Source: an uncultured Acidobacteriota bacterium (GTDB lineage: Bacteria; Acidobacteriota; Blastocatellia; Pyrinomonadales; Pyrinomonadaceae). From it: a stretch of DNA of 31,214 bases. Position 1 is the first letter of the stretch; each line of letters opens with the position of its first letter. Below, piece by piece: positions 1 to 31,214 of this stretch. The stretch spans positions 1 through 31,214 of the forward strand of contig CADEFG010000001.1 of NCBI GenBank assembly GCA_902826505.1, given 5' to 3'. The notes under the pieces are model-generated. The model did not search any database. It was not told the DNA's origin and saw nothing but the letters and a program-made list of their open reading frames with translations. A program made the position numbers and the translations under genes.

Positions 1-1
1 A

Positions 2-262
2 ACGTTGGGATGTACACTTCCGGCATATACTGTACGCGGGGCGAGGCTTTTCCTGTTTGATATGAATGTCAGCAGGGAACTTAAATTTAACGCGATATTT
101 AAACTGCGCTAGAATATCGAATTTAACAAGGTGCTTAACGCGCGGGTTTTCAGCTTTGGCACGGCGTTTATTAATGCACCTGATCCGCAGGCGAATTTTT
201 TCGTTCCGACGCGAACTTATCGTCCGCGTGAAATCCGGCTCGGTTTGAGATTCGATTTTTAA
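2..262 (+). pseudogene. 3' end of a TonB-dependent receptor/outer-membrane beta-barrel gene (truncated by the window edge) with an in-frame TAG at 110-112
   Basis: Frame 2 reads TLGCTLPAYTVRGARLFLFDMNVSRELKFNAIFKLR*NIEFNKVLNARVFSFGTAFINAPDPQANFFVPTRTYRPREIRLGLRFDF*. The tail PREIRLGLRFDF with terminal Phe is typical of TonB-dependent receptor C-termini. The TAA at 260-262 is followed by a terminator. Pseudogene versus sequence error is not resolvable here. Confidence 0.6.
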
Positions 263-282
263 TTGACGCTCAGGCAAATTTT

Positions 283-321
283 AAGCGGGATTGTTTTGTT
301 AAAAACAATCCCGCTTTTTTA
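283..321 (+). terminator. Rho-independent terminator
   Basis: AAGCGGGATTGTTTT / AAAACAATCCCGCTT inverted repeat followed by a T-run, about 20 nt after the TAA at 262. Confidence 0.8.
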
Positions 322-408
322 TTCGATCGCATTAAAAATTTGGTGACTTTTTGTGAATTAATATGTTAGTTTTAAAAGGTTGAACAAAGTTGTTCATCGT
401 AAAGAAAT

Positions 409-1170
409 ATGAGCCAAGTTTTAGAAAAACCATCCGTTCCGGTCAGCGAGGTTTCCATCGAATCGGTTTTGCTTGATGCCGACCTGTTTGTCAAATACCG
501 TTCGCCCGACAAAGCCTTTCAACTCTTGCACGAATCGATCGAACGCAGTCCGCGCTCGATTTCTCTGCGCGAAAAAATGCGCGACATCTGCATCACGCAA
601 AAAAATCTCGACGAAGCCGCGCGGCAATGTCTGGCGCTCGTTAATCTCTACATCGGACGCGAAGATTTTGACCTCGCTTACGATCGTTTGCAGGAAGCCA
701 AACTGCTTGACCCGCGAATTTCGGTCGCGCCCGGACTCGAAGCAATTCGCCGCGCACGGCGTCCCGAATTTGCTCAAACTCGCGATAAAACGCCGCAAAA
801 AGTGCGCACCGATGTGACGTTTGCCGGAAATCTCGCGTATGTTTCGATCTTCGATGCCGTGCAGGTCATCGAAAGCGCACGAATGACCGGCTTGCTCGTT
901 CTTAAATCCGATCTTCATCTGGCGAGCGTTTCGTTTAACGAAGGCAAGATCGTCGATGCCGAATGCAACGGACATAACGGTGTCACGGCTTTCCGGAAAA
1001 TCATCGATATCAACAGCGGCACTTTTGAATTTTCAACTTCCGAATTTGAATTTCCGATCGTCATCAGCATTTCGAGCAACACCAACTTTCTGCTCGACGT
1101 GCTCACCGAACTCGACAACGAACGCGCCGAAAAACAAGGCTTGCGAAACCTGCGCGACGAAGATTTTTAA
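409..1170 (+). CDS. DUF4388 (PATAN-like) domain protein with an N-terminal TPR-like helical region
   Basis: C-terminal half FAGNLAYVSIFDAVQVIESARMTGLLVL...VSFNEGKIVDAE...GVTAFRKII...SGTFEF...ISSNTNFLLDVL matches the DUF4388 pattern. N-terminal helical repeats (EAARQCLALVNLY...AYDRLQEAKLLDP) are TPR-like. Confidence 0.75.
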   Translation: MSQVLEKPSVPVSEVSIESVLLDADLFVKYRSPDKAFQLLHESIERSPRSISLREKMRDICITQKNLDEAARQCLALVNLYIGREDFDLAYDRLQEAKLLDPRISVAPGLEAIRRARRPEFAQTRDKTPQKVRTDVTFAGNLAYVSIFDAVQVIESARMTGLLVLKSDLHLASVSFNEGKIVDAECNGHNGVTAFRKIIDINSGTFEFSTSEFEFPIVISISSNTNFLLDVLTELDNERAEKQGLRNLRDEDF

Positions 1171-1265
1171 AAGGGAAAAAGGGAAAGAGTAGAAAAGGGA
1201 AAAAGTCGGTTTAGTGAGTTCAAACCGACTTTTTCCCTTTTTCACCTTTTCCCTTTTTCCCTTTT
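1169..1265. repeat. About 97-bp palindrome with (AAAAAGGG)n arms
   Basis: 1193-1212 and 1222-1241 are a perfect 20-bp inverted repeat. 1169-1186 and 1248-1265 are a perfect 18-bp inverted repeat. The loop is 9 nt. It begins inside the upstream stop codon. Confidence 0.9.
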
Positions 1266-1268
1266 CAT

Positions 1269-1297
1269 TTGACTTCAACTCCTGAAAACAACAAAAT
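1269..1297 (+). promoter_or_regulatory. Possible sigma70-type promoter for smc
   Basis: TTGACT (1269-1274), 17-bp spacer, CAAAAT (1292-1297). Pattern match only. Confidence 0.3.
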
Positions 1298-1330
1298 ATA
1301 GTGCAAACTTACGCCCCAAAGCACTATACA

Positions 1331-4300
1331 ATGTTCAAACTTCAACGTCTCGAAATTACAGGCTTCAAATCTTTCGCCGATTACACGGAAATCGTCTTTA
1401 CAGGCAACGGAATCACCGCCGTTGTTGGTCCAAATGGTTGCGGCAAATGCGTCAGCGGCGACACAATGATAACTTTGTCCAATGGCAAGGAAGTTGAAAT
1501 TCGTGAATTAGTCGAAAACGCATTAGAAGAATCATTTTTCAGAGAGCAATTTGATGACGGATTTTTAACGCGCGAAAATCCGCAAAACATCGAAATTCTC
1601 TCGCTTAATCCAAAAACATTAAAAATTGAACCGCGTAAAATTTCCGCTTTTATCAAACGCGAAACAACTCCGAAACTTCTTTTAATAAAAACGCTTTCGG
1701 GACGCGCAATCAAAGCCACGCCGTATCATCCTTTATTCACTCTGAAGAACGGAAAACTTCTGACACTTCGGAGCGATGAGGTAAAAAAAGGCGTAAAAAT
1801 TGCGGTTCCGCGAATCTTAAAAACTAGCGAGAAAAATATAAAATTCTCACTAAAAGATTGTTTTGATAATTTTTATGATAATGATAATGTTTTCCTTCCA
1901 TTTTCTGACAATCTCAAAGATTGGACTGAAAAAGGAAAAAATTATTTTGGAACCATTGAAAATTGGACTGAAAAAGCACAAGTTCCAAGAAGTGTCGTTG
2001 GAGGATTACGAAATAAACAATCCATAAATGTTGCCGAACTGCAAAAGCTTTCCCGTGTTTTTGAGAATCCATTTTTTGAAAATGAAATAAAATCAAAAGG
2101 AGCCGGCTTCTTGAAAATTCCGCAAAACTTTTCGCCCGATCTGGCTCGTTTTTTAGGCTTGTTAATTGCCGAAGGTCGTAATACTTACTCAAATCAAGTT
2201 TGGTTTGTTAATTCTGACGAAGCTGTTAATCAGGATTTTGAAAGGCTTGCCAGGAAAGTTTTTGATGTCAGCGTAGCTCAAAAACAATACAAAAAAGGAT
2301 CAACCGACAGTTTCATTTTTTCAAAATCGCTTTGTCAACTTTTGGACAAGTTCTTTAATTTTTCGATAAATTCTAACTCTTTTGAAAAAGAAATTCCGCC
2401 GCAGATTTTCGAGTCTGAGGCTGAAACGAAATGGTCGTTTCTTTCAGGACTATTTGAGGGCGATGCCTACGTTTGTTCGCGTCCGCAAAAAAGTAATGGA
2501 AAATTGCTAAACTATATCGAATATTCAACTGCAAGCAAGAAATTAGCCGAACAAACAATTTCTCTACTTTTACAATTAGGTATTTTTGCGTATCTTCGAC
2601 CAAAGCAAAAATATGCTTCAAATACGATTAAAAAAACCGTTCGCACATATTATTCGGTTTTAATTTACGGTTCAAAACAACTTGCAGAAACTGCTCGAAA
2701 GTTATCTTTTGTCGGGGAAAAACAAAAATCGTTGGAAAAACTCCGAAATATGGAGATTTCAACTAATCCGAATCGTGATTTAGTTCCAAGCGCAACCGAA
2801 CTCGTCCGTGAGGCTGTAAAATTAGCTCAAGTCAAAATAAAACCAAACCGTCAAAATTCCCCTAAAATCGCCGCTTATACGAGCAGAATATGTGAAGCAA
2901 GTCGAAGCGGTTTAAACGAAGTTATCGGACAAATCAAACAATTAAGCCCAAATATTCAACCGGCTGAAAATGTGTTGGAACAACTTTCGATTCTTGCAAA
3001 TTCAGATGTATTTTGGGATGAAATCGTCAACGTTGAGGAAATTGAACCAACTGAAAATTGGGTTTATGATTTGAGCATTGACGAAACTCATAATTTCGTC
3101 GCGGGAAATTTCATTGTTCACAACAGCAATGTTTCAGAAAGTATCGCGTGGGTTTTAGGCGAACAGCGCGCCAAACAACTGCGCGGCGCGGAAATGAAGG
3201 ACGTTGTCTTTCAGGGCACCAGCAAACGCAAACCGTCGGGCATGGCGGAAGTCGTTCTGCATCTCGTCCGTGACGAAGAATCAATATTCGTTGGCGATGA
3301 AGAAGATCTGAGCGACATTGACGAAGCCTTGAGCGATCTCGACGAAAACGCCGTCCAGGTCGAAGATTTTGAAACGGAAGACACAATTGGCGATCAGCAA
3401 TCAGCGGTCAGGGATCAGGAAAACGGTTTTCACACCGAAGAACTCGAAACGGCACAAGCGGCGCAAGTCGGTTCGGTTCAAATCGTCGAGAAAAAAGTCA
3501 GAACGAAACGCCATTGGAAACCAAGAAGTTTCGCGCTCGATTTTGCGCCGGGCGAAGCGATTTCCGTCACGCGAAGGCTTTATCTTTCGGGCGAAAGCGA
3601 ATATCAATTGAACGGCAAAACTTGTCGTCTGCGCGACATTCAGGATTTGTTCGCGGGCACGGGTTTGTCGGGAGCGCATTACGCGATCATCGAACAAGGT
3701 CGGATCGGTCAGATCTTATCGGCAAAACCATCGGACCGGCGCGGTTTGATCGAAGAAGCCGCCGGAATCAGCAAATTCCGCACGCGCCAACGCGCCGCCG
3801 AAGCGCGGCTTGAATCCGCCAAAAGCAATCTTTCGCGCATTTCCGATATTGTTTCCGAAATTGAAACACAGGCAAACTCGCTGCGCCGCCAAGCCGCGAA
3901 AACGCGGCGTTACAAATTATTGCGCGAAGAATTTCGTGTGCTCTTAAAAAATCTTTTCACTGCCGAAGGCGGATATTTGACCGATTTGGTCAATGAATTG
4001 GAAGAAAAGTTGACGGAAGCGGTCAAAACGGAACGCGCAATTTTTGCTCGCGTCGCCGAGAAGGACGAAGCTTTTCGCGAAGCGACCCAAAAAGCGCGCG
4101 AGTCGGAAGAAAATCTTTCGGAAATTCGTGCCCGGCACGCCGAAAATGTTCTTGAAAGAGACCGCAATGCGCGGGAAAAAACCTATCGTCAGGAACAAAT
4201 TGAAAATCTCAAAGTACGGCTCGGCATTTTGAAAGGCGAAACGCAAGCGACCGAACAGCGCCGGAAACTTTTCGATTCGGAAATCGAACGGCTCAAAAAG

Positions 4301-6850
4301 GACGAACGCAAAGAATTGGCAGAAGCCGAAAAAAATGTTCTGGAATTTCAGTCTGCCGAGAAAAAATACCAGTCGAAATTGGAAGAATTGCGCGAAATCG
4401 AAGTCGACCTCGAAACGATGCGCGGCGAAGTTCTGCAGCACACGGCGGCGGTCGAGCGATTTGCGGAAATCGGGCGACAGCTTGAAAACAACCTCGAAAG
4501 ATTAAAAGAGCGTGCCGAAGGTTTGCGCCGCGAACGAATCCGCGCCGAAGAAACGCATGCCGAACACGCCAAAGAAGCCGTCCGGCTCGAAAAAGATTTG
4601 CGCGAAAAACGCGAGAAACTCAAGGATTTACACAACGAAAAGCAAAATTTTCTGGTCGAATCGGGCGCCGCGCGCTCGCTTTTGCAAGCAGCGGAAAAAG
4701 CTTTACGCGAGTTGCAAAACCAATTTTCGCGCAAGCAAAACAGGCTCGAAACCTTGCAGGAGCTAGACGAAAAACGCGCTGTTTACGCGCCTTCGGTGCA
4801 GAAACTTTTCGCCGAACAATCGAAAATCGGCGTCAAGTTTTCGGGTACTTTAGCGGATCAATTTAACGTCGGGGAAAAAGTCGAAAAAGCGGTCGAAAAT
4901 CTTTTCGGCGCGTTTTTGCAGACGGTGCTGGTTGAATCGGAAACCGATGCGCAAAAGACGGTCGAATATTTGAAGAAATCGAATCTCGGGCGAATCGCGG
5001 TTTTGGTTTTTCCCGCAAAGTCGCAAAGTCGCAAAGTCGCAAAGTCAGAACCGCGAGCGGCAGCGACCGGGTTGAACAACACAACTGAATTTTCAAATCC
5101 AAAATCCAAAATCCAAGATCTGCTTGGTGTTTCGGATGATTTTGCGGAAGTTTTGGCAGAGGTTTTTCCGCGTGAAATGTCTTTGGAATTGGTTGAAAAT
5201 TTAAGCGATAAAATTGCCGAATCGAATGTAAACTTGATCGATTCGGAAGGCGATTTTATTTTTGGCGGAAAACTTTTTGTCAGCGGAAAAACGAACGCCA
5301 ACGAGAAAAACTCGTCGCTGCTGGCGTTCAAACGCGAACTGCGCGAGCTTGAAACGACAATCAAGGATTTAACGAAGGAAACCGAAAAAAGCGAAAAGGA
5401 AACCGAAAAAGCGCGTCGGAATTTAGCCGAAAAAGAAGGACAAATCGTTGATCTGCAATCTTTTATCGTGCAGGTCGAGCGCGATTTGCTGTCATTGGAA
5501 ATTCAGGAAAAATCGGCGCGGGCAGAAACCGAACGCGCCGAACGTCATAAAAAGGTCGTCGCCGAAGAAATTGCGCAGATCGATGCGGAACTCGGCGAAA
5601 TCCAGACAAAACAAAAAGAAGCGCGGATCAACGCCGAAAAAGCCGAAAAAGCGCGCGTCGGGACTTCTGAAAAATTGGCGGAAATTTCAAACAAATTAAA
5701 TGAAGTGCGGTCAAAAACCGAAGCTGAGAATACGATTTTGAACGAGAAACGGACGCTTGCGGCAACAAGCGAAGAACGCCGGCGGTCGGCGCAAAATGCT
5801 TTGCGGCGCGTTGAAAACGAGTTTAAAGAACTCGATTCGCGTCAGGCTCGGCAGAATCTGGAAATTCTCGAAACCGAAGGCAAACAAAAGGCGCTCGCCG
5901 CTTCAATCGCCGACATCGAAGAAAAAGTTGCGCTTGCCGCGAGCGATCAGGAAGCGGAACAAAACGAACTTATCGGCGCGACCGCGCATCTTAAAAATGC
6001 GCGTGAAACGGCAGATGCGATGAGTTCCGAACTGGCGGAACTCAACAAAAATTCGGCAGACGCTCGAAACGAACGTGCCGCGCTCGAAATCCGGCAGACC
6101 GAAGCGATCACAAAACTCCGAAGCGTCAACGAAAATTGTTCGCACGAATTGAATTTATCGCTGATCGAATTGGTTGAAAACGAGACGGTCGCGGAAGATT
6201 TCGATCTGGAAACGGCGCGGACGCGCGCGGACGATTTGCGTGAAAAGCTCGATAATTTCGGCGCGATAAATATGCTCGCGCTCGAAGAACTGGCGGACAC
6301 GGAGGAAAGACTTTTGTTTCTGACCTCGCAGCGTCAGGATATTATTGACAGTATCGCGGCGGCGGAAGAAGCCTTGCGCGAGATCAAAGAGCGGTCGCGG
6401 TCGCGGTTTAAGGAAGCATTCGAGGCGATCAACGCAAACTTTATCGAGTTTTTTCAAGAGCTTTTCGGCGGCGGTCGCGGCGAGATGACTTTGCTCGAAT
6501 CCGAAGATATTCTCGAAGCGGGAATCGAGGTCGTTGCCCAGCCGCCGGGCAAGCGTTTGCAGAATATTTTGCTTCTCTCGGGCGGCGAGAAAGCGATGAC
6601 GGCGATCGCGCTCGTGATGGCGATCTTTCGTTATCGCCCGTCGCCGTTTTGTCTGCTGGACGAAGTTGATGCGCCGCTCGACGATGCAAACGTCGGAAGA
6701 TTTGTTGATAAAATCGCGGAAATGGCTGAGAAAACTCAGTTTATCGTTATCACGCACAACAAGCGAACGATGGAAGCGGCGCGGGCGCTTTACGGCGTGA
6801 CGATGCAGGAAGCCGGAATTTCAAAAGTCGTTTCCGTCAGATTTGAGTGA
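1331..6850 (+). CDS. smc: Chromosome segregation protein SMC, intein-containing precursor (1839 aa; about 1280 aa after splicing)
   Basis: MFKLQRLEITGFKSF start (ATG at 1331). Walker A GPNGCGK|SN, LFAGTGL...IIEQG Q-loop region, long coiled coils, hinge (GTLADQF...GRIAVL...EGDFIFGG), signature LLSGGEK, Walker B/D-loop CLLDEVDAPLD, switch ITH, and end GVTMQEAGISKVVSV. Confidence 0.97.
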   Translation: MFKLQRLEITGFKSFADYTEIVFTGNGITAVVGPNGCGKCVSGDTMITLSNGKEVEIRELVENALEESFFREQFDDGFLTRENPQNIEILSLNPKTLKIEPRKISAFIKRETTPKLLLIKTLSGRAIKATPYHPLFTLKNGKLLTLRSDEVKKGVKIAVPRILKTSEKNIKFSLKDCFDNFYDNDNVFLPFSDNLKDWTEKGKNYFGTIENWTEKAQVPRSVVGGLRNKQSINVAELQKLSRVFENPFFENEIKSKGAGFLKIPQNFSPDLARFLGLLIAEGRNTYSNQVWFVNSDEAVNQDFERLARKVFDVSVAQKQYKKGSTDSFIFSKSLCQLLDKFFNFSINSNSFEKEIPPQIFESEAETKWSFLSGLFEGDAYVCSRPQKSNGKLLNYIEYSTASKKLAEQTISLLLQLGIFAYLRPKQKYASNTIKKTVRTYYSVLIYGSKQLAETARKLSFVGEKQKSLEKLRNMEISTNPNRDLVPSATELVREAVKLAQVKIKPNRQNSPKIAAYTSRICEASRSGLNEVIGQIKQLSPNIQPAENVLEQLSILANSDVFWDEIVNVEEIEPTENWVYDLSIDETHNFVAGNFIVHNSNVSESIAWVLGEQRAKQLRGAEMKDVVFQGTSKRKPSGMAEVVLHLVRDEESIFVGDEEDLSDIDEALSDLDENAVQVEDFETEDTIGDQQSAVRDQENGFHTEELETAQAAQVGSVQIVEKKVRTKRHWKPRSFALDFAPGEAISVTRRLYLSGESEYQLNGKTCRLRDIQDLFAGTGLSGAHYAIIEQGRIGQILSAKPSDRRGLIEEAAGISKFRTRQRAAEARLESAKSNLSRISDIVSEIETQANSLRRQAAKTRRYKLLREEFRVLLKNLFTAEGGYLTDLVNELEEKLTEAVKTERAIFARVAEKDEAFREATQKARESEENLSEIRARHAENVLERDRNAREKTYRQEQIENLKVRLGILKGETQATEQRRKLFDSEIERLKKDERKELAEAEKNVLEFQSAEKKYQSKLEELREIEVDLETMRGEVLQHTAAVERFAEIGRQLENNLERLKERAEGLRRERIRAEETHAEHAKEAVRLEKDLREKREKLKDLHNEKQNFLVESGAARSLLQAAEKALRELQNQFSRKQNRLETLQELDEKRAVYAPSVQKLFAEQSKIGVKFSGTLADQFNVGEKVEKAVENLFGAFLQTVLVESETDAQKTVEYLKKSNLGRIAVLVFPAKSQSRKVAKSEPRAAATGLNNTTEFSNPKSKIQDLLGVSDDFAEVLAEVFPREMSLELVENLSDKIAESNVNLIDSEGDFIFGGKLFVSGKTNANEKNSSLLAFKRELRELETTIKDLTKETEKSEKETEKARRNLAEKEGQIVDLQSFIVQVERDLLSLEIQEKSARAETERAERHKKVVAEEIAQIDAELGEIQTKQKEARINAEKAEKARVGTSEKLAEISNKLNEVRSKTEAENTILNEKRTLAATSEERRRSAQNALRRVENEFKELDSRQARQNLEILETEGKQKALAASIADIEEKVALAASDQEAEQNELIGATAHLKNARETADAMSSELAELNKNSADARNERAALEIRQTEAITKLRSVNENCSHELNLSLIELVENETVAEDFDLETARTRADDLREKLDNFGAINMLALEELADTEERLLFLTSQRQDIIDSIAAAEEALREIKERSRSRFKEAFEAINANFIEFFQELFGGGRGEMTLLESEDILEAGIEVVAQPPGKRLQNILLLSGGEKAMTAIALVMAIFRYRPSPFCLLDEVDAPLDDANVGRFVDKIAEMAEKTQFIVITHNKRTMEAARALYGVTMQEAGISKVVSVRFE
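1448..3124 (+). mobile_element. Intein (559 aa) with LAGLIDADG homing endonuclease, inserted in the SMC Walker A
   Basis: Block A CVSGDTMITLSNG, block B IKATPYHPLFT (TxxH), LAGLIDADG motifs LARFLGLLIAEG and FLSGLFEGDA, block H YSTASKKLAEQTISLLLQLGI, block F VYDLSIDETHNFVAG, block G IVHN followed by Ser +1. Excision restores GPNGCGKSNV. Confidence 0.97.
3393..3420 (+). repeat. Four degenerate heptamers (RTCAGSR) inside the smc coding sequence
   Basis: ATCAGCA-ATCAGCG-GTCAGGG-ATCAGGA, within DQQSAVRDQE of the acidic head insertion. Confidence 0.6.
5011..5115 (+). repeat. In-frame repeat cassette in the SMC hinge: (CGCAAAGT)4, a GC-rich REP-like motif, and (AAATCCA)3
   Basis: 5014-5045 has 4 perfect octamers. 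5047-5071 is AGAACCGCGAGCGGCAGCGACCGGG. 5095-5115 has 3 perfect heptamers. Translates as PAKSQSRKVAKSEPRAAATGLNNTTEFSNPKSKIQ. Confidence 0.85.
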
Positions 6851-6853
6851 TTT

Positions 6854-7669
6854 ATGAAGAAATTTATATTTGCAATTTTAATCGCGGTAACAATTTCAGG
6901 ACTAGCGGTTTCGTTTTTTGCCCAGACGAAAAAGCCCGTCAAAAAGAATATCAAACCGACGCCGACACCGACCCCGCAAGTTTCGCCGTCGCAAAATGCG
7001 GAAGCCGAGCCGGTTAAAACGCCGACCAAAAAAAACGAGCGTCCGGTAAACGGAAATTCTTCAAATAATGCGCTTGCGACAAAAGATGCACCGAATTATT
7101 TTTACGAATTTTCGCAGCCCGCCTTTACGGTTTCAAAAGTTCTGATCGAGCATGACGAAAGCGGCAAAGGCAAAATTTCGTTTATGAAAAGTATTTCCGA
7201 CGAGGTAATTTCTGACCCGATCGAGGTTTCGCCCGCCGCGCTTGGAAGAATCAACGCCGCACTGACCGCGCTGAATTTTTTTGATTCGACGGAAAATTAC
7301 CAATACGAAAAAGATTATTCGCATCTCGGCAATATCACGATAAAAATAAAAAAGAACGGACGGATGCGGGAAACAAAATTTAACTGGACGCAAAATCAGG
7401 ACGCAAAAACATTGGCGGACGAATATCGCAAAATCAGCAATCAGTATATTTGGATTTTCGATATCAATCTGGCGCGGGTCAATCAACCGCTCGAATCACC
7501 AAAATTAATGGATATGATTGATTCATATATCAGGCGAAATGAGGTTTCCGATGCCACTCAGCTGATTCCTTTTTTGAAGGAATTAGGCAATGACGAACGC
7601 ATTCCGCTGATTGCGCGCAATCACGCGACCAGATTAATAGAAAAGATCGGGAAGGAAGAGAAAAAATAA
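6854..7669 (+). CDS. Exported hypothetical protein with a Pro/Thr linker
   Basis: Signal peptide MKKFIFAILIAVTISGLAVSFFA, PTPTPTP linker, host-like codon use, starts 3 nt after the smc stop (likely co-transcribed). Confidence 0.8.
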   Translation: MKKFIFAILIAVTISGLAVSFFAQTKKPVKKNIKPTPTPTPQVSPSQNAEAEPVKTPTKKNERPVNGNSSNNALATKDAPNYFYEFSQPAFTVSKVLIEHDESGKGKISFMKSISDEVISDPIEVSPAALGRINAALTALNFFDSTENYQYEKDYSHLGNITIKIKKNGRMRETKFNWTQNQDAKTLADEYRKISNQYIWIFDINLARVNQPLESPKLMDMIDSYIRRNEVSDATQLIPFLKELGNDERIPLIARNHATRLIEKIGKEEKK

Positions 7670-7678
7670 AAATGCCGC

Positions 7679-7719
7679 AAAAACCGTTTACAAATCGGTC
7701 GGTTTTGTAAACGGTTTTT
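7679..7719. terminator. Bidirectional Rho-independent terminator
   Basis: Perfect 16-bp inverted repeat AAAAACCGTTTACAAA / TTTGTAAACGGTTTTT between convergent genes. Confidence 0.85.
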
Positions 7720-7728
7720 CATCTTTTC

Positions 7729-10700
7729 CTACTGCGAAATAACAAAGTCTATATCATTTCGAGCTTCGTTAACGACTAAAACCCGCGTCGGATTTTCGAT
7801 CTGATAACGCCGGCTTTGGGCGGAAATTATGTATGTTCCGCCGACCGGAACATTTTGAAAATGATAAAAGCCGAAGGAATTACTCACCGCCGTTCTGGTG
7901 TTTCCGTTTGAATCCGTTAAAGAAATCCGCACATTTACCTGTCCGTTGCCTTTTCCATTTATGATCTTTCCGCCGATCAAGACATTCGCTGCCGTCGGGG
8001 TAAAATTCGAGATGATCGCACCGCTGCGGGCAGGTAAGGTCACGACAATATTTCCGCCCGAAACCGTGTGGGTTCCGGTTGGCGCAAGCGAACTGTTACT
8101 CAAAGCATCGGTTAAAACGGTTCCGTCCGCAAAATATGCGCCGACCGGAATTGTTGCCGTATTCGATGTCGTACCGTTGTTCATGACAACGATTATTTTT
8201 TCGCCGGCGTCATACCGAACAAAGGCAAAAGTGTTGTTGTCAGTTGAACTTGCGGTAATGTCACCCATCAAGAGCGTTGCAAAATTGCCGGTTCGCAAAG
8301 CCGGATGATTGCGCCGCAACACTCCGAGCGACGTATAAAAATTGATCAAACCGGTGTCTGCCGGACCATAAACATTTTGATTTCCGGCTTCATCCGACCA
8401 CGGATACGGAGCACGATTATACGGATCGTCTTCGGGAAGTCCGCTTCCGTTGTTGGCAAGCGAAGGCGCATTGATTCCGGCTTCGTCACCGTAATAAACC
8501 ATCGGCGCTCCCGTGTAAGTAAACTGGAAAACCGCCGCGAGTTTGAGCCGTTCTTTGGCTTCCGTGTTAGATTCAAACGAATTTTTGAGCGTGAAAAGGG
8601 CACGATTCGTGTCGTGCGAATCGATCAAATTAAGCATTGCAGCTTGCGCCGCCAAAGGATAATCCTCACGAATCGCCATCATTGCGCGGTTAAATTGCGA
8701 AGGCGTGAGCCCGACGATTTTATTGCCGCCGTTGTTGTCGTTGTCTTCAAAATCAAAGCCGCGCGCAAAACCAAGCAGATTTTTGCGGAAACGATAATTC
8801 ATCACGCCGTCGAGCTGATCGCCTGCCAGATATTGACTCGCGTCTTGAAAAACTTCGCCGATCAGCGGTCCATCCGCTTTATAAGTTTTCGCATAACCGC
8901 GATACTCGTTCCACCACTCGTGCGAGATGTCGGGCGCAACGTCGAAGCGCCAGCCGCCGGCGCCGCGATCATACCAAAACTGCGTGACATTATTGGTTGG
9001 CGTGCGGTAGAAAAAGTCTTTGACATCATTACTTTCGTTAAAAGCCGGAAGTCCTCCGAAGCCGAACCAACCTTCGTAATCGGTAAAATCGCAAGGCGCG
9101 TCCGTGTTAAAGAAATTGAACCAACTGCGATACGGCGAAGCTAAACTTTCACACGCGCCGACAACGGGTGAACGTCCGTAATAATCAAAATATTCGCTGT
9201 CCTGCGACATATGATTCCAAACGCCGTCGAGAATTATTTTCATATTCCGGGCGTTTGCCGCCGCGACCAAAGATTGAAAAGCCGCATCGCCGCCAAGCTG
9301 CGGCGCGATTCCGAGATAATCGTCGGCATCGTAACCGTGATTTGAACGCGCCTTAAAAATCGGATTGAGATAGATCGTATCAAAACCCATATTTTTGATG
9401 TAATCCAGCTTATCCTGCACGCCTTTCAAATCGCCGCCGTAAAATTGTGCGCCGTACGCATTGTTATTGCCCGTCGCTCGCGGGTCAACCATCTGCGTAT
9501 TCCACGTCGTTTGAATAATATTGTCGGTTATCAATCCGCCGTAAAGTGATGGACAGCCCGTCGTATTTCCGCCCCGGCACCAGTCGTTGGTAATGTCGCC
9601 GTTGCGGAAACGGTCGGGAAAAATCTGGTAAACAGCCGCGTTATGAAGCCACGCCGGAGTCGTAAACCCTGCGTCATAAACCGTTAGTTGAAAAGAACTA
9701 AATGGTTCGCCCGAAGCTGCCGCGCCGTCGCCGCCCTGTCCAAGATTATCGTGATCGTCCGTGTAAGCGTCGCTGTAAAATGCCGTCGCCGTCCCGTCAA
9801 CCACGCGGAATTTGTAATAAATGATCGAAGGCGTCGAAGGAGCAACATAATTTACCGAATAGATCGCATAGGTGATCGCGCCTTCCGTCCGGTTTTCAAG
9901 AAAGACAAGCGGGAATTCCTGCGCCGCATCGGTCGTATTGGTCTGCGGATTATATTTATAAACTTTTAGATAAACGTTCGAAACGTCTAATAAATCGGTG
10001 CGGAATTTGAGATTGACCGTCGAACCGGTCGGAACTGCACCGAACGGCGAACGATAATAGCTGTCGAAAGTATCGTGTTTCAAGCCGAGAAATTGAATAT
10101 CATCAGTGCTGACGGTTTGGTCGAGCGAAAATGGTTTGGTCGCAGTCGTGTCGTTTGTATTGACCACCGCAAAATAACGATTCCAATTTCCGGGCGTATT
10201 TCCGCCCGCATTGCCCTGCGGAACTTGTCCGTAAATAAATCCGCCGGACGAACTCAAATATGCCGTAAAAACAAATGAAGCTGGACGACCGGCGCCCGTA
10301 ATCGTTGACCATGGAATCGCCAATTCGCGCACATTTCCCGCCCCTGAAGCATAATTTCCAAAGCCCGACGCGCCGAAATTCCAGCCGTTTGCACCATTTG
10401 CCGTGTTGTAATCACGATAACCGTCTTTGAAATAGGCACGAAAATCGGCGCGAAACGGAAAAGTTCCGATTGCCGTCGAATCGTAATTCAAAGCCGCGAG
10501 CGTTCCGTCCGCATCAGTGCCGCCGTTCGGCGGCGAAACCGGATTACGGTCAATCGCCAAAACCGCGCCTTCCGCCAGATTGGCATTTGTCACAGCAACG
10601 TAAAGATTCGCATTATCCCACGTCAGATACCAGATTTGCGACGAACTCGTGCCTTGCTGATTTTGACCGTCAACATGCACTCCATATTCAGCCGGCGAAA

Positions 10701-10800
10701 TCACACCGTCAATCGTCGGCGTGTTAAATTGGGCATTTGCCTCGAAGAACGCAAAAAAAAGACACAAAATAAAAATCACAACGACCGATGTTTTTTTCAT
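7729..10800 (-). CDS. Secreted GH13 alpha-amylase/neopullulanase-type enzyme with an N-terminal DOMON/CBM9-like module and a C-terminal carboxypeptidase-regulatory-like domain
   Basis: GH13 regions ILDGVWNH (I), GWRFDVA (II), GEVFQ (III), NLIDSHDT (IV); also VYQIFPDRF, GGDLKGV, SNHGYD. Signal peptide MKKTSVVVIFILCLFFAFFEANA from ATG 10800 (the ORF track extends to 10866). Confidence 0.92.
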   Translation of the reverse strand: MKKTSVVVIFILCLFFAFFEANAQFNTPTIDGVISPAEYGVHVDGQNQQGTSSSQIWYLTWDNANLYVAVTNANLAEGAVLAIDRNPVSPPNGGTDADGTLAALNYDSTAIGTFPFRADFRAYFKDGYRDYNTANGANGWNFGASGFGNYASGAGNVRELAIPWSTITGAGRPASFVFTAYLSSSGGFIYGQVPQGNAGGNTPGNWNRYFAVVNTNDTTATKPFSLDQTVSTDDIQFLGLKHDTFDSYYRSPFGAVPTGSTVNLKFRTDLLDVSNVYLKVYKYNPQTNTTDAAQEFPLVFLENRTEGAITYAIYSVNYVAPSTPSIIYYKFRVVDGTATAFYSDAYTDDHDNLGQGGDGAAASGEPFSSFQLTVYDAGFTTPAWLHNAAVYQIFPDRFRNGDITNDWCRGGNTTGCPSLYGGLITDNIIQTTWNTQMVDPRATGNNNAYGAQFYGGDLKGVQDKLDYIKNMGFDTIYLNPIFKARSNHGYDADDYLGIAPQLGGDAAFQSLVAAANARNMKIILDGVWNHMSQDSEYFDYYGRSPVVGACESLASPYRSWFNFFNTDAPCDFTDYEGWFGFGGLPAFNESNDVKDFFYRTPTNNVTQFWYDRGAGGWRFDVAPDISHEWWNEYRGYAKTYKADGPLIGEVFQDASQYLAGDQLDGVMNYRFRKNLLGFARGFDFEDNDNNGGNKIVGLTPSQFNRAMMAIREDYPLAAQAAMLNLIDSHDTNRALFTLKNSFESNTEAKERLKLAAVFQFTYTGAPMVYYGDEAGINAPSLANNGSGLPEDDPYNRAPYPWSDEAGNQNVYGPADTGLINFYTSLGVLRRNHPALRTGNFATLLMGDITASSTDNNTFAFVRYDAGEKIIVVMNNGTTSNTATIPVGAYFADGTVLTDALSNSSLAPTGTHTVSGGNIVVTLPARSGAIISNFTPTAANVLIGGKIINGKGNGQVNVRISLTDSNGNTRTAVSNSFGFYHFQNVPVGGTYIISAQSRRYQIENPTRVLVVNEARNDIDFVISQ

Positions 10801-10888
10801 AGCTTTCAATAATAATAGAACTTTGTTTGGATTGACTACAAAGTTTATATCTTTTTCTTGAAACATTCAAGAATTTTTTGAGATTTTC

Positions 10889-10930
10889 AAGAAAAAAAGC
10901 ACCGAGAATATCCTCAGTGCTTTTTTTCTT
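10889..10930 (-). terminator. Rho-independent terminator downstream of the CapA-family gene
   Basis: AAGAAAAAAAGCAC(C)GAG / CTC(A)GTGCTTTTTTTCTT. The single mismatch becomes a U-G pair in the minus-strand transcript. Confidence 0.75.
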
Positions 10931-10946
10931 GAGTTTGTCTGGAAAG

Positions 10947-12074
10947 CTATTTCGTAAAACTGCCGTCATCGGAGATTTTCGGAGCGTTGGCGGCGAAATC
11001 GGCGGTCGAAAGCTCGCGCACTTTGCGTATCGCCGCGCCGTCCGCATCCAAAACCGGTCCGCCGCGCCCGAGTTGTTTACCGGCATAGATTTTTCCGCCG
11101 ACAAATTTTCCGTCTGCCGCGAGCTTTATTTCAAATATCGCCGTCAGCGCGGTTTCGGCACGAAGCGAGAACATTCCGTAGGTCGCAAAATTTCCCATCG
11201 AATAATTGATCAGACGGTCTTTGTAAATTTCCATTCCGCGCAGCACGTGCGGACCGTGACCGAGCACCAAATCCGCGCCCGCATCGATCACCGTCCGCGC
11301 AAAAAGCGGCAGATTGCCGCGCTTTTCAGTGCCAAAAATTTCCGTCTTGTTCGGGACATGCTGGGCGTCTAAGCCTTCCGCGCCGCCGTGAAACGAAACG
11401 ACGACCAGCTCGGCTTTTTTATTCGCTTGTTCGACCAATGTCCGTGCCAGCATCAGATCGTTGACGTTCGGCACGATATTATTATGCGCGAAACCGATAA
11501 AGGCGATGCGTTTGCCTTTCGATTCGACGATTGTCATTGCAAACTGCTGGCGGTCGCTGCCGGCGTGTTTAATCCCCAAATCGTCGAGAACTTTTCGCGT
11601 GCTCGTTCTGCCGTAATCGCCGAAATCGCCGGCGTGATTATTGGCGAGACTCAAAACGTCAAAACCCGCGTCTTTTAACAATTTTCCGTAGCGCGTCGGG
11701 ACGCGAAAAGCAAAACAACGCGTCGCATTCGGCGGGCATTTCTCGGTTTTTCCGCCTTCGAGCAGCGGACCTTCGAGATTTCCGAAGGTTATATCGGCTT
11801 TTGAAAGCAGCGGCGTGACTTCTTTCAAAATATCCGTGCCATCATTTGGCGGCAAAAAAGTCTCGTCGATCGAAGTTGAACCGAGCATAATATCGCCGAC
11901 GGCGGCAATCGTGATCGTTTCATTATCGACGGTTTTCGGCGGCGTCGGCGTCGGCGTCGGCGTCGCGGCGCTGACGGTATCAGACCTTAGCGCGGATTTC
12001 GTCTGACACGCTAAAAGCACGCAAATCCCTAAAATGATCGCCGAAATGGAAAGTAAAATTTTCTGTTTTGTCAT
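10947..12074 (-). CDS. CapA-family (poly-gamma-glutamate synthesis/metallophosphatase-fold) lipoprotein
   Basis: Motifs VGDIMLG, GNLEG, LSLANNHAGDFG, SFHGG, GHGPHV, YSMGNF. Lipobox-like LLAC and a TPTPTPTP linker. Start could be 12074 or 12089. Confidence 0.9.
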   Translation of the reverse strand: MTKQKILLSISAIILGICVLLACQTKSALRSDTVSAATPTPTPTPPKTVDNETITIAAVGDIMLGSTSIDETFLPPNDGTDILKEVTPLLSKADITFGNLEGPLLEGGKTEKCPPNATRCFAFRVPTRYGKLLKDAGFDVLSLANNHAGDFGDYGRTSTRKVLDDLGIKHAGSDRQQFAMTIVESKGKRIAFIGFAHNNIVPNVNDLMLARTLVEQANKKAELVVVSFHGGAEGLDAQHVPNKTEIFGTEKRGNLPLFARTVIDAGADLVLGHGPHVLRGMEIYKDRLINYSMGNFATYGMFSLRAETALTAIFEIKLAADGKFVGGKIYAGKQLGRGGPVLDADGAAIRKVRELSTADFAANAPKISDDGSFTK

Positions 12075-12117
12075 ACGTTTCAAAATCACACCGAACCTAA
12101 GATGCCAAAAATTCGCG

Positions 12118-12576
12118 TTAGTTTTGCTTGTCGGAAAGATTCAGCGTCGTTACTTCGGCTTCTTTTTCCTTGGTCGAATCGTGTGGTTTTTCACGATTCA
12201 AAATCTCATACAAAACTCTGCCTTCGCGCAGCAGATACCACGCCGCCGCGCCGTAGAATCCGGTCAGAATAAGAAACCAGACAAATGTTTTAACGTTCTC
12301 GCCCTTAAACTTATCCGTGATGGATTCATCCGTTTTTTCTTTATTCTCCGTATTGTCGGACGCGTTATAATTACCGGTCGGCGAAATCGGCTGCACCCTG
12401 ATCGTCGGGTTAGAATTGACCGCGATGTTGGCGTTTTTCGTGTTCGCATCAATTTTCGGCAGCGTAAAAAGCGCCGGAATCGAACCTATCAAACCAAATA
12501 ACGAAACAAGTGTCAAATATGCAAAATAAACACCGACCAGGCGGATGATCAGCCAAATTACCTGATATTTATTCAT
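12118..12576 (-). CDS. Hypothetical membrane protein with two hydrophobic segments
   Basis: VIWLIIRLVGVYFAYLTLVSLFGLIG and FVWFLILTGFYGAAAWYLL flank a polar loop. Start is 12576 or 12588. Confidence 0.7.
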   Translation of the reverse strand: MNKYQVIWLIIRLVGVYFAYLTLVSLFGLIGSIPALFTLPKIDANTKNANIAVNSNPTIRVQPISPTGNYNASDNTENKEKTDESITDKFKGENVKTFVWFLILTGFYGAAAWYLLREGRVLYEILNREKPHDSTKEKEAEVTTLNLSDKQN

Positions 12577-12596
12577 CTGGAACTCCAATTTCTGCG

Positions 12597-12630
12597 AAAA
12601 AAGCGGAACGCGCCTCTGATCGTTCCGCTT
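12597..12630 (-). terminator. Rho-independent terminator
   Basis: AAGCGGAACG / CGTTCCGCTT 10-bp stem with a T-run on the minus strand. Likely ends the glm operon transcript. Confidence 0.65.
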
Positions 12631-12725
12631 AATATAAAACCTACATCAAACAAAAATTCTATCCGACCGTCGCGGATTTCGCCAAATTGCGCTGCTACTC
12701 AAAATCCTTCGATATCGAGTACTTA

Positions 12726-13202
12726 TTAAAGAACTAAAAAATTTTTCGAGTCCTGATATACAACTAAAATCTTTTTCTCTGTTAAAGTTTCGGCAAATTT
12801 TCTGGCTAATGATGTTTCGAAGCAACATTCGTCATTGCCGATCATGAATCGCACCTCAAATATTTCTGTGTCACTTCCTTTGTTTGTGAGCAAACAATCA
12901 GTTATCACACCTTCAAGCAACGGATTTTTGTAAGTTAAATTTCGTTTACGTTTGAATTTTCGGTAAAACCAAAATATTAGGCTGAATAAAATCGGACCGG
13001 AAACTAATAGAAGAATCAATTTAATTTCAAAATCAATATTCGACCACCATAAAAATCCTATTAAAAGAAAGACCAAAGGAAATGACATTAACAATTCAAA
13101 GACATCGTGTTTTTCCTGTCCGGTCCATATCGTATTCCCTTCGATAAATTCTACGTTTTCAGGATGAAACAGATAATATTGTGTAATATCACTTCCTTTC
13201 AT
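12726..13202 (-). CDS. AT-rich hypothetical membrane protein
   Basis: 158-aa ORF with two hydrophobic segments (LLMSFPLVFLLIGFLWW; LILLLVSGPILFSLIFWFY), starting 5 nt after the glmS stop. Confidence 0.65.
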   Translation of the reverse strand: MKGSDITQYYLFHPENVEFIEGNTIWTGQEKHDVFELLMSFPLVFLLIGFLWWSNIDFEIKLILLLVSGPILFSLIFWFYRKFKRKRNLTYKNPLLEGVITDCLLTNKGSDTEIFEVRFMIGNDECCFETSLARKFAETLTEKKILVVYQDSKNFLVL

Positions 13203-13207
13203 TCGTG

Positions 13208-15067
13208 TTACTCGACCGTCACGGATTTCGCCAGATTGCGCGGTTGGTCAACGTCGCAACCGCGCCGGACAGCGATGTGATACGCCAGCAATTGCAAAGG
13301 CACGACCGAAAGAATCGGCGCGAGCAGATCGGAAACCTGCGGGATTTCGACGACATGATCCGAAACCACCGAACTCATCTTGTCGCCCTCGGTCAGGACG
13401 GAGAAAATAATTCCGTCGCGCGCCTTGACTTCAACGATGTTCGAATGCGTTTTTTCATAGCGCAATTCGCTGCCTTCGTTGCCCTGTTCGCGCGTGTTGA
13501 TAATGACGACGGGCAGTTTTTCGTCGATCAGCGCGTTCGGACCGTGTTTCATCTCGCCCGCCGGATAGCCTTCGGCGTGAATGTAGGAAATTTCCTTGAG
13601 CTTTAAAGCGCCTTCGAGCGCGACCGGAAAATTAATCCCGCGTCCGAGATAAAGAAAATCCTGCGACCGGAAAAACTCGCGCGAAAGCTCTTCGATCGTA
13701 TCGGCATCGCTTAAGATTTCTTCGATCTTGAGCGGCAATTCGATCAATTCCTGCGCGTGTTTTTTGACCTGTTCTTCCGAGAGTTTTCCGCGCAGTTCGC
13801 CCAAATACAGTGCGAAAATATAAAGCGCGATGATCTGCGACGTAAACGCCTTTGTCGAAGCGACCGAAATTTCCGGTCCGGCGTGCGTCAGAATCGTGCC
13901 GTCGGCTTCGCGCGTGATCATCGAACCCTGCACGTTGCAGATCGCCAAAACTTTGCAGCCCGCTTGTTTGGCTTCGCGCATCGCGGCGATCGTGTCGGCG
14001 GTTTCGCCCGATTGCGAAATGACGATCAAAAGATCCGATTCGTCCAAAACCGGATTGCGGTAACGAAATTCCGACGCGTAATCAACCTCGACCGGCACTC
14101 GTGCGAGTTCCTCGATCATATATTTGGCGGCAGTTCCGGCGTGCCAGCTCGTTCCGCACGCGGCGATCTTGATCGAGCGCAAGTTACGAAAATCTTCTTC
14201 GGCAATATCCATCGCGTCGAGGTAAACTTTGCCCGTATCTAAGGACACGCGCCCGCGGACGGTATCGCGTACGGCGCGCGGCTGTTCGTAGATTTCCTTT
14301 AAAAGAAAATGTTTGAAACCGCCTTTTTCCGCCATGATCGGATCCCAGGTGATGCGCTGTTGTTTCGGTTCGACGACGTTGCCGTCAAAATCCGTGACGC
14401 GCACCGAATCTTTCGTCAAAACGGCGATTTCCTTTTCGCCGAGATAAAAAACGTCGCGCGTGTGCTGTAAAATCGCAGGAATGTCGGACGCGACGAAAAA
14501 TTCTCCGTCACCGAGACCGATGACGACCGGCGGACCTTCGCGGACAGCGATAATCTTGTCGGGTTCGTCCGAAGAAATCAGCGAAAGCGCGAAAATCCCT
14601 TTTAATCTTTGAACCGATTTGCGCACCGCTTCTTCAAAATTCAAGCCTTCCTTTTGATATTCTTCGACCAGATGCGCGACGATTTCCGTGTCGGTTTCGG
14701 TCTTAAATTCGTGACCTTTTTCCTGCAATTCTTTTTTCAAGGTCAAATAATTTTCGATAATTCCGTTATGCACGACAACGATCTTGCCCGTGCAGTCGCG
14801 ATGCGGATGCGCGTTTTCCTCGGTCGGGCGCCCGTGCGTCGCCCAGCGCGTATGCCCGATGCCGTAATTTCCGTCCAAAGGATTCAGGCGAATCGCTTCT
14901 TCGAGATTGCGCAATTTTCCCTCGGCACGCCGCAATGAAAGATTGCAATTTTCATCAACAACCGCAATCCCGGCGGAATCATATCCGCGATATTCCAACT
15001 TTCGCAGTCCGTCAATAATCAACGGCACAACTTGTTTATTTCCAACGTATCCAACAATTCCACACAT
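13208..15067 (-). CDS. glmS: Glutamine--fructose-6-phosphate aminotransferase (isomerizing)
   Basis: N-terminal [61 protein letters not shown], and C-terminal [13 protein letters not shown]. Confidence 0.99.
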
Positions 15068-15074
15068 AATTTAT

Positions 15075-15974
15075 TTAATTGCAAATAAGTTTTCGGTCAA
15101 CCTGATTTCCGAAAAAACAGCCCTTTTCTTTATTTACATAAGATTCAGGCTTATCTGCCTGTTCAAAGTATTTTTTTATTCCTTCAAATCTACTCGGAAT
15201 GTCTATTACAGTCACAGTGTTTGTTTTGATGTCAATTTCAATTTTGGCTCTAGAAGATAAATAGCTTTGAAGAAAATAAATTAAATAATGAGTTTGTTTA
15301 TTTGGGCTCGATGCCGTTCCGCTTTCTCCACAATAACCTAACTGTATATTTTCCAGTACAAACTTTTCCGTTCTTGTGTCGCCTTCCAAAAGGTCAGACT
15401 CTTTCGGTTTATCAATTGATTCAAGAAATTTCTCTGATTTTTCAGCCGCTTGCGGAGAATCGGTGAGCGAAAGATGTCTCGCAAAAGTATAGTAAAAAAT
15501 TTCTCCCGTCGGCGATTTTTTATTTTCTAGTAATTGGTGCCATTTTTCCGTTTCTTCATCAAACTCCCAATGCTGAGCCATTGCGCTCGGCAGATGCTTT
15601 AAGCAGTAAAGAATACTGATTTTAGAATAATTTTGTTTTTCCTTTATTTTCTCCGACAAAATCGAGGAATTATCCAGATTTTTAATTAAACTTTCGACTT
15701 CCGAGAGTTTTTCTCTAGTGCCGGTAACGCTGATTTCATTTTCATTTAGAGCAAATGAAAGACTCGCGTTCTTGGAAAGAATCTTCCAAATATTTCCAGT
15801 CAAAACCTTTAATTTCTCTCTTTCTTCTCCGCCTTCACAAGCACAAAGTAAATTTATGTTTTTCAACTGAAACCGGTCAAAATAAGGCGTATCTTTAGAA
15901 TTTTCCTGCGCGAAAATAGGCGCGACAAAACAAATTGTGAGCAAAATTAAACTGTACAAAATTTGTCGTTTCAT
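15075..15974 (-). CDS. Exported protein with three Secretin_N/NolW-like repeats and no secretin barrel
   Basis: Signal peptide MKRQILYSLILLTICFVAPIFA. Repeats ...LSKNASLSFALNENEISVTGTREKLSEVESLIKNLD, ...GEIFYYTFARHLSLTDSPQAAEKSEKFLESIDKP and ...LSSRAKIEIDIKTNTVTVIDIPSRFEGIKKYFEQADKP resemble the vdertNsliV.gtpe.le.ie.li..LD.P pattern. The domain call is by eye. Confidence 0.65.
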   Translation of the reverse strand: MKRQILYSLILLTICFVAPIFAQENSKDTPYFDRFQLKNINLLCACEGGEEREKLKVLTGNIWKILSKNASLSFALNENEISVTGTREKLSEVESLIKNLDNSSILSEKIKEKQNYSKISILYCLKHLPSAMAQHWEFDEETEKWHQLLENKKSPTGEIFYYTFARHLSLTDSPQAAEKSEKFLESIDKPKESDLLEGDTRTEKFVLENIQLGYCGESGTASSPNKQTHYLIYFLQSYLSSRAKIEIDIKTNTVTVIDIPSRFEGIKKYFEQADKPESYVNKEKGCFFGNQVDRKLICN

Positions 15975-15977
15975 ATC

Positions 15978-16406
15978 TTAAGCGGCTTTTTTAACTTCTT
16001 CGGCGAGCGCGGCGATAAATTTTTTGTCCCGTAATAATCGGTTTTCAACTTCTTCGAGCTTTAGTTCGTCGTCCATCACGGCGCGAAGTTTTTCGTTTAA
16101 TAAAACTTGCAATGATTCGATTTCTCCCGATTCGGCGTGTTGTTGAAAATGTCTTAAAATATCCAAATCGAGCTTCATCTGAAATTCTACTTTTATATTC
16201 GAAGGATGCAAATCTTCTTTTTTGGCAAGACGTTCGGGCGAAACGCGATGGAATTTATGTTTGCCCGGTTTGAGCAATTCATCTTCGGGAATGCCGCAAG
16301 CCAGATCACGATCAAAGTCTTCCTGCTTTACTTCGATGACAACTTCTTTTTCGGTTTCCTCAATAACTCCGAACCGAAACGGTTGAACTTCATTCTCCTT
16401 TTCCAT
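15978..16406 (-). CDS. brnA: BrnA-family antitoxin
   Basis: VEFQMKLDLDILRHFQ...LQVLLNEKLRAVM matches the BrnA ribbon-helix-helix region. ATG at 16406 overlaps the brnT 3' end. Confidence 0.8.
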   Translation of the reverse strand: MEKENEVQPFRFGVIEETEKEVVIEVKQEDFDRDLACGIPEDELLKPGKHKFHRVSPERLAKKEDLHPSNIKVEFQMKLDLDILRHFQQHAESGEIESLQVLLNEKLRAVMDDELKLEEVENRLLRDKKFIAALAEEVKKAA

Positions 16407-16683
16407 AATTTTCTTCCGCGTATTCTTTCTGATATTTTGCTTCCGCTTTTCGCGCCGTAATAATCCGAATCGTTTCCGAACTAACGCGTTCGGCATAAAT
16501 CACAAAAAGCAATCTTCGACTCGAAAACCCGATTATATAAAATCTTTCCTCATCTTCGGAATGTTCCGCATCAAAACCGCGAACCGCACTCAAATCATAA
16601 AATACCTCAACTGCCTCATCGAAACTTACACCGTGATTTTTGATGTTCAGCTCAGCTTTGCTGATGTCCCATTCAAATTTCAT
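16390..16683 (-). CDS. brnT: BrnT-family ribonuclease toxin
   Basis: MKFEWDISKAELNIKNHGVSFDEAVEVF...HSEDEERFYIIG...LLFVIYAER...IRIITARKA is the canonical BrnT pattern. Confidence 0.92.
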   Translation of the reverse strand: MKFEWDISKAELNIKNHGVSFDEAVEVFYDLSAVRGFDAEHSEDEERFYIIGFSSRRLLFVIYAERVSSETIRIITARKAEAKYQKEYAEENYGKGE

Positions 16684-16700
16684 TGAATATTTTGTGATGT

Positions 16701-18113
16701 TTAATTTTCTTCTTCATTCAAAGTTTTTATCACTTTCGCCGGTACGCCGACGACCAGAGTGTTCGGTTCGACATCTTTGATGACGACGCTTCCTGCGCCG
16801 GTGACAGCGCCGTCGCCGATTTTGACGGGCGCGACAAGCATCGTGTTCGAGCTGATTTTGACGTTATTGCCGATCGAGGTCGCGTGTTTGTTAACGCCGT
16901 CGTAGTTGCAGGTGATCGTGCCCGCGCCGATGTTGGTTTTTTCGCCGATCGTCGCGTCGCCGAGGTAAGTCAGATGATTTGCCTTGGATTTTCTGCCCAA
17001 GACCGATTTTTTCATTTCGACGAAATTGCCGACGTGCGATTCGTCTTCCATCCGCGATTGCGGTCGCAAATGCGCGAACGGTCCGACCTGACAGCCGTTG
17101 CCGATTTCCGAATCGACGATCACGCAATGATCGCGGATCTCAACGCCGTGCCCGACTTTTGAATTCGTGATCCGCGTGCCCGCACGAATTATGCAGCCGT
17201 CGCCGATTTCCGTCGTGCCTTCGATCGAAACGTTCGGAAAAATCACCGTGTCGCGTCCGATCTGCGCTTCGGCGCTGACGTAGGAATTATACGGGTCAAT
17301 AAACGTCACGCCGTAATCGAGCATCATTTTTTTCAACACGCGGCGGCGCAAAACTCTTTCCATTTCGGCGAGCTGAACGCGGTTGTTGATGCCTTCGATC
17401 TCGTTCGAATCGCTGTGATGATAAAGCGAAATATCTTCGCCTTCGTTCCGCAGAAGCGTCGGAACGTCAGTCAAATAATATTCGCCCTGCGCGTTTTCGT
17501 TCTTGACGCTTGAGAGCGCCCGGAAAAGTTTGCGTGTGTCGAAACAATAAATTCCCGAATTGATTTCCTTGATTTTTCGTTCGTCTTCCGAAGCGTCCTT
17601 TTGTTCGACGATTCGATCGAAAAGTCCCGCGTCGCCTCTGACAATTCTGCCGTAACCTGCCGGATCATCAAGTTTAACGGTGAGAATCGTGCAAGCCGCG
17701 CCTTTCCCGCGATGCGCGCGGTGCTGCTGCACTAATGCGGCGAGCGTTTCAGCGCGGATCATCGGCACGTCGCCCGATAAAACAAGAAGTGTCGAATCTT
17801 CGTTTTCCAGAAATTCGCGCGCGGAATTGACGGCGTGTCCGGTTCCGAGCTGCTCGTTTTGCCAGACAAATTCGGCGTGTTCGCTCGTTAATTCTTCCAA
17901 AACCGCACTTTTTACATCTTCGCCCTGATGACCGATGACGACGTAAACTTTGCGCGGAGCCAGCGCGGTCGCCGTCCGGCAAACATGATTAATGAGCGGA
18001 CGACCATCAAGTTTGTGCAGGACTTTTGCCAAATTCGAACGCATCCGCGTTCCCAATCCGGCGGCGAGAATCAAGACATCCAGCGTTTTTTGTTCGTTGG
18101 GAATATTTTCCAT
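16701..18113 (-). CDS. glmU: Bifunctional UDP-GlcNAc pyrophosphorylase/glucosamine-1-phosphate acetyltransferase
   Basis: LAAGLGTRMRS, QLGTGHAV, SGDVP, GYGRIVR, EINSG, QGEYYLTD, a hexapeptide beta-helix, GPFAHLR, GNFVE, HLTYLGDA, ITCNYDG. Confidence 0.98.
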   Translation of the reverse strand: MENIPNEQKTLDVLILAAGLGTRMRSNLAKVLHKLDGRPLINHVCRTATALAPRKVYVVIGHQGEDVKSAVLEELTSEHAEFVWQNEQLGTGHAVNSAREFLENEDSTLLVLSGDVPMIRAETLAALVQQHRAHRGKGAACTILTVKLDDPAGYGRIVRGDAGLFDRIVEQKDASEDERKIKEINSGIYCFDTRKLFRALSSVKNENAQGEYYLTDVPTLLRNEGEDISLYHHSDSNEIEGINNRVQLAEMERVLRRRVLKKMMLDYGVTFIDPYNSYVSAEAQIGRDTVIFPNVSIEGTTEIGDGCIIRAGTRITNSKVGHGVEIRDHCVIVDSEIGNGCQVGPFAHLRPQSRMEDESHVGNFVEMKKSVLGRKSKANHLTYLGDATIGEKTNIGAGTITCNYDGVNKHATSIGNNVKISSNTMLVAPVKIGDGAVTGAGSVVIKDVEPNTLVVGVPAKVIKTLNEEEN

Positions 18114-18215
18114 AAAATCAGAGAATTTTTAACGCTCAAGACGCGAAGAAATAAATAGCCTTTTATTTTTTGCGCCCCGGCGCGTTTGTGTTCTTCGCGT
18201 TCGATTTATTATTTA

Positions 18216-19247
18216 CTAAACCAAAACATTTTTTCCTGGCTGCACGGCGCAAAGCAAAACAACTTGCGCTAATTTTTCGGGATGATGGCGCACCATTTCG
18301 CCTTCGTCCAATAGATTACCATAAACAACCTCTGCGCCTTCAATCGTTTCGGGCGTGATCGAGCCATGGACGCCGATTTGCTCCGCGCCTTCTTCGGCAT
18401 AGCGCATCAATTGCTCATCGTTGATCGGGCAATTGTTGACGACAACATAATCAAAATCGATTTCGGGCGCGTATTCGCGAACAATTTCAAGATGCTTGCG
18501 CGAAGTCAATCCGTCGGTTTCGCCGGGCTGCGTCATCAGATTACAGATAAAAACCTTGACGGCGGAAGATTCGGCGATCGCTTCCGAAACGCCGTGAACA
18601 AGAATCGGCGGCACGAGCGACGTAAAAAGCGAACCGGGACCGACCGTGATGACATCTGCCTCGTAAATCGCCGCGAGGGCTTCGGGCAGCGGATGACAAT
18701 CTTCGGGTTCGAGATAGAGTCGTTTGATAAAATTTCCGAGTTTTCCGATATTGGTTTCGCCGCGAATGACCGTCCCGTCCCGGAGCTCGGCAGCGAGCCG
18801 GACGTCTGCCATGGTTGCGGGATAAATATGACCTTTACTGGCGATAATTTCGCTTGAGAGTTTGACGGCTTCGGCAAAATCGCCCGTAATTTCGGTTAAA
18901 GCCGCGAGAAAAAGATTGCCGAAACTATGTCCGCCAAGCTCGCCGTCGCCGCTAAAACGATGGCGAAAGAGTTTTGATAAAAGATGCGAATCTTCGCTCA
19001 TCGCAACCATACAATTGCGAATATCGCCGGGCGGAAGCATCTGTAATTCTTCGCGCAGTCTGCCCGAACTTCCGCCATCGTCCGAAACGGCGACGATTGC
19101 CGATAGATTTTTGAGCCAGACCGGCTCGGTTTCATCCGCGCCGACAAATCTTTTCAAGCCGGAAAGCAGCGTTGAAAGACCGTTGCCGCCGCCGATAGCA
19201 ACAAAATTCAAACCGCGTGAATTTTGCGAAAAAAGGTGATTTCTCAT
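18216..19247 (-). CDS. yvcK: YvcK/GlmR (CofD-like) gluconeogenesis factor, UDP-GlcNAc-binding
   Basis: IGGGNGLSTLL, VSDDGGSSGRLR, PPGDIRNC, GHSFGNLFL, GPGSLFTS, NLMTQPGET, VRHHPEKLA. Confidence 0.93.
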   Translation of the reverse strand: MRNHLFSQNSRGLNFVAIGGGNGLSTLLSGLKRFVGADETEPVWLKNLSAIVAVSDDGGSSGRLREELQMLPPGDIRNCMVAMSEDSHLLSKLFRHRFSGDGELGGHSFGNLFLAALTEITGDFAEAVKLSSEIIASKGHIYPATMADVRLAAELRDGTVIRGETNIGKLGNFIKRLYLEPEDCHPLPEALAAIYEADVITVGPGSLFTSLVPPILVHGVSEAIAESSAVKVFICNLMTQPGETDGLTSRKHLEIVREYAPEIDFDYVVVNNCPINDEQLMRYAEEGAEQIGVHGSITPETIEGAEVVYGNLLDEGEMVRHHPEKLAQVVLLCAVQPGKNVLV

Positions 19248-19514
19248 TAATCTTAGGGGAATTTATCGAAAAATTGAAGAATAGGCAAGAAGAAACCGCG
19301 ATCGTTTCTGATTTGTTTTGAAATTGGTGACCGGGCAAGCGCGTGTGCCTTGAAAAGTTTAACATTTTTTCGATTTAACGGGCAATATGTTTTTATTTCT
19401 GTTTCATTAAAAGCCGACTTCTCAAAAAATTCGGGTAACTGCGGTTCTTTGGTTAAATACTGAAAGTTAAAACCAATGAAAACAATTTTAAATCTTAGGA
19501 TGACAAAAAAATAC

Positions 19515-19544
19515 TTGAAGACTCTTGCGTCGGTATGCTAGATT
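19515..19544 (+). promoter_or_regulatory. Possible sigma70-type promoter for mglBA
   Basis: TTGAAG (19515-19520), 18-bp spacer, TGn-TAGATT (extended -10) in the divergent yvcK/mglB spacer. Pattern only. Confidence 0.3.
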
Positions 19545-19666
19545 ATATAAGTGATTTGTCGAACAGCTCGCCCGACAAATAGAAAAAATTCCACAAAATA
19601 GTTGTTTTGGAAGGCTAATCAACTTCTTGCCTCTATTGACCAAATTCCGAGAGAGAAAATAGTTTC

Positions 19667-20149
19667 ATGGTAGAAACAACCGTAATTATACACGAACAGC
19701 AGTTCCAAAGGATCAAGAACGTCCTGGCACGTCTTTGCGTCGAATGCGCCGCCCGCGTTGTGTTTCTGGTTGACCGCGACGGTCAGCCGATCGCATTTCA
19801 CGGCGACATCGGCGATATGGATACGACGAGTTTTTCCAGCTTAGCCGCCGGTAATGTTGCCGCGACAACTTCGATGGCAAAACTTATCGGCGAAGATGTT
19901 TTTCCGGCAGTCGTTCACGAAGGCGAACGCGAAAGCATCTTCATCAGCGTGATCGGCAGAAGCCTTTTGGTGGTCGTTTTCGATGAACGCTCAACGCTCG
20001 GTTTGGTCAAACTGCGAACGAAAAAGGCAAGTCACGAAGTTGCTTCTATTTTTGACGACGTGATGCGCGATTCGAATAACGGGCGACTTAACGAAAATTC
20101 ATTTTTCGCCGAAATTACTGATGAAGACATTGACAGTCTTTTCAGCTAA
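19667..20149 (+). CDS. mglB: MglB roadblock/LC7 GTPase-activating protein
   Basis: VFLVDRDGQPIA, SLAAGNVAAT, EGERESIFIS, LVVVFDERSTLGLVKLR, and a C-terminal helix FFAEITDEDIDSLFS like Myxococcus MglB. Confidence 0.93.
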   Translation: MVETTVIIHEQQFQRIKNVLARLCVECAARVVFLVDRDGQPIAFHGDIGDMDTTSFSSLAAGNVAATTSMAKLIGEDVFPAVVHEGERESIFISVIGRSLLVVVFDERSTLGLVKLRTKKASHEVASIFDDVMRDSNNGRLNENSFFAEITDEDIDSLFS

Positions 20150-20173
20150 ATCTATTATAAACTGGTAAAATTT

Positions 20174-20758
20174 ATGACATTTATTAATTACGCTTCACGC
20201 GAAATTAACTGCAAAATTGTATATTACGGTCCGGGTCTTTGCGGCAAAACGACGAATTTGCAATATATTTACGATTCGACCGCGCCGCAAGCCAAAGGCA
20301 AATTGATCAGCTTAGCGACGGAAACCGACCGGACGCTGTTTTTTGATTTTATGCCGCTCGAACTCGGGACGGTGCGCGGTTTTAAAACCCGTTTCCATCT
20401 TTATACGGTTCCCGGACAGGTTTATTACGATGCTTCGCGCAAGTTGATTTTAAAGGGCGTTGACGGTGTTGTTTTTGTTGCCGATTCGCAGGAAGAGCGC
20501 ATGGACGCCAATATCGAATCGCTTTACAATCTGGAAGAAAATCTGCAATCGCAAGGCTATAATCTGATGGATTTGCCCTATGTTCTCCAGCTCAACAAAC
20601 GCGATCTGCCGAATGTCATTCCGACCGACGAGCTTTCCGCCGAACTCTTGCGCAAAGGCGAACCCGTTTTTGAAGCGACTGCTTCGCAGGGCGTCGGCGT
20701 TTTCGATACGCTCAAAGCCGTTGCCAAACAGGTTTTGACCGAACTCCGAAAAGGTTAA
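20174..20758 (+). CDS. mglA: MglA small Ras-like GTPase
   Basis: [37 protein letters not shown] (intrinsic Arg finger), TVPGQ, VFVADSQ, NKRD. Confidence 0.97.
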
Positions 20759-20774
20759 AATTCCATTTTTTCTT

Positions 20775-20824
20775 AAAACAGTAAAAGCCGTTAAGTTACG
20801 AAACTTAACGGCTTTTACTGTTTT
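20775..20824. terminator. Bidirectional terminator (perfect 23-bp stem)
   Basis: AAAACAGTAAAAGCCGTTAAGTT-ACGA-AACTTAACGGCTTTTACTGTTTT between convergent mglA and the VWA gene. Confidence 0.88.
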
Positions 20825-20877
20825 TGCGCCAAGCAATCTTGAGATTGAACGATAGATTGTATTAAGTTAATATTTCG

Positions 20878-23037
20878 TCAATTAACCACTTCAAAATCAA
20901 TTGATTGTGAAACGGTCTGGTTGGTTTGCAAATCTTTGACGATTAACTGTAAGGCGTAATCTCCGACCGGAACGGCTTCATTAATTCGTAAATAGCCAAA
21001 ATCGTTGATCCGTGTCAAATCCGGCTGATTTTCAATTTTCGCTTTTTCAAAAGATCCCTGCGAAACCAAAATACCGTCACGGTACAAATTTACCTGGGTT
21101 GCGAGATTTGGCAAATTCGTGACCTTATCAATTTTGGGATTGTAAAGAGTATATGAATAAGCCAAAATCATCCCTTTTTTGAATTGTCTGACCGCCGGAA
21201 CGCTTTTGGAACTGACATAAACAAATCCATTTTCAGGCTTTGTCATTGAAGGCGAAACAAATTTCCCTTTGGCATCAACTTCGCTGATACTCATACCTGA
21301 AAGAAACAATTCGCCTTTTTTTAAGTTTGGCACGGAAATCGATTGTCCGGCTGAACCGAGCAATTTACTGTTTGCATCGCGCATCGCCACCCGCAGATTA
21401 TAGGTTCCGTCATTTTTTATCGGCACATCGGCGGAATAAACCAACCCGTTTTGTTTTATTAGTTTTGCCGTATTTTCGTCCACTTTCAATGTATGAGTCT
21501 TATTAAATTCGTCGATCACTTGATTTTTTTCGTCCAGAGTTACCGCAATCACATCAAAAACGGCTTTTTTGCTGCCGTTGGAATCATCAGTAAAAGTAAT
21601 TTCGTTCCCGCTAAGGTTGATCAGCGAGCGTACAAAATTTCCGCCCGAAATTGTATTACCAAAAAAGGCGGTCAACCGTAGATTTAATCCCGATTTTGGA
21701 AGCGGCGCGATGATCGCCTGATAAAGATCGCTGTCTGCCGTGCGCGGTTTTTGCGCTTTTTCCGTATCAGATTTACCTATGAAACCGGAACGTGAAATAA
21801 CTTTTAATTCGGGACGTTTAACTTTTATTTCTATCTTATTAAAGGATTTCCCCTTAAAAGTTTCTTCTTCGGGCTCATAACCGATCAAATAATAACCGCT
21901 TTCTTGACTTAAGGCTTTTTGAAAAGATCCGTCAAAACTATTGCTTCCCTGAAAAAAGCGACCGCCCGTTTCATTTGCCAGAAAAAACAAACCGTCTTGT
22001 GAATTGGCGGTCGCTCTTTGACGGTTAGCGGCAATTTGGCTGGTTCCCGAAGGTCTTACCGGGTCAATCGCCTCGCTGACATCGACTTCGTCTTTGGCTT
22101 CGATAAATCCAGGGTCGAAGACTCCGCGCACATCGATCGTATTAAAAACAACCGACGCCCGATTTGCCGAATCAGTAAGATCGCGCATCACATCACTTGA
22201 AGAAAGGAATTTACCGTCTCTTGTTCTGAACGGAATTCCGTCGGACAGAAAAAAGACCACCTTTCTGCCCGGCACACGGTCTAAGCCACGCACAATGTAA
22301 TTGATTACGCCGATAACTCCGACTATCTGATTATTGAGAGCAAAATCTTCACCGGCTTCGCGGCGTTTGCGAGCCTCATCGGATTCGATCGGCGAAGTTC
22401 CTATTCCGCTAGGCGAGTTTGAGCGCGATCTTTCAAAAAAACTTCCGTCGCTGGTTGAACAAGAGCCTTGCGGCGGATACCAGCGAATTTTCCGTATTGT
22501 TTGCAAAAGTGTCGATTTATCGGAAGTATATTGCTGAAGCATACTGCTTCCCGAACGAGTTCGATAAATCGCTATCAGATCATTCGGCTGCATTTGCTCT
22601 TTGACAAATTTTTCCAAAGACTGCCGCGAAGCCGTCATTCCAACTTGCGAAACGGTGCAATTACCATCGTCAATAATAAATGTCAGAATGCGTCCGGCAG
22701 AAGCAGGATTGATATTTACAGGCGGCGGGAGCGGCGCATTTTTATCCTTGTTCTCCGCAATCGGCTTCGGTTCGCTGGTCGTTGTTTGGGTCGGCAATTT
22801 GATATATGAAAAATTTGTGATCTTTTGCGGTTTACCGTCCTGGAAAATTTCAAATTCATCCGCCTTCAGATTTGTTACCTGATTTCCATTTTTGTCAGTA
22901 ATAATAGCATCTAACTGCACCAGATTGGTGGTGATTTTGACAACGCCGTCATCCTCAGGCGAGGTCTGTTGAGCAAAGATCGGGCTTGACAGGAGCAGAA
23001 GAATTGAAAAGAGCAGGATCGAAAAAAACACTTTCAT
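20878..23037 (-). CDS. Exported Acidobacterial VWA-domain protein
   Basis: GGAGG before ATG 23037 and a signal peptide. VVKITTNLVQLDAIITDKNG, LKADEFEIFQDGKPQKI, TFIIDD, PGRKVVFFLSDG, FNTIDVRG, LANETGG, YYLIGYEP match the VWFA-related Acidobacterial domain. Confidence 0.88.
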   Translation of the reverse strand: MKVFFSILLFSILLLLSSPIFAQQTSPEDDGVVKITTNLVQLDAIITDKNGNQVTNLKADEFEIFQDGKPQKITNFSYIKLPTQTTTSEPKPIAENKDKNAPLPPPVNINPASAGRILTFIIDDGNCTVSQVGMTASRQSLEKFVKEQMQPNDLIAIYRTRSGSSMLQQYTSDKSTLLQTIRKIRWYPPQGSCSTSDGSFFERSRSNSPSGIGTSPIESDEARKRREAGEDFALNNQIVGVIGVINYIVRGLDRVPGRKVVFFLSDGIPFRTRDGKFLSSSDVMRDLTDSANRASVVFNTIDVRGVFDPGFIEAKDEVDVSEAIDPVRPSGTSQIAANRQRATANSQDGLFFLANETGGRFFQGSNSFDGSFQKALSQESGYYLIGYEPEEETFKGKSFNKIEIKVKRPELKVISRSGFIGKSDTEKAQKPRTADSDLYQAIIAPLPKSGLNLRLTAFFGNTISGGNFVRSLINLSGNEITFTDDSNGSKKAVFDVIAVTLDEKNQVIDEFNKTHTLKVDENTAKLIKQNGLVYSADVPIKNDGTYNLRVAMRDANSKLLGSAGQSISVPNLKKGELFLSGMSISEVDAKGKFVSPSMTKPENGFVYVSSKSVPAVRQFKKGMILAYSYTLYNPKIDKVTNLPNLATQVNLYRDGILVSQGSFEKAKIENQPDLTRINDFGYLRINEAVPVGDYALQLIVKDLQTNQTVSQSIDFEVVN

Positions 23038-23329
23038 ATTGCCTCCTTGAAAACAGCACAACACTTTCAGAGATTGGTTAAAACCGTTCTGAAAATTTGG
23101 CTAGAGTATTGGAAATTTTTGGTTCGGGGAGAACAAAAACATCATTTTGTTAGAGCACAGCCAAATTTTTGATAATTTAGTACCAGAAAATAAACATAAT
23201 ACAATAGGACAGTTAAATTTGGAAGTTTTTTTCTGGTCTGGGCGATCGATAATTTTGGCTTGCGCGATTTTGGATGATCAAACCGGGCGATCTAAAAAAA
23301 CACAAAAATGAAGAAGCCGATGAATAAAA

Positions 23330-25402
23330 TCAAGCCTCTGATTTTTCACCGTTTTCGTATTGTTCGAGTTTTCGATAAAGCGTTTTTCTTCCGATATTTA
23401 ACAATCTTGAAGCGCGGGATTTGTCGCCTGCCGTATAATCCAAAGCCATTTCGACCGCCTGTTTTTCGATTTCTTCCATGGTCGCGGGAAATTCGATTTC
23501 GAGGCTGACCGTACGACCTTCGTGCGCGGCTTTGGCACGTTCGTGACGGGCTTGGGCGTTCATTTCAAAGGCTTTTTTGCTAATCGCTTCGGGCAGATCG
23601 TCAAGCTCGATCTGGCGACCGGACGCGATGATAACGGCGCGTTCGATCGCGTTTTCGAGCTCGCGGACATTGCCGAGCCATTCGTAATTGACGAGCGCGC
23701 GTAAGGCTTCTTTGGAAATTCCCGACACAAAACGTCCGGTTTTTTCTTTGTAGCGTTCGAGAAAATGAAAAACGAGCAGATGAATGTCTTCGATCCGTTC
23801 GCGCAAGGGCGGCAGCGTGATCGGGAAAACCGACAGGCGATAATACAAATCTTTGCGGAATTTTCCTTCTTCGATCGCTTTTTCCAGATCAATATTTGTC
23901 GCGGCAACGACGCGCACATCCGTTTTGACAACTTCGTTTCCGCCGATCCGCGTCAGTTCGCCGTCCTGCAAAACGCGCAGCAATTTGACTTGCGCCGAAA
24001 GCGGCATTTCGCCGATCTCGTCAAGAAAAAGCGTCCCGCCGTCGGATTCTTCAAAACGTCCTTTGCGCTGATTTCTCGCATCGGTAAAAGCGCCTTTTTC
24101 GTGTCCGAAAAGTTCCGATTCGAGCAAGGTTTCTGGAATTGCCCCGCAGTTTATTTTGATATACGGTTTGTTTTCGCGTCCCGAATTGTAATGGATCAGA
24201 TTCGCCAGCAGTTCTTTGCCCGTGCCCGATTCGCCGTTGATCAAAACCGTCGTATTTGTGTCGGCAACGTTCAAGGCAAGTTCGATCGCGCGGCGAATCG
24301 TCGGCGCCTGCCCGATAATTTCGCTGTGTTTTTGATGAAGCTGCGATTTCAGACGCATGACTTCCGCCGAAAGCTGATCGCGCTCGAGGGCTGTGCCGAT
24401 CTGGTCGGAAATTCCTTCGACGAGCGCGACATCGTGATCTTCAAAGGGTTTGGCGGTTTCTTCGCTCCAGACAAAACCGATCAAACCGAAGGCTTGTCCG
24501 GCAACCCGCACCGGCGCGACCAGCGCGGCTTTGCCGTTGAGCTGCGAATTGAAGATCAGGCGAACCGCGAACGGCAGCTGCGTGTCGATCAGCCGCAGAG
24601 TTTTGCCTTCGCGCAGAATGTCGTTCAACGCCGGAAAAGGTTCGAGATCGAGCGATTGCTCGTGCTTTTCGATCATCTGCAAAACCTTGCTCGGTTTAAC
24701 CAGCGGCGCGGTTTTAAATGACGCGAGCGAGATTTTTTTGCCCGTCTGGTCGAGCACGCCGAGCGCACCGTAATCGGCGCCGACCAGTTCGACCGCGCGT
24801 TCCAGAACTTTGGCGGAAACGACCTTGAAATCCGAATGCGAATTCAAGGTGTTGGCGATTTCGAGAAGCGCGTTGGTGCGGTGCGTTTCCTGTTCCTGCG
24901 CGACATAAAGACTCGTGTATTGATAACCGATCGCAAGCTGTTGGGCGATCGATTCGAGAAACTGAATTTCCTCGTCAAACCATTCGCGCGGTGCGTGCGT
25001 GTCGTGAAGCCCGACCAATCCGAGGACTTTTTTGTTGAGACTGATCGGCACGATCAAAAGCGATTTTGTTTCGAGCGCTTTCGCAAAAAATTTGAGCGTC
25101 GCGTCTTTTGCCTCGGCGATGTCGTTGATCGCGATCGGTTTGGTGATGTCGAAGCGTTCGGAAAGTTTTTCGGTGTCGATCGGAATTTCCGTTCCTAAAC
25201 TCGACGGAATGGTCGGATCTTTGCGCCATTCGTGGCTGATTCGCAGCTCGCTGTCGGTCGTCAGCTGCAAAAGATCGCAGCGGTCAGCCTGCATCATACG
25301 CCCGATTTCGGAAACGACGACATTCAAAAATCTTTCGAGATCAATATTGGTCGGCAAATCACGCGCCAGACGATCGATAATCGCTTCGCGGGCTTCGTGC
25401 AT
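23330..25402 (-). CDS. Sigma54-dependent enhancer-binding protein (GAF-GAF-AAA+-Fis HTH)
   Basis: Two GAF-like domains, Walker A GESGTGKE, GAFTDA loop, Walker B LFLDEIGE, ATNIDL, DLYYRL, GNVRELEN, and HTH ASRLLNIGRKTLYRKL. Start is uncertain (25402, 25456 or 25534). Confidence 0.93.
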   Translation of the reverse strand: MHEAREAIIDRLARDLPTNIDLERFLNVVVSEIGRMMQADRCDLLQLTTDSELRISHEWRKDPTIPSSLGTEIPIDTEKLSERFDITKPIAINDIAEAKDATLKFFAKALETKSLLIVPISLNKKVLGLVGLHDTHAPREWFDEEIQFLESIAQQLAIGYQYTSLYVAQEQETHRTNALLEIANTLNSHSDFKVVSAKVLERAVELVGADYGALGVLDQTGKKISLASFKTAPLVKPSKVLQMIEKHEQSLDLEPFPALNDILREGKTLRLIDTQLPFAVRLIFNSQLNGKAALVAPVRVAGQAFGLIGFVWSEETAKPFEDHDVALVEGISDQIGTALERDQLSAEVMRLKSQLHQKHSEIIGQAPTIRRAIELALNVADTNTTVLINGESGTGKELLANLIHYNSGRENKPYIKINCGAIPETLLESELFGHEKGAFTDARNQRKGRFEESDGGTLFLDEIGEMPLSAQVKLLRVLQDGELTRIGGNEVVKTDVRVVAATNIDLEKAIEEGKFRKDLYYRLSVFPITLPPLRERIEDIHLLVFHFLERYKEKTGRFVSGISKEALRALVNYEWLGNVRELENAIERAVIIASGRQIELDDLPEAISKKAFEMNAQARHERAKAAHEGRTVSLEIEFPATMEEIEKQAVEMALDYTAGDKSRASRLLNIGRKTLYRKLEQYENGEKSEA

Positions 25403-25574
25403 TTTGATTTTTCTCTCGAGTGAAAAAGTTTGCGGGCTGTCAATTTCGATTTTCATAGAAAGGTGCTGACCGAAACAGAAACGGAAAAATTGCTCACAGA
25501 TTAACTGATAACCGAAAACCGGCATTGGTGTCAAGTTGACACAAACACAAACAAAAGTGTGTATTTTAGATTCA

Positions 25575-25617
25575 ATTAAAAAATCCGGTAAATCTTTTGC
25601 GTTAGATTTACCGGATT
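25575..25617 (-). terminator. Rho-independent terminator after the TPR gene
   Basis: AATCCGGTAAATCT / AGATTTACCGGATT perfect 14-bp inverted repeat with a T-run on the minus strand. Confidence 0.8.
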
Positions 25618-25638
25618 GAAAATATTTCGGCTGAGCTT

Positions 25639-26586
25639 CTACTGGTCGCCTTTTTTATCGAGTTTCTTTTCAGGCTTCTTTTCCGGTTTCTTTTCCGGTT
25701 TTGATTCGCCCGGTTTCGTTACTTCCTTGTCCGGCGTTTCCGGCGTGTCGGTTTCCGACGGTTTGACGGTTTGTTTCGATCTCGGCAAATTGTCCTGTTG
25801 CTGCGGCGGTTTTGGTGTATTGCCGAAATCAATCCGTTTTTTTCCGGCTTCGGCTTTTTCGAGAAGTTCCGCCGCTTCGGAATTTTCCGCGTCAATTTCG
25901 AGCGCTTTTTTCAAAGCCTTAACGGCTTCGTCATATCTCGCCAATTTAATCAGGATCGCGCCGAATTCGGTTTGATAAAGCGTTTCCTCGGGTTTGAGCT
26001 TGACGGCTTGGCGCAGGGCTTTTTCGGCATCTTCGTCTTCGTCGAGTTTGTTGTAAGAGCGTCCGAGATTGTAAAAGGCGGCATCGTCCTTTTCATTCTT
26101 CGCAATGATTTTTTTATACGCGGCAACCGCTTTTTCAAATGCTTTTTCCGAATCTTTGGTACGAACGACCGGCGCATCTTTTTTGCTTTTGCTTTTTTTA
26201 ACCGGCGTCGGGGTCGGCGTTAATTCAACCTCTTCGTTGAGCGATTCGACCTCTTTTTGCTTTTCGATCAGCGAATACGAGACGCCGAGCTTAAACCACG
26301 CCTCCGCCAGCTCGGGATTTAGTTTGACGGCTTGATTATAGGCTTCAACCGCTAGTTCCGTTTTGTTCGCGTCAAAAAGTTTGTTGCCCTCGGCAAAAGC
26401 CGTCTCGGCATCGGTAAATTCGGGCAAAGGCGTTGATTGCACCGGCACGTTTGAATTGACATTCGCCGCCGGAGTTTGCGCAGGTTGCACATTGGTATTA
26501 GATTGATTTGTGTTTGCTGAATCACCGCCGCAACCAAATTGCAGAGCAAGCCAAATAAATAATAAAGCCACAAAAATTTTTCTCAT
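25639..26586 (-). CDS. TPR-repeat lipoprotein
   Basis: Lipobox-like LQFGC. TPR motifs (AVEAYNQAVKLNPELAEAWFKLG; AFYNLGRSYNKL; AVKALKKALEID), a TPTPTP linker and a KKPE-repeat tail. Confidence 0.88.
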   Translation of the reverse strand: MRKIFVALLFIWLALQFGCGGDSANTNQSNTNVQPAQTPAANVNSNVPVQSTPLPEFTDAETAFAEGNKLFDANKTELAVEAYNQAVKLNPELAEAWFKLGVSYSLIEKQKEVESLNEEVELTPTPTPVKKSKSKKDAPVVRTKDSEKAFEKAVAAYKKIIAKNEKDDAAFYNLGRSYNKLDEDEDAEKALRQAVKLKPEETLYQTEFGAILIKLARYDEAVKALKKALEIDAENSEAAELLEKAEAGKKRIDFGNTPKPPQQQDNLPRSKQTVKPSETDTPETPDKEVTKPGESKPEKKPEKKPEKKLDKKGDQ

Positions 26587-26663
26587 TAAATTTTTCCTAA
26601 TAGTTGATTGTTAAAAACTCTCGACCCTTAGAATATAGAAAATTCAAATTCGTTTGTATAAAT

Positions 26664-27011
26664 TTAGCCGGGCGGGAAAATAAAGGGGCGACCGCCGAGC
26701 AGATGAACGTGGAGGTGAAAAACCGTCTGTCCGCCGTCGGCATTCGTATTAATGACGACGCGATAGCCATCTTCGGCAAAACCTTTTTGACGGGCGATCT
26801 GAGCGGTAGTCAAAAGCAGATGCCCGAGCGTTTCCCGATGATCGGCTTCGGCTTTGTCGAGCGACGCGAAATGCTCGCGCGGAACGATCAAAACGTGCGT
26901 CGGGGCTTGCGGGCTAATATCATTGAACGCGACGCAAATTTCGTCTTCATAAACGCGGGCGGACGGAATTTCACCGGCAATAATTTTGCAAAACAGACAA
27001 TTCTCGTTCAT
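26664..27011 (-). CDS. hinT: HIT-family nucleotide hydrolase (HinT-like)
   Basis: MNENCLFCKII, AFNDISPQAPTHVLIVPREH, GGQTVFHLHVHLLGGR (histidine triad). The upstream extension in the ORF track is repeat-derived. Confidence 0.93.
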   Translation of the reverse strand: MNENCLFCKIIAGEIPSARVYEDEICVAFNDISPQAPTHVLIVPREHFASLDKAEADHRETLGHLLLTTAQIARQKGFAEDGYRVVINTNADGGQTVFHLHVHLLGGRPFIFPPG

Positions 27012-27029
27012 AACGGAATGGTTATTATA

Positions 27030-27140
27030 AAAGCAAAAAGCAAAAAGTAAAAAGTAAAAAAGCAAAAACGTCCGGCTCAAAACTTATGACAAGGTCAGAA
27101 TGCGTTTTATTTTTGCTTTTTACTTTTTGCTTTTTGCTTT
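27030..27140. repeat. Palindrome with (AAAAAGY)n heptamer arms between murA and hinT
   Basis: 27030-27060 and 27110-27140 are inverted repeats with 30/31 identity around a 49-bp spacer. The right arm overlaps the murA stop codon. Confidence 0.9.
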
Positions 27141-28434
27141 AAACCTCTTCCGCCGCCATCGCCATATTATCGGTGATTCGCTCGATTTCGGCGCCGACAT
27201 TGCGAAGTTTTTTGACGATCGTTTCATAACCGCGGTCAATATGATAAACGCGGTCGATCAAAGTTTCGCCGGTTGCCGCGAGCGCCGCCAGCACGAGCGA
27301 AGCCGAAGCGCGCAGATCCGATGCCTGAACCGGCGCGCCCATCAACTCGGTTTTGCCGTGAACACGCGCCGTATTACCCGAGATTTCGATTTTCGCGCCC
27401 ATTCGGATTAGTTCCGAAGCGTGCATAAAACGATTCTCGAAAATTGTTTCGGTAACGGTCGAAACGCCTTCGGATTGCGTCATCAAAGCCATGTATTGCG
27501 CCTGCATATCGGTCGGGAAAAGCGGATGCGGTTCGGTCGTCACATCTTTGGCGGTCAAGCCGTTGTCGCCGCATTTGACGAGCAGCGTCGTCGGGTTGAG
27601 TTCTTCGATGACAACACCGGTTTCGCGCAGTTTTTCGATCACGGCTTTAAGATGCGCGGGCTCGCAATTTTTGATTTCAAGCTCGCCGCCCGTGATCGCC
27701 GCCGCAACGATAAAAGTTCCGGTTTCGATCCGGTCGGGAATGATCGTATGTTCCGCGCCGCCCAAAGCCTCGACGCCTTCGATCTCGATCTGATCCGTGC
27801 CCGCGCCTTTGATGCGGGCGCCCATTTTGTTCAAAAGGTCGGCTAAATCTTCGATTTCGGGTTCCTGCGCGGCGTTGTGAATCGTCGTTTTGCCGCTTGC
27901 CAAAGCCGCCGCCATCATCACATTTTCCGTGCCCGTAACGGTCACTTTTTCGAAATGCACGTCGGCGCCGATCAGGCGACCTTTCGGCGCCCGCGCGACG
28001 ACATCGCCGGATTCTAAGGACACGGTCGCGCCGAGCTGTTCAAACGCTTTCAGATGCAGATCGATCGGACGCGTGCCGATCGCGCAGCCGCCGGGAAGCG
28101 AAACTTTTGCCTGTCCGAACCGTGCGAGCAGCGGTCCGAGCGCCAAAACGCTCGCCCGCATCGTTTTAACGAGTTCATACGGCGCTTCGAAAGTTTCGAT
28201 ATTCGCGGCTTTAACCTTGTGCGTGCGAAGTTCGGGCGTCAGCACGGTCGCGCCCAGATCTTCCAGCAGACGCCGCTGCGTGATCAAATCCTTTACATAC
28301 GGAACATTGTGTAAAATAACGACTTCCGACGATAAAAGCGTCGCCGCGAGACACGGCAAAGCGGAATTTTTCGCGCCGCTGATCTCGATTTTTCCTTTCA
28401 GCGGTTTTCCGCCGTTGATGATAAATTTATCCAT
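27139..28434 (-). CDS. murA: UDP-N-acetylglucosamine 1-carboxyvinyltransferase
   Basis: SGAKNSALP, MRASVLALGPLL, LPGGCAIGTRPIDLH (active-site Cys retained), PDRIETGT, FPTDMQAQ, ETIFENRF, DLRASASL, HIDRGYE. Confidence 0.99.
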   Translation of the reverse strand: MDKFIINGGKPLKGKIEISGAKNSALPCLAATLLSSEVVILHNVPYVKDLITQRRLLEDLGATVLTPELRTHKVKAANIETFEAPYELVKTMRASVLALGPLLARFGQAKVSLPGGCAIGTRPIDLHLKAFEQLGATVSLESGDVVARAPKGRLIGADVHFEKVTVTGTENVMMAAALASGKTTIHNAAQEPEIEDLADLLNKMGARIKGAGTDQIEIEGVEALGGAEHTIIPDRIETGTFIVAAAITGGELEIKNCEPAHLKAVIEKLRETGVVIEELNPTTLLVKCGDNGLTAKDVTTEPHPLFPTDMQAQYMALMTQSEGVSTVTETIFENRFMHASELIRMGAKIEISGNTARVHGKTELMGAPVQASDLRASASLVLAALAATGETLIDRVYHIDRGYETIVKKLRNVGAEIERITDNMAMAAEEV

Positions 28435-28593
28435 AAAAGCGTAATTAAAGCAGAAAAAATTCCGCTCGTTTTAGATTTCCTTATAGAAGCAAGTAGCAAA
28501 TCTTATCACGAGTTTGGTGAAGAATAAAAATGTCGGCGAGAATATTTTCGATGAACAAACGGTGAAAAATTAAACCTGAAAAATCTTTTTTTT

Positions 28594-28696
28594 CTTCGCG
28601 ACTTTGCCCCTTTGCGGGAGAAAATAAATATTTACCCGTCGAAGAATTTGCTGATCAGACTGAATTTATTTCCCGCAAAGCCGCAAAGTCGCGAAG
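28594..28696. repeat. Inverted pair of (CGCAAAGN)3-type octamer arms
   Basis: CTTCGCGACTTTGCCCCTTTGCGGGA (28594-28619) versus TCCCGCAAAGCCGCAAAGTCGCGAAG (28671-28696), 24/26 complementary. Confidence 0.85.
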
Positions 28697-28727
28697 ATTT
28701 TGTTCGTTCAATCGGCATATCTTGAGC

Positions 28728-30989
28728 TTATTTTTTCTTGACGTAGCGATTGTAGACAATGTCGGGCGTTTCGAGATTGCGCCCGTTTTTCAGATTGATC
28801 GCGAGCCGGATAAACTGCGCCATCGACCACGCGAGCGGCGTCGCCGAACCATTGCCTTCGCCGAATTTGAGCGTCGGCGGAATAAAACCGTAGTCGATCT
28901 TTTTCGGGATTTCCGCCCGATCCCAGATTTGTTCGGGAATCATCAAGCCATCGTTTGAAAAAGCGAGCATCGCATCAAGTCTGCTATAAGCCTCGGGAAG
29001 CCACCTTCTTTTTACTTTCTTTATCGGATAATTTGGGTTTTTGCGCTTTTCTTTTTCTTCCTTTACCCAATTTTCATGCCATTGCTCGGCGATCGCTAAT
29101 TCATATTGCCCGCGTTCGCCCGTCAAAAGCGCCCAAAGATGACCGTTTCCGCGCCACGTCGTATCCCAATTCCAGCGGTTTCCTTCGTAGGTGTCGCCGT
29201 AACCGTCATGATTGTAGCGATACCAGCATTCGCCGTTCGGCGTGTTGACTTTCAAAACCTCGTCAACGACTTTGAGCGATTTTTGAATCAGCGCGTCGTC
29301 GGGCGATTTGATTCCTAATCTGACCAATTCCAAAAATCCGGCGTCAACGATCTCGCGTTCGTCAAAAGTTCCGGCGCCGTTGCCGAGCTCTAATTTCTCA
29401 CCCGAATCGGGTTTGCCGTTTTGCGAAAGACGCAGATAATAATTGCCGTCGCCGTATTTGCCCGTGCGCGTCGCCGTCCAATTTTCGATGTTTGATTGCC
29501 AGTTGTCAGCAGTTTCGAGCCAACGCCGCGCTGATGCTTCGTCGCCGTTCATTTTGGCGATTTCCGCCGCGCAAACTAATCCGGCGATTTCCGCCGCGAT
29601 CGTCGAAGGCGAATAACCCGATTCTTCTTCCCAGCGTTCCTGTTTTGTAAAAGGTCCGTTTTTCGCGATGTAATCGGCTGACTTTTTGATGTTTTTCTCG
29701 TAAGTCGTTTTATCGGTTTTGCCGAGCTGATAAGCCAAAATCAGCGGATACGAAATTTCGTCCATCTGGATCGAATCGCCAACCGTGCGACCGTCGAGCC
29801 ATGAAATCTGCGGAAAACTGCCGTCGTCGCGCTGCTGATATTTGAACAAATATTCGAGTGCGCGAATCGCCGCCGCATTGTCGCCGAGTGCCATTTGCGC
29901 CGTCGCGACCTGATACAAATCGCGCGACCAGACGAGATGATAGCCGGTCGTCGTTTCGTTGCCGTTGTTGCCGCCGCCCCATGGAACGCTCAGGCTCGCG
30001 ACATTTCCGCCGCGCGTCGTTTTATCCTCGAACGCCCGCAAAACCATCGCCGCCATGTTAAACTGCGCCTGATATTTCGGCGCGACGCGCGGCAAAGTTT
30101 TCGCGTAATCAGCCCAACCTTTTTCGTATTCGGCTTTAACTTCGGCAAAACTTTTTTTGGCAGACAATACGGCATTTAACCATGCGGCATTTCCGTTAGT
30201 CGAAAAGCCCAGAGCTACAAGAAATTTTTGAGGGTTTTTGATCTTCGCCATTTGAACGACATTGCCATTTTTGGCTTCCTCATATGGCGAAACTATTTTT
30301 CCAAACTCCCGAAGTTGCTCTAACCCGTCGCTTGTTTGATAAAAACCACTTGTTGTTTCTTCTTTACCCGTTGAAATTGTTCCGTTTGAAATAAACAGCG
30401 AAGCGAAAATATTCCCATCAGTCGAAATTAATTTATCCGAATATGCCGAGTCGTGCATTCCGCTGTTATTAATAGACGGATCAAAATAAATATAGAGATT
30501 TAGATTTTTATTCTTTGTCTGGAACTGAACGTCAATTAAAAGCGAATCTCTTTCGCTGGTCGCGTAAGTTTTCGTGATCTTCCATTCGCCCGATTTTGCC
30601 GTGTTGATCTGCTGAAAGCTCAATGAATCAGGGCGCAAAGGTTTGATTTGATGATTGGCGTCGTCGCGCTCGGTTTCGACTTTTTTCGTTTTCGGATTGA
30701 CGACGACAAACTGCAAAACGTTGACGTTTGCCGTATCGACCTGCGGGTAAAAAACTTCGGTCAGCATTCCGCCTTGGAGTGTGAACCAGATTTTCGATTC
30801 GAGCGTCGCGCTCGTTCCGACGGCTTGTTTGCCCGCGCTCGACCATTGTGCGTCTTTGCCGGGCGCATTCGGCGCGAGCGTTTGCGCGTGTGAAGAGATG
30901 AAGAAGATTCCCGCCAAGGCGCAGAGGCGCAAAGTTAAAACAAAAGATGAAAATATTGTTTGCATAAAATCACTTGAATAATTCTTCAT
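28728..30989 (-). CDS. Secreted GH15 glucoamylase/glucodextranase
   Basis: APGKDAQWSSAGKQAVGT (glucodextranase-N-like), GYHLVWSRDLY, QMDE, QERWEEESG (catalytic acid region), IPEQIWD, SATPLAWSMAQF. Start is 30989 or 30965. Confidence 0.92.
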   Translation of the reverse strand: MKNYSSDFMQTIFSSFVLTLRLCALAGIFFISSHAQTLAPNAPGKDAQWSSAGKQAVGTSATLESKIWFTLQGGMLTEVFYPQVDTANVNVLQFVVVNPKTKKVETERDDANHQIKPLRPDSLSFQQINTAKSGEWKITKTYATSERDSLLIDVQFQTKNKNLNLYIYFDPSINNSGMHDSAYSDKLISTDGNIFASLFISNGTISTGKEETTSGFYQTSDGLEQLREFGKIVSPYEEAKNGNVVQMAKIKNPQKFLVALGFSTNGNAAWLNAVLSAKKSFAEVKAEYEKGWADYAKTLPRVAPKYQAQFNMAAMVLRAFEDKTTRGGNVASLSVPWGGGNNGNETTTGYHLVWSRDLYQVATAQMALGDNAAAIRALEYLFKYQQRDDGSFPQISWLDGRTVGDSIQMDEISYPLILAYQLGKTDKTTYEKNIKKSADYIAKNGPFTKQERWEEESGYSPSTIAAEIAGLVCAAEIAKMNGDEASARRWLETADNWQSNIENWTATRTGKYGDGNYYLRLSQNGKPDSGEKLELGNGAGTFDEREIVDAGFLELVRLGIKSPDDALIQKSLKVVDEVLKVNTPNGECWYRYNHDGYGDTYEGNRWNWDTTWRGNGHLWALLTGERGQYELAIAEQWHENWVKEEKEKRKNPNYPIKKVKRRWLPEAYSRLDAMLAFSNDGLMIPEQIWDRAEIPKKIDYGFIPPTLKFGEGNGSATPLAWSMAQFIRLAINLKNGRNLETPDIVYNRYVKKK

Positions 30990-31021
30990 AAATTCTTTGC
31001 GCCTCTGCGCCTTGGCGGGAA
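30908..31021. repeat. Perfect 27-bp inverted repeat with octamer-variant arms enclosing the GH15 start codon
   Basis: TTCCCGCCAAGGCGCAGAGGCGCAAAG (30908-30934) is the exact reverse complement of 30995-31021. The spacer is 60 bp. Confidence 0.95.
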
Positions 31022-31028
31022 ACGGCTC

Positions 31029-31214
31029 TTATTTCAACTTGATTTTCTTTAATGCCTTTGGAATTTCCTTGTTTTTCATAAACCATTTCCAGACATTGCC
31101 CGAACGCAGGTTTTCCGCGCTTAAAAGCGTGATGCCGACGTCGATGCCGATGACGTCTTTGTTGATCCAGCCGTTATGCGGGTTGAAAGCGTCGGTAAAA
31201 CCGTAGCGACCGTA
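31029..31214 (-). CDS. C-terminus of a 'glucoamylase family'/GH144-like glycoside hydrolase (partial)
   Basis: Reverse complement from the window end reads YGRYGFTDAFNPHNGWINKDVIGIDVGITLLSAENLRSGNVWKWFMKNKEIPKALKKIKLK*, matching the Glycoamylase/GH144 C-terminal pattern. Confidence 0.8.
   Translation of the reverse strand, partial: YGRYGFTDAFNPHNGWINKDVIGIDVGITLLSAENLRSGNVWKWFMKNKEIPKALKKIKLK

Follow-up and report, generated by a model that had tools for sequence, protein, structure and literature searches.

The window (the whole 31,214 nt stretch that was analyzed, part of the 83%-complete wastewater MAG G000, which probably belongs to the Pyrinomonadaceae) includes a DUF4388 gene, smc, a HIT-family gene, aroA, and a GH15 gene, and four long palindromes lie beside or between them. 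An earlier note on this DNA had described the four as one architecture built from differing units. We confirmed all four elements, and analysis with TRF revealed a periodicity of 7–8 nt inside their arms, which are 27–44 nt long and 88%–100% complementary, so that each element can form one long stem. The single-strand folds have energies of −37.5 to −63.2 kcal/mol, with z scores of −5.5 to −10.4, and none of 200 shuffles folded as well as the elements.

Element 1 (1169–1265; like the other three, given without strand) consists of two 44 nt arms (1169–1212 and 1222–1265) that are 91% complementary and separated by a 9 nt loop. The arms contain AAAAGGG/AAAAAGGG-type units together with a unique inner stem (−59.6 kcal/mol, z −10.4). 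The element begins within the TAA stop codon (1168–1170) of the DUF4388 gene, ∼36 nt 5′ of the start of the smc ORF. Element 2 (27030–27140) has 31 nt arms (27030–27060 and 27110–27140; 97% complementary) made of AAAAAGC/AAAAAGT heptamers, and its loop is 49 nt (−37.5 kcal/mol, z −5.5). It fills the space from the aroA stop codon (27139–27141, minus strand) to the start of the HIT-family gene. Its T-rich arm and the adjoining flank together make up a promoter-like site (27024–27051, minus strand; TTTACT, 16 nt, TATAAT) immediately 5′ of the ATG of the HIT gene. With 10/12 positions, this site is the best match in the region, as judged by consensus only. The stretch from TATAAT to ATG is identical in G000 and in its congeners G005 and G003.

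Element 3 (28593–28697) lies between the GH15 stop codon and the aroA promoter region. Its arms (28593–28624 and 28666–28697; 27–32 nt, 88%–93% complementary) follow the layout (CTTKGCGN)n-GGGA, loop, TCCC-(NCGCMAAG)n, which is that of an octamer hairpin of the common polarity (−49.1 kcal/mol, z −9.5). Element 4 (30908–31021) is a perfect 27 bp octamer hairpin of the rarer, reversed polarity (TTCCCG...CAAAG, loop, CTTTG...CGGGAA), with 27 nt arms (30908–30934 and 30995–31021; 100% complementary), a 60 nt loop, and a folding energy of −63.2 kcal/mol (z −10.0). Its loop contains the GH15 start codon (30987–30989, minus strand), with one of the arms coding for a portion of the signal peptide. Elements 1, 3, and 4 have 8 nt or mixed 7/8 nt units, and the overlap of two elements with stop codons and the enclosure of a start codon by one, both claimed in the earlier note, are correct. 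The note had also held that unit-to-unit variants in one arm are mirrored in the other; this holds in part, as element 4 mirrors its variants perfectly, elements 1 and 3 do so imperfectly, and the arms of element 2 are shifted by one unit.

Single arms also occur in frame within smc, as had been noted. The hinge region contains an octamer arm (5011–5046, plus strand) that consists of TCCC followed by four perfect CGCAAAGT units (5014–5046), and a heptamer array (5095–5120, plus strand) with 3.7 copies of AAATCCA. A third array (3390–3418, plus strand), with ∼4 copies of a GCGATCA-type unit at 77% matches, is located in an acidic insertion of the head.

Intergenic hairpins across the genome

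A genome-wide scan with one threshold set identified 550 long inverted repeats, compared with 1 in a locally shuffled copy, and the one architecture recurs genome-wide with many unit words. The arms are periodic in 261 of the 550, with a period of 7 nt in 188 cases and 8 nt in 73. Tandem arrays of period 7 occur at a density of 94.5 per Mb, compared with 2.6 per Mb for period 6; neighboring arrays form 265 inverted pairs and 11 direct pairs; and an arm has a median of 3.6 units. Only 14 of the 550 inverted repeats are inside genes, although the genome is 83% coding, and hairpins occupy ∼15% of spacers of 60–600 nt. The distance from a stop codon to the start of a heptamer hairpin is short (median 5 nt, interquartile range 1–14). 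The four palindromes in the window are members of this genome-wide intergenic set, a population that recurs across the lineage with ∼3.5–4.5 tandem word copies per arm.

Word families each keep a single polarity (GGATTTT 26/26, GGTTTTT 14/14, ATCATTT 13/13, AATGGAT 13/13, and CGAGAGT 10/10 hairpins). Among 219 loops of at least 30 nt, the only similarity clusters that belong to tandem-armed repeats are one of nine, one of three, and one pair; the remaining clusters are non-periodic families, and most loops are unrelated. The AATCGGG/AATCGTC family has a conserved loop of ∼50 nt, which is found in both orientations.

The claim that the arms were copied from each other is supported by a comparison of each arm with its own partner (match of 0.94) and with the partner from another hairpin of the same family in the best register (0.88), a difference that is subject to ascertainment bias, since only hairpins with ≥85% complementarity had entered the set. 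The advantage of the own partner is large for octamers (0.93–0.97 versus 0.72–0.79) and small for GGATTTT.

REP and REPIN elements resemble the hairpins in being short intergenic palindromes with hundreds of copies, often after stop codons, and the genome contains 13 Y1_Tnp matches as well as separate, non-periodic families of REPIN-like palindromes. It is nevertheless very improbable that the hairpins are REP/REPIN-type elements mobilized by a RAYT (Y1 transposase). Non-periodic palindromes occur at distances of up to ∼240 nt from the RAYT-like genes on contigs C12, C48, C197, and C279, in the case of C48 on both sides. Heptamer hairpins are associated with none of the Y1 genes, and the closest that an octamer hairpin comes to one is 634 nt. 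Moreover, the heptamer arms consist of direct tandem arrays; they are not small palindromes and lack a conserved GTAG or CGTC head tetranucleotide. The REP/BIME analogy drawn in the earlier note is therefore not supported for the heptamer hairpins. We rejected membership in the REP/REPIN-RAYT class, as no RAYT gene is flanked by a heptamer repeat and the units are not imperfect palindromes.

A different possibility is that the hairpins are RNA structures selected at each site, either intrinsic terminators or REP-like stabilizers of mRNA 3′ ends, and that their tandem make-up is a by-product. The closeness of hairpins to stop codons fits this proposal, and so does the distribution of octamer hairpins, which are enriched between convergent genes (29/70, compared with 13% of background spacers) and less frequent between divergent genes (14%, compared with 19%). 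Elements 1 and 2 have an A-rich 5′ arm and a U-rich 3′ arm, as in bidirectional terminators. However, in GGATTTT, GGTTTTT, and many other families the U-rich arm comes first and no U tract follows the stem, loops reach 140 nt, 27 heptamer or octamer hairpins separate genes that diverge, and element 4 surrounds a start codon. A consensus terminator scan did not call the four elements in the window as terminators. Finally, stem mismatches show no excess of G:U over A:C on the sense strand (63 versus 80 in heptamer hairpins) and hence give no indication that selection acts on the RNA.

The same sites in related species

We compared G000 with congeners that are ∼80% identical in DNA; as the compared genomes are related and the samples small (82–433 kb), cross-genome counts overstate independence. 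In the spacer that contains element 1, a tandem-armed hairpin is present in 10/10 species (G000 and nine congeners), with four types of word. Hairpins directly follow the aroA stop codon, the site of element 2, in G005, G003, G004, and G011, with units altered in both arms; in G011 the hairpin precedes a different downstream gene. At the site of element 3, the octamer hairpins of G004 and G010 differ from it in unit order and loop length, the palindrome of G005 is non-periodic and unrelated, and G003 retains a degenerate remnant. Element 4 has counterparts at the same site in G003, G004, and G010, where the units have changed and their numbers are unequal; it is absent from G005, in which the signal peptide is encoded differently. 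More broadly, of 13 heptamer or octamer hairpins of G000 that were mapped, 7 are co-occupied in G004, compared with a baseline occupancy of 15%; the corresponding 2 × 2 control with orthologous gaps has too little power, as a G004 hairpin is present in only 3 of its 34 pairs.

Words at these sites drift in all units and both arms at once, or are exchanged for another word. The same is seen in smc, where differing words occupy one codon position of the hinge across nine species. Eight congeners carry an array with GTCCAAA, GTTCCAA, GTTCAAA, or an octamer at the codon position of the octamer arm, and the arrays orthologous to 5095–5120 consist of AAATCCA, AAATCGC, or AAATTTC depending on the congener, with all units altered together.

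Because hairpins are kept at the same spacers across a genus with ∼80% DNA identity, most of them are old residents. For the suggestion that the elements are mobile, the earlier note's own test, presence at orthologous sites in relatives, gives a divided answer: mobility is opposed by this persistence and favored by the concerted change or replacement of words and by clean cases of presence and absence at orthologous sites. Target duplications, which the earlier note had proposed to look for in relatives, were not seen at the clean presence/absence site. MITEs and eukaryotic foldback elements are comparable in having inverted terminal arms around a variable middle, and the arms of Drosophila foldback elements likewise consist of tandem repeats. 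Unlike MITEs, the copies described here have no visible target-site duplication, their loops are mostly unrelated, and most are old residents; on the first two grounds we rejected MITE membership.

For selection of RNA structures, the retention of a hairpin in 10/10 species at the element 1 spacer despite replacement of its sequence counts in favor, and the clean absences at orthologous sites weigh against it. Overall, we consider this explanation quite unlikely.

Another explanation is purely local mutation, in which polymerase slippage would favor 7 nt units and stalled forks, or template switching at quasi-palindromes, would convert arrays into inverted pairs without any factor acting in trans. 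Slippage as an explanation for heptamers is an idea of Mrazek (2007), as cited in PMC4692102. This proposal is favored by the existence of single arrays that have no partner and of period-7 arrays within genes (132/541), by the switching of words in situ in the smc hinge without any hairpin, by the persistence of hairpins at orthologous sites, and by the lack of strand bias among stem mismatches. It leaves unexplained why a word family dispersed over dozens of loci has one polarity, why a site can be taken over by an unrelated word, and why arms are limited to ∼4 units.

Cassettes with S23p and GxxExxY genes

The earlier note had asked which genes lie between such arms elsewhere in the genome, and full-length versions were found to enclose either PF05635 genes or GxxExxY genes. 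PF05635/TIGR02436 is a four-helix-bundle protein with a distant likeness to Avd, the “S23p” that protein-coding intervening sequences of 23S rRNA encode; GxxExxY is a PDDEXK_3 nuclease. In G000, 8/9 PF05635 genes lie between heptamer arms, and all 6 tandem-armed repeats with loops of 363–419 nt hold a PF05635 gene. In five relatives, 26/30 PF05635 genes are bracketed by inverted arrays (21 with 7 nt and 2 with 8 nt periodicity). Octamer arms are found beside two GxxExxY genes, and the polarity of the single clear GxxExxY cassette is opposite to that of most gene-less octamer hairpins. The cassette on C326 spans precisely the interval from a stop codon, contained in the first unit, to a start codon, contained in the last one, and the S23p cassette on C13 is orthologous in three species, with a word that drifts.

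Gene-bearing versions, which selection of RNA structures leaves unexplained, share words, polarity, and position with gene-less hairpins. Eight aligned S23p paralogs are 16%–41% identical, and each has a different word. Cassette words recur in gene-less arrays of their own genome at 10.6 per Mb, compared with 1.5 per Mb in other genera; AGTAGAA, for example, occurs at 40 per Mb in G014 and at 0–1.2 per Mb elsewhere, and TCGGTGG at 13.9 per Mb in G004 and 0.3 per Mb in G000. For GGTTTTT, AAAAAGTG, AATGGAT, and AATTACG, all abundant in G000, no gene-bearing cassette was found in the 83%-complete MAG. Among the genomes compared, the number of S23p genes is not proportional to the density of arrays: G014 combines 75 arrays per Mb with 1 gene, G053 combines 31 per Mb with ∼22 genes, and G095 combines 5 per Mb with 6 genes.

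Under local mutation, S23p and GxxExxY genes would simply land in, or be captured by, the loops of pre-existing hairpins, and the failure of S23p gene number to track array density is consistent with this. What local mutation does not explain is that every genome uses a small, private set of words, equal to the words around its own S23p genes. We regard local mutation by itself as an unlikely explanation.

The window contains no S23p or GxxExxY cassette gene and, as the earlier note had observed, no candidate mobilizing gene. The loops of the four elements are 9–60 nt and hold no PF05635 or GxxExxY ORF, so the window copies are at most gene-less relatives and not strict members of the cassette class. 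We think it somewhat more probable than not that they are resident, gene-less relatives of S23p/IVS-type or GxxExxY cassettes. Their uniformity would be maintained by replication slippage within arrays and by template switching or repair from arm to arm, and no transposase would be needed. When transcribed, the perfect stems of 24–45 bp could serve in double-stranded RNA processing or as 3′-end structures between neighboring genes; by analogy with the Coxiella IVS, whose heptamer-repeat stem is cut by RNase III (Warrier et al., 2016, PMC4990558), we infer that processing of an RNase III type may occur.

The weakest step of this scheme is that a cassette protein may establish or preserve arrays of its own word elsewhere. 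It is the matching of words, and this observation only, that suggests a synthesis or mobilizing system acting in trans. In the strongest form of the idea, each S23p paralog would recognize its own 7 nt word and, alone or with a GxxExxY nuclease, would seed, maintain, or re-home arrays of this word genome-wide, in hairpins after stop codons; such a protein-word code is unlikely, but if it were true, the heptamer repeats of cyanobacteria, Xanthomonas, Acidobacteriota, and other groups and the protein-coding rRNA intervening sequences would have a common cause. The S23p protein is a homopentamer in a Xanthomonas crystal structure, and arrays have ∼4–5 units.

Relation to known heptamer repeats

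To our knowledge, bacterial heptamer tandem repeats have been cataloged since ∼1990 (as STRR) without a mechanism or a function, and the S23p proteins of rRNA intervening sequences are equally orphaned. In the genomes analyzed here, heptamer repeats and S23p cassettes are physically one kind of object, with common arms, words, polarity, and intergenic place and with one word per paralog. Two descriptive puzzles thereby become one hypothesis, which can be tested through protein-word binding, RNase III processing, and change of copy number with the cassette.

The Coxiella burnetii IVS has a 28 bp stem, an S23p ORF, and tandem GACAGAT heptamers in a strain-dependent number (Warrier et al., 2016, PMC4990558). 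It resembles the cassettes in having a long inverted-repeat stem with heptamers around a PF05635-family ORF, and its 428 nt size is close to that of the cassette loops (363–419 nt). The cassettes differ from it in lying between protein-coding genes and not in rRNA helices, and the four copies in the window have no ORF.

STRR heptamers had been named in the earlier note as a partial analog; together with the Xanthomonas-type heptamer repeats, they are the right one. The GGGAATC repeats of Xanthomonas have ∼4 units, are ∼89% intergenic, lie near or overlap stop codons, and include 70–75 inverted pairs; their orthologous sites are kept between species while length and sequence vary, and the repeats are not linked to IS elements (Rehm et al., 2015, PMC4692102). 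Both these and the GGGGA(C/T)T repeats of Nostoc agree with the hairpins in 7 nt units, ∼4 copies, and intergenic location near stop codons, and AATCGGG, a rotation of GGGAATC, is one of the word families of G000. In G000, however, there are dozens of words, 8 nt words among them, and the inverted pair is the rule, whereas in Xanthomonas it is a subset. A link to S23p or GxxExxY cassettes is not described in the account of the Xanthomonas repeats (PMC4692102). Most words in G000 have no G run (e.g., GGATTTT, CATTTAT, AATGGAT, and AAAAAGT), and we therefore rejected a G-rich, G-quadruplex-capable unit; the G-quadruplex cannot be the common denominator of these repeats.

Cyanobacterial STRR heptamers and the TAACTGA repeats of a Beggiatoaceae genome likewise have lineage-specific words, few copies per array, and hundreds of intergenic sites. 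Among 170 TAACTGA sets a single one is inverted; the repeats are otherwise direct, and most of them precede start codons (MacGregor, 2015, PMC4679880), whereas inverted pairs dominate in G000.

The hairpins and arrays also contribute to the genes around them: stop and start codons come from them, as do portions of signal peptides and the low-complexity inserts of proteins such as SMC. Contigs from public runs that were mapped on the window stop at the arms of element 4, the sparse contigs of RNA runs break at the repeat arms, and such repeats may thus add to the fragmentation of metagenome assemblies.

A large hairpin family positioned behind stop codons

Four palindromes with microsatellite arms had been proposed in the window from sequence alone, and we found them at the proposed positions and with complementary arms. 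The arms are 44 nt long and 91% complementary in element 1 (1169-1265), 31 nt and 97% in element 2 (27030-27140), 27–32 nt and 88–93% in element 3 (28593-28697), and 27 nt and 100% in element 4 (30908-31021). TRF detected a 7–8-nt periodicity in these arms and in three in-frame arrays within smc. Folding of the elements as single strands gave energies of −37.5 to −63.2 kcal/mol (z-scores −5.5 to −10.4), and Rfam returned no family matches across the window. Gene context confirmed that element 1 overlaps a stop codon (it starts inside that of a DUF4388 gene, with an intein-bearing smc downstream) and that element 4 encloses a start codon: the loop contains that of the GH15 glucoamylase gene, whose signal peptide is encoded in part by one arm. 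Element 3 is flanked by the GH15 gene and aroA, and element 2 occupies the whole gap between the aroA stop codon and a HIT-family gene.

The window is one entire contig of a wastewater assembly (5.7 Mb, 1030 contigs, 83% complete). We scanned this genome for inverted repeats with arms of at least 20 nt, complementarity of at least 85%, and a loop no longer than 150 nt, and found 550, compared with 1 in a locally shuffled genome. Arm periodicity was 7 nt in 188 of these, 8 nt in 73, and of another length in 29; the arms of the remaining 260 were non-periodic. The 261 repeats whose arms have a 7- or 8-nt periodicity bear out the expectation that one architecture recurs throughout the genome. Tandem arrays with a period of 7 were dominant (94.5 per Mb; period 9, 12.6; period 6, 2.6), and adjacent arrays were paired in inverted orientation 265 times versus 11 times in direct orientation. 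Only 14 of the 550 inverted repeats were intragenic, in a genome that is ~83% coding. The median distance from the upstream stop codon to the start of a heptamer hairpin was 5 nt (interquartile range 1–14), arms contained a median of 3.6 units, and tandem-armed hairpins were present in ~15% of spacers of 60–600 nt. We conclude that the elements belong to a large family that has a single architecture and is positioned tightly behind stop codons.

At 30934-30995, a contig from a DNA run of a similar sample type has 27 other letters in place of the 60-nt loop of element 4; this version could conceivably be a strain variant, the short side of the contig being 23 nt. In three runs labelled RNA-Seq, parts of the window are represented by short, sparse contigs whose ends fall at repeat arms. 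Element 2 contributes its T-rich arm, together with flanking sequence, to the best promoter-like match of its region (27024-27051, minus strand; TTTACT-16 nt-TATAAT); this match directly precedes the HIT gene, and the stretch from TATAAT to ATG is identical in three species. Upstream of aroA (28440-28560, minus strand), a motif of ~30 nt, GTGATAAGATTTGCTACTTGCTTCTATAAG, is nearly unchanged in eight species, the remainder of the spacer not being alignable across species; it is probably an aroA promoter or leader. In contrast to the tandem-armed elements, a perfect 23-bp palindrome at 20775-20824 has non-repetitive arms, a 4-nt loop, and a position between convergent genes, and looks like an ordinary bidirectional terminator.

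Words, mirrored arms, and residence at orthologous sites

The 261 hairpins yielded 84 consensus units, and these dozens of words (the 7–8-nt units repeated in the arms) can be sorted into a few related groups: GGATTTT/GGTTTTT/GGTCTTT; CATTTAT/CATTTAA; AATGGAT; GAGTCGA; AAAAAGTG/AAAAGGG; AATCGTC/AATCGGG; and the octamer CTTKGCGN with a GGGA cap. When arms were clustered on shared 9-mers, all of them chained into one single cluster. Because a hairpin reads identically on both strands, the arm in which a word lies is intrinsic to the element. Polarity proved to be fixed for each word: the 5′ arm carried GGATTTT in 26 of 26 cases, GGTTTTT in 14 of 14, ATCATTT and AATGGAT each in 13 of 13, and CGAGAGT in 10 of 10, and CTTKGCGN was mostly 5′, with a few reversed copies that include element 4. 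The order of unit variants differs from hairpin to hairpin and is often mirrored perfectly in the opposite arm; arms matched their own partner at 0.94, versus 0.88 for a partner taken from another hairpin with the same word. Loops are mostly unrelated, and a few subfamilies have a conserved loop that occurs in both orientations.

Congeners are ~80–85% identical in DNA to the window's genome (G000). One of them, G002, is 98% identical in one aroA fragment but just ~82% identical overall, and exact insertion borders were therefore readable at one clean site only. At the site of element 1, all 10 species examined have a tandem-armed hairpin, built from AAAAGNG-type words in six, AATTACG in G167, octamers in G010 and G005, and a GGTTTTT-type word in G004. 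The element 2 site is occupied in G005, G003, G004, and G011, where units differ in both arms. The site of element 3 holds octamer hairpins with other unit orders and loops in G004 and G010 and an unrelated palindrome in G005, and that of element 4 is occupied, with unequal unit numbers, in G003, G004, and G010 and lacks a hairpin in G005.

In a 433-kb stretch of G004, 13 hairpins with heptamer or octamer arms could be mapped to G000. At seven of the 13, G000 has a tandem-armed hairpin in the same spacer, compared with a baseline of 15% (binomial ~0.005, calculated by hand); a 2 × 2 control on orthologous spacers was underpowered, with 34 pairs passing the filters and three of them containing a G004 hairpin. 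In some co-occupied spacers the words are 1–2 bases apart in every unit (AGTTCAA/AGTCCAA, AGATTCA/AGATTTC), and in others they are unrelated, as with GTGGTCG versus CATTTAT, where a 16-nt loop length is common to both. For the mobile elements envisaged in the earlier note, these comparisons gave a mixed answer: most sites showed residency, G000 was empty at three of the 13, and no target duplication was found at the one empty site with clean borders (G004 versus G000). We conclude that the hairpins are long resident at their sites and that their words change in concert and are sometimes replaced.

Concerted change is clearest in the smc hinge, where two arrays occupy the same codon position in nine species. 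The first array consists of GTCCAAA, GTTCCAA, GTTCAAA, or an octamer, and the second of AAATCCA, AAATCGC, or AAATTTC; translation of all of them gives low-complexity peptide. A single inserted base, present in all units, separates the heptamer AAAGTCC from the octamer AAAGTCGC. The smc gene also contains an intein with a LAGLIDADG domain (1448-3124; Pfam Intein_splicing and LAGLIDADG_3), which seems limited to some species because the open frame in congeners is mostly ~1270–1310 aa but ~1820 aa in G005 and G008. A small inverted repeat directly upstream of smc (1289-1335; AACAAAATATAGTGC ... GCACTATACAATGTT) is present in five of nine congeners scanned (G002, G003, G009, G012, and G004), the adjoining large hairpin changing its word; this repeat may be an smc regulatory site.

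Among 151 genomes of the phylum, the octamer pattern had matches only in G000 (114), in one other genus of the family (52), and in three further genomes with at most 3 each. Period-7 excess and heptamer-armed hairpins extended beyond the genus, to further genera, families of the same class, and classes of the same phylum, with a vocabulary specific to each genome; of ten genomes sampled, one lacked them and another had few. The octamer word itself is thus local, and the hairpin architecture is widespread. Several contigs of MAGs assigned by label to other phyla carry the octamer pattern CTTKGCGNCTTKGCGGGA as well (loci L009, L041, and L056 in a Syntrophobacter MAG; L014, L045, L052, and L083 in a Deltaproteobacteria MAG; L019 and L067 in a Prevotellaceae MAG), which may reflect independent use of the word, transfer, or mis-binning.

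Hairpins that carry S23p or GxxExxY genes

G000 contains nine genes for PF05635 ('23S rRNA intervening-sequence protein', S23p; NCBIfam four-helix-bundle protein, TIGR02436), and heptamer arms bracket eight of them. By an independent approach, a PF05635 gene was found in each of the six tandem-armed inverted repeats whose loops measure 363–419 nt. In five relatives, inverted arrays bracket 26 of 30 PF05635 genes, 21 with 7-nt and two with 8-nt periodicity. Two GxxExxY (PDDEXK_3) nuclease genes adjoin octamer arms. Eight aligned S23p paralogues are 16–41% identical, and each has a different word. The cassette on contig C326 fits exactly between a stop codon, which lies in its first unit, and a start codon, which lies in its last. 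The cassette on C13 has orthologues in three species, with a drifting word, and at one orthologous site G001 has a cassette and G000 a gene-less hairpin. At a further site, S23p cassettes in G004 (TCGGTGG) and G001 (GTGAGCG) correspond in G000 to ~400–540 nt with neither an S23p match nor a bracketing hairpin (C10:6430-6972, L327); judged by eye, this stretch looks like a small minus-strand open reading frame.

Gene-bearing hairpins carry the same words as gene-less ones. Words of cassettes were matched among gene-less arrays at 10.6 per Mb in their own genome versus 1.5 per Mb in other genera, and heptamer cassettes have the same polarity as the gene-less copies of their word. We infer that the window elements are related to S23p/IVS-type cassettes but lack the gene. 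Slippage and arm-to-arm copying would maintain uniform hairpins, the 24–45-bp stems, as RNA, could serve as sites of RNase III-type processing or as 3′-end structures, and the proteins encoded by cassettes may act elsewhere on the corresponding word. The main rival explanation is a purely mutational origin of the hairpins, with the genes as mere passengers. Four observations count against the cassette-based reading. S23p gene number scales poorly with array density, the two not being proportional across 10 genomes; abundant words occur without a cassette in this incomplete MAG; the one clear GxxExxY cassette is reversed in polarity; and the RNA-level signal is absent from stem mismatches. In heptamer and octamer hairpins alike, G:U and A:C mismatches showed neither asymmetry nor an excess of G:U on the sense strand, and so gave no sign of RNA-level selection.

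The PF05635 proteins of G000 have a weak match to Avd. A reverse transcriptase partner for an Avd-like protein was set aside: the single RVT_1 match in G000 is not adjacent to any cassette. PDB entries 2gsc (S23p gene XCC0516 of Xanthomonas campestris) and 2rld have five chains each, and Xanthomonas S23p is a homopentamer (cited in Warrier et al., 2016, PMC4990558).

The cassettes have a published counterpart in the 23S rRNA intervening sequence of Coxiella (428 nt), an element whose 28-bp stem contains the RNase III cut sites and which also comprises an S23p ORF and a variable number of tandem GACAGAT heptamers (Warrier et al., 2016, PMC4990558). Dispersed GGGAATC heptamers in Xanthomonas have about four units, are mostly intergenic and beside stop codons, form 70–75 inverted pairs, and occupy conserved sites with variation between species; a search for their function came up empty (Rehm et al., 2015, PMC4692102). 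TAACTGA heptamers have been described in direct orientation (MacGregor, 2015, PMC4679880). In the searchable papers, we found no link between S23p or GxxExxY cassettes and dispersed heptamer hairpins that lack a gene. The repeat type is thus known, and the variant with many words, dominated by hairpins and linked to S23p/GxxExxY, is undescribed in the literature searched.

A coexisting REP/RAYT system

The earlier note had named REP/BIME elements as partial analogues and RAYT among the genes to look for between arms. None of the 13 Y1-transposase matches in the genome was associated with a heptamer hairpin, so that RAYT/IS200 is not supported as the partner; the RAYT-like genes adjoin non-periodic palindromes instead. 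The interpretation offered in that note stands in part, its single architecture being upheld and its analogy with REP/BIME not. We conclude that a separate, ordinary REP/RAYT (REPIN-like) system coexists with the heptamer hairpins. Its palindromes lie ~90–240 nt from RAYT-like genes at C12:20950-21091, C48:12160-13043, C279:1961-2040, and C197:6489-6633, and one gene, at C48, is flanked on both sides. A further non-periodic family, GTCAGAACCGNCTGCGG, has 25 pattern matches.

Follow-up and report, generated by a model that had tools for sequence, protein, structure and literature searches.

The smc gene of an uncultured wastewater acidobacterium carries an in-frame insert of 559 amino acids between the Lys and the Ser of the Walker A motif. 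This insert is very likely a class-1 intein that is competent for splicing and in which a LAGLIDADG homing endonuclease is nested, and it belongs to a widespread intein allele of the SMC Walker A site GK-S(N). The gene lies in the window (the whole stretch of 31,214 nucleotides that was analysed), which belongs to a metagenome-assembled genome (MAG) of 1030 contigs that is 83% complete. The best reading is that of a selfish homing intein that would have to be spliced out of the only SMC that this genome was found to encode. Such an element agrees with the distribution of the intein and with the selection on it, while splicing itself, endonuclease activity and constitutive (unregulated) splicing are what we infer from the conserved sequence.

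The intein and its host protein

The host protein is a genuine SMC. The smc product matches TIGR02168 (SMC_prok_B, NCBIfam) over its full length (840 bits; cut-off 567), and it also matches Pfam SMC_N and SMC_hinge, with head, coiled coil and hinge all present. Walker A (with the intein removed), Walker B, the ABC signature and the H-loop are all found (Table 1). The gene starts at ATG 1331, and homologues begin likewise with MFKLQRLEI; an in-frame GTG farther upstream, at 1301, is probably not the start. Counted from ATG 1331, the precursor has 1839 aa and the spliced SMC 1280 aa, which are the lengths that an earlier, sequence-only reading of this DNA had given.

That reading had also located a complete intein inside the P-loop, directly between its Lys and the Ser that coordinates Mg, and the translation agrees here with the motif and profile matches. 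The translation of 1301-6850 reads AVVGPNGCGK-CVSGDT at the N junction, and the insert as a whole has the form GPNGCGK-[C...HN]-SNV. Pfam Intein_splicing matches the insert with E 3e-28, and both NCBIfam models, intein_Nterm and intein_Cterm, exceed their cut-offs. The intein-free SMC of a genus-mate (G171) passes straight through the insertion point; the gap against it corresponds exactly to the insert, and this empty allele is identical at the site to the predicted spliced product. Two further relatives (G077 and G034) are also without the insert. The GC content of the intein is 0.365, compared with 0.51 in the exteins.

Table 1. Positions in the window of smc, the intein and their motifs
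Feature	Position	Strand	Basis or remark
smc, 1839-aa SMC precursor	1331..6850 (with stop codon)	+	ORF list, translation, TIGR02168
N-extein, 39 aa	1331..1447	+	ends in first part of Walker A
Walker A first part, GPNGCGK	1427-1447	+	
Cys-3 of N-extein	1439-1441	+	
Whole intein, 559 aa, Cys1 to His558-Asn559	1448..3124	+	Pfam, NCBIfam, empty-allele gap, AlphaFold2 model
N-terminal splicing (Hint) subdomain, intein aa 1-135	1448..1852	+	TIGR01445 over aa 1-98; beta-strands in model
Cys1	1448-1450	+	block A
Block B, T91-P-Y-H94	1718-1729	+	TxxH; Thr and His invariant in alignment A1
Helical middle region, intein aa 136-212	1853..2083	+	helices at model residues 147-216
LAGLIDADG endonuclease core, intein aa 213-418	2084..2701	+	PF14528 LAGLIDADG_3, E 2e-14 to 2e-15
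LAGLIDADG motif 1, LARFLGLLIAEG, catalytic Glu242 (LLIAE242G)	Glu242 2171-2173	+	
LAGLIDADG motif 2, LSGLFEGDA, catalytic Asp339	Asp339 2462-2464	+	
Helical region past endonuclease core, intein aa 419-520	2702..3007	+	conserved; helices at model residues 438-529
C-terminal splicing subdomain, intein aa 521-559	3008..3124	+	TIGR01443 intein_Cterm; kept in mini-inteins
Block F, VYDLSIDETHNF	Asp541 3068-3070; His548 3089-3091	+	
Block G end, His558-Asn559	3119-3124	+	
Asn559	3122-3124	+	
Ser+1, splice nucleophile and Walker A Ser	3125-3127	+	
C-extein, 1241 aa	3125..6850 (with stop codon)	+	SMC_N and SMC_hinge matches; motif positions
Signature motif LSGGEK	6575-6592	+	
Walker B LLDEVDA	6653-6673	+	
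H-loop VITHN	6746-6760	+	

The AlphaFold2 model of the intein (pLDDT 89.8, pTM 0.90) shows a Hint fold, with an rmsd of 1.5-2.8 Å to the PhoCDC21-1, TFIIB, RadA and DnaB mini-inteins. Nested in it is an alpha-beta-beta-alpha-beta-beta-alpha endonuclease core, which is recognized by PF14528 and by Foldseek (TliVMA 7qss, PI-PkoII 2cw7, PI-PfuI 1dq3, I-Tsp061I and I-OnuI). The reading frame of the intein contains no stops or frameshifts, and the catalytic residues are all intact (Cys1, Thr91, His94, Glu242, Asp339, Asp541, His558, Asn559 and Ser+1). All 30 aligned relatives (alignment A1) have Cys1, and the columns of the block F Asp and His, the block G His-Asn and Ser+1 are likewise invariant. 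The N-terminal Hint subdomain is kept in the mini-inteins of two relatives (G211 and G543), and both LAGLIDADG motifs are kept in all 19 full-length family members except one, G615, which has Gln in motif 1. The helical middle region is absent from the 484- and 485-aa variants (G050, with 484 aa; P0049, with a gap at alignment columns 151-221) and is therefore dispensable.

The Walker A Ser coordinates Mg. As the sequence-only reading had argued, Walker A cannot be intact before splicing: 559 residues interrupt the P-loop until then, so that the sole SMC found in the genome would depend on splicing. An SMC_N search of this 83%-complete genome detected no second full-length SMC and only one true SMC. 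An intein-free paralogue was rejected for the part of the genome that was recovered: the remaining SMC_N matches are three open frames (574, 443 and 900 aa), none a full-length SMC, together with weak matches of ABC type. A second SMC may still lie in the missing part. The partners ScpA and ScpB are both encoded in the genome, by adjoining genes on another contig (C649; PF02616, E 6e-32, and PF04079, E 5e-56).

The mechanism that we propose follows the known class-1 pathway and the residues conserved here. The Hint domain of the 1839-aa precursor would fold, and Cys1, assisted by Thr91 and His94, would attack the carbonyl of Lys(-1) in an N-S acyl shift. The N-extein would then pass to Ser+1 by trans-esterification, and cyclisation of Asn559, assisted by His558, would free the intein. 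An O-N shift would form the Lys-Ser peptide bond and restore GPNGCGKSN in a 1280-aa SMC, which could then partner with ScpA and ScpB. The freed intein, for its part, would cut intein-free smc at the conserved P-loop coding sequence, and recombinational repair would copy the intein in.

Comparison with known inteins

The closest counterparts are the SMC P-loop inteins of other bacteria and archaea, which share the host, the insertion point (GxxGxGK-C...HN-S/T-N) and the Cys1/Ser+1 chemistry. They likewise have about 555-565 aa and a LAGLIDADG core, and nothing essential is different. Their identity to the present intein is 42-88% in Acidobacteriota, Chloroflexota and Omnitrophota and 30-40% in Diapherotrites, Micrarchaeota, Nanoarchaeota and Woesearchaeota.

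The nearest solved structures by sequence (E 4e-28) are the Pyrococcus MCM inteins PhoCDC21-1 and PabCDC21-1 (6rpq, 6rpp; PMC6801210). Their Hint domains superpose with an rmsd of 1.5-1.8 Å at 34-39% identity (1.5 Å for PhoCDC21-1, 6rpq). Like the SMC intein, they interrupt the Walker A loop of an ATPase that handles chromosomes, and MCM P-loop inteins (GDPGTGK-C) are among the sequence relatives of the SMC intein. However, the MCM host is an AAA+ helicase whereas SMC is of the ABC type, and the solved forms are mini-inteins that lack an endonuclease.

The best structural matches to the model are the bifunctional inteins TliVMA (7qss), PI-PkoII (2cw7), PI-PfuI (1dq3) and PI-SceI (1vde), with Foldseek E values of 5e-28 to 5e-11 and target-normalised TM scores of 0.64-0.78 for the first three. 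Like the present intein, these combine a Hint domain with a nested LAGLIDADG endonuclease of two motifs and with additional helical parts for DNA binding. They differ in sequence (identity 12-22%) and in host (V-ATPase, DNA polymerase and RNR). The helical region of about 75 aa in the present intein (aa 136-212) is missing even from some of its own relatives.

Occurrence, selection and inheritance

SMC had been thought an unusual, perhaps new, host for an intein. This idea did not survive the database search: all 118 top relatives whose two junctions were readable carry an intein at the identical site (in Acidobacteriota, Chloroflexota and Omnitrophota), and among the 150 best clusters at 50% identity about 57 have an SMC P-loop intein, including DPANN archaea. 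With so many inteins already known there, the novelty of the site is refuted; GK-S(N) in the SMC Walker A motif holds a widespread intein allele and is not a new host site. A scan of genome contigs with the intein alignment was dominated by the generic P-loop pattern and returned only six unrelated inteins; the taxa given here are therefore those in the source names of the database entries. SMC inteins of archaea have been mentioned (Novikova et al. 2016, PMC4760082), and our literature search found no paper on bacterial SMC inteins.

By itself the present find matters little: it adds a further copy of a mobile element that is common and annotated automatically. Its wider meaning is that inteins regularly occupy SMC in bacteria, which published surveys mention only for archaea, and that condensin joins the replisome-centred network of P-loop ATPases favoured by inteins.

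The intein is patchy among relatives. It was found in 3 of 401 genomes in a sample of the phylum, in 23 of 401 in a sample of the family and in 7 of the 18 genomes of the genus. Even sister species differ: within a single sub-clade the intein is full in G492, reduced to a mini-intein of 259 aa in G211 and absent from the site in G171. The host genus, with its full, mini and empty alleles, offers a clean natural series for the intein homing cycle. In 22 of 23 genomes the GC content is lower in the intein than in the extein.

Every subdomain of the intein is under strong purifying selection, with a dN/dS of about 0.1. The values are 0.08-0.12 for the whole intein (dS 0.6-1.2) and 0.04-0.28 for single subdomains: 0.04-0.28 in the helical middle region, 0.06-0.09 at aa 230-470 (an interval covering most of the endonuclease core) and 0.08-0.18 in the region past the core. 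The extein head has a dN/dS of 0.02-0.05. Homing would account for both the patchy persistence among close relatives and the selection on the endonuclease.

The patchy pattern could also have another source, namely ancient vertical inheritance with many losses. For the 25 family members used, the intein and extein trees concur in the main groups and the intein tree follows the host tree. Four post-hoc AU tests gave p = 0.015, 0.135, 0.377 and 0.044, and for neither conflict was the rejection mutual between the two data sets. Given this agreement of the trees and AU tests that gave no firm incongruence, horizontal homing within the family is not claimed. Lasting purifying selection on a mostly vertical endonuclease would also be expected if the intein had a domesticated or regulatory role.

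Less likely alternatives: conditional splicing, decay and misassembly

Such a role is the strongest competitor of the selfish homing intein, although we regard it as unlikely. The intein would then act as a post-translational switch on SMC, much as the sequence-only reading had suggested that conditional splicing could gate chromosome segregation. In particular, under oxidising conditions a disulfide joining Cys-3 of the extein to Cys1 of the intein would stop splicing at its first step, and condensin activity would be withheld until reduction. The present precursor has this pair at its junction (CGKC), the one hint of such gating in the sequence, and Cys-3 occurs in 84 of 119 close intein-bearing relatives; the other 35 have Ser or Ala. 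Redox traps of this type are known from a native Cys-3/Cys1 disulfide in the Pyrococcus abyssi MoaA intein and from an engineered one in the Ssp DnaE intein (reviewed in PMC3922620 and PMC10663303). There, too, the Cys stands three residues before Cys1, as CxxC, compared with C-G-K-C here. In addition, conditional splicing is reported for other P-loop inteins, those of RadA and DnaB, and the strong and lasting constraint on the entire intein is compatible with a role at the level of the host.

However, Cys-3 is not tied to the presence of the intein. The same Walker A Cys occurs in the intein-free SMCs of G171, G077 and G034. Among distant intein-bearing SMCs (clusters at 50% identity), Ser is commoner than Cys (33 vs 19), and Ser, Ala or Asn is found in 36 of 55. 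Since intein-free relatives have the Cys and Ser is the commoner residue in the intein-bearing clusters, there is no sign of co-adaptation, and Cys-3 as a co-adapted redox partner was rejected as a demonstrated feature. The Walker A Cys is a trait of the host lineage, with or without an intein, which limits the likeness to the known redox traps. Furthermore, 378 of the 401 family genomes lack the intein, which counts against an important regulatory role.

A narrower version, to which we would give slightly less credence still, is that in lineages with GPNGCGK the CGKC trap might pause SMC maturation under oxidative stress and let it resume on reduction, and that the durable selection on the whole intein might reflect host use plus homing. 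If this were true, chromosome compaction and segregation would pause along with SMC maturation. The CGKC junction offers a cheap and direct test of intein redox control over condensin.

It is quite improbable that the element is decayed or dead, with splicing or endonuclease activity lost and smc either a disabled relic or a gene that tolerates its intein. Decay does occur in relatives, which include mini-inteins of 178, 259 and 403 aa as well as the shortened variants of 484 and 485 aa. In the G615 intein, 86% identical to the present one, Gln replaces the catalytic Glu in the first LAGLIDADG motif. Against this, the copy in the window retains all its catalytic residues in an uninterrupted frame, the dN/dS is about 0.1 in the intein and 0.02-0.05 in the exteins, and the smc gene that carries the intein is the only one found.

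A chimeric assembly, in which an intein-bearing fragment was joined into smc, might be suspected from the fragmentation of the MAG and from the insert GC, which lies distinctly below that of its flanks, but this can practically be dismissed because the insert keeps the reading frame exactly, separately assembled contigs from other samples bridge both junctions, and the same insertion occurs in two genomes that are each a single contig (G565 and G558). Across four runs, every contig examined retains 1448-3124; rare variants are dropped from contigs, and an intein-free allele may therefore still be present in the same population. The bridging Logan contigs come from two other samples of the same study and differ from the window at the two junctions by 0 and 3 positions (X2) and by 4 and 7 positions (X3). 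A contig from a third study (X7) spans the C junction.

The SMC intein and its predicted fold

The region is covered by a sole long ORF, from whose translation both intein junctions can be read directly (...AVVGPNGCGK / CVSGDT...NFIVHN / C-extein). The host protein scores 840 bits against TIGR02168 (cut-off 567), also matches SMC_N and SMC_hinge and retains the C-terminal head motifs, and on these profile and motif matches it is judged a genuine SMC. The insert matches Intein_splicing (E 3e-28), LAGLIDADG_3 (2e-14), intein_Nterm and intein_Cterm. As the most direct check, the corresponding site is empty in G171, a genome of the same genus, and in G077 and G034 of the same family, all of which read through Walker A with no insert. 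Over the 25 residues from Gly43 to Lys, the SMC of G171 matches the predicted ligation product of the window without a difference. The translation, the profile matches and these empty sites show that the sequence-only reading had placed the intein in Walker A exactly. Its lengths of 1839 aa for the precursor and 1280 aa for the predicted spliced SMC were obtained again from ATG 1331.

Features of the smc region (nt, window positions; aa, intein residues)
Feature	Position	Description
Upstream ORF	nt 409-1170 (+)	253 aa; DUF4388 sole domain
Inverted repeat	nt 1169-1265	arms 1169-1212 and 1222-1265; 44-nt arms, 91% complementary, 9-nt loop
Long ORF	nt 1301-6850 (+)	
smc	nt 1331-6850 (+)	start where homologues begin (ATG, MFKLQRLEI)
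Intein	nt 1448-3124	559 aa counted from ORF start; Cys1 at nt 1448, Asn559 at nt 3122-3124
Acidic SMC insert	nt 3266-3529	88 aa, 28% Asp/Glu
Downstream ORF	nt 6854-7669 (+)	271 aa; starts 4 nt past smc stop
Splicing residues		Cys1; block B T91-x-x-H94; block F Asp541 and His548; block G His558-Asn559; Ser+1
Split Hint domain	aa 7-121 and 521-558	AlphaFold2 model
Helical region	aa 135-204	AlphaFold2 model
Endonuclease core	aa 213-418	AlphaFold2 model
Second helical region	aa 426-517	AlphaFold2 model
C-terminal SMC head motifs		signature LSGGEK, Walker B LLDEVDA, H-loop VITHN; intact

The suspicion of a chimeric assembly was dismissed. Between 82 and 99% of sampled words from the stretch are present in four wastewater runs, and separately assembled Logan contigs from two other samples of the source study (X2 and X3) cross the N junction (X2 1200-1873, 0 differences; X3 1213-2282) and the C junction (X2 1859-3400; X3 2315-3400), the latter being crossed also by one contig of a different study. 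The same insertion occurs in single-contig genomes of the related species G565 and G558. These contigs and genomes rule out an artefact.

All splicing residues are present and do not vary across 30 aligned relatives (43-86% identity), and the catalytic acids are kept in both LAGLIDADG helices (LLIAE242G, LFEGD339A). The intein, with short flanks, was modelled confidently by AlphaFold2 (pLDDT 89.8, pTM 0.90). The top Foldseek matches of this model in the PDB are bifunctional inteins, namely TliVMA (7qss), PI-PkoII (2cw7) and PI-PfuI (1dq3), followed by PI-SceI. PhoCDC21-1, an MCM P-loop intein that is also the best sequence match, superposes on the Hint part at 1.5 A and is 39% identical to it. 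In the 86% identical intein of another genome of the genus (G615), the first LAGLIDADG motif has Gln instead of its catalytic Glu (aa 242); the remaining sequence is intact, but the endonuclease is probably inactive.

The SMC head also carries an acidic insert between its first strands and the remaining SMC_N. Since the intein-free SMC of G171 has it too, this insert belongs to the lineage and has no connection with the intein.

Occurrence at P-loops

With the first 700 residues as query, all 120 matches listed were SMC proteins with Intein_splicing and LAGLIDADG domains, named as Acidobacteria (Pyrinomonadaceae, Blastocatellia), Chloroflexi (Ktedonobacterales, Chloroflexaceae) and Omnitrophica. 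The GK/C...HN/SN position was the same in 118 of the 118 with both junctions readable. HMMER was run exhaustively against 1.84 billion cluster representatives (50% identity) and identified 224 intein relatives at E <= 1e-30. Among the best 150, there are 57 whose start directly follows a P-loop GK located in the first 120 residues; apart from two that are MCM, these show the SMC N-terminal pattern GFKSF...GxNGxGK, named members including Diapherotrites, Micrarchaeota, Nanoarchaeota and Woesearchaeota. The intein is thus very common at this SMC site in sequence databases. The sequence-only suggestion that SMC may be an unusual intein target is not supported. Archaeal SMC ATPase is reported to contain inteins (Novikova et al. 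2016, PMC4760082). SMC does not appear in the 14 rows covered, DnaB to DnaG, of the top-15 table of bacterial intein hosts in that paper, and none of the papers searched uses 'SMC intein' or variants. Bacterial SMC inteins are plentiful in databases yet essentially absent from the literature. The element is a typical bifunctional intein, at an SMC P-loop site that inteins occupy recurrently, and belongs to a widespread kind already known.

Among the closest non-SMC relatives, two cluster representatives (P0171 and P0223) have inteins that follow the archaeal MCM Walker A sequence GDPGTGK. Such relatives hint at a common ancestry of the SMC and MCM P-loop inteins, with possible jumps from one P-loop to another.

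Consequences for the host SMC

Because 559 residues separate the Lys of Walker A from the Ser that binds Mg, the precursor must be unable to bind nucleotide, and SMC activity would depend on splicing. The genome itself (G000), a MAG with 83% completeness in 1030 contigs, has scpA and scpB side by side, and no second full-length SMC was found in it. The proposal that no working SMC exists before splicing stands, as we infer from established P-loop chemistry. Only analogy speaks for the gating of chromosome segregation by conditional splicing. A search for a specific handle found one, the host Walker A Cys at -3, with which the precursor reads C-G-K-C1. The same spacing occurs in the P. abyssi MoaA intein, where a native Cys-3/Cys1 disulfide controls the splicing element, and in the engineered Ssp DnaE redox trap (PMC3922620, PMC10663303). 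Since intein-free relatives also have Cys-3, and intein-bearing SMCs often have Ser there (32/119 close and 33/55 distant matches), Cys-3 is a by-product of host sequence rather than a visibly selected partner. Redox control through Cys-3/Cys1 might be considered as a hypothesis cheap to test.

Distribution and persistence

The intein was found in only 3 of 401 genomes evenly sampled from the host phylum, in 23 of 401 genomes of the family (matches >170 bits in SMC-sized frames) and in 7 of 18 of the genus. In one well-supported sub-clade of the genus, the intein of G492 is full-length but evolves fast, that of G211 has shed its endonuclease to leave a mini-intein of 259 aa, and the site of G171 is empty; in another genus, a 178-aa mini-intein (G543) occurs beside full-length inteins. 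Such a series is that expected from a homing cycle of invasion, endonuclease decay and loss. Intein and extein pairwise identities correlate (Spearman 0.81), their trees recover the same main groups, and four post-hoc AU tests found no intein/extein conflict backed by both data sets. Judging from these comparisons, long-distance transfer of the intein within the family does not seem to be frequent.

Constraint on the intein is strong and even. At dS 0.6-1.2, dN/dS was 0.08-0.12 for the whole intein, 0.06-0.09 for aa 230-470, which cover most of the endonuclease core, and 0.09-0.15 for the splicing subdomains, against 0.02-0.05 for the extein head. In 22 of 23 genomes the intein has a lower GC than the exteins (0.365 vs 0.51 for the present smc). 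Distribution, alleles, phylogeny, selection and composition together indicate that the endonuclease still does something selection sees. The simplest reading is that homing continues among close relatives with intein-polymorphic populations; alternatively, the element may have persisted vertically for a long time and been lost repeatedly.

Neighbouring sequence and other inteins

The inverted repeat lies directly 3' of the upstream gene's stop. Its arms are made of reiterated AAAAGGGAAAAAG units, two assemblers folded back at it, and nt 1228-1261 alone are matched by a 12-kb contig whose source is an unrelated study of wastewater. Possible identities of the repeat are a repeated palindromic element and a strong terminator. 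The downstream ORF matched no Pfam or NCBIfam family. The genome holds at least four further LAGLIDADG inteins (contigs C58, C917, C214 and C25; loci L004, L002, L007 and L008, respectively), their hosts being DnaB twice, at different sites, primase DnaG and SufB. The C58 DnaB intein reads in two overlapping frames (L004 positions 802-2064 and 1985-3283), which suggests an internal frameshift or a sequencing error.

What the first reader, a model, noticed from the sequence alone, without database searches (positions are those of the whole stretch)
30908..31021. A palindromic element encloses the GH15 start codon and encodes part of its signal peptide
Seen: a perfect 27-bp inverted repeat brackets both candidate ATGs (30989, 30965). 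The inner arm translates as LRLCALAGI in the hydrophobic core of MQTIFSSFVLT-LRLCALAG-IFFISSHA|Q, which explains the atypical Arg there. An SD-like AGAGG lies in the outer arm and would be paired in the stem. Inference: repeat DNA was exapted as a secretion signal, and the mRNA hairpin may control translation or processing between the GH144-like gene and GH15.
Basis: partly seen in the sequence, partly recalled or inferred. Interest (0 to 1): 0.68.

Follow-up and report, generated by a model that had tools for sequence, protein, structure and literature searches.

The report
Repeat hairpin encodes GH15 export signal
A 114-base DNA hairpin, one of a few hundred copies of a repeat that litters this soil/wastewater acidobacterium, sits over the start of a secreted glucoamylase-type gene so that one arm is read as part of the enzyme's export signal, an arrangement kept in sister species and swapped for other repeat families in more distant ones.

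Summary
A perfect 27-bp inverted repeat (30908-30934 / 30995-31021) encloses both ATGs of the GH15 gene, and the inner arm reads in frame as LRLCALAG.

The arm belongs to a repeat family built of 8-bp CTTTGCGC units. The family has 221 arms in this genome, is strongly extragenic, and occurs in 26 of 36 Pyrinomonadaceae genomes searched.

Nine to ten orthologues in the same syntenic clade keep the arm at the same place in the signal peptide. Their two arms co-vary. The ATG 5 nt after the outer arm is conserved, so 30989 is the likely start.

A very close relative (L033) has neither arm. There the upstream stop and the ATG are 1 nt apart, and the signal peptide is unrelated.

Across 79 GH15 genes the signal peptide falls into four repeat-derived classes that switch at least 34 times on the tree. 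In 23 genes a long hairpin straddles the start.

Translation of repeat DNA as export signal is well supported. Control of translation or processing by the hairpin is untested. It is not required for the peptide, because paralogues keep the peptide without the partner arm. The SD claim is weak.

Earlier notes of this scan describe the same phenomenon on other DNA, in other phyla.

The parts
31029..31214 (-). 3' end of the upstream gene (PF10091 'Glycoamylase' family, cut by the contig end); stop codon TAA at 31031-31029
   Evidence: Pfam E 1.5e-15. The same gene lies upstream in 10 of the orthologous loci.
30995..31021 (-). Outer arm of the palindrome (TTCCCGCC..GCAAAG). It lies in the 39-nt spacer, 7 nt after the upstream stop and 5 nt before ATG 30989.
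30935..30994 (-). Loop of 60 nt. It holds the probable start codon (ATG 30989-30987), a second in-frame ATG (30965-30963) and codons 1-19 of the signal peptide.
   Evidence: The ATG directly after the outer arm is conserved in all orthologues of the clade, whereas the second ATG occurs in only one other.
30908..30934 (-). Inner arm (CTTTGCGC CTCTGCGC CTTGGCGG GAA), translated in frame as (T)LRLCALAG(I), codons 19-28
   Evidence: In every octamer-type orthologue its 3' end lies 23 nt before the Gln codon of the mature N-terminus.
30885..30989 (-). Predicted Sec signal peptide, residues 1-35, with cleavage after S-H-A (Ala35 at 30887-30885, Gln36 at 30884-30882)
   Evidence: A hydrophobic stretch is followed by small residues at -3/-1. 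The mature QTLAPxAPGKDAQW is conserved in all 79 orthologues and aligns with residue 5 of the crystallised glucodextranase 1UG9. Cleavage itself is inferred.
28728..30989 (-). GH15 glucoamylase/glucodextranase-type gene, 753 aa
   Evidence: PF09137 E 5e-69 and PF00723 E 1e-39; 1UG9 E 2e-145
28593..28697 (.). Second palindrome of the same octamer family in the usual topology, 31 nt after the GH15 stop
   Evidence: 32-nt arms, 88% complementary, 41-nt loop

Best explanation
The 114-bp element is one copy of a Pyrinomonadaceae-wide family of hairpin ('foldback') repeats. Its arms are about three 8-bp units (CTTTGCGC) capped by GGGAA or GTTAA.

At this locus the element lies across the GH15 translation start:
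- The outer arm fills most of the 39-nt spacer after the upstream PF10091 gene.
- The loop carries the real start codon (ATG 30989) and the first 19 codons.
- The ribosome reads the inner arm as LRLCALAG. This supplies the Arg and about seven residues of the hydrophobic core of a 35-residue Sec signal peptide, cleaved after SHA.

Read in this orientation, two of the three frames of the unit give oily peptides (LRLCAFAG, FAPLRLCG). A signal-peptide core accepts almost any hydrophobic sequence, so the repeat is tolerated there and has become a working part of the export signal.

Status of each step:
- Shown: family membership, the in-frame position, conservation in orthologues, and absence of both arms and peptide in a near-identical relative.
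- Inferred: that the protein is exported with this signal, and that the start is 30989.
- Secondary and unproven: the hairpin as such. My reading is that the two arms stay complementary mainly through DNA-level processes acting on palindromes, or through replacement by family copies, and that any effect on translation is a by-product.
For: Family:
- 73 hits within 3 mismatches of this arm, against 0 for the reversed control.
- 221 arms at 5 mismatches or fewer, against 0 control.
- 34 inverted pairs whose arms match each other while differing between copies.
- 3% of arms lie deep inside long ORFs, against 65% of random positions.
- The family is present in 26 of 36 genomes of the bacterial family, up to about 290 copies, and is nearly absent outside it.

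Coding:
- The only in-frame starts before the conserved domain are codons 1, 9, 20 and 25.
- The Pfam and PDB alignments begin at residues 38-39.

Conservation:
- All same-genus orthologues L010-L019 read ..LRLCA(L/F)AG IFF..SHA|QTLAP.
- In 10 orthologues with both arms, 236 of 270 stem cells pair, and 10 of 27 stem positions show changes on both sides, for example CCC/GGG to AAC/GTT.
- The context A(A/T)TTTATGAA right after the outer arm is conserved.

Empty-site comparison:
- L033 has the same upstream gene, with its last 61 aa identical, and the sequence TAA-A-ATG. Its 23-aa signal peptide is unrelated and it has no arms.
- The difference is confined to the stretch between the stop codon and the cleavage site.

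Recurrence:
- Five further real exported-protein genes of this genome carry an arm in their signal peptide: the GH15 paralogue, a GH92, an M14 peptidase, an NHL lipoprotein and a periplasmic binding protein.
- Of 79 GH15 5' regions, 28 hold an inverted repeat of at least 15 matched bp, against 1 of 395 shuffles. In 23 of them the inner arm lies in the signal-peptide coding part.
- The classes correspond to at least three genome-wide repeat families.
Against: - No signal-peptide predictor, proteomics or transcript data were available, so export, the cleavage site and the start codon are inferred.
- Removing the 27-nt arm would leave the frame intact and still give a hydrophobic stretch (..TIFSSFVL-I-FFISS..). 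The arm may therefore be a tolerated passenger rather than a needed part.
- The topology here (CCC..CAAAG, loop, CTTTG..GGG) is the minority form: 5 of 34 pairs. How the element came to enclose a pre-existing start codon is unexplained.
- Co-variation of the arms over species at about 75-80% protein identity could instead mean selection on an RNA structure.
- GH92 orthologues sampled one per genus show repeat-like signal peptides in only 2 of 18, so this is not a general rule for exported proteins.
Confidence: 0.75

Rival explanations
1. The hairpin is itself a selected post-transcriptional device. Once no ribosome occupies the loop, the 27-bp stem closes over the ribosome-binding region of GH15. 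It then blocks further initiation and/or offers RNase III a perfect duplex, so GH15 output is uncoupled from the upstream gene of the operon. The translated arm would be the price of placing one arm downstream of the start.
For: - The stem is very stable: -66 kcal/mol, z = -8.
- The outer arm ends 5 nt before the ATG.
- No sigma-70-like promoter lies in the spacer, so co-transcription is likely.
- The arms co-vary in 10 orthologues.
- The same arrangement (outer arm, ATG, inner arm in the signal peptide) recurs with different repeat families in 23 of 79 GH15 genes.
- An RNase III gene is present.
- There is an experimental precedent: a long 5'-UTR hairpin with a heptamer-repeat arm is processed by RNase III in Haemophilus hmw1 (PMC12721329).
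Against: - Paralogues and several orthologues keep the arm-encoded peptide without any partner arm.
- L033 manages with a 1-nt spacer and no hairpin.
- Hybrid cases exist in which the outer and inner arms come from different families (L074; GH92 on C737).
- Complementarity of DNA palindromes can be kept without selection on RNA.
- No RNA data are available, since the runs labelled RNA behave as DNA.
Confidence: 0.22
2. The palindrome arose in place. The T-rich coding sequence of a hydrophobic signal-peptide core and the purine-rich leader are partly complementary by nature. They were 'perfected' into a palindrome by template switching and unit slippage, rather than by arrival of a ready-made element.
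For: - The paralogue on C211 shows a weak complementarity of this sort (GGAGAAAAGGA / TCCTTTTCTTC) between leader and signal peptide.
- Unit numbers differ between orthologues, 3 against 4 units, while the frame is kept.
- No target-site duplication or linked transposase was found.
Against: - The arm sequence is that of a family with hundreds of mostly intergenic copies in many genomes.
- Flanking TTTTAAC is also shared with intergenic copies.
- An independent in-place origin of the same 25-mer is unlikely.
Confidence: 0.08
3. Slippage of the 8-bp units makes the element a phase-variable on/off switch, because gain or loss of one unit shifts the GH15 frame.
For: - 8 is not a multiple of 3.
- Unit number differs between species.
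Against: - The three units are imperfect copies, which disfavours slippage.
- All 18 octamer-type genes are in frame.
- No length variants appear in the contigs of four runs (a weak test).
Confidence: 0.03
4. The gene starts downstream of the arm, or is not exported, and the arm is merely 5' leader.
For: None beyond the general uncertainty of start prediction.
Against: - The next in-frame start after the arm is codon 75, inside the conserved N-domain.
- All 79 orthologues carry a hydrophobic stretch followed by A/S-x-A|Q directly before the conserved mature end.
Confidence: 0.02

Closest known systems
RU-2 small mobile repeat forming part of the predicted signal peptide of Yersinia pestis YPO1552 (Delihas 2007, PMC2759123)
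   Same: [quoted passage not shown] Homologues in other genera have unrelated signal peptides.
   Different: - RU-2 is a 168-bp unit without microsatellite arms.
- It is a single case in a small hypothetical protein.
- Here the host is a well-defined enzyme, the arrangement is conserved across species, the start codon sits in the hairpin loop, and different repeat families replace each other at the same gene.
Rickettsia palindromic elements (RPE; Ogata et al. 2000, cited in PMC2759123 and PMC10969869; details from my own knowledge)
   Same: A palindromic repeat family is inserted in frame into protein-coding genes and is translated and tolerated.
   Different: RPEs are 100-150 bp. They insert inside mature proteins at surface positions, not over start codons or in signal peptides, and their arms are not tandem short units.
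REP/BIME elements and their RAYT transposases (PMC3733652, PMC3479197)
   Same: They are high-copy, GC-rich, extragenic hairpins in an AT-richer intergenic background, often found as inverted pairs.
   Different: - There is no GTAG/CGTC tag.
- The arms are built of 8-bp tandem units.
- The loops reach 100 nt.
- The 13 Y1-transposase genes of this genome are not flanked by the arms.
Heptamer repeat arrays: GGGAATC of Xanthomonas and GGGGAYT of Nostoc (Rehm et al. 2015, PMC4692102) and cyanobacterial STRR (my own knowledge)
   Same: These are dispersed arrays of a 7-9-nt unit, about 3-4 units preferred. They are over-represented between co-oriented genes, close to starts and stops.
   Different: Those were described as single-stranded G4-forming arrays, not as inverted pairs forming long hairpins. 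They have not been reported as signal-peptide coding sequence.
hmw1 5'-UTR hairpin of Haemophilus influenzae (PMC12721329)
   Same: A long mRNA hairpin with one arm made of a short tandem repeat lies upstream of an exported protein gene. RNase III cleavage sets expression.
   Different: - That hairpin is entirely in the 5' UTR.
- Its repeat is a perfect, phase-variable heptamer array.
- Its function has been shown experimentally, whereas nothing is shown here.

Membership tests
Sec-type (SPase I) signal peptide | N-terminal positive charge, an uninterrupted hydrophobic core of about 7-15 residues, and small residues at -3 and -1 before the cleavage site | tested here: met
   By inspection of the translation: K2, and R21 at the border; core LCALAGIFFISS; S-H-A|Q. 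The mature end aligns with residue 5 of 1UG9. No predictor was available and cleavage was not tested.
Octamer-armed hairpin repeat family of Pyrinomonadaceae (defined here) | An arm of about three CTTTGCGC-type units capped by GGGAA or GTTAA, in many copies per genome | tested here: met
   Both arms match 73 places at 3 mismatches or fewer, against 0 control. There are 221 arms at 5 mismatches or fewer.
Octamer-armed hairpin repeat family of Pyrinomonadaceae (defined here) | The usual pair topology: CTTTG..GGG, AT-rich loop, CCC..CAAAG | tested here: not met
   This copy has the reverse order of arms, which occurs in 5 of 34 pairs.
REP elements | GTAG or CGTC tetranucleotide at one end of the palindrome (PMC3733652) | tested here: not met
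   The arms end in TTCCCGC / GCGGGAA and CAAAG / CTTTG.
REP elements | An associated RAYT (Y1 transposase) gene flanked by the repeats | tested here: not met
   There are 13 PF01797 matches in the genome. Only one has arms within 1.5 kb. The assembly is fragmented and 83% complete, so the test is not final.
MITE | Terminal inverted repeats flanked by a target-site duplication, with a related autonomous IS | tested here: inconclusive
   No consistent flanking duplication appears among the 34 pairs. TTAA or TT..AA at stem bases is itself palindromic and cannot be told from part of the arm. No parent IS was identified.
In-frame translated palindromic repeats (RPE-like co-option) | A member of a dispersed palindromic family lies inside an intact, conserved ORF in frame | tested here: met
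RNase III-processed regulatory hairpin | A duplex of about 20 bp or more in the transcript that is cleaved by RNase III with an effect on expression | not testable with these tools
   A 27-bp perfect stem and an RNase III gene are present. No RNA data are available.

The most novel reading that the evidence does not exclude
Start-straddling, microsatellite-armed palindromes may act in these Acidobacteria as exchangeable 'spacer plus signal peptide' cassettes. Repeat-directed recombination or insertion would repeatedly replace the whole stretch between the upstream stop codon and the signal-peptidase site of an exported enzyme. That would explain four repeat-derived classes and at least 34 switches among 79 GH15 genes. 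The resulting mRNA hairpin would then work as a translation lock or RNase III site that sets expression relative to the upstream gene.
Probability: 0.2. Interest if true: 0.8.

Novelty: new variant of a known kind. Interest (0 to 1): 0.52.

Why it matters
Signal peptides are usually treated as slowly drifting parts of their genes. Here the export signal of one well-known enzyme is built from generic repeat DNA. It is kept for the time it takes proteins to diverge by 20-25%, and elsewhere in the family it is replaced outright by arms of other repeat families.

This gives a concrete, testable route by which selfish or structural repeats create and remodel protein N-termini and operon junctions in an abundant but uncultured soil and wastewater lineage.

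There is also a practical side. These hairpins break assemblies: the genome is in 1030 contigs, and the window ends 193 bp past the element. They also mislead start-codon calling and produce spurious 'hypothetical proteins' such as ..PAKAQRRK.. and ..LRLCAFAG..

Tried and rejected
- **Rfam at permissive threshold.** It returned only sub-threshold matches to plant microRNA precursor models, meaning 'any long hairpin'. No known RNA family fits.
- **Transcript evidence.** The only runs labelled RNA-Seq that hold the sequence look like DNA and have 2-4x depth. No 5' ends, processing sites or strand information could be obtained.
- **RAYT/REP hypothesis.** Y1 transposases are present but are not linked to the arms.
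- **Promoter in the spacer or loop.** There is no sigma-70-like match. The only 'terminator-like' hit in the element is a trivial sub-hairpin of the inner arm.
- **Generality across exported proteins.** GH92 orthologues, sampled one per genus, mostly have ordinary signal peptides: 2 of 18 are repeat-like, and 3 have palindromes only upstream of the start. I therefore do not claim a general rule. One of these 18 loci (L124) and one of the 36 genomes counted belong to the unpublished genome G049. Neither changes any conclusion.
- **Frame preference of arms genome-wide.** There is no overall preference for a long downstream ORF in any frame. Most copies are simply intergenic.
- **ATG 30965 or the TTG codons in the arm as the start.** I considered these less likely, because only ATG 30989 and its context are conserved.
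Full report
**1. The observation**

The window is the whole of contig C1 of a 1030-contig, 5.7-Mb, 48% GC metagenome-assembled genome. Titles of the nearest public relatives place it in the Pyrinomonadaceae (Acidobacteriota, Blastocatellia).

The repeat finder reports one inverted repeat in 30700-31214. Its arms are 30908-30934 and 30995-31021, 27 nt each, 100% complementary and 60 nt apart. No such 25-mer appears in 100 shuffles. The RNA of the gene's strand folds at -66.2 kcal/mol, against -35.1 +/- 3.9 for shuffles. A contig that Logan assembled independently from a wastewater metagenome run covers 30880-31094 without a difference.

On the minus strand the order is as follows:
- the upstream gene's TAA at 31031-31029;
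- 7 nt of spacer;
- the outer arm;
- 5 nt of spacer;
- ATG 30989;
- a second in-frame ATG at 30965;
- the inner arm, from the second base of codon 19 to the first base of codon 28, read as LRLCALAG.

The description is therefore right. AGAGG (31006-31002) is in the outer arm as stated, but it ends 12 nt before the first ATG.

**2. The genes**

The 753-aa ORF is a GH15 enzyme with the bacterial N-domain: PF09137 at 5e-69, PF00723 at 1e-39, and glucodextranase 1UG9 at 2e-145. Both the Pfam and the PDB alignments start at residues 38-39, so residues 1-35 are an N-terminal extension.

The sequence ends ..IFFISSHA|QTLAPNAPGKDAQW, which is a hydrophobic stretch with small residues at -3 and -1. In-frame start codons are codons 1 and 9 (ATG), 20 and 25 (TTG, both inside the arm), and then 75, which is inside the conserved domain. 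Whatever start is used, arm sequence is translated. A start at codon 25 would leave too short a signal.

The upstream gene fragment is PF10091. To my knowledge that Pfam family includes the GH144 beta-1,2-glucanases. No sigma-70-like promoter lies between the two genes.

**3. The arm is a dispersed repeat**

- The 25-nt core of the arm occurs 73 times in the genome at 3 mismatches or fewer, and the reversed control not at all.
- A 27-nt consensus at 5 mismatches or fewer finds 221 arms, against 0 for the control.
- The arm is about three 8-bp units (CTTTGCGC, with CTCTGCGC and CTTGGCGC variants) capped by GGGAA.
- Thirty-four inverted pairs were found, with loops of 10-107 nt. Within a pair the arms match, and between pairs they differ.
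- Twenty-nine pairs have the order CTTTG..GGG, loop, CCC..CAAAG. The GH15 copy has the opposite order, as do four others. A copy of the usual order lies 31 nt after the GH15 stop, at 28593-28697.
- Only 7 of 221 arms (3%) lie deep inside long ORFs, against 65% of random positions.
- The consensus occurs in 26 of 36 genomes of the same family (2 to about 290 hits) and in 3 of 24 genomes of other families of the class, always with 0 control hits. One of the 36 genomes is the unpublished G049.
- Rfam has nothing for it.
- The genome has 13 Y1-transposase matches, but they are not flanked by arms.

**4. Orthologues of the same clade**

In the same-genus genomes, ten GH15 genes at 65-80% identity all read ..(L/W)R(L/V)C(A/G)(L/F)(A/G/V)(G/L) I(F/L)..|QTLAP. 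The GH15 gene with the PF10091 gene directly upstream forms one clade in the protein tree: the window plus ten loci.

In nine of these loci the octamer arm is present, and in most of them so is its partner. In the ten octamer-type loci that have both arms (six from this clade, four from other parts of the tree):
- the 3' end of the inner arm is always 23 nt before the Gln codon;
- 236 of 270 stem cells form pairs;
- 10 of 27 stem positions show changes on both sides, for example TTCCCGC/GCGGGAA against TTAACGC/GCGTTAA;
- unit number varies between 3 and 4 while the reading frame is kept.

The ATG directly after the outer arm, in the context A(A/T)TTTATGAA, is present in all of them. The second ATG occurs in only one other. 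I therefore take 30989 as the start. AGAGG is not conserved.

**5. An empty-site relative**

L033 lies inside this clade. Its upstream gene is identical to the window's over the last 61 residues, and its mature GH15 N-terminus is the most similar of all, at 87%.

The DNA alignment is colinear up to the stop codon and again from about 5 nt before the Gln codon. In between, L033 has TAA-A-ATG and a 23-residue signal peptide (MKSLKYFAFLSFAVCLFTCLSAA), 73 nt in all. The window has 147 nt with both arms.

By parsimony on the tree the octamer form is ancestral in this clade, and L033 is a later replacement. Its T-rich signal peptide looks like an array of another (7-nt unit) family.

**6. The peptide does not need the hairpin**

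The genome's second GH15 (contig C211) and loci L040, L088 and L103 have LRLC(A/V)FA(G/L) at the same place. Upstream they carry a purine-rich GGAGAAA-type leader instead of the partner arm.

Solo arms are also common genome-wide: 69 of 137. It speaks against an obligatory role of the stem, not against the repeat origin of the peptide.

**7. A wider pattern at this gene**

Among 79 GH15 genes of the family (78 public loci plus the two of this genome, less those cut off), the signal peptides fall into these groups:
- an octamer class (18 genes);
- a class reading ..SVSICVYLWLIFLCF.. (15 genes), often with ..PQMNTDK.. upstream;
- a class reading ..LPFYFLLFTCLSFA (17 genes);
- a class reading ..SLRLCVSAVIFAVAVSA (6 genes);
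- ordinary, unclassified ones (23 genes).

The second and third motifs are translations of arms of other repeat families. ATCTGTGTTCATCTGTGG(T/A)TAA has 16-187 copies in five genomes tested, against 0 control. The TTTTTAC-type unit has 30-55 copies in two genomes, but there the reversed control is not clean, because it hits yet another simple repeat.

An inverted repeat of at least 15 matched bp is found in 28 of 79 5' regions, against 1 of 395 dinucleotide shuffles. In 23 of them the inner arm ends within 60 nt of the cleavage codon.

On a maximum-likelihood tree of the mature proteins, the five labels need at least 34 changes. The octamer label alone needs at least 9-10. Sister genes with different classes are frequent, for example L061/L089, L036/L066 and L053/L059. 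The classes were defined by eye and by pattern on the very peptides counted, so the numbers describe the data rather than test a hypothesis.

**8. Other genes**

In this genome five more real genes for exported proteins have an octamer arm in the predicted signal peptide:
- the GH15 paralogue;
- a GH92;
- an M14 peptidase, where a single ATG upstream of the arm makes the case clean;
- an NHL-repeat lipoprotein;
- a Peripla_BP_2 lipoprotein.

Only the two frames that give FAPLRLCG or LRLCAFAG are used. The frame ending in ..PLRE and the basic antisense frames are not.

GH92 orthologues taken one per genus have repeat-like signal peptides in only 2 of 18, so this is recurrent but not general. 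One of those loci is from the unpublished G049.

**9. Mechanism**

The following points are shown:
- repeat origin of the arm;
- its in-frame position;
- its retention across species;
- absence of both arms and peptide in a close relative.

It is inferred that residues 1-35 are a working Sec signal, in which the arm supplies Arg21 and the first seven residues of the core LCALAGIFFISS. The Arg is fixed by the CGC of the unit and is present in all but one octamer-type signal peptide.

Deleting the 27-nt arm would stay in frame and still leave a hydrophobic run, so the arm may be a tolerated insertion into an older core.

A regulatory role of the stem is plausible on physical grounds. A 27-bp perfect duplex begins 7 nt after the upstream stop and ends 5 nt before the ATG, an RNase III gene is present, and there is a precedent in PMC12721329. 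I could not test it, and sections 5 and 6 show that the gene family does without the stem. I put it at about one in five.

**10. Comparison with what is known**

The nearest published case is Delihas (2007, PMC2759123). There a 168-bp enterobacterial repeat forms part of the predicted signal peptide of Y. pestis YPO1552, while homologues elsewhere have unrelated signals. Rickettsia palindromic elements are the classic in-frame palindromic repeats.

The family here fails two REP criteria, the tag and RAYT linkage. It cannot be shown to be a MITE, because no target duplication and no parent IS were found. Its arms of short tandem units recall the heptamer arrays of Xanthomonas and Nostoc (PMC4692102).

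Earlier unchecked notes of this scan describe the same thing in other phyla: hairpins with arms of 7-9-nt units whose one arm is read as a signal-peptide core. Examples are e1-1352485, e1-2199065, e1-3616284 and e1-3788850. Another note on this window describes the palindrome family as such (e1-5295324).

This case adds three things: the orthologue series with co-varying arms, the near-identical empty site, and the turnover between repeat families at one gene.

Noticed in passing
window 28593-28697: A second palindrome of the same octamer family lies in the usual topology (32-nt arms, 88% complementary, 41-nt loop), 31 nt after the GH15 stop and before aroA. The GH15 gene is therefore bracketed by two copies.
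   Followed up: partly
L014 / L098 (orthologue in G015), about 100-390 nt upstream of the mature N-terminus: In this orthologue the loop between the upstream gene and the inner arm is about 240 nt longer. It contains a perfect GC-rich hairpin of about 18 bp (TGTCCCTGAAGGGGACGA..TCGTCCCCTTCAGGGACGG) and other small hairpins, and the outer octamer arm seems displaced or lost. This looks like a nested insertion of another element.
   Followed up: no
G000 contig C737 (L117/L122), GH92 gene start; also L074: These are hybrid arrangements. A partner-type arm of the ATCTGTG family (read as MNIDRHRF / PQMNTDK) lies upstream, while the signal peptide carries an arm of a different family. The two sides seem to be replaced independently.
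   Followed up: no
G000 contigs C619 (about 497-540) and C158 (about 3768-3815): Octamer arms ending in GCGTTAA stop only 5-13 nt before the ATG of cytoplasmic genes (a tgt-like gene and a helicase-like gene). The family evidently sits very close to start codons in general, not only in exported proteins.
   Followed up: no
window 30934/30995, run X1: One low-depth metagenome contig joins the two arms with 27 other letters (GCGCAAAGCACTCGGCTCTTCGCGCGC) in place of the 60-nt loop. It is probably another copy or another organism, since only 23 letters lie on the shorter side. It could also be a variant allele.
   Followed up: no
G061 and G063/G065 genomes: The reversed control of the TTTTTAC-type pattern itself has 57+67 hits in one complete genome. 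This points to yet another abundant simple-unit repeat family (unit like TTTTCAT / TTTTCCG) in these bacteria.
   Followed up: no
G000, 13 places: There are thirteen Y1-transposase (IS200/IS605 or RAYT-type) matches, six of them strong and about 150 aa long. They are not linked to the octamer arms. What they mobilise was not examined.
   Followed up: partly
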